Positions 1-64,000 of a stretch of DNA of 64,000 nt are shown here, in pieces. The position numbers and the translations under genes were made by a program. This DNA comes from Bugula neritina (taxonomy: Eukaryota; Animalia; Bryozoa): the NCBI GenBank assembly GCA_964035545.1, contig OZ037771.1:7659190-7723189 (forward strand), in the 5' to 3' direction. Position 1 is the stretch's first letter. The number at the start of each line of letters is the position of its first letter. The notes under the pieces were generated by a model. The model saw only the letters and a list, made by a program, of their open reading frames with translations, did not search any database and had not been told where the DNA came from.

Positions 1-260
1 AAAACTAGATAACTGTAACTCGCACACAAATAGTCTATGTACTCAGTTCAGGTTTATGAAAGGTCATGTGATTACACAGCACAGCACAGCTGCTACCTGC
101 TCTTTTTATTCTATTTGTTTTTAATTTTCAATTGAATAATGGATTTGCGGTTTGAAAATTTTGGAAGATACTACTCTGAGTTAAATTTCTTAATAAAATT
201 ATCCCATTCCTAAGAATGATGCCAGAAATATTGGTTTCTATCAGTGGACTAAACTCTCAC

Positions 261-1472
261 TTTCAAAGCAGGAGTGAAGGATTAGAAGGTCGTCAACATC
301 AAAGTTCCTCTGTCCAGTTGAAGTCTCAGCTTCCTGTTGATGAGTTCTGAGAGCAGAAAGTTCTGGTGAGGAGGAGTTGGTACTCTGTTGAATATTCTGT
401 TCAGTTTGACTGACTGAGTTACCTGATTGATTAGTAACACATGTGATATACCAACCAGTATTCTATGTATATGTATGAATACTAGAGTATCATATAATAC
501 AGTATTACAATAGTATAATATATTCTTACTCGTATCATATCTACACTCACCAACTCTGCACGCCTGAATAACCACAACTTTAGGCTTGCCGGCCATGTTG
601 GGAAAATTTGTAGAGTTAATGAGAGTGTAGATCTGTGTTAGATAGACTGGCTGTGAGTCAACTCCATGAATCATTCCATTAGCTCCGTGTGCAAACAGAA
701 ACAGGAAGAACATACCATAAGTGTTATGAATCTCATCTCTTGTCTCTGATTGAATACACTGTAGTATCTCCTGTATATGAATATAACACAACACACACAG
801 TATACAAACTCAATGTGAGAGAGTCTATTCTATGAACAGAACTGACCAGCTCTAATAAACATACACTTCTATTCAGTACAGAGAGAATACAAGTAAAGAC
901 AACTCCTGAGACTACATCCATATATTCAGTGTGAGTGTTGGGAGAGGGGAGAATTATTTTCTTCAGTAATTGCAGCTCAGACACAGAATGAAGCAAACAT
1001 ACAAACATAGGGGGAGGAGGGGAGTGGGACCCAACCATTTGTCAACATCTTTTTGCAGAACAACTGCAATCAAAATATAGAGACAAGCAAGAATATTTGT
1101 CACGTCTCATACTAGCCTTTAGGAAGTTAGCTCCGTGAAGCAAAGGTTAGCCTCAAAGTTAAGAGATTGTATTTCCCTACTTTAATAACTGATTCAATAG
1201 ACAAGTCTGCAGGCTATTATAACAGTGAAGTGAGACATTAACCATTATTAACTAGTCACACTACGTGATAAGAAAAGGGAGACAACTACAAGTAAATAGA
1301 AATATACCTCAGCTGTGAGATCCTTCTGCTTCACAACCTCAAATCCCATCTTCCTGAACAGAGCAAATGTGTTGTCAACATCATAACCAGAGCCAAGTCT
1401 CTCTCCTCCATTTCTATACTTGTTGTTTATAATCAGAGCTCTTCCTCTGAATGGACTCGTCATCTTGTATAT
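261..1472 (-). CDS. Caspase (peptidase C14A) exons, copy A: p20, intersubunit linker and start of p10
   Basis: YKMTSPFRGRALIINN...RLGS..D, FLFAHG (catalytic His), GKPKVVVIQACRV (catalytic Cys), DDLLILHSC. Confidence 0.9.
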
Positions 1473-1657
1473 CTGTAGATACAGACTATCTAATTAGTTT
1501 AGTACTTATTCATATCATATTAGAAGCAACTGAAGAGTTAAAAGTCGTCCATGAGTAGACTAATATGGTCTAGGGCATATTGTGGGACTTCTGCTAGCCA
1601 AAACAGTACTGGGAAAATTGAAAGTTCAACCTAGAAGTTTGTTCCGTAGAACAGTAA

Positions 1658-1967
1658 CCCATTATTCACACTTACCATACCTTAGCCTGTAATAGCTAAT
1701 ATCAGCCATTTTTACAAATGTCTGAGCTTCCTGTACGGCATTGCAGTACGTTAAGATCAAGCAGTGCGTTAAGATCAAGCAGTACTTGATTCAAAAATGT
1801 TGCGGCGGAGTTCTATTAGACGGAAAAACTTTCGCGTCAACTCATTGGATATAATTGTCCAATAAAGTGTCACCTAATAGCGGACTTTGAAAACTTCAGA
1901 CCGGACACAATAAAAATGGCTGATATTTTACATTAGGATCTACAGGATGGTAAATGTGAATGAGGGG
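1658..1967. mobile_element. ~310-bp MITE (CCC...GGG ends, piggyBac-like); also about 53402-53708, truncated at about 24192-24357
   Basis: Imperfect inverted arms including ATATCAGCCATTTTTA / TAAAAATGGCTGATAT. Confidence 0.55.
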
Positions 1968-2097
1968 TAAATCAATCACAAGACTGTTAAAGGAAGGTTA
2001 TTTCAAACTTGAAGTAAAGTTGGTTATTTATAGCGCTAAAAAGAAGGTAAAATATTTTTATAGCTAGAACAGTTGATAAGTAGATGACAAGATAAAA

Positions 2098-2375
2098 ACA
2101 GAGAGGAGAGCCAAGGCTATACAGAGATAACAGAGAGGAGAGCCAAGGCTATACAGAGACAGAGAAGAGAGCCAGGGCTATACAAAGATAACAGAGAGGA
2201 GAGCCAAGGCTATACAGAGATAACAGAGAGGAGAGCCAAGGCTATACAGAGATAACAGAGGGGAGAGCCAAGGCTATACAGAGAAAACAGAAAGGAGAGC
2301 CAAGGCTATACAGAGATAACAGAGAGGAAAGCCAGGGCTATACAGAGATAACAGAGAGGAGAGCCAAGGCTATAG
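2098..2375. repeat. 32-bp minisatellite AGCCAAGGCTATACAGAGATAACAGAGAGGAG, about 8-9 copies
   Basis: Direct tandem units, intronic. Confidence 0.9.
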
Positions 2376-2899
2376 AATATTCAACATGACATACAAACCT
2401 TTGAAGTGTTGATGAAGAGAGACTTGATACTCTGATTAGTAGTAGGAACTAGTGTCAACTTGGTAAGATCTTCTGAAGTGGAGGTAGTATCTTCTCCTTC
2501 ATCCGAAACATCACTCAGTACATCATCAGTACCAACAGTATGAGTAGCAGCTCCACTGTGTCCAATATTATCTACATGTACAGGAAACATCACATAAACA
2601 GCTCACAGAAATGTAATGAAACCAGCAACCTACAGGAACAACTTCAACTGTCAATAACAAACATGGAGAATCAGAAAGGAAGAAAGTTATTTCTAATCAA
2701 TTCACTAGAAGTGAGTTTAATTCATGATACCCGGTGGCTTGAAGTTGGTCTTCACAAAATCACTCAGTTTCTGCAGCTCATCTCCAGAAAGCTGGAAAGC
2801 TGCAATATAAGTATGAAATATGGAGGTTGCTATTACGTGGACAGTACATCGTTATCTAAATAAGTTATAAATAACCTGCCAAAAGATAATCATACTAAC

Positions 2900-4824
2900 T
2901 TGGGTGTAAGAGACAAGCTGGGACATCTCTGTATGCTCCACATCTACCAGGTGATGAATCTGTAGTCATGGGAAGGAATTCACCATACTTTGGAGGTCGA
3001 CACCAGGGTGGGTTGATGAACCTTTTTGGACGCTTTTCTCCAACCAACGGGCAGTGAGCACACAAGTTGACACAGGTGATTTTACTTGCTCCTCACCAGA
3101 AGTTGACGTACTCTACGGTTGAATGAACTGAAGTGGTCAACATCCTCCAAGCATTGCCTACCTGCCGACAAGCAGACGTTACGGAGATAGTGAGTTTACG
3201 AGATTTGTAGTCATGCAGCAACTGCAGGGTGTAAGCTTCGTCTGTCAGCTCCACTCCATTCTTTCTCACAGCTTTTTCACTACAATCCTGGAGAGCGTTG
3301 AGAGGTTTTACAGAAATCTGGTGGTAGACGTACTGAGGGGGAGTCAAGCCACCAAACAACATGTTTACTGACAGCTTTACAGGTTGCCTCCTGGAGGCAG
3401 TCAAGTCGGTGAAATACTCCTGTGAGAAGTATGGCATAGTGTAACTTAGTTTCTGGGATGAATCTTTCATCTCGAATAACAACTGGAAAGATTGCAGCAA
3501 TGCGACTGCCACCTTCATCTTGTCACTCGTGGTGAAGCTGGTCTCTGCTATCAGAAGATGCTGACACAGCTTCTCACTCATTCTGCCAGTTCGAACAAAC
3601 TCTTGAGCCAAATTGTTAAACTCTGTTTCATTTTCTATCAACGGATTGTCAAGTGAATCCTCTTCAATCGCTGACCATCGATTGCTCCACACTTCCTTCT
3701 CGTGAGTGAAGAATACGTGGAGCAGCTTTGTAACCACAGAGATGTCGTAGAATACCAGAGACTGCAAATTCTTCCTATTCTGGTACCAAATGAGATGGCC
3801 GCTGTTATGCATGTACGAGAGAATCACTCTCAGCTGGTCTTCACTTTCCAACTCGCATTCAATGACATGTTGAAGCACTTCTGGAAATGTCTTGTAACTT
3901 TCATGGAATGAGTTGAATGTTTGAGCAACTTTTCTCCACAGAGTAGGCACCTTCTTCACGACTAGTTTACTGTCAGATAAGATATGACTTCTCAGCTGAT
4001 CAAACACCTCTTCATATTCATCACCCACAACATATATATCTTGTTCTTGAAACATCTCTTGGCGCTGAAAATGAGAAATTTCTGCAAAGGAGCTAGAATA
4101 ATTCTCTTTAGAATTTTCTTCTAGTTGTAACAAATTGAATACACTTTTGGTGTGGAAAAAGAACAGCCTTTTTAGCTCTTCAAATCCATCTGCACTGTAA
4201 GCATCTCGGTGAGTGAAAACCAGTTTGGGTGCTCTGAGCCCGGGATTGGCCAGGTACAGATGTGAGAGCCAATCAAAATATGTGCATCGAACTGCTTCAT
4301 TACCATTCACCTCTAAACAGAGCTCTTCGAACTCCTTTAGATTCACAACCACAATAGGAATACAGTTCTGTTTCAACGTGAACTGGTAGGTAGATTGGTA
4401 GATTTCATTGCCACCAAAATCTATGAACTGAAGAACATTGTTACCAACCACTAACTTTTCCATATTGAAGACACGAGTTGTTTCATCTTCCACTGCATCA
4501 GCCGCTCTATTGGTTAGTTCCCGTTTGCCATCTGATCCCACCAGCGTTTTTACTAGGCTGGTTTTGCCAGATAACGATCTACCCACTAGAGCGACCGCAG
4601 CTTCAGAAACTTCTACATGACCACCTGACTTAAGATCTTTATAATACTGTCTGATAGCATGTAGTCCTTCTACACACACAGCATAAGGTGGAGATGTGAG
4701 TGATTCACACCCGAAGCAGTACAGTTCAGTCAGATTAGGCATGTTGAGAAGGTGAGGAGTTAAAGATGTCATCTGAGAGTTGTTTGACAAGTCTAAGACT
4801 TGGAGATTCTTGAGTTGACCAACA
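2900..4824 (-). CDS. Roc-COR exon, copy A (terminal LRRs + Roc GTPase + COR; MFHAS1/ROCO-like), interrupted by stop at 3093
   Basis: P-loop GRSLSGKTS, G3 DFGGN, G4 THRD, pre-Roc LTSPPYAVC motif, COR-like LSYMHNSGHLIWY; 1925-nt exon. Confidence 0.9.
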
Positions 4825-7345
4825 CTACCAAGTAAGTATACAGTATAACTTTAGTATTATTCTATATCAAATGTATTATGCTTAAAAGTAAAACTTGATT
4901 AAATACATAATAGTTAAGTATCCAACATAGCCTGAGAGATAAATAGTGTTTGACAGCACAACTGTTGTAAATGACTAGAACACAGGCCAAACTGAAAATA
5001 TAGACTATAATGATTGTTTGACTTAACAGTACAACCATTACAGTGAAAACATCGAGTATTGATTCAAAATTTGCAAATTTTATTACATTTCAAAACTTTG
5101 GATCTACTATAATACAATTGCAACATATGCAAAGTGTATTATTGCAAAATTATTACAGCCATACGTAAAAGTTTGACACCTTCATACACTTTTTGCAGCA
5201 TTGATAAATGGCTATACAGGACTTTCAATCTCCTATTATTTCAAAAAATTTGAAGTAATGCCAAACTGTTGCATATGGTCTTGTATGTTGTCTACTAATC
5301 TAACTAAATATATTTAAATAATTTTGAATAGATAAACTACATTTGCTCTAAGGAGCTTGCAAGCTGAAATAAATGTTCAAGTGTTGTTTACCCATTTAGG
5401 CTCATTTTTGCCTCCACACCATTGTACAATCAAGGCAAAGTACTGTATTGTGAATAAATATTTACAAAGTTTCAACCTGGGAACAAGCATTGGGCAACTT
5501 GAAATGTAACTGTACTACAGACTGAGTAAGCAGTAATGACATAATATACCTCACAAATCTACTATTTCTCTAAACTCAAACTTCACTTCTATATGGTGAG
5601 TGGTGGAAGACAAAATTTTAGTAGACAGCAGCTATCAAACTAAGAAGTACTGAAAGAAAGAAGCAATTGGGTTTGGTTTTGCAGCATTACAGGAAACTGG
5701 GGAGTGATTTATGGAATGCTATGACATTGGTGATTTCATACTTCAAATTGGTTTATGAAAATTACTACTCCATGGCAAGACTAAATTCATGCTGCCAGCT
5801 GCGTGGAGATTATGCAGAAGAAAGTAACTTTAGAGAAAGTAGAAAAAAACGTACTTTCTACCATACTTTCCTAGTAAAAGAGAGAAAATGCAAGTACTAG
5901 AGTGGCCCATGCAAAAGGCCAAAAGAATATTTTTATAGACAGTACAAAGAAGAGTAGCTGAGATAAAACCAACTGACATGGTCAATTTAGCTAGAACTGT
6001 CATCAATTCATGGGACAGGATGTGAGATAAACCACAAAATCAGCTGTGCTAGTGGAGAATATGTCAGCCTACTGCCTAGCAGTCATTGGTGCTAATAGTT
6101 ACTCACTCACACTGAAACACTGATATGTTATGTGCAACAATCTTTTCACACACAAAAACATCTCATTGTACAATCTTCTTCATTTTGCTAACCAACTAAA
6201 GAGAAAATTTCAAATCCTACATAAATATGTTTCAGTGCAAAAATTGATGGCAAAAAGCTTTTTAGCATTTTTCTATTGATAAGCTTATGCTATACAATAA
6301 ATAACAATGATCTAGAGTTGTAGCTCAGCCAATAAGTTGCATTTCATATATATATTTAAATATTTAAATATGTTTACGTAATAGAAGACAATATATAACT
6401 AACATAACTCACCTGTCTGGTAATGTATGTAAGTCACAGAACCGTAGACGTAACACTGTAAGTGACTTCATCTTTGGTATCACCTCAGGTAATGTTCCTA
6501 ACTCATTAAGAGACACAACTAATGTGTGTAGATGTGTGATGTGAGAGAGACTGTAATATACATACAATATACCATGACTATAATTATACAAGTTACAGGA
6601 ATATTATGTTAAACATACTGTGAGTTTATTCTAAACTGTTGCTTTGTAAGTATGGATTGCCAGTTAATTGTGTGCAGTAAGGATAGCCAAAAGAGAATAG
6701 GCAGTTTCAACATGTGGCAAACATATAGAAAGAGTCCTGGTTGCGCAATGCTGACATCCTGTAGTTTGTAATGGAAAGTAAAAAGTATTCAAAAGATGGA
6801 AAACCTCTAGGTGTGGTGACGATGAAGAGAAGGGAAAGATCACAGAGAAAGTATACGGAGAGAAGAAAAAACAGACGACAAATAAAATTGTAACAGCCAA
6901 AGAGAAGGCATATGGGACAGTCTATGAATACCTACAAGAGATCGAAGCAAAGAACCTATACACTTATATACCTATAAAAACCTATATATACCTAGATACA
7001 AGTTGGCCAAAACAAGAAAAAGACGATTATTGGATATAAATAGAATGAAATTGTGACTATAATCCATCAGAATGGTGACAGCATAAATGAGAATGTCGAG
7101 ACACATCTTTAGGATAATTTATGAGGAGCATATGGAAAATGATGTGATTAGATAACAGGTTGGAGTGACATGAATGTCTATAAACATGAGGAAAAACGTC
7201 TGCAGTGGTATTGCCATGTTTGCAGCAAAGATGATGATATTAGCTTCAACTCCAATGGATTAGAATCAATGGTATAATGGATATGAAGAATCTGACAAAT
7301 TGAAACATACAATATAATCTAACAAGAAATGAGGGTGGTCTAGGC

Positions 7346-8996
7346 CAGTGGCTCCCAACCTTTTTCCTACTATTCCCCCATTTAATAAATGTTGACTACT
7401 GTATTAATTCCCCCCCCTTTCGTAAAGCAAAAAAAGTTTCATGACTGACATAATGATAATATAGGATACAATACAATATTGTTTGTTCTATTAAAATATA
7501 ATTATAATAGTAGTTATATTATCGTTCTTATTATGTTATGCATGTATAGAACAAGGAGCAGTTCAATTTATAATGATTCTTTTGTGCCAGCTTGCATAAG
7601 TCTGCATTGCTGTTTTTGGCTATGCCCATCTTAATTCACTCTGCAGATTAGGGCAGTTTCTTTTCTCTTTGAATTAATGGGAATCCTATCTCACTTGGAA
7701 AGATGGCGCTGGGTGGCACCAAAATTCTACTTTGTCAGCTATGTGTGGGTAGAGTTTGCTTAAAACCCAAAATGATTTTAGGTGAAAATGGCACAAATGG
7801 AGAAGTAGGTAAGACTGGCACACTGATGGTAAACTTTCCCAAACCCCCACTCCAGCCATCACAATTGAACCCCAAACCAAAACCTCCAAATTGTATTCAA
7901 ACCCAAAATCCTCAACTCAAATCCCACCCCTGAACCCCAATATTGAAAATGTGCTATTTTTACACACTTTTTAATTTTTGCCATTATTACCTGTGCCTTT
8001 TATACCAGACACCATCCACAATACATCAATTAAAGAAGATTTCAAATCAACCTTCATTGCTGAATTGTAAACCAACTCAATGAAATCCTCTTGTAATTCT
8101 TCTGAATTCTTTTAACAGAACGTTGCAATAGATCACATGTCAAGCTAAGAATCTAGCTCTTTCTTTTTGAGAGGTAGCTCAGAAAAATATTGTTAAAACT
8201 CCAATAAAAGTTCAGAGAGATCCGCAGAAGTTTTTTGGAGAAAGAACCTGGAACAAGTGGTGTTCGGTAAAAATGGCACAGGTGGTAGTGGCACAGGTAG
8301 TAGTGGCGCAGGTAGTAGTGAAACAAATGGAAAATTGGGTAAAAATGGCACATTTTCAATATTAAAGTTGAAGATTTGGGGTTGGGGGTTCAAGATGAAG
8401 GGTTTCGGGTTCAGCATGGGGGTTTGAGAAAATTTAACACCAGTGGGCCAGTTTTACTTAAAGTCAAAACAGGTTCTTTTCCTAAAATAGTTTATGGAGT
8501 GTGGGGAAAGACACCATATTTTTGATAGGACGCCACAACTTTAGTGTAACTTTGAAAACATTGATGCTGCAAGGCAGAGCAATGATAAGATTATTGCACT
8601 CCTGTATTTTTAGGTTCAGATTATTTAGTGTAGCAAATATAGTCACTAGGTATGATACTTGTATTATGTATGTATGGTAATTTATAGAGATTAGCTTGCT
8701 TAAAGTTGGCCTATTGGTTTTTGCAAACTTTTTGACATCGATTCAAAGTAGTACAGAGAACAATGAGGGTAGAGTAATTAATAAACACATTCATGTTGAA
8801 GTAAACTGAGATTGCAGAATATAGCTTGGTTAAATAGATAAACTACGAGGAGAGTTTATAGGTATGCATGTACATGTAACATGCAAGAGCTCAAAAAAGC
8901 CTTCAATAAACTGCGTGAATTTCTTAAAATCTAAATCCCCCCAAAAAGCCCAAACTCCCCTCTAGGAGAGAATTCCCTCCAGGCTGGAAACCACTG
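7346..8996. mobile_element. Non-autonomous hAT (Charlie/Buster-like) element with nested MITE-like pieces
   Basis: TIRs CAGTGGCTCCCAACCT / AGGCTGGAAACCACTG; 8-bp TSD GTCTAGGC on both sides. Confidence 0.85.
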
Positions 8997-9984
8997 GTCT
9001 AGGCAAAAAGGGTGGGAGGTTTGTTTAAGAATAATATCCACTTTATTACTGGAGAGTTGGTATGCTGGGACTACTATTATCATTTCTGTTGTACTCTATT
9101 ATATATGTACATAGAGTTAGAACACAGAGAGAATGTAATATACATACAACTTTAGTGATTAGAGTTTAGACCAAAGTAAATATGGGAAGAAAGTGCTTTT
9201 TAAGAGATTAGATGATTCAGTGTAACAAATTGCTAAATCAATGCTAAAACAATTTTCCATTTGAGAATAATATTCACTTTATTACTAGATAGTTGGTATG
9301 CTGGGACTACTAGTATCAGTTCTGTTATACTTTATTATATGTTTACATAATAGTAGAACATATATAACTAATATAACTCACCTGTCTGGTAATGTATGTA
9401 AGTCACATAACTGTAGATGTAACTCTGTAAGTGACTCCATCTTTGGTATCACCTCAGGTGATGTTCCTAACTTATTACGAGACACATCTAATGTGTGTAG
9501 ATGTGTGAGTTGAGAGAGACTGTAATATACATACAATAAACCATGACTATAATTATACAAGTTACAGGAATATTATATGGCAAATATGCAGTGAATATAA
9601 TTTATTATTGCCTTGTAATATAAATTGGGTAAGTTATTTGCATTTAAGAATTATATTTACTTTATTACTAGAGAGTTGGTATGCTGGGACTACTAGTATC
9701 AGTCATATTATACTTTATTATATATTTACATAATAGTAGACAATATATAACTAATATATCTCACCTGTCAGGTAATGTATGTAAGTCACAGTTGCGTAGA
9801 CGTAACTCTGTAAGTGACTCCATCTTTGGTATCACCTCAGGTAATGTTCCTAACTCATTACCAGACACATCTAATGTGTGTAGATGTGTGAGTTGAGAGA
9901 GACTGTAATATACATACAATATACCTCGACTAAAATTATACAAGTTACAGGAATATTATGTTAAACATACTTTGAGGTTATATA

Positions 9985-10880
9985 AGGTGAAGAACAAAAA
10001 TAAGGACTGAGAAAAACACAGCTTTCTGCCTGAGACTTGGAACTTGGAACTATAATGACCCTCCTAGCTGTTCCAAACTTCAAGCTTCTCAGCCACTGCC
10101 AATGGGCCATGCAATTTGCAGATGATGTAATGCTGTGCAATGGATAGGCAAAGAGGGTGATAGGTTAGAAGAACAGAGGAAAGAAAATTAGAAGAAGCTG
10201 GACTAAAGCTGAGCAGAACCAAGACTGAGTACATGCTACCAGTGAGACTAGATAACAAGGAGAAGAAATACTATGACTGAGATAACTACAGTGCTCTGCC
10301 TGAGACTAGTGCTTTCAAATGCCTTGAAACTCTAATAATCAGAATGGTGGGTTGTGGCCTTGAAGTAGCTAGGAGGATTAGAGTGGCTTGGGACAAGTGG
10401 AAGGATCTCTCAGAAGTGCTGTGTGATAAGAAGGTATCAACTAAACATACAGTACTTCTGTTTAGAATATCCATTCTGTATGGTAATGAAACCTGGTCAG
10501 TTACTCATGGGATGGAAGAAAGGATGAAGACAGCAGAAATGATACACAATTTCGGGATAACTTACGAGGAGCACATTGAACATGTGATTAGATAACAGGC
10601 TGAGGTGAAACGAATACCTACATACATGAAAAAAAATGTCTGCAGTGGTATTTGCATATTTGCAAAAAAGAAATGATGAGGATATTAACCTCAATTATAA
10701 TGTATAAAAATCAATGGTATATGGAGATATTAAAAATCTGACAAATGGGAACATACTATAAAATATATCAAGAAGTATTGGAGCCTTAAGCAAGAAGAAG
10801 TCCACAGCCGAGTGTAATTGAGCTGGGAGATTGCAGAACGGCTACCTTGCAGGACTATAGTCAGTTAGGTGAGAAAGGTG
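9985..10880 (+). mobile_element. Decayed RTE-type LINE fragment in LRR intron (related pieces about 6660-7310, 11555-12130, 34725-35320, 62365-63010)
   Basis: GLKLSRTKTEYM, RRIRVAWDKWKDLSEVLCDKK, ILYGNETW motifs of the RTE RT C-terminus. Confidence 0.7.
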
Positions 10881-13800
10881 AAAAGTTGTATTTAATATTA
10901 TACTAATCTCTACAGTTTATGTAAAAGCAGTGAACATGTTATGACTCACCTGTCTGGTAATGTATGTAAGTCACAGTCCATTAGATGTAACTCTGCAAGT
11001 GACTCCATCTTTGGTATCACCTCAGGTAATGTTCCAAACTTATTACCAGACACAACTAATGTGTGTAGATGTGTGAGTTGGGAGAGACTGTAATATACAT
11101 ACAACAAACCATGACTATAATTATACAAGTTACAGAAATATTATATGGCAGATATGCAGTGAATATAAATTATTATTGCCTTGTTAATATGAATTGGGTA
11201 AGTTATTTGCATTTGAGTATTATATTCATTTTATTACTGGAGAGTGAGTATGCTGGGACTACTAGTATCAGTTATATTATACTTTATTATATGTTTACAT
11301 AATGGTAGACAATATATAACTAATATATTTCACCTGTCAGGTAATGTATGTAAGTCACAGCCCATTAGATGTAACTTTGTAAGTGACTCCATCTTTGGTA
11401 TCACCTCAGGTAATGTTCCCAACTTATTATAAGACACATATAATGTGTGTAGATGTGTGAGTTGAGAGAGACTGTAATATACATACAATATACCATGACT
11501 ATAATTATACAAGTTACAGGAACATTATGTTAAACATACTATGAGGTTATATAAGGCAAAGAACATAAATAAGGACTGAGAAAAACACAGCTATCTGCCT
11601 GAAACTTGGAACTATAATGACCCTAGTTGTTCCCAACTTCAAGCTTCTCGAGCCACTGCCAATGGGCCATGCAATTTGCAGATGATGAAATGCTGTGCAA
11701 TGGATAGGCAAATAGAGTGATAGGTTAGAAGAACAGAGAAAAAGAAAATTAGAAGATACTGGACTAAAGCTGAGCAGAACCAAGACTGAGTACATGCTAC
11801 CAGTGAGAATAGATAACAAGGAGAAGAAATACTATGTCTGTACTTCTGTTTAGAATATCCATTCTGCATGGTAATGAAACCTGGTCAGTTACTCATGGGA
11901 TGGAAGACGGGATGAAGACATTAGAAATGAGACACCTAGTTTATGAGGAGCACATTGAACATGACGTGATTAGATAACAGACTGAGGTGAAACGAATATC
12001 TACAGACATGAGAAGAGACCTGCAACAGTATGGACATGTTTGCAGCAAAGAAGATGATATTAGCCTCAACTCCAATGCATAAGAATCAATGGTAAATAGA
12101 GATAAGGAAGAATCAGACTAATGGAAACATACAATATAATCTAACAAGAAATGAGGGTGGTCTAAGCTAAAAAGGTGGGAGGTTTGTTGATGAATTGTAT
12201 CCACTTTACCATTAAAGAGTTGGTATGCTGGAACTACTAGTACCAGTTCTATTCTACTCTATTACATGTTTACATAATAGTAGACTATATATAACTAATA
12301 TATCTCACCTGTCTGGTAATGTATGTAAGTCACAGCCCCATAGACGTAACTTTGTAAGTGACTCCATCTTTGGTATCACCTCAGGTAATGTTCCTAACTT
12401 ATTAAAAGACACATCTAATGTGTGTAGATGTGTGAGTTGAGAGAGACTGTAATATACATACATTAAAAACCATGACTATAGTTATCCAAGTTGTAGAAAT
12501 ATTATATTAAACATGCAGTGACCTTTTATTATTTCTGCTCTGCAAGTATGAATTGTGTCAGTTATTTGTGTTTAGGAATTCAATTTATAATTAGAGAGTT
12601 GGTATGCTAGTATCAGTTTTATTATACATATAATACATATAATTAGAATACAGAGAGAATACATACAAAATTAGCAATTAGACCAAAGTAAGTATGAAAA
12701 GACCATGCTTTTTAAGAGATTAGATGATTCAGTGTAACAAATTGCTAAATCAACAGCAGTTGTAACAATTTTCCTGTAAAGAGAATATTGAAGATGGGTT
12801 TTACTCTGTATGACCAGGTTTTGCTGCCAAGGCAGCCACCTGAGAATTACTGATTACAGAAGGAGAGTAAAAAAACTGGAGACAAAACAAGAGAAGATAA
12901 ATCTCTGTAGTTACAATTCACTTAACTTGACTCTGGTGCAAGTGAATTCTGATGCAGTATAAAACTGGCCATAGGTGTGATAGTAGCTGTAAGGCAGGCA
13001 ATAACAGGTAGGCCTAAGTAATGAAAAGTCCAACAACTACTTTGAGATAATGAGAATAAAGTATTCACAACCCTGGACTAAGTATAAAGTGATTATAAAA
13101 GCTGGAGATACAATTGAGATAATGCTGATAGATAGGAAGGTAGATCTTATGTCAGAGTGATTCTAGATTATTACTCATCTGTATATATAAACTATAGCTG
13201 TGTTCAGAACATATTAAATATAGTTGATTGTTTTACTCCGTATTTCATTACATCTAAAAATATAGAACTTTATCTCACAATTTTAGCAACTCAAACAACT
13301 TCTAGAGCACTGATAATACACTAGAAGGAACGGAGATAAAACTAATAGCAGTGAATTTACTTTGAAGAAAAGGAAACAAACCTAAGGCTACAAGTTGTGC
13401 AGGTAAAATTATATTTGATTTGTGATTTCCTTAATGAATATACAACTATCTATTTTTCTACTGGCAGAATAAATATTAAAGTTATCCCCACATGCAAGTA
13501 ATCAGCTTTGATGTGTGAGTCACCAGAAGTCATGGTTGACCTCTTCCCCAGCAGCTTCAGCTCAAACTAATATAATTCTATTCAAGTTCTATACTTTTTA
13601 AATTCAATTCTTTATGGGTCTTTATGAATTTCTTTTTAGGGGTTTGGTTGAACATAATTTAGTTTGCACTTTTTCTCATCAAGCACACAGACTTTTCCAA
13701 AATTCACCCTTTTTTGCACCCACAGCTATCATTTAAGGAAAACAGAATGACTACTCAGGTGCAGTAGGGATACGAAGGAATATTGCTGACATGCCATACA

Positions 13801-16624
13801 AGTATAACTCACTAAACACTTCAACATTCCAGTAAATAGTCAGTGAGTTACAACTGAAATACTGACAGCTAAATACACAGCTCAAGTATATATAATTATC
13901 CAAAGAGAAGTCATGCTCTAGAGGATAGAGATATTGTGACCTTAAACATGTTGATAACAAAGTGATGATAGACTTACTATTCTAAACTGTTGATACTGGT
14001 TAGCCATCCAATACACAAGTTAGTCACAAGTGGAGCAAACTCTGTAACAGCAGGTGGCAGATCTCCCTCTATCTTTAGGTCAGTGATCACATGACCTGAA
14101 CAGAGCTTCTTTATTTCCTCCTTTGTATAGCATTTTGTAGATTTGGAGAACAACCCTCTTTTGTTAATAGGATCCATACCAGAGTGCCTCCACCAACACT
14201 TGTATTTCTCTGCTAATAACAAATGATCTAGTTTTAGTACATTCGTACCTAATAATAGAGTAAATATAATATCACCTGGTTTATAGTACATCTATCTATG
14301 GTAAAATTCTAGTAGTATAAAGTACATCATTTTACTGTTGAATTACTTATATAATAATTGAAAATATAAACCAGCAGTAAACATATTCCTATATTCGAAG
14401 AGACAAACATACTAATTGTTGAGTCATCAACATGAAGATTAATAGGAATAAAACTGAGACTTTCTTCACCTTTTTATATCAGGTAGACTGAAAACAAGTG
14501 AGAAACTTATCTATTAGACAATGCTGATGTTTCCATTTAAGATTTCACATACAACATGTTGATAAGAAAACACTAGCAAGTATAAGAAATGGCCAGAATT
14601 AGAAATAAACCTGATTTTAATGTGATCTAAAAATTTATTAACAGCTTCATTGAGCTACATGCAGATAAAAGTCACAGAAAGTGTACAGAAACACCATAGT
14701 ATAAATATAGTTCAGAGAAGAAACGTAAAGGGGGATAACAAAGTCTTTATTTTTAACTTTCAAGTTGGAAGATTCAATTAAAACCTATTCGGGTATATTT
14801 AAAGAATACTGTATTCAGGTGAATATTTTACCATTCTCCAGACCAACTAATATTGTATACGGACCTGTTTGTGAGGTTGCTGCTGCTACTTCATCCTCAG
14901 AACTGGTTACTGAGTTGGTAGCCATCTTGTTTCTAGTATCAGATACTACAATGTAATACTAATGTGTGTACTATGAATAAAGTATGATATAGTATACAAT
15001 GTGTGTATATTGAGTGAAAGGGTGTGTAGAGCAAGTAGAATAGTAAACAGTAGAGAGACAGTAAAGTAAAACAAGGTGAACCAAGGAACAAATTTATTCA
15101 TAAAATTTTCGTTTATTGATCATTTTCAATATATATTTCATTAGCATTTTTAGCTATTGATAATTTATAGCATTTGATAATTTGTGACATACAGTTTTAT
15201 TCAACAAGTTTAACAGTAACTTGGCTTATATGTTTGAGACAAGATTATTGAATATTGCATAAGAGTTGGTTTAGGACAAGAGGAAATATCTAGTTTGACA
15301 ACTTAGTATATTTCATTTCATTGTTTAACAGGTACTAACTACTAGAACAAAGAAATTGATTTCTTAATAACAATGGAAACTGTGAGGACAAGCTACAATA
15401 GTATTCTAATAGTAATTTCCTATGTCTCATCTTTTACTTATGTTCACCAGAATTACCAATTTGTAGACTATTCCATTGTGTTTCATGTTTATTAACTATA
15501 CAATCATCTAACTGTTGTGGAGGTATAGACTGGTCATTAGCATGAAAAATATTTTAATGTTTCCAAGACCTCTGTACTGTGGGCATAAATACTGCAGTAA
15601 TTACTGATAATCTGATAATAAGTCTACTTTAGTTTGAACATAGACTTTCATTTAAGGAATAAACCATATTGTCTTTTTGTAACCTACTTCTTGGATATTT
15701 ACTATTGAATAGAAGTTTGTTATTGGTAACACTGGTGAACAATTCTAAACATAATATAGTGGTTACTATCTTCTGTGTTGAGAATTTCTGTTACTGTCTT
15801 TGCTACAGCAGATGTCATACAACTCAGCAAACCATGACCTCACTGTCACACCCATAGCTTTGTGAGCCAAACACTATAAATTACATTTCCATCACTGTCT
15901 TTACTACCAGTAATCATAATACAAATCATTGTGACAACTATAGCTCTGCTAGACAGATACCAAAAACTAGATCATTGTCAACACTGTGACTCTGCTAACC
16001 AATCATTGGATATTAGAAACACATATATTTTATTGTTGAATTATTGGAACCCGCCACACAGAAAGTAATATTAAAAATTAATAACAACTTGCATCTATTG
16101 TGATAAATATCAGAGGTTTAGGCAGTTGTTTTTGGTCCTGACTCTGCAGCATTAGGTATTTTACCTGCTCTAAAAAACAGGTTTCAGTTCATATTTGAAA
16201 GTTCACTACGCAAATTCCAGTATAACCTTCCTTGACAGGTGTTCGAAGTGTGTTGCAGCCAAGCCAAGTAAATCCTAACAATAAACCGCCCCCAAAAGCT
16301 AACTCAAAAGCTACAATTCAATACTACTCATATCAAATATAATTTAAAACAAGTCATACTCATAGTGAATGCTAAACTCGATGACACGTTCACTTTGATC
16401 ATCAATTACTTATCAAAATTAATAAAATAATTTCACCAATCAGAATAATATCACTATCATGACGATTATAATTATCAACATCAATACGAATATCTTCGTA
16501 TCCATCTTTATATTCAATACTCCTATTAACTAATGGGTTATTCATATTTTCATTTTCATACTGCTATTCACTATCATATTCATACTCAATTTCACATTGC
16601 TTCTCATTCTCGGACTTCAAACTC

Positions 16625-16860
16625 AAAGTGAAACTGAATACTTTTCTTCGAGATAAAACTGCAATGTATGACACTTACATTTTCACTTGACAAATCTTGT
16701 TAAATCCTCAGTTTTGTAGTAACATTCTGGTTTGAATTGTAGTTAGTATAGCGGTGGGACAGCTGAATTAGCTTCCTCATCCTCCTATTATCCACTGACC
16801 TGATTTCAAGGACTGCCGGAAAACGCCTACAATAACAGGAAACAGGTTAGCGACGGCTTA
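16625..16860 (-). promoter_or_regulatory. Probable promoter / non-coding first exon of copy A (homologue about 39426-39670)
   Basis: Conserved GTAAGT donor at 16673-16678 (B 39478-39483), acceptor just upstream of the ATG, CCGGAA (ETS-like) and AAAGTGAAACTGAA (IRF-like) motifs. Confidence 0.45.
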
Positions 16861-18409
16861 AATGGGGTTGGTGACAAATGTAGTCTTTTTAAAAGTTGGC
16901 AGGCGTTAACAGGTCGCTAACATTTAGAGAGAAGGACTTTATTTAGGAACTGAGCCGATATAAACAAAAAGCCGATTCTGATGACAAGAAAACATTTTAT
17001 ATATGCAATATGCAACAACACCAGTGTTACATATTTTCAAGAGAATAGTGCATTTGTTATAATTTACTTAAGCATTCAATGTTTTGAATGACATTACTGG
17101 TAATGTGTAGGGTAGACTATCACATTTTCACATCTTTGATTATGTTATAGTGGTAATTTACTATTTAGATTTAGTGGCCAACTTTGGCTGGCATACAATA
17201 TTGGCTGTCTGCACAATATGCAATATTATTACTATCTGCATGGACTTCAGACTGTCCTACCAGCAGACAGCCCATATCAATAAGCTGAATAGATGAATAG
17301 ACACATTTACATTTATTATTGCAACAGCTTGACTTTACTCTTTATAATTTGGATTACATAATCATTAATGATTAGGATTATAAATACTTTCAATTCATAT
17401 CTCTGCTGTCTAGAAAGCAGAGTTTGACGACCTGCAGTAATAATATAGTTATATTAATGAGTGTGGTGTATGTGTGGCTTGAATGAGAATGAAAAGTATA
17501 AAAGGGAGTGTGTATGAGAGAGAGAGAGAGGAGGAGGAGAGATAGAGTGAATGAAGAGATTGAAGATTGTGCAGATAATGCATTAAGCTATATGAGTGAG
17601 TGCTAGCCCAAGAAGTTGACTAGGGAGCACACACAGACAAATACCCCAACCCGGAGACGCCACTATACCCCTACAGACTGACGGGAGCTGGAGTCACCTC
17701 GCAGCCAAGCCAAGCAACCCGTGCCTGTATGCTGAACTTGAGCTCACCTGAAGGCTACAACCCAATTATATTATTCGGTGAGTTGCAATAGCTAAAAACT
17801 CCATATCCCGATATAACGATTATGAATATCCCTTACTACTTTGAGTATCACAAGAAATGTTTTTGTTTTGTAAATGTAAAGTATAAAAACCTTTCATTTG
17901 AATAAATATATTTTTGGTATAATGTAGATGTTATTGAAATATTTTTATTAAGGGTACATTTTAGTTACCAGCTCTAAGCTGCAACTGCATAGCCAAGTAC
18001 AGCTGTACTTTACTTTACTAAATTTTACAAAATAATTCACAATTCATGCACATCTTACTGGTAAATACATACACTCCTACATCTTACACAGAATGGAAAT
18101 GTTTATGCAACTCAATAGATTCGCCTGTGGTATATGTTGAAGTTATCTACTCTTGCATTTTATTGAATATTTAATAGAACAGTATGCTTGTCTCCATGCT
18201 GCCTTGCTATAGATAATTGGTTCTATTTCGTTTGATTAAATGGCAGCATTTATTTCTATTTTAAATTTTGAGGAGTTTTGATTGGACGCTGTAACTATCC
18301 TTCTGCCAATCTACTTGTGAGTAACCAGGCTGCAGTTTGTGTTTGTCTCATTTCTCTTTTGTTCTGTTTGTGTAACCACTCTGTCACCCTTCCTTAACAG
18401 CTGCACCAG

Positions 18410-19558
18410 TAATTCTGATGCCAGTATTTTCCTTTGCCCTTCTTCATGTGACCACATATACCAAAACCCTACTAGATGTAAGTATGCTATGGGCTATTCT
18501 CTCTCTACTGCATATTATGGTCACTGCTGTGTTATAATTGCATATAGTATAAAGTGGTATATTGGTTACGCTGTCATTCTGATAAAATGTGTATACTGTC
18601 TGCTATACAGTAGTGCTCACTATTGAGGCTGTATACTTACCTCTTCCTTACAGTGTGTGGGACCTCAGTCTATGGGACTCATTAGAAGGCTGATTGAGAA
18701 AATTGATATCAAGCAGAGAGATCTACTCAAACTAATAGCCACTGTTGAAGTTACTCTTATGCCAGTTACACTAATGCTTGTCTTTAGGTGAATTTCTTAT
18801 CTCAGTTCTAAATGTAAATCCAACTCCAGTATTGGTTATAATAAATATCTAATAGACAACATAAAATAGTGAATGGATTTCATAAACTTTGCACTTGCTA
18901 ATTGCTTTCTATATTGTCTATTCATAAATATATAAAAACACTTTTGATCTCGTATTCCTACAACATCTCCACCTAATGTCATGTAATGTCCTGATTTCAG
19001 TGGCGCTGCCTCTATAATGCTGCCCTTTGGCTACTACAGATTCCTCTGTCTCAGGTATACTTCCATCAGAAACCCCTATACCAGGTGAGCTCCTCTCTAA
19101 GTACTTTCATATGCAAGTGTTTTATATTTGAATTATTGTCAATTGTTCTAGTTCTAGTTTTAATGTGGTAATTTATAAACTGCCATGTTGTCAATGTACA
19201 CAGTGTAATCTCACTTTATCTATTAGTAGTAAACAAGTGTATCTTGCCTACAATCAGCATATACTGAGTGTTGACATCCTCCGGAGATTTCTAGTGACAA
19301 GAAAGACAACTCTTGTGACTCTCCACATAAGATTGGAATTGTATTGTGACATACAATATGTATTTGAATTATACTCACTGAGCATATTGTTACTTTCAAC
19401 TTACTATCATGTGCTGTAGAACCGTGTTCAATGAGATGAGACTTTTGGGTGAATATCTATCTCGGCATCCCAAGTGTCCAGCATTTGCCAGCTCCGTGCT
19501 CCTCAAAGTGATATCCTTTACCTGTAGGATGGCTCCGGTCACCGCCACACCTTCATGA
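18410..19558 (+). pseudogene. TMEM33: TMEM33 (Pom33 family) 3' half: four intact exons, N-terminal exons not found
   Basis: Exons 18410-18477, 18654-18787, 19001-19084, 19420-19558 splice to ILMPVFSFALLHVTTYTKTLLD...LLKLIATVEVTLMP...PFGYYRFLCLRYTSIRNPYTRTVFNEMR...CPAF...RMAP. This matches the TMEM33 C-terminus as I recall it (YYRFLTLRYSSRRNPYCRTLFNELR). Confidence 0.85.
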
Positions 19559-21118
19559 ATCCGTAGGTTTGAGAACTTAGTCTTTTAAACTATCTCTTGT
19601 CACTATATGAGAACTGGTGCTTATTTTGGTCAAAAATTTAGTTCAGTTTCAATACTTCATAAATTTCGCTTTTTACTATTTCCCAAGTTTACTACATGAA
19701 TCATGACTGCTCGCACATATTGATATGAACAGTAATTCTCTCGAATGGGGTATGCCAAAATCAAATTCAGATTTAGGCTAACAGACTCCTATCTAGCCGA
19801 TATATTACCTGTGCCATTTTTATTGGTGCGATTTTTACCGGACACTAATAAATACATATGGAATTTGGAAATAGGCCTTAATTAATAATATATGGAGAGT
19901 TTTGACAGAGACACTGAACTTTCTAGTGGCCTTTTTGGTGGCTCAGGGTTATTTTACGGCCTTTTCCCAAAAAAGGTTGAGCACCCATGTATTAGAGGCT
20001 CTAAAAGTGCTAATTGATTCAACTACTCAGTTTTTAAGGTGTTTATATAGTGTTTTGTCAGATTTCTTGAGCTGTTTGTGGTATAAGCGTTGCATACAAG
20101 ATCATTGTTATCACATTATCTCCTTATTTAGAGAAGATAACTTCACATCGTCAGATATTTGCTAACAAGCTGTTTTTAGAAGCACCCTGGCTCTATTTTA
20201 TCATCTTTTTTTATCATTTTCATATGCCCAGTGAATTCTAACTATTTTTTTATTTTCTGATTTTGCAGATCATGTTTGGAAGTTGCCTTCACCCTGATGC
20301 TAATACTGAGGCAGAGGTGCTGCACTAGGATGTTATAATGATATGAATAATAATGTTTACTGCAAAATGAAAATATACCAGTCTGTCTTGCATCTTTATT
20401 TCAGTTAACTATTTTCCCACATATATTGAATGATGACAGTTTCATGTTCAACATACCACCCTCTTATATTAATTATTTTGTAAACCTTTTCTCACATTTG
20501 ACATGTTTTTATGATTTATTACCTACTATAAAAGATGTTGAGATTTTGAAAAATTTATGAGGTTGAAGTTTTGTCTGCCGTAGTCATGCATAAATATTTT
20601 ACTAGCAGTTTTATGAAACGCTTAGCTTCGAGTTTGATGGACTTACATGCTACCTTGACATAGATATTACCCCATCTCCACAATGCTTATTAGGAAACTG
20701 CAGCTATTTGCAACATAATTATAAAGTGCAATATATTTATTTCGTGAATAAATGTGCTAGTAAATATGAGTAAATAATGTTAGCAATCATATAGTAATAG
20801 TGTATACATACAAAATCATTTGTCACTAGACTAAGTGCATGAGCTATGTATATGCAGAAGCATATATACATAGTATAGCAAAAGTATAAAATTGTAAATA
20901 GCAGTAAATATGTATATTCATAGTTCGCAGGTAAAGTATATCACATAGCAGTATATAGAGTGTCACATGTATAGAGCATGTAGTAAAATATAATACCACA
21001 TGCAAGGTTTAGATACTGTAGTCAGTATATACATAATATCTGTATTAAATGTGTATATATGATATAAATAGTGTAGTACCATACTCTACATGTCCACACA
21101 GGGATGTGGGAGCTCAGT

Positions 21119-23991
21119 CTACCACTCTCCATAGAATAAAGGAAACAAGTAAATCTTCCTTCTACCAGTGAGAGTATTTATAACCACAGGAGTCTGTGTC
21201 ACGTAAACAGTTGGATTTCTTTCTCTCCTTTTACCAGATATTTTCCTCACTCTGTGCTTCACCTTTAAATATTTTAAAACTAAATATATGCTGTTGTTTG
21301 CAGACATCAAAATTTTTATTTTTTTAAAATATACTAGATGGAAAACTAGAACAAATGTTATTCAAATAAAATATCAAGAAATTCTGTTCTAACAGAGATA
21401 ATAGAAAGGTATCAAATCTGAAAAAACATAATATAATGTGCAGGAAGCTTATAAAAAGTATTATATATGAAATAGAGAACTCAGTAAAGCTCATTCACTC
21501 TGCATCTTATACTATGACTATATCAAACTGCGACTATACTATACTATTACATGACGATGTTATACTATGACTATACTATACTATGACTATACAATAACAT
21601 GACTATAATATTACACTATGACTATATTATACTATGACTATACTACACTATGACTATAATATACTATGACTATACTATGACTATACTATACTATAACTAT
21701 ATTATTCTATGACTATATTATACTATTGTAGTAATTTGTGCAATTACTGAGCGTGAGTTATTTACTTGCGTATAGTTAGCTGGTTATTCTGCTATCAATT
21801 ACTAGGGTAGCTGTCGAGTACTTATATTTATTATCCACAATAAAGCATAAAACAAACATCACATCAAATTATCCTATACAACAGTCAACTACTAACACAT
21901 GTTACTACTTTAAGCCTCCGCTTACAACAACGTGATATAATGTTAATAACCCGGGAAGTGTCACGTGAATCGGAAGCATATCTTCCGGAGCTGCTAATTG
22001 GTTGCTACATAATGGTCTAAGTATTCCAAAAGTAGGGAGAGGACGATTCCCGTATTTGTACTTTGCACTACTCACTACACCATGACTATACTATACTATG
22101 ACTATACTATACTATGACTATATTGTACTATGACTATATTATACTATGACTATAATATACTATGACTATATTATACTATGGCTACATATTATATTATGAC
22201 TATATTATACTATGACTATACTATAACTAGTCACTACACCTATACTACTGTGACTACACCACACTGACTAATATGAAAACAGCCTCCTCTGAATAGGAAT
22301 TGATGTCACAGGAAGTTACTCACAATATCAAATAAGTCAGCAAGATCACGATGACAGCCATGTCTGTGTAAAGTCCTGACAAGTGTTCTTATCAATAATG
22401 AGCCACCGTAATCAAACTTCATAGAAGCACTGTCTATTAAAATAACACAATGAGTTGAATAGTAAATATTACACAGTGTAAAGTAACAGTGAGTGACACT
22501 ATCCAGTAAAAACTGGTGAGAAATGCTAATTGAAAATTTGAAAATTGGGTTATTTCAGCAACGAAAGGTATATCTTGAGAAAGTCACATGACTGGTGGGT
22601 TTCAAAACTACTTGATGGTGATTGGGAGTTGTGGCCCATGGTTTAGGTGAAAAGGGATTAACCACACAGAATTGTTTGTAACTTAATCGTCTCACTTTAA
22701 ATTAAAAACATTCAGCTAGAGAAAATACTTAGCCGAGTATTTTTAGGCAGCAGAGTATAAACTGTACAGACTAGTGTATCACAGATTACATGAAAACTAG
22801 ATAACTGTAACTCACACACAAATGGTCTATGTACTCAGTTCAGGTTTATGAAAGGTCATGTGATTAGACAGCACACCACAGCTGCTACCTGCTCTTTTTA
22901 TTCTATTTGTTACTAATTTTCAATTGAATAATGGATTTGCGTTTAAAATTTTGGCCGATAACACCCTGAGCAAACTTTATTAATAAAATTATGACAATCC
23001 TAAAATGATGCAAGAAATATTCGTTTCTTTCGGTGGACAAAATTCTTACTTTCAAAGCATGAGTGAAGGATTAGAAGGTCGTCAACATCAAAGTTCCTCT
23101 GTCCAGTTGAAGTCTCAGCTTCCTGTTGATGAGTTTTGAGAGCAGAAAGTTCTGGTGAGGAGGAGTTGGTACTCTGTTGAATATTCTGCTCAGTTTGACT
23201 GACTGAGTTACCTGATTGATTAGTAACACATGTGATATACCAACCAGTATTCTATGTATATGTATGAAGACTAGAGTATCATATAATACAGTATTACAAT
23301 AGTATAATATATTCTTACTCGTATCATATCTACACTCACCAACTCTGCACGCCTGAATAACCACAACTTTAGGCTTGCCGGCCATGTTGGGAAAATTTGT
23401 AGAGTTAATGAGACTGTAGATCTGTGTTAGATAGACTGGCTGTGAGTCAACTCCATGAATCATTCCATTAGCTCCGTGTGCAAACAGAAACAGGAAGAAC
23501 ATACCATAAGTGTTATGAATCTCATCTCTTGTCTCTGATTGAATACACTGGAGTATCTCCTGTATATGAATATAACACAACACACACAATATACAAACTC
23601 AAGCAAGCATATTTGTCACATCTCGTACTAGCCTCTAGGAAGTTAGCTCCGTGAAACAAAAGTTAGCCTAAAAGCGAAGATTCTGCATTTCCCGAACTTG
23701 ATAACTGATTCAATAGACAAGTCTGCAGGCTATTATAACAGTGAAGTGAGACATTAACCACTATTAACTAGTCACACTACGTGATAAGAAAAGGGAGACA
23801 ACTACAAGTAAATAGAAATATACCTCAGCTGTGAGATCCTTCTGCTTCACAACCTCAAATCTCATCTTCCTGAACAGAGCAAATGTGTTGTCAACATCAT
23901 AACTAGAGCCAAGTCTCTGTCCTATATTTCTATACTTGTTGTTGTTTATAATCAGAGCTCTTCCTCTGAATGGACTCGTCATCTTGTATAT
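21119..23991 (-). CDS. Caspase exons, copy B (5 exons, complete p20+p10)
   Basis: p20 motifs plus p10 exons SASMKFDYGGSLLIRTLVRTLHRHGCHRDLADLFDI (22324-22433, absent from ORF track) and VKHRV...QTPVVINTLTGRRKIYLFP. Confidence 0.9.
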
Positions 23992-26900
23992 CTGTAGATA
24001 CAGACTATGTAATTAGTTTAGTACTTATTCATCTCATATTATAAGCAACTGAAGAATAATGAGTTAAAAATCATCCATGAGTAGACTAATATGGTTTCGG
24101 ACATATTGTGTGGCTTTAACACAGGTGCCAGCCTTAACAGTGCTGGGAAAATTGAAAGTACAACCTGGCAGTTTGTTCCATAGATTAGTGACCATCATTC
24201 ATACTTACCGTACCGTAGGCCGTAACAGCAAATATCAGCCATTTTTACAAATGTCTGAGCTTCCTGTATGGCATTGTGGTACGTTAGGATCAAGCGCTGC
24301 TTGATTCAAAAATGTTGCGGCGGCTTTCTATTGGACAGAAAAACTTTTGCGTCAACGCTCAAGGAGAGCCAAGGCTATACAGAGATAACAGAGAGGAGAG
24401 CCAAGGCTATAGAGAGACAATAGAGAAGAGAGCCAAGGCTATACAGAGATAACAGAAAAGAGAGCCAAGGCTATACAGAGATGACAGAGAGGAGAGCCAA
24501 GGCTATAGAATATTCAACATGACATACAAACCTCTGAAGTGTTGATGAAGAGAGACTTGATACTCTGATTAGTAGTAGGAACTAGTGTCAACTTGGTAAG
24601 ATCTTCTGAAGTGGAGGTAGTACCTTCTTCTTCGTCCGAAACATCACTCAGTACATCATCAGTACCAACAGTATGAGTAGCAGCTCCACTGTGTCCAATA
24701 TTATCTACATGTACAGGAAACATCACATAAACAGCTCACAGAAATGTAATGAAACCAGCAACCTACAGGAACAACTTCAACTGTCAATAACAAACATGGA
24801 GAATCAGAAAGGAAGAAAGTTATTCCTAATCAATTCACTAGAAGTAAGTTTAACTCAAGATACCTGGTGGCTTGTAGTTGGTCTTCACAAAGTCACTCAG
24901 TTTCTGCAGCTCATCTCCAGAAAGCTGAAAAACTGCAATATAAGTATGAATTATGGAGGTTGCTATTACTTGGACAGTACATCGCCATCTAAATATTCTA
25001 TAAATAACCCAACAGAAGACAATCATACTAACTTGGGTGTAAAAGACAAGCTGGGATATCTCTGTATTTTCCACATCTACCAGGTGATGAATCTGAAGTC
25101 ATGGGAAGGGATTCACCATACTTTGGAGGTCGACACCAGGGTGGGTTGATGAACCTCTTTGGTCGCTTTTCTCCAACCAATGGGCAGTGAGCACACAAGT
25201 TGATACAGGTAATTTTACTTGCTCCCCACCATAAGTTGAAGTACTTTACGGTTGAATGAACTGAAGTGGTCAACATCCTCCAAGCATTGCCTATCTGTCG
25301 ACAAGCAGACGTTACGGAGATACTGAGTTTACAAGATTTGTAGTCATGCAGCAACTGCAGGGTGTAAGCTTCGTCTCTCAGCTCCACTCCATTCTTTTTC
25401 ACAGCTTTTTCACTACAATCCTGGATATCATTGAGAAGTTTCACAGAAATCTGGTGGTAAACGTACTGAGGGGGAGTCAGGCCACCAAACAACATGTCTA
25501 CTGACAGCTTTACAGGTTGTCTCCTGGAGGCAGTCAAGTCGGTGAAATACTCCTGTGAGCAGTATGGCATAGTGTAACTTAGTTTCTGGGATGAATCTTT
25601 CATCTCGAATAACAACTGGAAAGATTGCAGCAATGCGACTGCCACCTTCATCTTGTCACTCGTGGTGAAGCTGGTCTCTGCTATCAGAAGATGCTGAAAC
25701 AGCTTCTCACCCATCCCGCCAGTTCGAACAAACTCTTGAGCCAAATTATTAAACTCTGTTTTATTTTCTGTCAACAGAATATCAAGTGAATCCTCTTCAA
25801 TCGCTGACCGTCGATTGCTCCACACTTCCTTCTCGTGAGTGAAGAATACGTGGAGCAGCTTTGTAACCACGGAGATGTCGTAGAATACCAGAGACTGCAA
25901 ACTCTCCCTATCCTGGTACCAAATGAGATGGCCGCTGTTATGCATGTATGACAGAATCACTCTCAGCTGGTCTTCACTTTCCAACTTGCATTCAGTGACA
26001 AGTTGAAGCACTTCTGGAAATGTCTTGTAACTTCCATGGAATGAGTTGAATGTTTGAGCAACTTTTCTCCACAGAGTAGGCACCTTCTTCACGACTAGTT
26101 TACTATCAGATATGATATGACTTCTCAGCTGATCAAACACCTCTTCATATTCATCACCCACAACATATATATCTTGTTCTTGAAACATCTCTTGGCACTG
26201 AAAAAGAAAAACTTGTGCAAAGGAGCTGGAATAATTCTCTTTAGAATTTTCTTCTAGTTGTATCAAATTGAATACACTTTTGGTGTGGAAAAAGAACAGC
26301 CTTTTTAGCTCTTCAAATCCATCTGCACTGTAAGCATCTCGGTGAGTGAAAACCAGTTTGGGTGCTCTGAGCCCGGGATTGGCCAGGTACAGATGTGAGA
26401 GCCAATCAAAATATGTGCATCGAACTGCTTCATTACCATTCACTTCTAAACAGAGCTCTTCAAACTCTTTTAGATTCACAACCACAATAGGAATACAGTT
26501 CTGTTTCAACGTGAACTGGTAGGTAGATTGGTATATTTTATTGCCACCAAAATCTATGAACTGAAGAACATTGTCACCAACCACTAACTTTTCCATATTG
26601 AAGACACGAGTTATTTCATCTTCCACTGCATCAGCCGCTCTATTGGTTAATTTCCTTTTGCCATCTGATCCCACCAGCGTTTTAGTCAGGCTGGTTTTGC
26701 CAGACAGCGATCTACCCACTAGAGCGACCGTAGCTTCAGAAACTTCTACATGACCACCAGAACTAAGATCGTTATAATACTGTCTGATAGCTGGTAGTCC
26801 GTCTACACACACAGCATAAGGTGGAGATGTGAGTGATACACACATGTAGCAGTACAGTTTAGTCAGATTAGGCATGTTGAGAAGTTGAGGAGTTAAAGAT

Positions 26901-29900
26901 GTCATCTGAGAGTTGAGTGACAAGTCTAAGACTTGGAGATTCTTGAGTTGACCAACACTACCAAGTAAGTATACAGTATAACTTTAGTATTATTCTATAT
27001 CAAATGTGTTATGTTTAAAAGTAAAACTTGATTGAATACATAATAGTTAGGTATCTAATATAGCCTGAGAGAGAAATAGTGTTTGACAGCACAACTGTTG
27101 CAAATGACTAGAACACAGGCCAAACTGAAAATATACCGATTACTTGACTTAACAGTAAAACTATTACAGTGAAAAAATAGAGTATTGAGTCACAATTTAC
27201 AAATTGTGTTACATGTAAAAACTTTGGATCTACAATAATACAATTGTAATATATGGAAATTGTATTATTGCAAAACTATTAAAGCCATGCGTAAAAGTTT
27301 TGACACCCTCATACATTTTTGCAGCTTTGAAAAATGGCTAAACAGGATGTTCAATCTCCTAATGTTTCAAACAATTTAAAGTAATGCCATAATGTTACAT
27401 ATGGTATTGTGTGTTGTTTTGTAATCTAACTAAACACATTTAAACAATTTCAAATAGATAAACTATATTTGCTCTTAGAAGTTCCTGATATGAAGTAAAT
27501 TTTCCTGTGTTGTTTACCCATTTAGGTTAATTTTTGCCTTCATACCATTGTACATTCAAGGCAAAATAGTGTATTGTGAATGAATATTTACAAAGTTTCA
27601 ATCTGGGAACAAACATTGCGCAACTTAAAATGAAACTGTATTACAGACTGAGTAAGCAGCAATGACATAATATACCTCACAATTCTACTATTTTCTAAAC
27701 TCAAACTTCACTTCATTATGATGAGTGGTGGAAGACAAAATTTTAGTAGACAGCAGTCATCAAACTAAGAAGTGTAATGTTTTGAATGTTAACTGCATGC
27801 ATTAGAGTTGTTTGTTATTACTGCATGAATCAGATGATTTTTGGCAACTGTATGATGTCATATTCTGCATGTATATAACATGAAGATTTACAAATAAATA
27901 GTTAGTTTTAGCTCTCAACGAAGTGTAGTCTCTACAGCATAAATATAATAACTGCAACTTAACACAACATAAAAAGAAGTACTAAAAGAAAGAAGTAATT
28001 AGGTTTGGTTTTGCAGCATTACAGAAAACTGGGGAGTGAGTTTTGGAATGTTATGACATTGGTGATTTCATACTTATAATTGGCTCATGAAAATTACTAC
28101 TCTATGGCAAGAACTGGTGAAATAAAAATTTCTGAAAGATAAATTCATGCTGCCAGCTTTGTGGAGATTATGCAGAAAAAAGCAACTTTAGAGAAAGTAT
28201 AAAAAATTTACTTTCTACCATACTTTCCTAGTAAAAGAGAGGAAGTTCAAGTACTTCAGTGGCCCATGCAAAAGTTAAAATAGATTTATAGACAATACAA
28301 AGAAAAGTAGCTGAGATAAAACCAACTGACATGGTCCATTTAGCTAGAACTGTCATCAATGCATGGTACAGGATGTGAGATAAACTACAAAATCAGCTGT
28401 GCTAGTGGAGAATATGTCAGCCTACTGCCTAGCAGTCATTGGTGCTAATAGTTACTCACTCACACTGAAACACTGACATGTTATGTGCAAGAATCTTTTC
28501 ACACACAGAAGACATCCCATTCTACAATCTTCTTCATTTTGCTAACCAAATAAAGAGAAAATTTCAATTCACGCATAATTATGTTTTAGTGCAAAATTTG
28601 ATGGTAAAGGGCTTTTTAGCACTTTTCTATCAATAATCTCGTGTTATACAGTTGAAAATTATCTAGAGTTGTAGCTCAGCCAATCAGTTCCATTATATAC
28701 ATATTCAAATATTTTTAGCATGTAAAATTTCAGAAATTGCAAATAAAGATGTAAACTTGTAAACAATTTGGGGGTGTCAAAACTTTTACTCGTGACTGTA
28801 TAATATATTGCAAGCTGCAATCAGATTTATTCAAACTTAGTAATCTCTATAGTTTATATAAAATAGATGATCATATATGATATCTTATATGTTTACATAA
28901 TAGTAAAACATATATAACTAATATAACTCACCTGTCTGATAATGTATGTAAGTGACAGTCCTCTAGACTTAACTGTGTAAGTGACTCCATCTTTGGTATC
29001 ACCTCAGGTAATGTTCCTAACTTATTACCAGACACAACTAATGTGTGTAGATGTGTGAGTTGGGAGAGACTGTAATATACATACAATATACCATGACTAT
29101 AATTATACAAGTTACAGGAATATTATATGGTAGATATGCGGTGACTCTAAATTATTATTGCCTTGCAGGTAAGAATTGTGTCAGTTATCTCTGTTTTAGT
29201 ATTATATCCACTTCATCACTAGAGAGTAGGTATGCTGGGACTTCTAGTATCACTTCTATTATACTTTATTATATGTTTACATAATAGTAGAACATATATA
29301 ACTAATATAACTCACCTGTCTGGTAATATATGTAAGTCACAGTACTGTAGAAATATCTCTGTAAGTGACTCCATCTTTGGTATTACCTCAGGTAATGTTC
29401 CTAACTTATTCTCAGACACATCTAATGTGTGTAGATGTGTGAGTTGGGAGAGACTGTAATATACATACAATATACCATGACTATAATTATACAAGTGACA
29501 GGTATCTTATATGATAGATATGCAGTGAGTCTCAATTATTATTGCTTTGTAACTTGTAAGTATGAATTGGGTAAGTTATTAGCATTTGAGTATTATATTC
29601 ACTTTATCACTAGAGAGTGGGTATGCTGGGACTACTAGTATTAATTTTATTCTACTTTATTATATATGTTTACATAATAGTAGACTATATATAACTAATA
29701 TAACTCACCTGTCAGGTAATGTGTGTAAGTAACAGTACTGTAGACGTAACTCTGTAAGTGACTCCATCTTTGGTATCATCTCAGGTAATGTTCCTAACTT
29801 ATTATAGGACACATTTAATGTGTGTAGATGTGTGAGTTGGGAGAGACTGTAATATACATACAATATACCATGACTATAATTATACAAGTTACAGGAATAT

Positions 29901-32900
29901 TATGTCAAACATGTTATGAGCTTTTATTATTTCTGCTCTGCAAGTATGAATTGTTTATAGTCTGGCAGAAAAACACCAATTTTTGACTTAGGTTCGCACC
30001 CCCGGATAAAGTTTTTTTCTCTCCTGATTATTCAAATATAGGGTCTAGGTAAATGTTTCCAGGTGGGTGTGGACTTCTTACCCTTGAGCATTTTGAGAAA
30101 TTCAAGATGGCCGCCAGGCACCAAATGATTTTTTCTAATTCAAATGTACCTACCCATTGGGGCTAAATTTAAGGTTCCAATGCTTTGAAATCTTTAGAAA
30201 TTAATATAATAAAGATGCATGTGCCTTTATCATATGCATTATTGAGTAATAGGCAAATGATACCCAAGGGTAACTAAGCTAAGCCTTAATCATTCATTTT
30301 TTCAAGTTTAACCTAGCCTTGCCGTGTTTATAATTTCCTTTTATCTCTGCATCAGTTTGTTCTAACTTCATAAAAGTTTACTATATGGTGTGATTTTATA
30401 TGCTGATTACAAGTATGTCCACCAAATAAAGCTGAAAGGAGTTCTGCAAACTTAAAATGCAACGTCATTGCCATATGAGTTGAATAGCAATTTATTTCCA
30501 ACTGGCATGCCTATCGAAAAGATTTGTTGAGCTGCCAACTTAATAGTTATTTTCAGTTTTAAAACTTTAGCTATGTTTTTTAAAGTTATAAAAAGGGGTC
30601 AAAAATTTTAATAACACAGCACCAAGGCTTCTTAACATAATTTAATTGCTTTATTATTGACACATCATTTATCTAAATATTGACATTTTTGCTTTCGAAA
30701 ACTATTTCTACAATCAGCCCATTTGACTTTTCCTCTAAAAGCATTTGCAACAGTTTTTTATAAATGAAAATGTATTTCATGCTGAGGGAAGTAATACATC
30801 TATTAGAACAGTGGTTCCCTACCTTTTTCATACCAATCCCCTTTCATTAACGTTTACTATTAATTTCTCCCCTTTTAATGACCTATGTTGGGTGCACTGG
30901 AACACTAATAGCTGAAAGTGGTTTGGTAGAAGTAGTTAATTCTACTTTTGGTTGTTTCTCCAAAATGCTAAATAGAAAAAGTTTCTCCAGAATGTACAAG
31001 GTTTGAGAATATTGGTGGGAGAACTGTTAAAGCTAGTCTTGATGAAAGTGTAATCACTAGCATGAAGGAGCTTGAAAAGATGTTGATTAAGATTGCAGAG
31101 AGCTCAAGAACAGCAAAACTGTGGGCCATGTGCTTTATTGGACCAATTTTTACCATCAACACCCACATCATATCTGTTAGAAAATGAGACTGGGCCTTAT
31201 ACCTAGCAATAGAAGAGGAAATGCACTATCTGCATAGCGTGGAGGTCATGCCACAAGATGTAAGGATTGAATTCGCGGCTGGTAACCACGCAATGCATCA
31301 TAAACGCGGCCAGCTCGACGGCATCTGGTCAGACATGACCATTGAGGTGACCTTTGTGAGATTTGGTCACAGCAAGGGGGAATCATTGGCATCACCACTA
31401 AATTTGAAACTCTCAAGGTGTGGGTGTACAGCACTTCTGCATGCAACAAAATATAGTATGGCCTCAGTGACATCAGGGATGAGTCTGAAATAAATGCTTT
31501 CACTACTCATAAGGATGAGATGCAATCAAGAATCCAATCTGATTCAAAGGACAGGGAGTCTGTCAAACGGAAGATTGAACTCTGCAGTGACCCACTAAAA
31601 GAATGATGCCACCCAGTTGCTCTTGTCAATATTGAAGCAGATAAGTGCAACTGAGATGAGGATGCTTAAAAAAATTTACAATATGAATTGGGAAGACCAT
31701 GTAACAAATGATAATATAAAGGAGGAGGCCAAAATAGAAGCTATCGCAATACACATGAGGAGAAGACCTCTTCAATAGTATGGACATGTGCGCAGAAGAG
31801 ATATGGAGGAAGATATTATAATGGTGGCTGAGATGAAGATACAGAGAAAGAGAAAGGGAGAGGGGGGAGGGGGCAAAAAAGGTTAACGGATACAGTGAAG
31901 GATGGCATACTGAAATGTGGCTTCTCAGATGAAGATGTTGACAATAGAATCAGATGACACTCTCTGATAGCACTTGGTGCCCTGCAAAACCGCTACTCAT
32001 CTTGGACAACGGCGTACTGGATGAGAAAGTCTGAGACAAAGCCCTATGATGAACAATTTGCTGCCTTCCCATGGTCTCTCAGGGGCAACAATGTAGAATA
32101 TTGGAAAGGGAGTCCAGTCATACTAAATGTCTTGGTAGAAGGAAAATGTGATTTGGTGACACTAGTGCTTTTTTCAGGATTACTATTCATACAAGCTACC
32201 AAGTTTATGCTATGTTGCTACAATTATGCAAAGTGCTCCTCCATGACATCTACAAGACAAAAGACTTGGGAAACCAAGGTCAGCAATGCTATTTGCGATG
32301 TGCCTTTAACTTATGTACTTTGCCTCCTACAGATGAAGCTATTGGACAATGTCACCAGAGCACACCTCCAGGTAGCCATATGAAACTGCGGCATTAAGCC
32401 CACTAGAACATTGGTAAGTGATAGGGAATCTAATAGAATCTCTTTTCCCAAAAGGATTATGAAATGATGTTGTGCTTACACCAGACAGTATTATGAAGTA
32501 GATCATGTTAGTTAATTTGGTGTACACTCGACGGCTCTAGCTTTTGGCGATTTTTTACAGTTTAGCTGCTATTGTATACAGATTTTTGCCTCAAACTATC
32601 AAAATTTTAACAAATAAAACTGAATAATTAAGGTTTTTCCAATTATGCATGATTTTCTATGTCTATTCCTAATTTATTATTACATTGAGATATTATATAG
32701 GCCGTGATGATTCACAAATTTATATTCAGCTCGTATGACAATGACGCCGCGCTTAAATGTTGCAGGACCTCTTCCCAGTCATTTTGTTATGCATAGATAG
32801 AATCAGCAAATTCTATTACCCCATATAGTAAGTTTCATGAATTTTGAGCAAACTTTAAAATGTTTGATCATAATCTGCTGATGTGTACTAAATAAAGTAA

Positions 32901-35900
32901 AATGGCCCAAATTCATTAAATGCTCCTGTGGAAGCCAACAATCATGTTAAACAACAAGATATGGCTATTCTAGTACATCTATCCCATGCACAGAGTTCTG
33001 CCCTTGTGAAGCAGTAACAGGAGTGTGCTGCAATGAACTAACATTTCTAACAAATACTAATGTTAAAAAAAAATGAAAAAGGTGTTTAATATGAACATGA
33101 GTGAAAGTTTGTCGCATTTGTACGATTATATATACGTTCAATTTTAACTTTAGCTGAGCAATATGTTGCATCTGTATCTTTTTTTCACTTTTTATTTCCT
33201 GGCAATAAGTAATGTTTTTTTTCTATATCTGCCCAGTGCCCAAACAGTCATTCAAAAACCTTGTATCATTTCTCTGCACCATATGTGATGTTTTATTGAA
33301 GCAATTCCGATTTTTGAGCTGAAAAACATGTCTCTTAGCTCTTTACTTTGATTTCTTTTTTACTGGCATTGCACATATTCATTCTAAAAATGCACATCTA
33401 TTTTAATCATCAAAAAAATTTTGTTTTTGCAACATAATATAGACTTTATGCCGACTAGATTACGATTTTTTCATAATTGGCGGCCATCTTGGATTTCTCG
33501 AAATGCTCAAGGGTGGCAGGTCCACACCCACCTGGAAACATCTACCTGGACCCTCAAGATAAATAATCAAAAGAGAAAAAAACTTTATCCGAGATTGCGA
33601 ACCTAACCCCCAGTTCTGCCAGACTATTAAGTTATTAGTGCTTATGAATTCAATTTAAAACTGGAGAGTTGGTATGCTGAGATTACTAGTATCAGTTTTA
33701 TTATACTTTATTATATGTTTACATAATAGTAGAACATATATAACTAAGATATCTCACATGTCTGGTAATGTATGTAAGTGACAGTCCTCTAGACTTAACT
33801 CTGTAAGTGACTCCATCTTTGGTATCACCTCAGGTAATGTTTCTAACTTATTCTCAGAAACATCTAATGTGTGTAGATGTGTGAGTTGGGAGAGACTGTA
33901 ATATATATACGATATACCATGACTATAATTATACAAGTTACAGGAATGGTATACGGCAGATATGCAGTGAATATAAATTATTATTGCCTTGTAAGTATGA
34001 ATTGGGTACATTATTTGCATTTGAGTATTATATCCACTATATTATTAGAGAGTTGGTATGCTGGGACTACTAGTAATAATTTTATCATACTTTATTATAT
34101 GTTTACATAATAGTAGAACATATATAACTAATATAACTCACCTGTCAGGTAATGTGTGTAAGTAACAGTACTGTAAATGTAACTCTGTAAGTGACTCCAT
34201 CTTTGGTATCACCTCAGGTAATGTTCCTAACATATTATAAGACACATCTAATGTGTGTAGATGTGTGAGTTGAGAGAGACTGTAATATACATACAATATA
34301 CCATGACCATAAATATACAAGTTACAGCAATGGTATGCAGTGGGTTTATAACATTATAGCTTTTCAAGTATGAGATGTGGAACTTATTTTTGTTTTTGTT
34401 CAATTTATTACTGTAAAGTTGGTATGCTGGGACTACCAGTTTCAGTTATATTATACTTTATTATATGTTTACATTATAGTAGATTATATATAACTAATAT
34501 GTCTCACCTGTCTGGTAATGTATGTAAGTCACATTCCCGTAGATTTAACTCTGTAAGTGACTCCATCTTTGGTATCACCTCAGGTAATGTTCCTAACTTA
34601 CTAAAAGACACATCTAATGTGTGTAAATGTGTGAGTTGGGAGAGACTGTAATATACATACAATATACCATGACTATAATTATACAAGTTACAGAAATATT
34701 ACGTTAAACATACTTTGAGGTTATATAAGGTGAAGAACAAAAACAAGGACCAAGAAAAACACAGCTAACTGCCTGAGACTTGGAACTTGGAACTAGAATG
34801 ACCCTCCTAGCTGTTCCAAACTTCAAGCTTCTCGGCCACTGCCAATGGGCCATGCAATTTGCAGATGATGTAATGCTGTGCAATGGATAGGCAAATAGAG
34901 TGATAGGTTAGAAGAACAGAGAAAAGAAAATTAGAAGATGCTGGACTAAAGCTGGGCAGAATCAAGACCGAGTACATGCTACCAGTGAGAATAGATAACA
35001 AGGAGAAGAAGAAATACTATGACTGAGATAACTACAGTGCTCTGCCTGAGACTAGTGCTTTCAAATGTCTTGCAACTATAATAATCAGAATGGTGGGTTG
35101 TGGCACTGAAGTAGCTAGGAGGATTGGAGTGACTTGGGACAAGTGGAAGGATCTCTCAGAAGTGCTGTGCGATAAGAAGGTATCAACTAAACATACAGTA
35201 CTTCTGTTTAGAATATCCATTCTGTATGGTAATGAAACCTGGTCAGTTACTCATGGGATGGAAGACGGGATGAAGACAGTAGAAATGATACACAATTTTG
35301 GGATAACTTACGAGGAGTTGATGAATTGTATCCACCATATTACTGGAGAGTTGGTATGCTGGGACTACTAGTATCAGTTCTATTCTACTCTATTATATAT
35401 GTACATAGAATTAGAACACAGAGGGAATGTAGTATACTTACATACAAAATTAGCAATTAGACCAAAGTAAATATGGGAAGAAAGTGCTTTTTAAGAGATT
35501 AGATGATTCAGTGTAACAAATTGCTAAATCAAAAGAAGTTGTAACAATTTTCCTGTAAAGAGAATGTTGAAGATGGGTTTTGCTCTGCATGGCCCGACTT
35601 TGCTGCCAAGGTACCCACCTGAGAATTACTGAATACAGAAGGAGAGTAAAAAAGTTGGACAAAAAAAGTAGATAAATCTCTGTAGCTTCAATTCACTTAA
35701 ACTTGACTCTGATGCAAGTAAATTATGATGCAGTATAAAACTGGCCATAGGTGTGATAGTAGCTGTAAGGCAGGCAATAACAGGTAGGCCTAACTACAAC
35801 TACTTTGAGATAATGAGAATAAAGTGTTCACATCCCTGGACTAAGTATAAAGTGATTATAAAAGCTGGAGATACAATTGAGATAATGCTGATAGGTAGGA

Positions 35901-37775
35901 AGGGAGATCTTATGTCAGAGTGACTCTAGATTATTACTCATATGCATATATAAACTATAGCTGTGTTCAGAACACATTAAATATAGTTGATTGTTTTACT
36001 CCATATTTCATTACATCTAAAAATATAGAATTTTATCTAACAATTTCAACAACTTGAACAACTTCTAAAGTACCGACAATACACTGAAAGAAACGAAGAC
36101 AAAACTAATAGCAGTGAATACTTTGAAGAATATGAAACAAACTTAAGGCTACAAGCTCTGCAAGTAATATTATATTTGATTTGTGATTTCCTTAATGAAT
36201 ATTTAGCTATCCATTTCTCTATTGGCAGAATAAATATTAAAGGTTATCCCCACATGCAGGTAATCAGCTATGATGTGTGAGTCACCAGAAGTCATTGTTG
36301 ACCTCTTCCCCAGCAGCTTCAGCTCAAACTAATATAACTCTATTTAAGTACAATAGTGGAAAAAATTCCATACTTTTAAATTCAATTCTTTATGGGTCTT
36401 TATGATTTTCTTTTCAGGGGTTTGATTGAACATAATTTAGTTTGCACTTTTTCTCATCAAGCACACAGACTTTTCCACAATTCCACTCTTACTGCACTCA
36501 CTTTTATAATGCATGTCAAACAGAATGATTACTCAGGTGCAGTAGAGGTATGAAGGAATATTGCTGACATGCCATACAAGTATAACTCACTAACCATTTC
36601 AATATTCCAGTAAATAGTCAGTGAGTTACAACTGAAATACTGACAGCTAATTACACAGCTCAAGCATATATTATTATCCAAAGAGAATTCATGTTCTAGA
36701 TAGAGGGATTGTGACCTTTAACATGTTGATAACAAAGTGATGATAGACCTACTATTCTAAACTGTTGATACTGGTTAGCCGTTGAATACACAAGGTAGTT
36801 ACAAGTGGAGCAAACTCTGTAACAGCAGGTGGCAGATCTCCCTCTATCTTTAGGTCAGTGATCACATGACCTGAACAGAGCTTCTTTATTTCCTCCTTTG
36901 TATAGAATTTTGTAGATTTGGAGGACAACTCTCTTTTGTTAATAGGATCCATACCAGAGTGCCTCCACCAACACCTGTATTTCTTTGCTAAAAACAAATG
37001 TTCTATTTTTAGTATATATGTACCCAATTATAGAGTAAATATAATATCACCTGGTTTATAGTACATTTATATATGTTAATATTCTAATAGTATAAATTAC
37101 ATCATTTTACTGTTGAATTACTTATATAATAATTGAAAATATAAACCAGCAGTAAACATATTCCTATATTCAAAGAGACAAACATACTAATTGTTGAGGC
37201 ATCAGCATGAAGATTAATAGGAATAAAAATGATACTTATTCAACTTTTTATATCAGGTAGACTGAGAACAAATGAGAAACTTATCTGATAGACAATGCTG
37301 ATGTTTTTATAAAGTTTGACACCCACTTTACGACAGAAAATGTTGATATAAAAGAAAATATTAGAAAGTATAAGGAATAGTGAGAATGAGAAGTAACCTA
37401 GGTTCTCATGTAACCCAGAAGTTTCTCAACAGCTTTAATTGTCAAGTTGACAGCTTCATTAAACAACCCTTAGATGGAAAGTTACAGAAAGTCTGCTTCA
37501 TTAAGCTACATGCAGATAAAAGTCACAGAAAGTGTACAGAAACACCAAAGTATAAATATAGTTCAGAGAAGAAACTTAAAGGGGGATAACAAAGTCTTTA
37601 TTTTAACTTTCAAGTTGGAAGATGTAATTGAAACCTATTCAGGTATATTTAAAGAATACTGTATTCAGGTGTGTATTTTACCATTCTCCAGACCAACTAA
37701 TATTGTATACGGACCTGTTTGTGAGGTTGCTGCTGTTACTTCATCCTCAGAACTGGTTACAGAGTTGGTAGCCAT
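21119..37775 (-). CDS. LRR-Roc-COR-caspase gene, copy B (complete 16-exon model, 4164 nt, about 1387 aa; exon-2 acceptor mutated)
   Basis: Exons 37682-37775, 36753-37023, 34508-34645, 34142-34279, 33758-33895, 29709-29846, 29316-29453, 28932-29069, 25033-26957, 24864-24932, 24532-24704, 23824-23991, 23340-23559, 23050-23211, 22324-22433, 21119-21262 join in frame with no stop. All introns are GT-AG except the acceptor at 37024-37025, which reads GG. Confidence 0.8.
21506..22230. repeat. 16-bp TATGACTATATTATAC satellite interrupted by a ~345-bp insert (21727-22071, possible solo LTR)
   Basis: Tandem units in the last caspase intron of copy B. Confidence 0.85.
24362..24508. repeat. Same 32-bp minisatellite, about 4-5 copies
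   Basis: Direct tandem units. Confidence 0.9.
25033..26957 (-). CDS. Roc-COR exon, copy B
   Basis: Same Roc motifs; open to the GTTAGT donor after LLHP; C-terminal CAHC motif. Confidence 0.9.
27281..28798 (+). mobile_element. Decayed Tc1/mariner element in the intron before the Roc exon (homologues at about 5155-6330 and 56958-58050)
   Basis: Inverted ends GTAAAAGTTTTGACACCC / GGGTGTCAAAACTTTTAC..CTG|TA; remnant LVENMSAYCLAVIGANSY resembles a Tc1 transposase C-terminus. Confidence 0.65.
29958..33626 (+). mobile_element. Degenerate Academ-like DNA transposon in an LRR intron of copy B
   Basis: Termini TAGTCTGGCAGAA / TTCTGCCAGACTA, ~150-bp imperfect inverted arms, TTA 3-bp TSD, decayed ORF pieces (GIWSDMTIEVTFVRFGH, LPPTDEA, RAHLQVAI). 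Superfamily inferred from TAG...CTA ends and TSD length. Confidence 0.75.
31645..32025 (+). mobile_element. RTE LINE 3' fragment nested in the Academ-like element
   Basis: ATEMRMLKKI...WEDHVTNDNI...MRRRPLQ*YGHV. Confidence 0.7.
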
Positions 37776-39936
37776 CTTGTTTCTAGTATCAGATACTACA
37801 ATGTAATACTAATGTATGTACTATGAATAAAGTATGAGATAGTATACAATGTGTGTATATTGAGTGAAAGGGTGTGTAGAAGAAGTGGAATAGTAAACAG
37901 TAGAGAGACAGTGAAGTAAAACAAGGTGAACCATAGAATAAATTTGTTCATAGCATTTTCATTAATTGATAATTTTCAATATATATTTTATTAGTATGTT
38001 TAGCTATTGATAATTTATAGCATTTGATAATTTGTGACATACAGTTTTATTCAACAAGTTTAACAGTAGCTTGGCTTACATGTTTGAGACAAGATTATTG
38101 AATATTGCATAAGAGTTGGTTAGGACAGGAGGAAATATCTAGTTTGACAACTTAGTATATTTCATTTCATTGTTTAACAGATACTAACTACTAGAACAAA
38201 GATTGATTTATTAATGATAATAGAAACTGTGAGGACAAGCTACAATAGTATTCTAATAGTAATTTCCTATGTCTCATCTTTTACTTATGTTCACCAGAAT
38301 TACCAACTTGTAGACTATTCCATTGTGCTTCATGTTTATTAACTATACAATCATCTAACTGTTGTGGAGGTATAGACAGGTCATTAGCATGAAAAATATT
38401 TTAATGTTTCTAAGACCTCTGTACTGTGGGCATAAATACTGCAGTAATTACTGATAATCTGATAACAAGTCTACTCTGGTTTGAACATAGACTTTCACTT
38501 TAGGAATAAACTATATTGTCTTTTTGTAAACTACTTCTTGGATATTTACAATTGAATAGAAGTAAGTTATTGGTAAAACTGGTGAACAATTTTAAACATA
38601 ATATAGTGGTTACTATCCTCTGTGTTGAGAATTTTTGTTACTGTCTCTGCTACAGCAGATGTCATACAAATCAGCAAAATTTAACCTCAATGTCACACCC
38701 ATAGCTCTGTGAGCCAAACAGTATAAATTACATTTCCATCACTGTCTTTACTACCAGTAATCCTAATACAAATCATTGTGACAACTATAGCTCTGTTAAA
38801 CAGATACCAAAACTAGAAATACATATTTTATTATTGGATCAGATCTCAATCCATATTTCAAACTTTACTATATAATCCAAGTATAACATATTAAATGCTA
38901 TAACTCTTCCTTGACAAGTGTTGGATGTGTGTTGTGGCCAGGCCAAGTAAATCCTAACAATAAACCGATCCCAAGGCAAATTTAAAAGCTACATAGTAAC
39001 ATCATTATGTGAGCTGAATAAATAATTTAAAACCACCCTACGCTGTTGGAATGCCTATACTTTAAAATTAAGCCATATCAACTTCAAGCCTACCCGCTGA
39101 CCTTGGTGATAGTGTTAACGGTCAGCACACCCATAACTAACGTCATTATTGTAATATTCATAGCGAATATAATTGAAAACGAGCCATACTCATAGTGAAT
39201 GTCAAACTAGATGACACTTCGATCATCAATCAATCATCAAATTTAATGTCAATCGAAATAAATCAATAATATAATTATTAATTATAACTATCAACATCAA
39301 TACGAATATTTTCATATTCTTCTTCATATTCAATATTCCTATTAACTATTAGCTTATTTATATTTATACTCATATTGATATTCACTATCATATTCATATT
39401 CAATTTGACATTGCATCTCAGACTCAAAGTGAAACTGAAACAGTGAAAGTCTTCGAGATGAAATTACAATGCATGACACTTACATGTGGTGCAACTTGAC
39501 AAATTCTGTTAGTTCTTCAGTTTTGTACTAAAATTTTGGTTTGAATTGTGGTTAGTATAGCGGTGAGACAGCTGAATTAGTTTCGTCATCCAGAATGCGA
39601 GCTTATCTTCTTTTTGCTTCGTTTCAAGGACTGCCGGAAAACGCCTACTACTGCAACCGGAAACACGTTAACGATGGGCTAAATGGTTTTAGTGACAAAT
39701 GTAGTCTTTTTAAAAGTTGGAAGGCGTTGACGGGCTCTCTAATATTTAGATAGAAGGACTTTTTTAGGAACTGAGCCTATATAATCAAAACGCTGATTCT
39801 GACGACAAGAAAACATTTTGTATACGCAACAGCAACAACACTAGTGTTACCTATTTTCAAGAGAATAGTGCACTTGTTATAATGTTTTGAATGACATTAT
39901 TGGTGTTGTTTTGCAATATTGACTAGGCCTATATAG

Positions 39937-40330
39937 TGTTGTGAAATTGTGCTTCACTTATTTGTGGGTAATTATGATTGAAGTAATGCTGCCGATTTAG
40001 AGTAAGAATAATTTTATTTATACGTAAGATACAAGATTTACCAACTACATAAAAACATACCGAGATTACATAACTGCACAAGACTGTTTACACGGCTTAA
40101 CTATCCTGCTACTACGAGCCAACTGCGCCCTCCTCAAGCGTACAGCTCCTTACTAGACATCCACCCGTAGGGTATAAGATCACTCGCTTCGCTGATTGGC
40201 TGCTGCAAGTGTCAGTTCAATATGGAATTGTCCTTTCGATATAATTGGGAGCACAATATTTACAGTGGTTGGGTTTAAACGGATATTAAATTAATAAATG
40301 TAATATGTTTGCTAGCACAATTACCATACA
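39937..40330 (-). repeat. Possible solo LTR related to the Gypsy LTR
   Basis: TGTTGTGAAATTGTGCTTCACTTATTTGTGGG resembles the reverse complement of the Gypsy LTR end; ~390 bp, absent from copy A; no TSD seen. Confidence 0.4.
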
Positions 40331-40814
40331 TTACTTTTGCCTCCTACAGATGGTATATCGGCTACAAATGAAGCATTTTTGGTTACTACTTACTAATAAG
40401 CAAATAATTCTAGCAGCAGACATCATCAATCCTGAGTCAGAATTTCTGCACTAGGAATATTTCAACATATGAGAGAATTGTAGCTATAATACTATATAGT
40501 CGACCAGCACACAGCCAATCAATGTGTAGGGTTGACTATCACATTTTCACAACTTTAGCTATGAATATCACTTACTCCTTTGAGTTTCACAAGAAATAAT
40601 TTTGTTTGTAAATGTAAAGTATAATATTCTTTCATTTGAATAAATATATGTCTGGTATAATGTAGATGCGTTATTGAAATTTTTTTATTAAGGGTATATT
40701 TTAATTACCAGCTCAAAGCTGCAACTGCATAGCCAATTACAGCTGTACTTCGCTAAAAATTACAAAAAAAAATAAAAATTTATGAACACCCTACTGGTCA
40801 AGGCAGGCGGTACA

Positions 40815-41400
40815 ATACTACACCACTATACTACTACCACGAGGCTTGAGGCTTTCTAATGACCGCATATCAATTCCAAGGCTATTCGTGTTCCTTTTGT
40901 AGGCGACCTTGAAACGCAATCTGAGATGTCCCCAGGGATCTGGAGCTTTCCGCAAGTTTGCCATAAAGCAGATTTATAGGAATTCGGCCATCTTGCATTC
41001 TGCACACATGTCAAAGCTAGCGAAGACACCGCTGGCCCAGAAAGAATGAAGATTGTCGGCATCCAAGGACATTGCAAACTGTCAGTACTAGGAATTTTGT
41101 CTTGCCACTTGAGATGGTTAAATAAAAACTGCTTAGTATATTTTTCAGAGTGGCACAGGATGTCCAGGTTACACTGGAGTAGAGTAGTGTGGACAATATA
41201 CATGCTTTGTAAACATGCATCTTAGTGTTTGCTGACAGAGTGCTGTTTGTCCACACACTCTCTTGTGTAACTTGTACATTACTGTAGAAAGTGTGGCAAT
41301 ACTTGAGTTGATATCAGACTGAATGGAGAGGGTTACACTGATGGTAGAGCCTGGAGACTGAACTCTGTCAACTGAGTTCAGCTCCTGACTTCCTACGCAG
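40815..41400 (-). mobile_element. Decayed RTE (BovB-like) LINE fragment
   Basis: VWTNSTLSANTKMHVYKACILSTLLYSSVTWT motif. Confidence 0.7.
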
Positions 41401-42063
41401 ATACTTCAAGTGTAGTATGTTTATAAAATTATACTCTAGTTCTAGTAATTATTCTGAAACATGTTGAAATACTGCTGAGTTCCTGGAAGGTGAACTACCA
41501 AAGAGTTTATAAAAAACTTTAAAGATCTTTTAAAAAAAATAATTTCAAAACTATACAAGCTAGTAGCAAGTTCCCTGTCCCAAATATTTATTTATTGGTG
41601 TTTTCTTTGCTTTGCTTAGTGCCAGAAGATTTGTAAACTTGCCTTATAAATGCAAAAAAGAATCAATTATAAAATGCAGTATATTTATTGTGTAAATATA
41701 TTTCATAGTAAACATGAGTAAATAATGTCAGCAAACATATAGTAATAGTGTATACATACAAAGTCACATATAACTAGACTAAGTGCATGAGCTATGTGTA
41801 TGCAGAGCATATGCATGGTATAGCAAGAGTATAAAATTATAAGTAGAAGTGAATACTTATATTCAAAGTGCGCAGGTAAAGTATATCACATAGCAGTATA
41901 TAGAGTGTCGCATGTATAGAGCATGTAGTGAAATATAATACCACATGCAAGGTATAGATACTGTAGTCAGTATATACATACTATCTGTATGAAATGTGTA
42001 TATATGATATAAATAGCGTAGTACCATACTCTACATGTCAACACAGGGATGTGGGAGCTCAGT

Positions 42064-45000
42064 CTACCACTCTCCATAGAATAAAGGAAACAAGTAAATC
42101 TTCCTTCTACCAGTGAGAGTTTTTATAACCACGGGAGTCTGTGTAACAGTACCTTCTGAGTCGGATCTGTTACCTGATATTTTCCTCACTCTTTCTTGTA
42201 CCTTTAAATATTTCATAATCAGGTAAACATTGGTCAGTATTACTGACACTACAGCATGAGTTAGAATGTATCGCATCTGTAAATTCACCTACTAGAAAAA
42301 ATTGTATTTGTGAATAGCAAAATTATATATACAAATAGTAAATCTATAATAAATTCAATTATATTGATATTGAATAGAGTGGAGACTACATAGCTAACAC
42401 CATAATATACTGTGATGGTATTACTATACTACAGTGTATTATGACTATAACATAGTATGATTATAGTATATTGTAAAATATTTGTGAAGGAAAGATTCTA
42501 TTTGCGTGAGAATGATTACATATTGCTATGACTATATATTACTACGACTATATTATACTATGACTATATTATACTATGACTATATTATACTATGACTATA
42601 TTATCCTATGACTATATTATACTATGACTATATACTACTATGACTATACTATACTATGACTATATTATACTATGACTATATTATACTATGACTATATGAT
42701 ACTATAAAAATAACTCACGCAATTTTTTAGTCGCTATCTCTGTGAGAAAACCCCTGATGGAAGGGGTTTTTGTTAAAGCCGGCTAAGGACTTATTTAAAT
42801 GAGGCACAAGAGCAATTATGACTGGATGCTCTTCCTAACATCACCAATGGCCTTCGTCTGGGGTCGAGCCCATGACCTTCAGGCTTACTAGGCAAATGCT
42901 CTAACCCCTAGACTACGGCTGCTCCCTGACTATATGATACTATGACTATATTATACTATGACTATATTATAATATGACTATATTATAATATGAATATACT
43001 ATACTATGAATATACTATACTATGACTATATTATACTATGACTATATTATACTATGACTATAATATACTATGACTATACTATACTATGACTATATTATAC
43101 TATGACTATACTATACTATGACTATATTATACTATGACTATATAATACTATGACTATACTATACTATGACTATATTATACTATGACTATATATTACAATG
43201 ACTATATTATACTATGACTATATACTACTATGACTATATTATACTATGACTATATTATACTATGACTATATTATACTATGACTATACTATACTATGACTA
43301 TATTATACTATGACTATATAATACTATGACTATATTATACTATGACTATATTATCCTATGACTATATTATACTATGACTACACTATACTATGACTATATT
43401 GTACTATGAATATATTATACTATGACTATATTATACTATGACTATATTATAATATGACTATATTATAATATAGTCATATTATACTATGACTATATTATGA
43501 CTATATTGCACTATGACTAGTCACTACACCTATACTACTGTCACTACACCACACCAACTAATACGAAAACAGCCTCTTCTAAATAGGAGATGATGTCACA
43601 GGAAGTTACTCACAATATCAAATAAGTCAGCAAGATCACGATGACAGCCATGTCTGTGTAAAGTCCTGACAAGTGTTCTTATCAATAATGACCCACCATC
43701 ATGGAATCTCATGGATGCACTGTCTATTAAAATAATACAATGAGTTGAATAGTAAATATTGTGGTAGATTTTAGTGGTGCAAGTATATTGTATTAATCGA
43801 AAAGGTTTACTCTATATTGTTTTATGTATCTTGTGAGTTCGACACTGTCGGAGTGTAACTATGGACAGTAGTGGCACCATTAGTAGCCACCAATCAGGAC
43901 AGTGACACTAATTGATAGCAGGTGGAGCTAGCTACTCGTAGTTGCAGTGCGCTGAGTAGCTAGCCGGCAGAGCAGCTTGGGACTTCATTTAGAACAGTTG
44001 TGTATTAAAGCTCACTAATTATGTAATCGTTTTCTATTCATGCTAGCAGTAAATAACCTTCTTGTATTTGTGTAAATAATAAAGTATCTTATCGTAAACA
44101 ACCTGTCGCAGTGGCTTTGATTAAGTAGACCCACAAATAATAATAGTGAACTGGCAAAATTCACTACACTGGTGGCAGCGGTGGGATCTCACTTAATACA
44201 AATGCCCCTAGTCAGGGAGTAAGATGGCCGACGAAGTCGTCGACGCGCCCCGACAGGAGCCAGCAGCAATAGAGGAGGATCACATAGGCGGCCCAGCGCT
44301 GCCTATGGACAGGTACCACTTGCGGGCTCCCACCTTCTCTGGAGAAGAAGATGTGGAGCAATTCATCACTGAGTTCAGTGATGTGGCGGACATCTGCGGA
44401 TGGCCGAACAGGGTTACTCTGATCCAGCTGCGGTTGTGTCTGACAGGGCCGGCTAAACCCTATGGGATAAGCCAGAATGTCGGTGACATATTTGAAGCAA
44501 TACGAGCTAGGTTTGGATTAACCGCTCGAGATGCTCGCGTGCAACTGCAGAGTCTTAGGAGAAATCCTAAGACCAATCTGCGAGAGCACGCTACCGTAGT
44601 CGAACGACTGGCACAAGTTGCTTACAGCGACTTGCCTGCCGATGGTCGACAGAGCCTAGCACTGGATGCATTCCTCCAGTCCATTAACAACCTCGGTCTT
44701 AAACAGCATCTGCTGGTGGCCGAAGTTGAGACTATGGAGAGAGCTCTAAGGCTTGGGAATGCCTATTTCCAAGCCGACAGTGCAAGTCGACCTGGCGCGA
44801 CAGTACAGCAAGTCGGGGCAGACGACGTGTCGACGTCGTCAACGAAGACAGCTGTACAAGTCGCAGCGGCAGCAGCAGACGAATCTAGCTTAACCACGAG
44901 CTTGATTCGAGAACTGCTCGCCGAGTTCAGGCAACTGCGCCAGCAGGCGACAGCCGAGAGACCCAAGAGGTCGTCGGTAGCTGTCGCCGACAGGCGCGGC

Positions 45001-48000
45001 CCCGTATGCTGGGGCTGTGGTAGTGGTGGGCACTTCCTACGAAGTTGCCCCCGCGGCAGTGGGAGGCGGTTAAACAGCGACGGCCCACGGTAACTTCCGC
45101 CTACCGTGGGCCCGAGTTTAACCCCCCAAGGCAAAGGCTACGGCCCCCACCCCATCGGGTGAGGAGGCCGCCTTCGCCAGAGTGGCAAGTCCCAAGGAGA
45201 GTGAGTCGGCCGCAAGGCCCACCAATACCTCCGGCTTGGGCACTCAAAAACCGCTTTGAAGGTTTGCTTGATGAGGGAGTGAACGACGAATGGGAGCACA
45301 ACAGGGATTTTCCTCGGTTGCCCACACGAGCATCAGTCCGAGAATTCACTCGGCCGCCCGTGTGTGAGCGAGACCGAGACGTACCCTGCCCGCCCATGCA
45401 ACGTCGACGACCCCCTCGCAACCGAAAAGCACAGGTGCATCCCCAATTCCATGCACATGAGGTGTCGCCTCAAGAGACAAATCGCTCAGTGAGCGCCCAG
45501 CCATATGGAAGCAGCTATTTCCTCCCCGGCAAAATTGCTGGTAAAGCTGCCACATTCCTGTTGGATACTGGGTGTACCACAAATCTACTGAGTCGACGTC
45601 TCTTCGACACTCTCAGTGCCAAGGACAGGGCTAGCCTAGAACCATATGAGGGGGAACGCGGCACGTTGGCGGACGGGTCGTGTATTCCTTTCTATGGGGT
45701 AATCCAGTTGACTGGTAGAGTCCGTGATCAGATGATCAGTGAGACCTTCATCGTCAGTCAACTCAAGGAGGATGCCATCTTGGGCATGCCATTTCTGAAG
45801 CGACACAGGTGCTACATCGACTTTAGCAAGTCGGCAGTAGTGATGGCGGGGCGTGAGCTGGCCTGTGTCGACCGATTTGGCCGACCCTTGGTGGGGGGAG
45901 TGCAGGTGGTACAGCGCTGTACTGTACCTGGGCGCTCCCGGGCTACAGTTCGCTGCAGAGTGAACTGTAGGGAGATCTCCGAGCTCGGAGTGGTGGAAGG
46001 TGCACTGGGGGGCGTCCAGCTCGCTAACAGTCTGAATAGACTGGATGAGCGGAGGGAGTTCCTGGTCCAGTGCGTAAACCCTTTCACGGAGCCGGTAGAA
46101 TTACCGGCTGGGTCTCTAGTAGGGAAGTTCCACTCCGTGCAAGAGGAGGATGTAGGGCCCGCGCTGGAAACAGCGGGCGGTGCCCGGGGAGTACCCACTA
46201 GAGACGGCAGGGGGCCGGTGCCTGAACACGTAGCAGAGTTGTACGAGGATGCCTGTGATGGCTGCGAGAGCAAGCGAGAACGCCTGGAGATGGCGCGGCT
46301 ACTCTCTGAGTACAAGGATGTGTTCAGTTGCGGCGACCATGACATGGGTCTGACTGAGACGGTTCGTCATGAGATACCCCTGGCGGCGGGGATGGTGCCG
46401 ATTCGGCAGCCGACCCGCCGGTTAGGTCCTGAGAAGGAGAGAGAAGTGAGCCGTCAGGTGCAAGACCTTCTGAACCGGGACCTGATTGAGCCAGGCCATG
46501 GGGCCTGGAGTTCTCCAGTCGTCCTGGTTCGGAAAAAGGATGGTAGCTGGAGGTTTTGCGTTGATTATCGCAGGCTGAACAGCGTGACCATCCAGGACGC
46601 TTACCCTCTCCCGAGGATTGATGAGTCGCTCGATGCCTTAGCTGGTAGCAAGTTCTTCAGCACGTTAGACTTGTTAAGCGGGTATTGGCAGGTGCCCCTG
46701 AGTCCTGAAGCACAGGACAAGGCCGCGTTTATAACGCGGGATGGGCTCTGGAAATGGAAGGTGTTGCCATTCGGACTTACGTCCGCACCAGCCACCTTCC
46801 AGCGACTCATGGAGCAGGTCCTGAGTGGACTGCACTGGAAGACCTTGCTCATATATCTCGATGATGTCATCGTCATCTCCCCCGACTTCGACACACATGT
46901 CAGTCGACTCAGGGAGGTGTTCGACAGACTCCGAGCTGCTAACCTGAAGCTGAAGCCCTCGAAGTGTGCATTACTGCAACGCGAGGTCAAGTACCTGGGC
47001 CATGTAGTTGGTCGAGACGGGGTCGCCACCGACCCCGAGAAGGTACGGGCCGTGAGGGACTGGGCCGTTCCTGTCGACCTCTCTGAATTGCGGGCATTCC
47101 TGGAGCTGGTTGGGTACTATCGTCAGTACATACCAGACTTCGCAGGAATTGCACAGCCGTTAAATCGGCTGACCGCAAAGGGGGTGCGATGGCAGTGGAC
47201 GCAAGCTGAGCAGAAGGCATTTGACCACCTGAAGGATCGCCTGGTGGAGGCACCCATCTTGGCGTATCCTGACCCTGCGAAGGAGTACATTTTGGATACT
47301 GATGCCAGTAACCATAATGTGGGGGCTGTGCTATCGCAGGTCCAAGATGGTCGCGAGGTGGTGGTAGCTTACTATAGCAAGGCCCTGTCGGCGCCTGAGA
47401 AGAACTACTGTACAACCAGGAGGGAACTCTTGGCAGTAGTCAAGGCGGTCAAACACTTTAGACCATATCTATACGGGCGCACATTCCGGCTTCGGACGGA
47501 TCATGCGTCCCTGATATGGCTGTGTCGACGGGCAGAACCATCCAGCCAAGTGGCGCGCTGGCTAGAGATCCTGGCAGAGTTTTCTTATCGGATCGAACAT
47601 CGACCCGGTAAGAAACACGGTAATGCAGATGGACTCAGCCGCCGCCAGGCAGATGGGTGTAAGCAATGCCAGAATATCGAGCGCAGGGACGGTGGACCCC
47701 CTCGCTCGGACGTCGAAGCGCAGTTGGGGAAAGCGGGTGTGTACAGCTGGGAAGAAGGGCAACTCCTGTCCGAATCACCCAACAAAGCTGTTAACAACCT
47801 TCACGCAAACCCCACGTTGCTTCGGAACGTCAGGGAGCTATGTCGGCTCCAGTCCACGCTACCAGGAGTGGTAGCTGACCTAGTCCGGGCCAAGAAGGAG
47901 GGACGGCGGCCGAGTGAGGCCGAACAGCGAGTGAAGAGTACTGAGTTTAAGTACTTCTGTGACCGCTGGGACTCCCTAAGGTTCAACAGCGATGGGCTGC

Positions 48001-51000
48001 TAACGATCACGTTGGCAGTCGGCACCAATCGCAGTGAACGAGAGAGGGTAGTCTGCCCGTCAGCTCTGCGGCGGGAGTTGATCTGGGACACCCATAAGCA
48101 AGCTCACGCAGGAGCTAGCCGGGTGATCAGGTGTCTTCAACTCCAGTGGTTTTGGCCCGGTATGACCCGGGATGTCCGACTCCGGGTGCGGAAGTGCGAG
48201 GTGTGCCAAGCTAGCAAGCATGGCCGCCCCACTGAGACCGCAGGGAGGCGTCGCCTCCATGCCGGTCGTCCGTGGCAGGTGGTTGCTGTCGATCTGGTAG
48301 GCCCCATGCCCACTACAGCGAAAGGTAATAACTGGATACTGGTATTAACTGACCATTTCACGCGGTGGTCTGATGCACTGGCTATTCCAGATGCGTCGGC
48401 CCCCTCGGTGGCCAGAGCTCTGGATCAACAAGTGTTCTGCTATTTCGGCTTGCCGGAGCAGATACACTCTGACCAGGGCGCCCAGTTTCAGTCGCAACTT
48501 ATGAGCGATCTCTGTAGAATGTGGGGGGTAAACCAGAGTCGGACGACCCCGTATCACCCGCAAGGGAACGGGGTCGTGGAGCGGAACAACCGAATGCTAG
48601 GGGATTCTCTGAGAAGCCTGCTTATCGGTAGGAGCCAGGAAGAGTGGGACTTGGTGTTGCCGCAGATCATGCGAGCGTACCGTAGTACCCCTCACTCCAG
48701 TACACTGGAGACCCCTAATTTTCTCATGCTGGGGAGAGAAACAAGGGTTCCTGAGCACGTAACCTATCATGTTCCGAATCCAGAGAGCAATGTCCACGAC
48801 TACGTGGACAAGCTCGTAAAACGCATGGGGACGGCTCACGAGGTGCTACGTGAGCAGCAGTGGCAGGTCAGGAGTGGTGACTCTGACGACCCACCTTTAT
48901 ACAAGGTGGGGGACTGGGTCTGGATGACCAGTCATCGCCGCAGGCGCGGACAGGCAGCCAAGTTGCAGCCGAAGTTCGTAGGTCCCTACTGCGTAATTGA
49001 GGTAATGCCAAATCATACATACAAAGTGGAACGGTCTGGACAAGTGTCGGTCCAGAACGAGGCACGGCTAAAACCTCACTGGGCAAGTCCTGATGCGGCA
49101 GGTCAAGCACCTCCTCTCTTAGAGCCAGCTAGGCGCCCTCCTATGAGGGGGCGACCCATGGCATATCGAGAGATTGAGGAGATACTGCCAGACCAGGACG
49201 GGGCGGCTGATGCGCCAGCCGACCAGCCCCAACCTCCTCCACCCCAGGAAGAGGAGGTCGACACACCTGAAGACCTGTCGGAGCCGGCACCACCACCTGT
49301 GGAGCCGGTCGACAGGCCCATCGTCCCGGATGAGATGGCAATTCCTCAAAATCATGAGGAAGAGGCAGCTGGGGGGGGACCACCCGTACTGGTGGACCCC
49401 CCCGTACTGGCGACACCACCCGTGGTGGAAGAGTCACCAGTCGTAGCAAATTCCCCAGTGCAGTTGGAGCGTAGCCAACGCACTAGGGCGCCTCCATCTT
49501 ATTTAAAAGATTTCTTGTGTGATGCAGTGGAAAAACATCCAGCAGCTATCATAAAAGAAATCTGGGGGGACGAGCAATTGAGAGTTGCGTTTCCAAGGTA
49601 TAAGGAGACGCAATTGTGAGTTGCCTACCCCAGTGGTGTGACACAAAACACCACCGGGGGTAAGAAATGAGCGAAGTCAGCTCGCTAGTGAAAGGGGTGT
49701 TATACAATCACTTTCACTGCGGAAAGCGTTCTTTTCTGATTCAACTGCCAACGTGCACGCATGTACTTGGCAGGCTGGCGCACTACGTAGCCTAAGTGAG
49801 CAGCAGACTAAAGTCAGGGCTGTCTTATGGTAAGTCTACTAGTATAATTCTATTATTTAAGTAGAATTCAAGCTGGTAGCCTAAATCAGTCTCGCTTTAT
49901 CATAACGATAAAGTTGATTTCCCAAGTCAGGTGATTCACTGATGACTTGAGTGGGGCGGTCGACCACATGATTAATTATTAATCAGTGGTTAGTGATTGC
50001 GAGACTCAGTCGAGGTGTCGTACTGACAGGTGCAAACCCCTTCAACAGTTGTTGGCATTCTGTTGCAGGTGAGACTGGAATGGCGGGGCCAAATTCCTTC
50101 TCATGGCATAACGCAGTCACATTATTCATCTCAACTTTTGGCTAGATGCTGGCTGCTTGACTAGATTCTTGTAGCGACATGACAGCAGTGCTGATGGCTG
50201 TCATCACAGAAGTGCCAGAGACAACTGGCACGTAGCTCCTTCCTCCCCTCCTCTGGCGATCACGTTCCGGTATAGGCAGAGTAGTTCTTCCCTCTTCTCC
50301 CCTGTGGCTACATCCTAATAAGAAGAAGAAGTAATATTAAAGATTCCTGCATGAAGTTAAAAAGTAAAAATAGAAGTTAAGAAGAAGAAGTAATACTAAA
50401 GATTCCTGCATGAAGTTAAAAAGTAAAAATAGAAGTTAAGAAAAAGAAGTAATATTAAAGATTCCTGCATGAAGTAAAAAGAAAAATAGAAGTTAAGAAG
50501 AAGTCTTCCCTTTCTTCCTTTTGGGAATTCGACGGCGACGAGGTAGACGTTGGTAGTAAAGAGACCAGTCAACCCCCCCTCCATCTTTCCCCCCTTTGGG
50601 GAGATTCCTTCCACTCTCTCCCCCCTTTGGGAGAGACTCCTTTGCCACGCTTGATTCTTCTGGGGACTCATCGATTCCCCCATCGCTTGGCTTCGACTAG
50701 ACGAGTGTGAAGCAGTACATCTCCTTCTCACTAAGTTCATGCTACCCTACATCATTTGGTGAAGAGATTCCCCCCCCCTACCCTGTGACTGACCCGGATC
50801 GATCGTGTACAACATGGACATCGTTTTGAATACATATTTTGTGTTCTCTCATTCCTGGTGGTTTTGATCTTTTTGTTTTATTTTGCCTTTATTCCTTTTG
50901 TTATTTTTTTGAGATTATGTGCATCAATCGTAGAGTGTACTTTTCGATAGGTGTGGCGAGTGTGGTAGATTTTAGTGGTGCAAGTATATTGTATTAATCG

Positions 51001-53163
51001 AAAAGGTTTACTCTATATTGTTTTATGTATCTTGTGAGTTCGACACTGTCGGAGTGTAACTATGGACAGTAGTGGCACCATTAGTAGCCACCAATCAGGA
51101 CAGTGACACTAATTGATAGCAGGTGGAGCTAGCTACTCGTAGTTGCAGTGCGCTGAGTAGCTAGCCGGCAGAGCAGCTTGGGACTTCATTTAGAACAGTT
51201 GTGTATTAAAGCTCACTAATTATGTAATCGTTTTCTATTCATGCTAGCAGTAAATAACCTTCTTGTATTTGTGTAAATAATAAAGTATCTTATCGTAAAC
51301 AACCTGTCGCAGTGGCTTTGATTAAGTAGACCCACAAATAATAATAGTGAACTGGCAAAATTCACTACAATATTATACAATGTAGAGTAACAGTGAGGGA
51401 CACATTGCAGTAAAACTAGTGAGAAATATAAAAAGAAAATAAGATGATTTTACAAGCTCAGCAACAAAAGGTATGTCTTGAGAAAGTTGAAGAATGGGTT
51501 TCACAGCTACCTAACTGGCTATTGGGAGTTGCAACACATTATTCAAGTGAAATGTACTCTAAAGCTCAGAGAAGGCTCTGAACTGTTAAGGAATGTTAAA
51601 GAGTTTAACTTAAAAATATTCAGCTGGAAAACAAATACTCGGCAGCAGACAATAACCTGTACAGACTAGTGTATCACAGATTAAATGAAAACTAGATAAC
51701 TGTAACTCACACACAAATAGTCTATGTACTCAGTTAAGGTTTATGAAAGGTCATGTGACTAGACAGCACAGGACAGCTGCTACCTGCACTTTTTATTCTA
51801 TTTGTTTTTAATTTTCAATTGAATAATGGATTTGCGGTTTGAAAATTTTGGAAGATAATACTCTGAGTTAAATTTTCTTAATAAAATTATCCCATTCCTA
51901 AGAATGATGCAAGAAATATTCGTTTCTATCAGTGGACTAAATTCTTACTTTCAAAGCAGGAGTGAAGGATTAGAAGGTCGTCAACATCAAAGTTCCTCTG
52001 TCCAGTTGAAGTCTCAGCTTCCTGTTGATGAGTTCTGAGAGCAGAAAGTTCTGGTGAGGAGGAATTGGTACTCTGTTGAATATTCTGCTCAGTTTGACTG
52101 ACTGAGTTACCTGATTGATTAGTAACACATGTGATATACCAACCAGTATTCTATGTACATGTATGAAGACTAGAGTATCATATAATACAGTATTACAATA
52201 GTATAATATATTCTTACTCGTATCATATCTACACTCACCAACTCTGCACGCCTGAATAACCACAACTTTAGGCTTGCCGGCCATGTTGGGAAAATTTGTA
52301 GAGTTGATGAGACTGTAGATCTGTGTTAGATAGACTGGCTGTGAGTCAACTCCATGAATCATTCCATTAGCTCCGTGTGCAAACAGAAACAGGAAGAACA
52401 TACCATAAGTGTTATGAATCTCATCTCTAGTCTCTGATTGAATACACTGGAGTATCTCCTGTATATGAATATAACACAACACACACAGTATACAAACTCA
52501 ATGTGAGAGAGTCTATTCTATGAACAGGACTGACCAGCTCCAATAAACATACACCTTTATTCAGTACAGAGAGAATACAAGTGAAGACAACTCCCGAGAC
52601 TACATCCATATATTTGGTGTGAGTGTTGGGAGAGGGGAGAATCATTTCCTTCAATAATTGCAGCTCAGACACAGAATGAAGCAAACATACAAACATGGCG
52701 GGGAGGAGGGGGGTGCAACCCAACCATTTGTCAACATCTTTTTTTCAACAACTGCTATCCAAATATAGAGACAAGCAAGCATATCTGTCACGTCTCGTAC
52801 TAGCCTATAGAAAGTTAACTCTGTGAAGCGAAAGTTAGCCCCAAAGTTAAGAGATTGTATTTCCCTATTTTGATAACTGATTCAATAGACAAGTCTGCAG
52901 GCTATTATAACAGTGAAGTGAGACATTAACCACTAATAACTAGTCACACTACGTGATAAGAAGAGGGAGACAACTACAAGTAAATAGAAATATACCTCAG
53001 CTGTGAGATCCTTCTGCTTCACAACCTCAAATCTCATCTTCCTGAACAGAGCAAATGTGTTGTCAACATCATAACTAGAGCCAAGTCTCTCTCCTATATT
53101 TCTATACTTGTTGTTGTTTATAATCAGAGCTCTTCCTCTGAATGGACTCGTCATCTTGTATAT
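42064..53163 (-). CDS. Caspase exons, copy C (p10 exons separated from p20 by an intronic Gypsy element)
   Basis: 52996-53163, 52239-52458, 51949-52110, 43614-43723 (SASMRFHDGGSLLI), 42064-42201. Confidence 0.88.
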
Positions 53164-56100
53164 CTGTAGATACAGACTATGTAATTAGTTTAGTACTTAC
53201 TGGGTACATTCTATATAGAGAATATAATACTGAATAGAACACAACTGACCTGTTCATGTTATATTATAAGTAACTGAAGAGTTAAAAATCATCCATGAGT
53301 AGACTAATATGGTTTCGGGCATATTGTGTGGCTTCTACTAGCCGGAACAGTACTGGGTAAATTGAAAGTATAACCTAGCAGTTTGTTCCATAGAATAGTA
53401 ACCCATCATTCACACTTACCGCACCGTAGGCTGTAACAACAAATATCAGCCATTTTTACAAATGTCTGAGCTTCCTGTATGGCGTTGCGGTATGTAATCA
53501 ATCACAATCAAGCACTGCTTAATTCAAAAATGTTGGGCGCACTTCTATTGGGCAGAAGAACTTTTGCGTCAACGCATTGGATATAATTGTCCAATTAAGT
53601 GTCGTAAACCATACCTAATAGCGAATTTTGAAAACTTCAGCCCGAACACATTAAAAATGGCTGATATTTTACGCTATGGCTGACGGTACAGTAAGCGCGA
53701 ATGAAGGGTAAATCAATCACAAGACTGTTGAAAGAAGGTTATTTCAAACTTGAAGTAAAGTTGATTATTTATAGCGCTAGAAATAAGGTAAAATATTTTT
53801 GCAATGAAGACAGCTGGTAAGTAGTTGGCAAGATGAGAGTGGAAAGAAGAGCCAGGGCTATACAGAGAAAACAGAAAGGAGAACCAAGGCTATACAGAGA
53901 TAATAGAGAGGAGAGTCAAGGCTATACAGAGATAACAGAGAGGAGAGCCAAGGCTATACAAAAAACAGAAAGGAGAGCCAAGGCTATACAGAGATAACAG
54001 AAAGGAGGGCCAAGGCTATACAGAGATAATAGAGAAGAGAGCCAAGGCTATACAGAGATAACAGAAAGGAGGGCCAAGGCTATACAGAGATAACAGAGAG
54101 GAGAGCCAAGGCTATACAGAGATAACAGAAAGGAGAGCCAAGGCTATACAGAGATAACAGAGAGGAGAGCCAAGGCTATAGAATATTCAACATGACATAC
54201 AAACCTTTGAAGTGTTGATGAAGAGAGACTTGATACTCTGATTAGTAGTAGGAACTAGTGTCAACTTGGTAAGATCTTCTGAAGTGGAGGTAGTACCTTC
54301 TTCTTCATCCGAAACATCACTCAGTACATCATCAGTACCAACAGTATGAGTAGCAGCTCCACTGTGTCCAATATTATCTACATGTACAGGAAACATCACA
54401 TAAACAGCTCACAGAAATGTAATGAAACCAACAACCTACAGGAACAACTTCAACTGTCAATAACAAACATGGAGAATCAGAAAGGAAGAAAGTTATTCCT
54501 AATCAATTCACTAGAAGTAAGTTTAATTCAAGATACCTGGTGGCTTGTAGTTGGTCTTCACAAAATCACTCAGTTTCTGCAGCTCATCTCCAGAAAGCTG
54601 GAAAGCTGCAATATAAGTATGAATTATGGAGGTTGCTATTACTTGGACAGTACATTACCATCTGAATATGATATAAATAACCTAAGAGAAGATAATCATA
54701 CTAACTTGGGCGTAAGAGACAAGCTGAGACATCTCTGTATGTTCCACATCTACCAGGTGATGAATCTGAAGTCATGGGAAGGAATTCACCATCTTTTGGA
54801 GGTCGACACCAGGATGGGTTGATGAACCTTTTCGGTCGCTTTTCTCCAACCAATGGGCAGTGAGCACACAAGTTGATACAGGTGATTTTACTTGCTCTCC
54901 ATGTGGAGTTGATGTACTTTACGGTTGAATGAACTGAAGTGGTCAACATCCTCCAAGCATTGCCTACCTGTCGACAAGCAGACGTTACAGAGATAGTGAG
55001 TTTACGAGATTTGTGGTCATGCAGCAACTGCAGAGTGTAAGCTTCGTCTCTCAGCTCCACTCCATTCTTTCTTACAGCTTTTTCACTACAATCCTGTATA
55101 TCATTGACAAGTTTCACAGAAATCTGGTGGTAGACGTACTGAGGGGGAGTCAAGCCACCAAACAATATGTCTACTGACAGCTTTACAGGTTGTCTCCTGG
55201 AGGCAGTCAAGTCGGTGAAATACTCCTGTGAGAAGTATGGCATAGTGTAACTTAGTTTCTGGGATGAATCTTTCATCTCGAATAACAACTGGAAAGATTG
55301 CAGCAATGCGACTGCCACCTTCATCTTGTCACTCGTGGTGAAGCTGGTCTCTGCTATCAGAAGATGCTGAGACAGCTTCTCGCTCATCCCGCCAGTTCGA
55401 ACAAACTCTTGAGCCAAATTATTAAACTCTGTTTCATTTTCTATCAACGGATTGTCAAGTGAATCCGCTTCAATCGCTGACCGTCGATTGTTCCACACTT
55501 CCTTCTCGTGAGTGAAGAATACGTGGAGCAGCTTTGTAACCACAGAGATGTCGTAGAATACCAGAGACTGCAAACTCTCCCTATCCTGGTACCAAATGAG
55601 ATGGCCACTGTTATGCATGTATGACAGAATCACTCTCAGCTGGTCTTCACTTTCCAACTTGCATTCAATGACATGTTGAAGCACTTCTGGAAATGTCTTG
55701 TAACTTCCATGGAATGAGTTGAATGTTTGAGCAACTTTTCTCCACAGAGTAGGCACCTTCTTCACGACTAGTTTACTGTCAGATATGATATGACTTCTCA
55801 GCTGATCAAACACCTCTTCATATTCATCACCCACAACATATATATCTTGTTCTTGAAACAACTCTTGGCGCTGAAAAAGAAAAACTTGTGCAAAGGAGCT
55901 GGAATAATTCTCTTTAGAATTTCCTTCTAGTTGTATCAAATTGAATACACTTTTGGTGTGGAAAAAGAACAGCCTTTTTAGCTCTTCAAATCCATCTGCA
56001 CTGTAAGCATCTCGGTGAGTGAAAACAAGTTTGGGTGCTCTAAGTCTAGGATTGGCCAAGTACAGATGTGAGAGCCAATCAAAATATGTGCATCGAACTG

Positions 56101-59100
56101 CTTCATTACCATTCACCTCCAAACAGAGCTCTTCAAACTCCTTTAGATTCACAACCACAATAGGAATACAGTTCTGTTTCAATGTGAACTGGTAGGTAGA
56201 TTGGTAGATTTCATTGCCACCAAAATCTATGAACTGAAGAACATTGTCACCAACCACTAACTTTTCCATATTGAAGACACGAGTTGTTTCATCTTCCACT
56301 GCATCAGCCGCTCTATTGGTTAATTCCCTTTTGCCATCGGATCCCACCAGCGTTTTTGCTAGGCTGGTTTTCCCAGATAACGATCTACCCACTAGAGCGA
56401 CCGTAGTTTCAGAAACTTCTACATGACCAGACCTAAGATCTTTATAATACTGTCTGATAGCCGGTAGTCCGTCTATACACACAGCATAAGGTGGAGATGT
56501 GAGTGATTCACACCCTAAGCAGTTCAGTTCAGTCAGATTAGGCATGTTGAGAAGTTGAGGAGTTAAACATGTCATCTTAGTGTTGAATGGCAAGTCCATG
56601 TATCGGAGATTCTGGAGTTGACCAACACTACCAAGTAAGTATATAATATAACTTTAGTATTATTCTATATCAAATGTGTTATGCTTAAAAGTAAAACTTG
56701 ATTAAATACATAATAGTTAAGTATCTAACATAGCCTGGGAGATAAATAGTGTTTGACAGTACAACTGTTGCAAATGACTAGAACACAGGTCAAACTGAAA
56801 ATATAGCCTAGAATGCCTACTTGACTTAACAGTAAAACCATTACAGTGAAAAAATTGAGTATAGATTTAAAATTTGCAGATTTTATTACATTTGAAAACT
56901 TTTGTACTACAATAATACAATTGCAATATATGGAAATTGTATTATTGCAAAACTATTACAGCCATGCGTAAAAGTTTTGACACCCCCATGCACTTTTTGC
57001 AGCTTTGAGAAATGGCTAAACAGGATTTTCAATTTCTCAATACTCTAAAAAACTTAAAATAATGCCAAACTGTTGCATATGGTGTTGTGTGTTGTCTTCT
57101 AATCTAACTAAACAAGTTTAAATAATATTTTAATAATATTAAATAGATAAACTACATTTGTTCTAAGTAGCTCTCAAGCAGAAGTAAATTTTCAAGTGTT
57201 GTTTACCCATTTAGGCTCAGTTTTGCCCCCATACCATTTCACATACAAGGCAAAGTACTGTATTGTGAACAAAATATTTACAAAGTTTCAACCTGGGAAC
57301 AAGCATTGTGCAACTTAAAATGAAACTCTATTACAGACTGAGTAAGCAGTAATCACATAATACACCTCACAAATCTACTATTTCTCTAAACTCAGACTTC
57401 CCTTCATTATGGTGAGTGGTGGAAGACAAGATTTTAGCAGACAGCAGCTATCAAACTAAGAAGTACTGAAAGAAAGCAGTAATTGGGTTTGGTTTTTCAG
57501 CATTATAGGAAACTAGGGAGTGATTTATGGGATGTCATGACATTGGTGATTTCATACTTATAATTGGCTCATGAAAATTGGCTAAACCAGGTAAAAGAGA
57601 GAAAATTCAATTACTAGAGTGGCCCGTGCAGAAGGCCAAAAGAATATTTTTATAGACAATACAAAGAAGAGTAGCTGAGATAAAACCAACTGACATGGTC
57701 AATTTAGCTAGAACTGTCATCAATGCATGGTAATGGATATGAGATAAACCACAAAATCAGCTGTGTTAGTGGAGAATATGTCAGCCTACTGCCTAGCAGT
57801 CATTGGTGCTAATAGTTACTCACTCACACTGAAACACTGATATGTTATGTGCAACAATCTTTTCACACACGAAAACATCTCATTGTACAATCTTCTTCAT
57901 TTTGCTAACCAACTAAAGAGAAAATTTCAAATCCTACATAAATATGTTTCAGTGCAAAAATTGATGGCAAAAAGCTTTTTAGCATTTTTCTATTGATAAG
58001 CTTATGCTATACAATAAATAACAATGATCTAGAGTTGTAGCTCAGCCAATAAGTTGCATTTCATATATATATTTAAATATTTAAATATGTTTACGTAATA
58101 GAAGACAATATATAACTAACAAGTTGGCTTTCAAGCTGTTAAGAGGTGTTTTGAACAAGCTCACACAATACTCAACATTACTGGACAGCTTTCTATTAGG
58201 ACTCATTAACAGGAGGGGACAGTATAATTTCTATGAGCTGTCCCCAAATTGGGTAAGTGTTTAATACATGATTGCTTACTATTACTTGCCTACACCATGC
58301 CCCCCAAAACTAGAACTGATTCAACAGCATCAGATATTGATGCTACCATGAAAGAAATACTTCAACAACTGAAAAAGATTAATAATAGGATTGAGATAAT
58401 AGAAGAAAAGGTGGACAGTATAGAGAGTAGTCTGAACTATCATACAGAATGGAAGGAAGTGAAAGAGGATATGGATCAAATAAAGAATACCATTCCAGCA
58501 CTGAAAGGAAAGATGGAGGAGCACGAAATTGAAAAGGCAAATAAGATGGCAGAAATACAGGGCGTACCCCATCACCAAGATGAGTCCCTGAAGGATATAG
58601 TAACAAAATTAGCTGAATTGAATGATGTACACCTCACTCCAGTCAATATTGATATGGTTTACAGAAATAAATCCAAAAAGTCTATTATTGTCAAGTTTAT
58701 TCAGACTCATATCTGTCAAGACTTCATAAGATCATTCAAGGCTAAGAAAAACAAGTCACTTACTAGTAAAGAACTTGGTTATAAAACTGCATCTAAGATA
58801 TATATCAATGAATACCTCTTATACCCAACTAGACAACTGTTCCACAAAGTCAGAGAATATAAGAAAGAGAATAACTTTAAATTTGCTTGGACAATAAACC
58901 AAAAAGTCTTCTTGAGAGAAACGGAAGGTTCCAAAGCCATCCACATTAAGTCCCTATCTGATCTCTAAGATGCTTAAGACGCCAGTATTTATATAATCGA
59001 AATTGTTTTTCATATTCTAACAAAATGGAACTTTGTAATACCAGCAAACATTTCACTATAGATGACCTAAACAATATTTCTTGTAATGATTTTCGAGTGC

Positions 59101-62100
59101 TTCACTGCAATATACGCAGCCTTAGAAAAAACTTCAATAACCTTTTGGAATTACTCTCAATTGTAAATTGTTCTTTTCATGTTATTGCCATAAGTGAAAC
59201 TTTTCTCTACTCCAACGAATGCAATTACTTTCCGATTTCAAATTACTCTTATATAGGCTCATGCCGTGACTCCAGAGCAGGTGGATGTGGGATATATGTG
59301 CACAGTGGCCTGGCTGTAATTGAAAAACTAGAGCCATTAATTGAGGGTTCAGAGGCAATCTCTTTGTTAGTGGCCGGCTTGGATGAAGTCCCATTACGTA
59401 TTACTGCCATATATAGACAACCTTCGTCTGACACTGGTAGGTTCACTGATGACCTGCACAATTTTTTACACTCTATTTCTCATACTGATCACAATCACAT
59501 TATCACTGGTGATATTAATATTGATATACTTAAGCAAGAATCTGATAGCTACACTGACCTATTACATCAATACAGCTACACTCATTTAATAGAGCACCCA
59601 ACTCGCACTACCCAAACCTCCAGCTCTTGTATAGATCACATAGCCATAAATTTCTACAGTAGTAACGTCATTAGTGGTACACTTGATAAAGATATCTCAG
59701 ATCACTTTCCGGTATTTGCCTTTTTTGAGAATCTTGTGCAACCTAAATCTCAAACCTTCAAAAGACGCAGTTATAGATCACTTTGTGATATACAGCTAAA
59801 ACAAGAGTTTCAAAACTGTGACTGGAGCAAACTAGTATTTAAACATAATGATCCAATAGTAGCATACAGAAATTTCTTGAACGAAACATCTCATATATTT
59901 AACAAATTGGCACCTTTTCAAGAAAGGACTTTCCATTTCAATAGAAAAAAGGTGAATAACTGGATCACGGATCGTTTAAAAAAAGAAATTCACAAAAAAG
60001 ACAGGCTTTTTTCACAACACAAAGCTTTTCCATACAGCCCAAAACTTAAGCAAGCCTACATTAAGCAAAGAAACAAAGTATCAACCTTAATTAAACAAGC
60101 CAAGTATAACTACTATGATAAGCTGATTTCTAACCAAGCAGACTCCAGAAAGCTTTGGAATACAATCAACAATGCTTGTGGAAGAAAATCAACCTCTCCA
60201 AGCTTTCCAGTAAAGCTAAAAGCTGACTCAGAAATCATTACCCACCATACAGAAATAGCAAACTATATAAACAATTATTTCACTAACATTGGAAAGAACT
60301 TAGCCGATAAAATACCAAGTGTTCCTGAGATCCCAGTCAATGCCAAAGATTGTCCTTCATTTTATTTTCAGCTGGTAGACAAAAACAGAGTTTTAACTGA
60401 ACTAAAAAATTTGAATGAAAATAAATCAGAAGGCTTAGACTTGATCCCAGCGAGGCTAGTTAAACAAAGTGCAACTTACCTTTGTCAGCCTCTCACACAT
60501 ATTATAAACTTGATAATTAAATCAGGTGTCATTCCTAATGAACTGAAAGTAGCCAAGATTTTGCCATTTTACAAAAATAAAGGTGACAAACTTTTATGTA
60601 GTAATTATCGGCCTATCTCAATACTTCCAGTTTACTCTAAAATACTTGAAAAAATAATCTGCAAGCAATTAAATGAACATTTAAACCTACACAAAATTTT
60701 GTCGGTTTCTCAATTTGGCTTCCAACAGAAGAAGGGTGCACAAGACGCACTGATTAAGTTTTCAGACCAATCCTTCAAAGCACTTAATGACTCATCAGTA
60801 ATATTGGGTATTTTCATTGATTTCTCAAAAGCATTCGATACAATCAACCACAATATTTTGCTACAGAAACTACGAGATTACAATTTTGATTCTCACTCCA
60901 TAAGTTTAATCCAAAACTACTTGACCAATCGAACACAGCATGTTATAATAGAGAACAGTATATCCAATTCCTTGCATATTACCTGTGGAGTTCCCCAGGG
61001 CTCTATCTTGGGCCCTGTGCTCTTTCTGCTGTACATAAATGATTTAGCTACCCATTGTCCTTTATTTGATACTATTCTGTTTGCAGACGACACAAATCTT
61101 TTTTGGAAGAGCAAAGATTTAAATGCTGATATTGGAAATATAAACTCCTCACTAAATAAAGTTAATAACTGGTGCATTGCAAACAAACTAACTCTAAACT
61201 TAACGAAAACAAACTATATCATTGTTAAAAACTACCAAAAGAATTTTGTACTTAACAGTACCATCCATATTGACAATATACCTCTCTCGCCTAGCTCAGA
61301 AATAAAATTTTTAGGTGTAGTCATCGACATTAACTTAAACTGGTGTGCTCATATAAATTCTTTAAGGACTCAGCTCAACAAAGTAACTGGTATGATATAC
61401 TTAGCTTCAAAGTTTTTACCATACAAAGCTTTGATTTTATTATATAACAGTCTGATAAACAGCAAACTTACATATTGCTTAGAAGCCTGGGGAAATGCCC
61501 CTAAAACCCACCTGAACAAGTTGCTTTTAATTCAAAAACGCATTATTCGCATTATTTTCCACAAATCACCTACTGAACACACGTCACCTCTATTTATCAA
61601 AGCAGAAATTCTTCCTATTGATCTCTTGTATATCTACCGTCTATGTCTTCTTGGTCATTCAGCTTATTATACTCCATCTCACACCAAACAACCACCAAAT
61701 TACCTCACCAGACATTCTGAACTTTCCTTACCCTTACCTCTCTCTAACTCCGCAGCAGGTCATCGACAAGTGTCCTACCAGATGTCTAGCAATTGGAATA
61801 AACTACCTCTGACTTTAAGACATCATCAAAGCTTTGCCACATTTAAAATATTGTTGAAAAAGCACCTACTAAAATCTTTAACTTAATCTAAATAAATAGT
61901 TCGCACTATTTTTTCAACTGCCACTTGGGCCCCGCTCCTTGAATAGCTATGCTACTGAGCACATGGGCCCCCATCTTGATATTATATATAAATTGAATTT
62001 AGCTCTTTTTGTGTTACTGTTGTATATTTGTATTTTTTTGTCCTTTTTGTTTTTTTTTTGATGGAAATAAAGAAAACAAACAAACAAACAAACAAACAAA

Positions 62101-62252
62101 CAAACATAACTCACCTGTCAGGTAATGTGTGTAAGTCACAGCCCCGTAGACGTAACTCTGTAAGTGACTTCATCTTTGGTATCACCTCAGGTAATGTTCC
62201 TAACTTATTACCAGACACAACTAATGTGTGTAGATGTGTGAGTTGGGAGAGA
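42064..62252 (-). CDS. LRR-Roc-COR-caspase gene, copy C (5' part continues beyond window)
   Basis: Exons 62115-62252, 54706-56627, 54537-54605, 54205-54377, 52996-53163, 52239-52458, 51949-52110, 43614-43723, 42064-42201 are open and in phase. LINE and Gypsy insertions are intronic. Confidence 0.85.
42525..43520. repeat. Expanded 16-bp TATGACTATATTATAC satellite in copy C, interrupted by the SINE
   Basis: Dozens of tandem units. Confidence 0.9.
42706..42926 (-). mobile_element. tRNA-derived SINE inserted in satellite
   Basis: Minus strand GGGAGCAGCCGTAGTCTAGGGG (A box)...GGGCTCGACCC (B box); 17-bp TSD TGACTATATGATACTAT. Confidence 0.75.
43760..44168 (+). repeat. Gypsy 5' LTR
   Basis: TGTGGTAG...TTCACTACA, direct repeat of 50961-51369. 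Confidence 0.95.
44170..44187 (+). promoter_or_regulatory. Primer-binding site, tRNA-Leu
   Basis: TGGTGGCAGCGGTGGGAT, 1 nt after the LTR, complementary to tRNA-Leu 3' end ATCCCACCGCTGCCACCA. Confidence 0.85.
44224..45093 (+). CDS. gag: Gypsy Gag
   Basis: 289 aa; APTFSGEEDVEQF capsid-like start; CCHC knuckle CWGCGSGGHFLRSC. Confidence 0.92.
   Translation: MADEVVDAPRQEPAAIEEDHIGGPALPMDRYHLRAPTFSGEEDVEQFITEFSDVADICGWPNRVTLIQLRLCLTGPAKPYGISQNVGDIFEAIRARFGLTARDARVQLQSLRRNPKTNLREHATVVERLAQVAYSDLPADGRQSLALDAFLQSINNLGLKQHLLVAEVETMERALRLGNAYFQADSASRPGATVQQVGADDVSTSSTKTAVQVAAAAADESSLTTSLIRELLAEFRQLRQQATAERPKRSSVAVADRRGPVCWGCGSGGHFLRSCPRGSGRRLNSDGPR
45045..49619 (+). CDS. pol: Gypsy Pol (protease-RT-RNase H-integrase), -1 frame relative to gag
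   Basis: LLDTGC protease, YLDD RT, DTDAS RNase H, HHCC + DDE integrase, KFVGPY (GPY/F); domain order typical of Gypsy. Confidence 0.95.
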   Translation: MPPRQWEAVKQRRPTVTSAYRGPEFNPPRQRLRPPPHRVRRPPSPEWQVPRRVSRPQGPPIPPAWALKNRFEGLLDEGVNDEWEHNRDFPRLPTRASVREFTRPPVCERDRDVPCPPMQRRRPPRNRKAQVHPQFHAHEVSPQETNRSVSAQPYGSSYFLPGKIAGKAATFLLDTGCTTNLLSRRLFDTLSAKDRASLEPYEGERGTLADGSCIPFYGVIQLTGRVRDQMISETFIVSQLKEDAILGMPFLKRHRCYIDFSKSAVVMAGRELACVDRFGRPLVGGVQVVQRCTVPGRSRATVRCRVNCREISELGVVEGALGGVQLANSLNRLDERREFLVQCVNPFTEPVELPAGSLVGKFHSVQEEDVGPALETAGGARGVPTRDGRGPVPEHVAELYEDACDGCESKRERLEMARLLSEYKDVFSCGDHDMGLTETVRHEIPLAAGMVPIRQPTRRLGPEKEREVSRQVQDLLNRDLIEPGHGAWSSPVVLVRKKDGSWRFCVDYRRLNSVTIQDAYPLPRIDESLDALAGSKFFSTLDLLSGYWQVPLSPEAQDKAAFITRDGLWKWKVLPFGLTSAPATFQRLMEQVLSGLHWKTLLIYLDDVIVISPDFDTHVSRLREVFDRLRAANLKLKPSKCALLQREVKYLGHVVGRDGVATDPEKVRAVRDWAVPVDLSELRAFLELVGYYRQYIPDFAGIAQPLNRLTAKGVRWQWTQAEQKAFDHLKDRLVEAPILAYPDPAKEYILDTDASNHNVGAVLSQVQDGREVVVAYYSKALSAPEKNYCTTRRELLAVVKAVKHFRPYLYGRTFRLRTDHASLIWLCRRAEPSSQVARWLEILAEFSYRIEHRPGKKHGNADGLSRRQADGCKQCQNIERRDGGPPRSDVEAQLGKAGVYSWEEGQLLSESPNKAVNNLHANPTLLRNVRELCRLQSTLPGVVADLVRAKKEGRRPSEAEQRVKSTEFKYFCDRWDSLRFNSDGLLTITLAVGTNRSERERVVCPSALRRELIWDTHKQAHAGASRVIRCLQLQWFWPGMTRDVRLRVRKCEVCQASKHGRPTETAGRRRLHAGRPWQVVAVDLVGPMPTTAKGNNWILVLTDHFTRWSDALAIPDASAPSVARALDQQVFCYFGLPEQIHSDQGAQFQSQLMSDLCRMWGVNQSRTTPYHPQGNGVVERNNRMLGDSLRSLLIGRSQEEWDLVLPQIMRAYRSTPHSSTLETPNFLMLGRETRVPEHVTYHVPNPESNVHDYVDKLVKRMGTAHEVLREQQWQVRSGDSDDPPLYKVGDWVWMTSHRRRRGQAAKLQPKFVGPYCVIEVMPNHTYKVERSGQVSVQNEARLKPHWASPDAAGQAPPLLEPARRPPMRGRPMAYREIEEILPDQDGAADAPADQPQPPPPQEEEVDTPEDLSEPAPPPVEPVDRPIVPDEMAIPQNHEEEAAGGGPPVLVDPPVLATPPVVEESPVVANSPVQLERSQRTRAPPSYLKDFLCDAVEKHPAAIIKEIWGDEQLRVAFPRYKETQL
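45069..45112 (+). promoter_or_regulatory. -1 ribosomal frameshift signal
   Basis: G_TTA_AAC heptamer in gag frame, 6-nt spacer, perfect 11-bp hairpin GGCCCACGGTA/TACCGTGGGCC. Confidence 0.75.
50318..50503 (+). repeat. About 3 copies of a 59-bp tandem repeat in the Gypsy 3' untranslated region
   Basis: AGATTCCTGCATGAAG recurs at 50341, 50400 and 50459. Confidence 0.85.
50961..51369 (+). repeat. Gypsy 3' LTR
   Basis: Direct repeat of the 5' LTR, followed by ATAT TSD. Confidence 0.95.
53848..54181. repeat. Same 32-bp minisatellite, about 10 copies
   Basis: Direct tandem units. Confidence 0.9.
54706..56627 (-). CDS. Roc-COR exon, copy C
   Basis: Same Roc motifs; 1922 nt, one codon shorter than A and B. 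Confidence 0.9.
58297..58968 (+). CDS. LINE ORF1 (coiled coil + RRM-like + FP25K-like C-terminal domain)
   Basis: First ATG at 58297; heptad-rich region, EIQGVP, KIYINEYL...FKFAWTINQKVFLR. Confidence 0.85.
   Translation: MPPKTRTDSTASDIDATMKEILQQLKKINNRIEIIEEKVDSIESSLNYHTEWKEVKEDMDQIKNTIPALKGKMEEHEIEKANKMAEIQGVPHHQDESLKDIVTKLAELNDVHLTPVNIDMVYRNKSKKSIIVKFIQTHICQDFIRSFKAKKNKSLTSKELGYKTASKIYINEYLLYPTRQLFHKVREYKKENNFKFAWTINQKVFLRETEGSKAIHIKSLSDL
59025..61886 (+). CDS. LINE ORF2 (AP endonuclease + reverse transcriptase)
   Basis: NIRSL, ISET, GDIN, IDH, SDH (APE); NYRPISIL, DFSKAFD, GVPQGSILGP, FADD (RT). Confidence 0.95.
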   Translation: MELCNTSKHFTIDDLNNISCNDFRVLHCNIRSLRKNFNNLLELLSIVNCSFHVIAISETFLYSNECNYFPISNYSYIGSCRDSRAGGCGIYVHSGLAVIEKLEPLIEGSEAISLLVAGLDEVPLRITAIYRQPSSDTGRFTDDLHNFLHSISHTDHNHIITGDINIDILKQESDSYTDLLHQYSYTHLIEHPTRTTQTSSSCIDHIAINFYSSNVISGTLDKDISDHFPVFAFFENLVQPKSQTFKRRSYRSLCDIQLKQEFQNCDWSKLVFKHNDPIVAYRNFLNETSHIFNKLAPFQERTFHFNRKKVNNWITDRLKKEIHKKDRLFSQHKAFPYSPKLKQAYIKQRNKVSTLIKQAKYNYYDKLISNQADSRKLWNTINNACGRKSTSPSFPVKLKADSEIITHHTEIANYINNYFTNIGKNLADKIPSVPEIPVNAKDCPSFYFQLVDKNRVLTELKNLNENKSEGLDLIPARLVKQSATYLCQPLTHIINLIIKSGVIPNELKVAKILPFYKNKGDKLLCSNYRPISILPVYSKILEKIICKQLNEHLNLHKILSVSQFGFQQKKGAQDALIKFSDQSFKALNDSSVILGIFIDFSKAFDTINHNILLQKLRDYNFDSHSISLIQNYLTNRTQHVIIENSISNSLHITCGVPQGSILGPVLFLLYINDLATHCPLFDTILFADDTNLFWKSKDLNADIGNINSSLNKVNNWCIANKLTLNLTKTNYIIVKNYQKNFVLNSTIHIDNIPLSPSSEIKFLGVVIDINLNWCAHINSLRTQLNKVTGMIYLASKFLPYKALILLYNSLINSKLTYCLEAWGNAPKTHLNKLLLIQKRIIRIIFHKSPTEHTSPLFIKAEILPIDLLYIYRLCLLGHSAYYTPSHTKQPPNYLTRHSELSLPLPLSNSAAGHRQVSYQMSSNWNKLPLTLRHHQSFATFKILLKKHLLKSLT
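62115..62252 (-). CDS. Last double-LRR cassette exon of copy C
   Basis: LSQLTHLHTLVVSGNKLGTLPEVIPKMKSLTELRLRGCDLHTLPD with canonical splice sites. Confidence 0.9.
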
Positions 62253-63051
62253 CTGTAATATACATACAATATACCATGACTATAATTACACAAGTTACAG
62301 GAATATTATGTTAAACATACTGTGAGTTTATTCTGAACTGTTGCTTTGTAAGTATAGATTGCCAGTTAATTGTGTGCAGTAAGGATAGCCAAAAGAGAAT
62401 AGGCAGTTTCAACATGTGGCAAACATATAGAAAGAGTCCTGGTTGCGCAATGCTGACATCCTGTAGTTTGTAATGGAAAGTAAAAAGTATTCAAAAGATG
62501 GAAAACCTCTAGGTGTGGTGACGATGAAGAGAAGGGAAAGATCACAGAGAAAGCATACGGAGAGAAGAAATAACAGACAACAAATAAAATTGTAACAGCC
62601 AAAGAGAAGGCATATGGGACAGTCTATGAATACTTACTTACAAGAGATCGAAGCAAAAAACCTATACACCTATATACCTATAAGAACCTGTATATACCTA
62701 GATACAAGTTGGTCAAAACAAGAAAAAGACGATTATTGGATATTAATAGAATGAAATTGTGACTATAATCCATCAGAATGGAGACAGCATAAATGAGAAT
62801 GTCAAGACACATCTTTAGGATAATTTATGAGGAGCATATGGAAAATGATGTGATTAGATAACAGGTTGGGGTGAAATGAATGTCTATAAACATGAGGAAA
62901 AACATCTGCAGTGGTATTGCGATGTTTGCAGCAAAGATGGTGATATTAGCTTCAACTTCAATGAATAAGAATCAATGGTATAATGGATATGAAGAATCTG
63001 ACAAATTGAAACATACAATATAATCCAACAAGAAAGGAGGGTGGTCTAGGC

Positions 63052-64000
63052 CAGTGGCTCCCAGCCTTTTTCCTACTATTCCCCTATTTAATAAATGTTG
63101 ACTACCGTATTAATTTCCTCCCCCCCCCCTTTTCGTAAAGTAAAAAAGTTTCATGACTGACATAATGACAATATAGGATACGATACAATATGGTTTGTTC
63201 TATTAAAATATAATTATAATAATTGTTATATTATCGTTATTATGTTATGCATGTATAGAACAAGGAGCAGTTCAATTTATAATGATTCTTTTGTGCCAGC
63301 TTGCATAAGTCTGCATTGCTGTTTTTGGCCATGCCCATCTTAATTCACTCTGCAGATTAGGGCAGTTTCTCTTCTCTTTGAGCTAATGAGAATCCTACCT
63401 CACTTGGAAAGATGGCGCTGGGTGGCACCAAAATTCTACTTTGTCAGCTATGTGTGGGGAGAGTTTGCTAGTTAAAACCCAAAATGATTTCAGGGGAAAA
63501 TGGCACAAATGGAGAAGTAGGTAAGACTGGCACACTGATGGTAAACTTTTCCAAACCCCCACCCGGCCATTAAAATTGAACCCCAAACCAAAACCTCCAA
63601 ATTGTATTCAAACCCAAAGTCCTCACCTCAAATCCCACCCCCAAACTCCAAACGCTCACCCCAATATTCAAAATGTGCCATTTTTACACACTTTTTAATT
63701 TTTGCCATTATTACCTGTGCCTTTTATACCAGACACCACCCACAATACATCAATTCAAGAAGAATTCAAATCAACCTTCATTGCTGAATTGTAAACCAAC
63801 TCAATGAAATCCTCTTGTAATTCTTCTGGATTCTTTTAACAGAACGTTGCAATAGATCACATGTCAAGCTAAGAATCAAGCTCTTTCTTTTTGAGAGTTA
63901 GCTCAGAAAAATATTGTTAAAACTCCAATAAAAGTTCAGAGAGATCCGCAGAAGTTTTTTGGAGAAAGAACCTGAAACAAGTGGTGTTCGGTAAAAGTGG
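63052..64000. mobile_element. Same hAT element at the homologous site in copy C (runs off the window)
   Basis: GTCTAGGC|CAGTGGCTCCCAGCC and colinear sequence with 7346-8280. Confidence 0.85.

Follow-up and report, generated by a model that had tools for sequence, protein, structure and literature searches.

LRR cassette exons under diversifying selection in a tandem LRR-Roc-COR-caspase gene family of the bryozoan Bugula neritina

We analysed a 64,000-nucleotide stretch of Bugula neritina DNA (GCA_964035545.1, contig OZ037771.1, positions 7,659,190 to 7,723,189; hereafter the window) and found that its 138-bp LRR cassette exons are under strong diversifying selection on five surface positions per cassette, a pattern that a germline family of immune-type receptors would be expected to show. 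The exons belong to A, B, and C, three tandem paralogous LRR-Roc-COR-caspase genes, and we consider it probable that they are ordinary spliced exons forming the central LRR arm of a germline birth-and-death receptor family, by a mechanism that we infer below.

A pattern search together with blastn and tblastn across the whole window recovered exactly 13 copies of the 138-bp exon, all on the minus strand. The sequence-only reading from which we started had placed 13 such exons between positions 6413 and 34645 as a single set; the count stands, but only 12 lie in that interval, the thirteenth (the ‘RG’ variant) being at 62115-62252, and the exons are divided among three tandem paralogous genes instead of forming one array (six in gene A, six in gene B, and one in gene C within the window). 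Gene C has four cassettes in all, the other three lying just past the window end (C7:7724284, 7724667, and 7725833). The unit of ~384 bp described in that reading holds inside sub-clusters, where spacings are 366-393 bp, but elsewhere start-to-start spacings are 975-4049 bp; cassette-to-cassette introns outside the sub-clusters measure 0.8-3.9 kb. All 13 exons have AG/GT splice sites and one open frame and align without gaps at 87-100% identity, and both the cassette framework and the splice-proximal intron sequence are nearly identical among cassettes. For further analysis we used a set of 40 cassettes of the same type from nine genes (2-6 per gene), all of which are open and AG/GT-flanked, with a stop or frameshift in none. 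The cassettes are phase 2-2, as had been proposed, with the first base, T, finishing the codon opened by the last two bases of the preceding exon (AG in the 13 window cassettes, save one AT). Given that the flanking constant exons are also phase 2, at the donor of exon 2 and at the acceptor of the Roc-COR exon, the frame is kept whatever the number or order of cassettes, and in-frame skipping, duplication, and swapping are indeed possible.

Each cassette encodes two non-identical 23-residue LRRs, and the residues listed earlier for the variable sites agree with the translations of all 13 cassettes: D/V/N/Y at codon 11, G/F/Y/E/R/L at codon 14, R/N/H/S/F at codon 34, and RG, RE, QY, ED, WG, MG, MD, RN, QL, or RF at codons 36-37. 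In gene A, the cassettes (all minus strand; variable residues of the first / second LRR in brackets) lie at 12309..12446 (D,F / R,W,G), 11334..11471 (Y,Y / H,M,G), 10950..11087 (V,G / H,M,D), 9765..9902 (D,G / R,R,N), 9382..9519 (D,R / H,Q,L), and, for the sixth and last, 6413..6550 (V,L / R,R,F). Those of gene B, on the same strand and likewise numbered one to six, lie at 34508..34645 (D,F / N,R,E), 34142..34279 (D,Y / H,Q,Y), 33758..33895 (D,E / S,E,D), 29709..29846 (N,Y / R,Q,Y), 29316..29453 (D,E / F,Q,Y), and 28932..29069 (V,G / S,E,D). Cassette 3 of gene B ends in AT instead of AG, which makes the junction codon Ile and not Ser, and cassette 6, which directly precedes the Roc-COR exon, clusters with the last cassettes of other paralogs. 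The window cassette of gene C, its last (62115..62252, minus strand), carries V,G / R,R,G.

The protein is predicted to be cytosolic and to begin with a short N-terminal region and a single LRR, after which come the cassettes (2-6 in each of nine close paralogs), two or three terminal LRRs, Roc, COR, and caspase. In gene B, all of whose exons are on the minus strand, the predicted exon 1 (37715..37775) begins with an ATG at 37775 (start MATNSVTSSEDEV) and is without a signal-peptide-like hydrophobic start, while exon 2 (36753..36987) encodes the N-terminal region and the first LRR and ends in a phase 2 donor (TA at the exon end) that fits any cassette; a homologue of exon 2 is present in eight of the nine genes, that of the ninth probably lying beyond the DNA fetched. 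The large exon (25031..26957; phase-2 acceptor at 26957, 3′ end approximate) encodes the terminal LRRs followed by Roc, with the P-loop GRSLSGKTS, COR-A, and COR-B. It is followed by the caspase (Peptidase_C14) exons (23030..23994), with His in FAHGANG and Cys in QACRVG, past which more 3′ exons extend to about 21119. The Roc-COR exon of gene C (54704..56653, minus strand) is open, and that of gene A (2898..4850, minus strand) has an in-frame TGA at about 3093-3095 (NFW*GASK, versus NLWWGASK in gene B). Two of nine close paralogs, among them gene A with its six window cassettes, carry a stop codon in this exon, so that part of the repertoire may be decaying.

Pfam Roc was detected in all three genes above the curated cut-off (E 1e-7 to 9.5e-7), COR-A at E 6e-9 to 2.5e-7, above the cut-off in gene B only, and COR-B at E 3.5e-4 in gene C, below the cut-off. 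Inspection by eye of the A, B, and C translations, from sequence only, identified the nucleotide-binding motifs GRSLSGKTS, IDFGG, and FTHRD. Peptidase_C14 was detected at E 6e-13, and the His-Cys dyad motifs FAHGANG and QACRVG are present in all three genes; the pentapeptide of this predicted caspase is QACRV, versus the usual QACRG. An Asp-rich linker (FDVDD) is a candidate site of auto-processing. Roc, COR, and caspase are also joined in one NCBI Bugula neritina gene model. The earlier suggestion of a receptor coupled to a death protease is thus borne out at the level of gene structure, as Roc, COR, and caspase domain are encoded in the same genes as the cassettes. We detected at least 132 Roc-COR candidates in this family.

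We then evaluated selection across the 40 cassettes. Silent differences are few, as had been noticed (mean dS 0.077), and overall dN/dS is 1.1. Pairwise Nei-Gojobori estimates gave dN 0.309 and dS 0.067 at 12 LRR x codons defined a priori, a ratio of 4.6, and 0.19 for the cassette framework. The variable residues are the x positions of LxxLxLxxN/C, with dN/dS there far above 1, in agreement with the sequence-only reading. Codon site models in our own implementation favoured M2a (lnL -1265.9) over M1a (lnL -1444.4; 2ΔlnL = 357), with ω2 = 28 on 11% of sites and a posterior > 0.99 for codons 11, 14, 34, 36, and 37 only, which occupy motif positions 5 and 8 of the first LRR and positions 5, 7, and 8 of the second. 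Substitutions counted by parsimony along the tree were N=163 and S=11 at x codons and N=22 and S=34 in the framework (Fisher p = 1e-16). Diversity at positions 1-2 is 0.53-0.74 in the four most variable codons (14, 34, 36, and 37) and lower, 0.23-0.38, in codon 11. As neutral proxies we took fourfold sites (0.09) and introns (0.19-0.25); both fall below the most variable codons, whose rate of change thus exceeds that of every neutral proxy. For the Roc-COR exon, dN/dS across these nine genes is 0.38. Exon synonymous diversity is lower than intron diversity, which raises dN/dS slightly; gene conversion and splicing constraint are candidate reasons.

The cassettes are mosaic, with all four gametes in 123 of 465 informative-site pairs (26%); permutation of neighbour incompatibility (a PHI-like test) gave a non-significant p = 0.74, which is uninformative over 400 nt. 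Mosaicism can inflate site-model likelihood ratios; tree-free and tree-based estimates nonetheless agree.

The repeats have a 23-residue period with the alignment consensus LxxLxxLxLxxNxLxxLPxxIxx, and are of the SDS22/bacterial-like LRR class. The best PDB matches are 23-residue LRR proteins, namely Leptospira LIC proteins, LIC11098 included (4u08, 4u06), and SHOC2 (7t7a), at E 1e-15 to 5e-25. These share the same 23-residue repeat and are the closest solved sequences, but their roles are those of single-copy scaffolds or of proteins on the bacterial surface, whereas Bugula has a hypervariable cassette family. We folded the 45-residue cassette with the 40-sequence alignment; the model (pLDDT 59) is usable for strand positions only, and, at low confidence, it places β-strands at residues 9-13 and 32-36, with the selected codons within or directly after the two strands. 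The x positions of LRRs form the concave ligand-binding face, as in plant NLRs and lamprey VLRs. Mainly on the basis of established knowledge of LRR structure, the five selected residues are predicted to lie on or beside the β-strand lining this face.

The cassettes bear marks of DNA-level duplication. A reverse-transcriptase fragment in an intron (10092..10671, minus strand; repeat families D10-D12, D15, and D19) was duplicated along with two cassettes, and together with further copies at 11652-12019 and 34835-35303 it marks the tandem duplication of about 1.56-kb two-cassette blocks. In the tree, cassettes are not grouped by gene, and last cassettes cluster together. Two loci in GCA_010799875.2 have about 90% identity to all paralogs alike and single out no ortholog. 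The diversity documented here is germline: genes and exons have been duplicated, and selection has acted on point substitutions.

Splice joints were read from assembled contigs of RNA-type runs (X1, X3, X4) and a DNA run (X14). The joint 34279>34508, between cassettes 1 and 2 of gene B, is found in X1, X3, and X4 and absent from X14, and, more generally, cassette-cassette joints with CT..AC ends at the predicted boundaries occur in the three RNA-type runs and in none of the DNA run. Loose ends from X3 and X4 connect the 3′ end of gene B exon 2 with the start of a cassette. At the protein level, a search of protein collections with one cassette for spliced two-cassette fragments returned only genomic intron read-throughs and one NCBI gene model, and comparison of a cassette with 1.84 billion representatives returned only generic LRR proteins at ≤51% identity and a 52-residue fragment, with no natural multi-cassette protein.

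These joints bear on whether cells skip or choose phase-2 cassettes, generating many isoforms per gene in addition to the germline diversity, which we regard as possible but doubtful. Phase symmetry is complete, exon 2 and the Roc-COR exon included, and isoforms made by skipping or choosing exons have been reported for Ectocarpus ROCO genes, a brown-algal precedent, and in another form for Dscam. The joint 33895>34508, seen in three runs, would omit cassette B2; 29069>34508, seen in one, would omit four cassettes; and a 255-nt X4 loose end linking the end of exon 2 to a B2-like acceptor would skip B1. However, the shorter side of these skipping-like joints is only 24-25 nt, in sequence common to 33-36 of the 40 cassettes: the last 25 nt of B1 recur in 33 of 40 (≤1 mismatch), and the first 31 nt of the acceptors in 34-36 of 40. 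Given this shared junction sequence, ordinary splicing of neighbouring cassettes could yield these contigs in any one of nine or more paralogs. Far less credible is somatic DNA-level assembly or gene conversion in the style of lamprey VLRs, in which individual cells would copy donor cassettes into the gene that they express; it would fit the near-identical framework with variable inserts and the mosaic cassette relationships, but every cassette has its own splice sites and belongs to a complete gene in which exon 2 and the Roc-COR exon bracket the array, and the 40 cassettes and nine genes include no incomplete germline gene or bank of cassettes lacking splice sites. One DNA-run joint, 29294>34273, has a 24-nt side, is out of register, and is unsupported elsewhere. 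We rejected VLR-like assembly on this gene anatomy. The junction contigs are not cassette-pair-specific, and the earlier label of a ‘diversification system’ is not supported in the sense of active diversification by alternative splicing or somatic rearrangement.

Other explanations would deny a receptor repertoire or the selection itself. It is very unlikely that the LRR arm serves, like that of SHOC2, to scaffold endogenous partners, and that its variation reflects relaxed constraint or the decay of a cluster that was amplified recently and is partly pseudogenised: the stops in two of nine Roc-COR exons and the rank of SHOC2 as best solved relative after the Leptospira proteins fit this explanation, but relaxed constraint predicts dN/dS up to 1, versus 4-28 here, confined to five motif positions, in cassettes of which none of 40 is disrupted and whose framework is constrained. 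We give almost no weight to a local mutational hotspot or repeat-alignment artefact behind the apparent hypervariability. Synonymous change per site is about twofold higher in the five variable codons (2.8 vs 1.4), a figure from only 2.7 synonymous sites, but their third positions have a diversity of 0.00-0.30 versus 0.23-0.74 at first and second positions, and the gapless exon alignment argues against an artefact. The hotspot was rejected on these codon-position patterns.

Under the germline birth-and-death reading, genes would duplicate in tandem, and unequal crossing-over would gain and lose cassette blocks, harmlessly to the frame because phase-2 introns lie on every side; point substitutions at contact positions, followed by selection, would then diversify the array. 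At the protein level, the variable concave face might bind a non-self or danger ligand, upon which the Roc-COR switch would change state or oligomerise and the fused caspase would be activated. A role in pathogen recognition or allorecognition is a conjecture by analogy.

Several known systems resemble this design. The parallel drawn earlier with Ectocarpus is close: brown-algal LRR-ROCO genes have shuffled LRR exons, with alternative splicing reported and an immune-receptor role proposed (Zambounis et al. 2012, PMC3341825; Teng et al. 2024, PMC11378527). Shared with Bugula are the LRR-Roc-COR order, tandem, uniform, phase-2 symmetric exons holding whole repeats, a clustered and expanded family, and the proposed role. 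The brown-algal exon is 72 bp and holds one LRR, whereas the Bugula exon of 138 bp holds two; brown algae have four selected concave β-strand sites per 24-residue repeat, and Bugula five per two-repeat cassette. Unlike in brown algae, the host is an animal and a caspase is C-terminal, and convergence is the most likely source of the similarity. In prokaryotic AP-GTPase (Roc)-COR conflict systems the N-terminal LRRs evolve rapidly and the C-terminal effectors vary (Kaur et al. 2021, PMC8195603); these systems also combine a variable LRR sensor, a Roc-COR switch, and a C-terminal effector in one polypeptide; the Bugula gene, in contrast, is eukaryotic and intron-rich, with an exon-built LRR array and an animal-type caspase effector. 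Among animal ROCO proteins are MFHAS1/MASL1, LRRK1/2, and DAPK1, and mollusc and placozoan LRR/TIR/Death/CARD-Roc-COR proteins (PMC4104024, PMC9334734). They share the Roc and COR tandem and, in MFHAS1 and LRRK, an N-terminal LRR, but neither a fused caspase nor a cassette-exon LRR array under diversifying selection is described for any of them. Plant NLRs and receptor-like LRR proteins share diversifying selection on solvent-exposed xxLxLxx residues and tandem birth-and-death clusters; the plant NLR switch is a STAND NTPase, whereas that of Bugula is a Roc-COR GTPase, and the Bugula repeats are split one cassette per exon. Lamprey and hagfish VLRs are likewise built from modular LRR cassettes and vary at concave-face residues while the LRR framework stays constant, but the VLR cassettes lack splice sites and are assembled somatically into an incomplete gene, whereas Bugula has spliced exons in complete germline genes.

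Our literature search, incomplete in coverage, found no paper describing a Roc-COR-caspase fusion or this cassette system in animals. Bryozoans are colonial, fuse with or reject their neighbours, and host specific symbionts, and to our knowledge their recognition molecules are essentially unknown. Here, a large, tandemly amplified family has a clear arms-race signature exactly on the predicted ligand-binding face, a gene architecture in which gain, loss, and reordering of binding modules are harmless to the reading frame, and a variable sensor wired to a GTPase switch and a caspase in one polypeptide. We think it unlikely that regulated exon skipping or choice also yields several isoforms from each of >100 LRR-Roc-COR-caspase genes; if it did, a colonial animal without adaptive immunity would hold a very large repertoire of one-piece sensor-switch-executioner proteins, which would serve pathogen recognition or allorecognition. 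By comparison of architecture, the locus appears to be an animal counterpart of brown-algal LRR-ROCO and bacterial LRR-Roc-COR-effector conflict proteins, which suggests that this sensor-switch-effector design has been repeatedly recruited for defence. The family provides a concrete candidate set for bryozoan immunity or allorecognition, and likewise for the way in which a protease might be controlled by a Roc-COR switch.

The window (C7:7659190-7723189 of the 216-Mb bryozoan assembly) carries three tandem paralogous genes on the minus strand, A (at the low coordinates), B and C, which are linked by a ~22 kb segmental duplication. Among named proteins, the best matches are Bugula neritina hypothetical proteins, at 89-93% identity. 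In each gene the final LRRs share a large exon with a Roc GTPase and COR-A/COR-B, as identified by Pfam (A, 2898-4850; B, 25031-26957; C, 54704-56653; all minus strand). An array of equal-length LRR exons lies upstream of this Roc-COR exon, and exons downstream encode a caspase (Peptidase_C14) that carries the motifs FAHGANG and QACRVG. The coupling to a death protease proposed from the sequence alone is supported, as a Roc-COR-caspase fusion, at the level of gene models. The caspase active-site pentapeptide (23308-23330, minus strand) reads QACRV(G) in all three paralogs, versus the usual QACRG, and the exon after it encodes an Asp-rich linker (FDVDD). In or beside the acidic-linker exon, downstream of the Roc-COR exon, a 32-bp tandem repeat of AACAGAGAGGAGAGCCAAGGCTATACAGAGAT occupies the equivalent site in A, B and C (2097-2374, 24362-24507 and 53842-54180, with 8.8, 4.6 and 10.7 copies, respectively).

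Pattern search, blastn and tblastn agreed on exactly 13 exons of 138 bp in the window, hereafter cassettes: six in gene A, six in gene B (B1-B6 in transcript order) and one in gene C (62115-62252), with three further gene C cassettes directly beyond the window end. The sequence-only reading had described 13 such exons at 6413-34645 in a ~384-bp unit. That observation is confirmed, and its lists of variable residues were all correct, but count and ownership need correction: only 12 cassettes lie in that interval, the 13 belong to three paralogous genes rather than one array, and the 384-bp period holds inside sub-clusters and not elsewhere, where cassette-to-cassette introns span 0.8-3.9 kb and contain transposon debris. 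All 13 have AG/GT borders and a single open frame, and the first T of each completes a codon begun by the preceding exon's final AG (once AT), which confirms the suggested phase 2-2 arrangement throughout. In gene B, predicted exon 1 (37715-37775, minus strand; ATG at 37775, without a hydrophobic signal-like start) is followed by exon 2 (36753-36987, minus strand), whose donor is in phase 2, as is the Roc-COR acceptor at 26957; any number or order of cassettes, even zero, would therefore keep the frame.

The window-type cassette occurs in at least 40 copies in nine genes of contig C7, in clusters at 7.589-7.726 Mb (minus strand) and 5.039-5.105 Mb (plus strand). The nine genes hold 2, 3, 4, 4, 5, 5, 5, 6 and 6 cassettes, and every one of the 40 is AG/GT-flanked and free of stop codons. 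Genome-wide, candidate copies of the Roc-COR exon number at least 132, and each of the 70 that were scored had E <1e-120. Two of nine close paralogs carry an in-frame stop in this exon, namely gene A, with a TGA in COR-B (3093-3095, minus strand; NFW*GASK, where paralogs have TGG), and a paralog with a TAA at C7:7606547-7608436; these may be pseudogenes, alleles, or sources of truncated LRR-Roc-COR products without the caspase.

Assembled Logan contigs provided RNA evidence for these models. Three RNA-type runs, each from a different study, contain joints that match predicted exon borders exactly and end in CT..AC, which is GT..AG on the gene strand; the Logan contigs of the DNA run lack them, indicating that the exons are spliced as predicted. 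The clearest (34279>34508) connects B1 to B2, and exon 2 likewise runs, at its 3' end, directly into the start of a cassette. Other joints would imply skipping (33895>34508, 29069>34508, and exon 2 to a B2-like acceptor), each with only 24-25 nt on one side. Since this short stretch occurs in 33-36 of the 40 cassettes, neither the gene nor the cassette pair behind such a joint can be told.

Each cassette encodes two LRRs of 23 residues, of the type seen in SHOC2 and Leptospira proteins (matches to PDB 4u08, E 5e-25, and SHOC2, E 1e-15). The strand of an LRR lines the concave face, with the x side chains of the motif pointing to solvent. An AlphaFold2 model of a single 45-residue cassette, built from the 40-sequence alignment and of low confidence (pLDDT 59), has strands at residues 9-13 and 32-36, in which conserved L/V residues alternate with variable ones. 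In this low-confidence model codons 11, 34 and 36 lie inside the predicted strands and codons 14 and 37 directly after them.

Before counting, we fixed the 12 x codons of the cassette's two LxxLxLxx[N/C]xL motifs (8, 9, 11, 13, 14, 16, 31, 32, 34, 36, 37 and 39). Nei-Gojobori means over all pairs among the 40 cassettes gave dN 0.087, dS 0.077 and dN/dS 1.12 for the whole exon, dN 0.309, dS 0.067 and dN/dS 4.6 for the x codons, and dN 0.015, dS 0.080 and dN/dS 0.19 for the 33 framework codons; in the Roc-COR exons of the nine cassette-bearing genes, dN was 0.045, dS 0.119 and ω 0.38. We also fitted site models, using our own GY94/F3x4 implementation and an ML tree from the exon plus 100-nt flanks. 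M0 gave ω = 2.0, and M2a (lnL -1265.9) was preferred to M1a (lnL -1444.4; 2ΔlnL = 357, 2 df), with ω = 28 on 11% of sites and posteriors >0.99 only at codons 11, 14, 34, 36 and 37. Sankoff parsimony on the same tree counted N=163 and S=11 changes at x codons against N=22 and S=34 in the framework (odds ratio 23, Fisher p = 1e-16). The cassettes are mosaic (four gametes in 123 of 465 informative site pairs), which inflates the M2a-vs-M1a likelihood ratio; the conclusion on selection is nevertheless robust, given the effect size and the tree-free estimates.

Among the latter, nucleotide diversity at first and second positions is 0.53-0.74, near saturation, at codons 14, 34, 36 and 37, and 0.23-0.38 at codon 11, below the other four. 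Fourfold sites reach 0.09, introns 0.19-0.25 and the 30 splice-proximal intron bases 0.05. The variable residues thus outpace every neutral proxy, which relaxed constraint could not bring about. At these codons the third position shows far lower diversity than the first two, which speaks against a local mutational hotspot. There is strong support for diversifying selection on the predicted binding face. Across the 40 cassettes, exonic synonymous diversity (0.06-0.09) and splice-proximal diversity are two to four times below that of the remaining introns, which could reflect gene conversion centred on the exons or a constraint acting on the splicing signals. The paralogs' terminal LRRs in the Roc-COR exon (26857-26957, minus strand, and paralogous sites) are strictly orthologous to one another and, by eye, differ at those motif positions that also vary in the cassettes (for example LYCYMC, LECRDC, LNCLGC, LKCNDC; pattern L[Y/E/N/K/D]C[Y/R/L/F/P/N][M/D/G/W/K]C).

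The cassettes are not grouped by gene of origin: those in last place cluster together across genes, internal ones are intermixed, and A-vs-B unit identity (87-92%) is similar to that within genes. A reverse-transcriptase fragment (10092-10671, 11652-12019 and 34835-35303) was co-duplicated with ~1.56 kb two-cassette blocks, which shows tandem duplication at the DNA level. The codon 34/36/37 triplets SED, HQF, HEH, YMK and HKD recur beside differing 11/14 pairs, a pattern that fits recombination between cassette halves or repeated substitution. The history of the cassettes is one of birth-and-death evolution with unequal crossing-over, and all visible diversity is germline; a diversification system that would mix cassettes somatically or through splicing is hypothetical.

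Between genes B and C lies a Ty3/gypsy-type LTR retrotransposon (44224-49619, plus strand) whose gag (289 aa) and pol (1524 aa) frames are open and whose G+C is ~55%, versus ~35% in its surroundings. A second element (58249-61886, plus strand), a non-LTR retrotransposon, has two open frames and sits antisense in the intron between the last cassette and the Roc-COR exon of gene C; its ORF1 (239 aa) has Baculo_FP-like domains and its ORF2 (953 aa), by eye, an endonuclease and reverse transcriptase. Arrays of a ACTATGACTATACTAT-like 16-bp satellite, in up to 36 copies, occur at the gene B 3' end and in the B-C intergenic region (21508-22247 and 42526-43504). Depth over the 3.9 kb B3-B4 intron (29847-33757) is very high in the DNA run and the three RNA-type runs alike, indicating that the intron is composed of dispersed repeats; neither of its plus-strand ORFs, two in number, had a Pfam match.

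These genes may have an immune or allorecognition function. The nearest described system is the brown-algal LRR-ROCO family, in which each 72-bp phase-2 exon encodes one LRR, four concave sites are under positive selection, the genes are clustered and alternative splicing occurs (PMC3341825; PMC11378527); the Bugula genes differ in their two-repeat cassette and fused caspase. Bacterial LRR-AP-GTPase-COR proteins, whose LRRs evolve fast and whose effectors vary, have been read as conflict systems (PMC8195603). Among animals, Aplysia and Trichoplax are known to have Roc-COR proteins that carry TIR, Death or CARD domains (PMC9334734; PMC4104024). The ENA protein P0028 (1271 aa), a distant LRR-Roc-COR protein with 24% identity in Roc-COR, shares the design of the Bugula cassettes, its LRR part consisting of ~13 near-identical 48-residue two-LRR units that vary chiefly at LDL[RG/SF/RR/KG]N and L[S/H/Y/N]L[CN/CD/VQ/WN/SD]C. 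Neither a Roc-COR-caspase fusion nor bryozoan LRR cassette exons were described in the literature searched. By comparison with the described LRR-ROCO, bacterial and animal Roc-COR cases, the cassette system of Bugula is therefore a newly described animal form of a kind of system that is already known.

Follow-up and report, generated by a model that had tools for sequence, protein, structure and literature searches.

Does the minus strand of this Bugula neritina locus encode a single protein in which an LRR and Roc-COR GTPase module is fused to a caspase, or does it carry two adjacent genes? The stretch of DNA analysed (64,000 nucleotides, hereafter the window) contains three copies of the arrangement, and all the features described below lie on its minus strand. 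Copy 2 is the locus considered here. It was concluded to be one gene for a cytosolic multidomain protein, and the best explanation is a one-gene LRR-Roc-COR-caspase sensor from a bryozoan family that numbers about 100 paralogues or more. The probability of this explanation, taken as a whole, is put at roughly 0.6.

Copy 2 is composed of six LRR cassette exons, a Roc-COR exon of 1925 nt, two linker exons and five caspase exons. The cassettes (28932..34645) are AG/GT-flanked open exons of 138 nt with phase 2-2, encode two LRRs each and are situated at 34645-34508, 34279-34142, 33895-33758, 29846-29709, 29453-29316 and 29069-28932. The single Roc-COR exon (25033..26957) contains the last LRRs, the Roc GTPase, COR-A, COR-B and a C-terminal Cys/His cluster. 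It is followed by linker exons L1 (24864..24932; 69 nt, phase 1-1, IFQLSGDELQKLSDFVKTNYKPP) and L2 (24532..24704; 173 nt, phase 1-0). Caspase exon E1 (23824..23991) holds the p20 start (IYKMTSPFRGRALIINN...), E2 (23340..23559) the catalytic His and Cys, E3 (23050..23211) the p20/p10 inter-subunit linker and the p10 start (..FDVDDLLILHSCFE), E4 (22324..22433) further p10 sequence, and E5 (21119..21262) terminates with a TAG stop at 21121-21119. A local script found GT-AG at every junction from the Roc-COR exon to E5 and a frame of 990 codons with its sole stop at the end. This joined frame was examined for length, phase and stops, while searches were performed exon by exon or with public full-length homologues.

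Upstream of the cassettes, which begin at 34645, the 5' exons are candidates placed by open frames. A candidate first coding exon (37690..37775, 3' limit approximate) starts with ATG at 37775 (MATNSVTSSEDEV...) and is 88% conserved with the sequence upstream of copy 1; the start codon proposed earlier is present and lies within the open frame 37808-37668. A candidate second exon (36755..37027, splice-site positions approximate) has the open frame ...WWRHSGMDPINKRE...LTSINSLE, which matches no Pfam family and shows weak similarity to the N-terminus of a Watersipora model. Tblastn with Watersipora or Bugula N-termini gave no placement of the N-terminal exons. On the basis of the exons found and of two Watersipora models of 1,413 and 1,419 residues, the protein is estimated to have roughly 1,350-1,450 residues. 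In the proposed order, a short N-terminus and about 14 LRRs precede Roc, COR-A and COR-B, after which come an acidic linker of 80 residues and a complete caspase (p20 and p10).

The splicing of the gene was analysed in RNA contigs, and expression was observed in several RNA data sets. GT..AG joints were found for E4-E5, E3-E4, E2-E3, E1-E2, L2-E1 and L1-L2 in contigs of runs X4, X1 and X14, which represent three studies. The E4-E5 joint is present in all three runs, L2-E1 in X4 and X1, and L1-L2 in X1 and X14. One contig of 413 nt (X1 record 4) crosses L1-L2-E1-E2. Run X16 is DNA and showed covered introns and no GT..AG joints. The COR-L1 joint was found in one X14 contig only, where 31 loose letters match the COR exon end at about 26 of 29 positions, suggesting a paralogue or a different population as the probable source of this contig. 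This joint is the weakest link in the splice evidence. The initial annotation had joined 24864>24704, 24532>23991 and 25033>24932; the first two are spanned by RNA contigs and the third by the one imperfectly matching X14 contig. All these are short-read contigs among paralogues of about 90% identity, and none of them extends from the LRRs to the caspase. The single open frame running from the LRRs through Roc-COR and the linkers into the five caspase exons was upheld by GT-AG throughout, by the spliced RNA contigs and by family-wide conservation.

Copy 3 (Roc-COR to stop, 42064..56627) has an intact frame with splice sites and phases as in copy 2, and an LTR retroelement extends its E3-E4 intron to 8.2 kb. 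In copy 1 (Roc-COR to E3, 261..4824) the junctions are the same, the Roc-COR exon is interrupted by an in-frame TGA, and E4 and E5 are off the window. In the genome, 68 of the 70 listed Roc-COR exons have a caspase exon downstream on the same strand (median 1.5 kb), and at least 99 such pairs were counted (68 + 25 + 6). About 46 caspase exons are unpaired with a Roc-COR exon. A few Roc-COR exons carry stops, and in most copies the frames are open and both the splice sites and the catalytic dyad are retained. The LRR cassettes possess seven hypervariable codons at the x positions of LxxLxLxx. These concave-face codons show 1.05 nonsynonymous versus 0.004 synonymous differences per pair per codon, while the other codons show 0.055 versus 0.062. 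A six-frame scan of the whole genome for NACHT gave one weak match only, which is a lead. With about 100 such genes in the genome, the family appears to be large and uncharacterised, and made up of one-chain receptors for cell death or immunity.

The Roc-COR exon was analysed against Pfam, and Roc (9.5e-7) and COR-A (6e-9) were both above cut-off while COR-B reached only 0.068 by sequence. The P-loop GRSLSGKT (G1, 26693..26716), DFGG (26554-26543) and THRD (G4, 26347-26336) are intact, so the GTPase parts look functional as judged from sequence. Across 44 family members, the G1, switch I, G3 and G4 columns vary very little or not at all. The end of COR-B has a conserved Cys/His cluster (C577, H579, C580, C617) including CAHC (25184..25195), which is present in amphioxus models too. 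An AF2 model of the exon had a pLDDT of 87.8, and Foldseek with this model gave LRRK1, the C. tepidum Roco and LRRK2 as best matches, with alignments over 560-700 columns to these three and a further alignment to the isolated COR domain 3dpt. Against PDB sequences, the family profile matched LRRK1, LRRK2 and the C. tepidum and M. barkeri Roco proteins in their Roc regions. The predicted Roc-COR fold, COR-B fold included, was confirmed by structure prediction, fold search and PDB-sequence profile search. A Roc with G1, G3 and G4, directly followed by COR-A and COR-B, places the protein among the ROCO proteins. A homodimer prediction with two copies of COR-B (residues 440-631) scored 0.00, which weighs neither for nor against binding.

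The caspase exons E1 and E2 match Peptidase_C14 (6.4e-9, profile 1-49, and 6.1e-13, profile 48-130, respectively). The caspase domains of Watersipora models could be aligned with E1, E2, E4 and E5 one exon at a time (positions 2-286 of 289), indicating that the domain is complete with p20 and p10. The nearest solved relatives are CED-3, caspase-2, caspase-8 and caspase-3. The catalytic His in AHG (23481-23473) aligns with CED-3 SHG and the catalytic Cys in QACRV (23355-23341) with CED-3 QACR; with this dyad intact, the caspase parts look functional. QACRV, where the fifth residue is Val followed by Gly, is a variant of QACxG. The S1 pocket for Asp is formed by Arg179, Gln283 and Arg341 in caspase-1 numbering. 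Judged from sequence alignments with CED-3 and paralogues, copy 2 has the first Arg (QRLGS) as well as the Gln. The second S1 Arg, in E4, is Lys in the copy 2 clade (ASMK) and Arg in most paralogues, CED-3 and Watersipora. These S1 and active-site variants suggest that specificity or activity of the copy 2 clade may differ. Among 24 sampled paralogues, three have Ser or Ala in place of the catalytic Cys.

The linker between the two halves is also conserved. L2 contains an acidic Ser/Asp stretch with DVSD (24645-24634) followed by ...IKSLFINTSE, and the motif D[LVI]SD...IKQLF.NT.K was found in 22 of the 24 sampled paralogues. A local L2 profile built from 23 paralogues matches Watersipora models immediately ahead of the caspase, while BLASTP gave no match when the peptides of L1 and L2 were compared with the Watersipora linker. 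L1 was detected in a 66% paralogue. No CARD, DED or other death-fold family was detected in L1, L2 or the bryozoan full-length models, which places the protein outside the initiator caspases that have a death-fold prodomain.

The most likely role of the protein, which we infer from these features, is that of an immune or allorecognition sensor whose caspase is gated by nucleotide and activated by proximity. The variable LRR face would bind a ligand or guard a host target, and this event would alter both the nucleotide state of Roc-COR and its oligomerisation. At least two caspase domains would then be brought together, as for initiator caspases, and the activated caspase may cut itself free at the conserved D-x-S-D linker site. 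Cell death or proteolytic signalling would follow, either in immunity or in colony allorecognition. According to the working model for Roco proteins, they are monomeric when bound to GTP and dimeric when bound to GDP or free of nucleotide (PMC6337361), which makes the direction of the nucleotide step, that is the state which unites the caspases, uncertain.

The locus could alternatively represent two adjacent genes, an MFHAS1-like LRR-Roc-COR gene and a prodomain-less caspase initiated from ATG 23982, with the fusion as minor read-through. This ATG is in frame 9 nt inside E1 and could in principle initiate a bare caspase, and transcript starts are not visible in the contigs. However, Met 23982 belongs to the Y-x-M motif of the caspase domain, which is present in every paralogue sampled as well as in Watersipora and amphioxus, and the RNA contigs join L1-L2-E1-E2 and COR-L1. 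L2, functional only as a coding linker, is conserved in Watersipora and even in paralogues whose Roc-COR identity is about 36%, and order and strand are constant at no fewer than 99 loci. Two separate genes are hence very improbable, and the single-chain LRR-Roc-COR-caspase of the initial annotation is supported by splicing, by its conservation in about 100 paralogues and by gene models made independently for other species.

A real fusion might still work in other ways. Roc-COR-LRR could be autoinhibitory or localising instead of switching the caspase on by dimerisation, with an upstream protease that frees a conventional effector-type caspase at D-x-S-D. The protein would then act downstream in a cascade and not as its sensor. 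The conserved DxxD-type site in the linker, the presence of effector caspase-3 beside CED-3, caspase-2 and caspase-8 among the nearest solved relatives, and the roughly 46 unpaired caspase exons that could be partners are consistent with such a cascade. The hypervariable LRR face and the about 100-fold expansion, however, suit receptors better than cascade substrates, and the GTPase motifs are conserved, making a cascade unlikely. Somewhat less likely again is a scaffold or limited-proteolysis caspase resembling MALT1 or caspase-8/cFLIP, or the decay of many copies as functionless duplicates. Replacement of the catalytic Cys in some paralogues, the stops in a few Roc-COR exons, the TGA of copy 1 and the unusual S1 and active-site residues of the copy 2 clade point in this direction, but most copies retain frames, splice sites and dyad, the gene is expressed and the non-variable codons are conserved. 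The proximity-activated sensor is preferred over both. A broader version of it, judged somewhat less likely than not, is a germline-diversified repertoire of about 100 intracellular receptors, each with a hypervariable LRR face for its ligand and its own caspase under GTPase control. Such a repertoire would be a one-chain functional substitute for NLR inflammasomes in an animal with apparently almost no NACHT genes, would possibly underlie colony allorecognition and would have arisen by a fusion independent of those in amphioxus and bacteria.

Public gene models that combine LRR, Roc/COR and Peptidase_C14 were found for Watersipora subatra, Bugula neritina and three Branchiostoma species. In amphioxus, "LRRs-caspase" hybrids were proposed in 2008 as a direct recognition-apoptosis link, with Roc-COR unnamed and the models without RT-PCR confirmation in that paper (Zhang et al., PMC2575513). 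At least 12 LRR-Roc-COR-caspase models exist over the three species and hybrids. XP_002614028.1 / C3XQ16 of Branchiostoma floridae resembles the bryozoan protein in having LRRs, Roc, COR-A, COR-B and a full Peptidase_C14. In contrast, amphioxus models share 21-27% identity with the bryozoan family in Roc-COR and are not matched by the bryozoan linker profile, and their nearest kin are amphioxus ROCOs with GT4, OTU or Death domains. The amphioxus and bryozoan fusions probably arose independently. Bacterial LRR-AP-GTPase(Roc)-COR proteins have variable C-terminal effectors including caspase-like peptidases (Kaur et al. 2021, PMC8195603) and share with the bryozoan gene the path from sensor repeats through a Roc-COR switch to an effector. 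These systems, described by computation only, are predicted to be counter-invader, with fast-evolving LRRs and several paralogues per genome (PMC8195603). Their effectors are bacterial-type caspase-like peptidases, whereas the bryozoan gene is an animal gene rich in introns and its effector is a caspase of typical animal kind.

Among animal ROCO proteins, MFHAS1, LRRK1, LRRK2 and DAPK1 have the LRR-Roc-COR core in common with the bryozoan protein, with the fold match to LRRK1 and LRRK2, and several bryozoan and amphioxus members are named 'MFHAS1 homolog' by RefSeq. Unlike the bryozoan protein, vertebrate ROCOs have no protease: either nothing follows COR, or kinase, WD40 or death domains are present. 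Caspases go unmentioned in a Roco review. The proposed role is similar to that of NLRC4, NLRP1, Apaf-1 and CED-4, in which a repeat-bearing nucleotide-gated sensor is coupled to a proximity-activated caspase. In inflammasomes and the apoptosome the sensor is a STAND ATPase and the caspase is recruited by CARD, PYD or DED, while in the bryozoan protein a Ras-like GTPase is covalently linked to the caspase. NLRs form large, variable families in invertebrates. The NTPase of the bryozoan protein is a Roc GTPase and not the NACHT or NB-ARC of STAND proteins; the protein may work like an NLR without being a member. Literature searches for ROCO or Roc-COR with caspase and for bryozoan caspases revealed animal ROCO-caspases only as the amphioxus 'LRRs-caspase' note and no bench-characterised member. 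A word-index search with the Watersipora caspase part returned Watersipora only, and an Atlas search gave only generic caspase clusters under 0.9. The novelty of the architecture is thus narrower than first supposed, as it lacks a characterised member in these searches but was already public in bryozoans and amphioxus and was described for bacteria in 2021.

If the proposed mechanism is true, the family would represent the simplest known animal wiring of recognition to a death protease, in one chain and free of adaptors. The coupling of Roc-COR nucleotide state to an output domain, a question common to LRRK2, would be testable in a soluble protein, and the minimum for proximity activation of a caspase would become testable as well. 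So would receptor diversity in invertebrates without NLR expansions. The occurrence of one fusion type in bacteria, amphioxus and bryozoans, probably by independent origin, would be a clear convergent immune design.

The window is AT-rich animal DNA and is part of a 216-Mb assembly (C7:7659190-7723189). One gene was found on its minus strand, from 37775 to 21119. The LRRs of this gene are encoded by six cassette exons of 138 nt, each with two LRRs, and all six are of phase 2-2 with AG/GT at the flanks. A 3.9-kb intron between LRR cassettes (29847-33757) contains several short ORFs on both strands and is probably repeat-derived. Downstream of the cassettes lies, on the same strand, a single Roc-COR exon of 1925 nt (26957-25033), in which Pfam detected Roc and COR-A. 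It is followed by two short linker exons, L1 (24932-24864) and L2 (24704-24532), and by a set of five exons carrying Peptidase_C14, E1 (23991-23824), E2 (23559-23340), E3 (23211-23050), E4 (22433-22324) and E5 (21262-21119). All introns so delimited are GT-AG. Counted from the Roc-COR exon, the frame has 990 codons and a sole stop, the terminal TAG (21121-21119).

Contigs of four sequencing runs (X16, X4, X1 and X14) were compared with 21100-27000. X16 was classified as DNA because its contigs covered introns and showed no exon-exon joint. The contigs of X4, X1 and X14, which come from three different studies, were confined to exons and showed CT..AC joints (GT..AG on the gene strand) for E4-E5, E3-E4, E2-E3, E1-E2 and L1-L2. 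The L2-E1 joint was read as 23993/24535 with one letter between, which fits a 24532|23991 splice plus one adjacent SNP, and a single 413-nt contig (X1 record 4) runs from L1 through L2 and E1 into the first part of E2. In X14, one contig possesses L2 and L1 followed by 31 letters which correspond to the COR exon end from 25033 at about 26/29 positions; this sole contig behind the COR-L1 junction probably derives from a paralogue or another population. Each junction from COR to the caspase stop was therefore seen in RNA, in contigs which neither prove one molecule nor map transcript starts. The single LRR-Roc-COR-caspase frame proposed in the initial annotation is thus confirmed by the GT-AG introns, the absence of internal stops and the RNA joints. 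Its three critical junctions were exact; the borders of E3, E4 and E5 were set from the reads, with shifts of one to four bases.

The possibility that the ATG in E1 serves as a separate caspase start was considered along with the conservation of the linker. L2 was found in 22 of 24 sampled paralogues. Its acidic motif (typically NDDLSDLSDEDE) is conserved, as is its end (..IKQLFSNTDK). The exon following L2 in the paralogues is E1, which starts with V-[FY]-x-M. As this start is conserved, the ATG is the Met of a Y-x-M motif preceding the first caspase-fold strand and gives no support to a separate start. The Y-x-M motif is also present in amphioxus models. A local L2 profile identified the same element directly before the caspase domains of Watersipora RefSeq models and gave no match in amphioxus.

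Alignment of 44 family members showed that the P-loop Gly/Lys, the switch I Thr, DFGG and T-H-x-D are nearly invariant; the gene under study has GRSLSGKT, DFGG and THRD. The AlphaFold model of the Roc-COR exon is confident (pLDDT 87.8, pTM 0.87). The structures closest to it are those of LRRK1, of C. tepidum LRR-Roc-COR and of LRRK2; the isolated COR domain matches too. These matches of the model indicate that COR-B is present in the exon, though missed by Pfam. The end of COR-B, and of the exon, has a Cys/His cluster of the pattern C-x-H-C ... C (CAHC ... C; 25184-25195 and the last ~60 codons), which is invariant in the 44 members, and CAHC also occurs in amphioxus ROCO-caspases. This cluster, not described in the Roco literature examined, may be a zinc site.

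In the caspase part, AHG and QACRV align with SHG and QACR of CED-3, and no part of p20 or p10 is missing. At 22420-22428 in E4, the C7 clade of this gene has Lys in place of the S1-pocket Arg, which is retained by most paralogues as well as by Watersipora and CED-3. The active site of this clade is QACRV-G, and its substrate preference may be shifted. The catalytic Cys is replaced by Ser or Ala in 3 of 24 sampled paralogues. These loci, L003 and L024 (C6:3.79 and 4.08 Mb) and L014 (C8:8.28 Mb), with Ser (..LEASSGG) or Ala, retain the His and the remaining domain, and may be cFLIP-like pseudo-caspase regulators.

Genome-wide, at least 70 relatives of the Roc-COR exon were scored from 132 first-look candidates, and E2 has 139 relatives. 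For 68 of the 70, a same-strand caspase exon follows downstream at a distance of 1-11.6 kb (median 1.5 kb). Searching again with a divergent member as query yielded 25 more Roc-COR exons, every one paired by hand with a listed caspase exon, and a third subfamily added 6 loci, giving at least 99 ROCO-caspase loci. The pairing holds down to 36% Roc-COR identity. About 46 more caspase exons have no adjoining scored Roc-COR exon, with clusters at C9 9.32-9.41 Mb and C2 30.5 Mb. Two paralogues are located in the window: copy 3 (56627-42064) is intact with identical splice sites, and copy 1 (4824-261) has an in-frame TGA and extends past the window end. The E3-E4 intron of copy 3 is lengthened to 8.2 kb by an antisense Ty3/gypsy-type LTR retroelement with 55% GC, a GC-rich insert (plus strand ORF 45045-49619, within 44000-50000), whose uninterrupted pol frame of 1524 aa comprises protease, RT, RNase H and integrase. 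The LRR region of copy 3 contains a LINE-type element (58249-61886, plus strand) with a 239-aa ORF (baculovirus-FP-like domain) followed by a 953-aa ORF (APE endonuclease and reverse transcriptase).

When 12 LRR cassettes from the window were compared, seven codons occupying the x positions of LxxLxLxx had 1.05 nonsynonymous against 0.004 synonymous differences per codon and pair, and the other 38 codons 0.055 and 0.062, respectively. By this rough count there is a strong signal that the concave LRR face is diversifying.

Relatives were sought with HMMER in a full scan of 1.8 billion representatives, and Pfam and name look-ups were then made. The bryozoan Watersipora subatra has full-length public models that combine LRR, Roc/COR and Peptidase_C14, among them XP_067948342.1 and XP_067947674.1, which is named MFHAS1 homolog. 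Bugula neritina has one under the name CASP8 (KAF6024315.1), which matches the studied genome at 96%; the organism is accordingly B. neritina in a broad sense or a closely related species. Branchiostoma floridae XP_002614028.1 / C3XQ16 contains LRRs, Roc, COR-A, COR-B and caspase, and at least 12 such amphioxus models were found in three species and hybrids. Other amphioxus ROCOs (P0167-P0192), with COR-B 73-80% identical to the caspase-bearing ones, have GT4 glycosyltransferase, OTU or Death domains in that place instead; this is indicative of effectors having been exchanged recently on an unchanging LRR-Roc-COR chassis. Zhang et al. 2008 reported 'LRRs-caspase' hybrids in amphioxus and proposed a direct recognition-to-apoptosis link, with Roc/COR unmentioned and the hybrid models not verified (PMC2575513). 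Bacterial LRR-AP-GTPase-COR proteins carry at least 24 alternative C-terminal effectors including caspase (Kaur et al. 2021, PMC8195603), and caspases are nowhere mentioned in a 2019 Roco review, which lists four ROCOs from vertebrates (PMC6337361). In a literature search of incomplete coverage, neither a publication on bryozoan ROCO-caspases nor an experiment on any member was found. The claimed novelty is overstated, the architecture being in public databases and glimpsed in amphioxus in 2008. No description was found of the ROCO identity of these proteins, of the expansion to ~100 bryozoan genes whose LRRs are hypervariable, or of the cleavage-like linker and its conservation.

Initiator caspases are activated by induced proximity. 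Binding of a ligand or guardee by the LRRs would alter the Roc-COR state and bring the caspase domains together. A candidate autoprocessing site is the D-x-S-D conserved in the acidic linker (DVSD, 24645-24634); its Ser residues resemble CK2-type phosphorylation sites which could gate cleavage. According to the Roco model, the GTP-bound protein is a monomer (PMC6337361). The interpretation of the initial annotation is partly supported: the spliced frame, conserved architecture, intact catalytic motifs and diversifying LRR face are shown, and activation of the caspase by Roc-COR is its proposed step. In a six-frame scan of the 216 Mb of this intron-rich genome, NACHT (PF05729) gave one weak match of 33 bits over profile positions 3-47, compared with at least 99 ROCO-caspase loci. 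As a lead from that scan only, this near absence suggests that the ROCO-caspase family might fill the NLR role.
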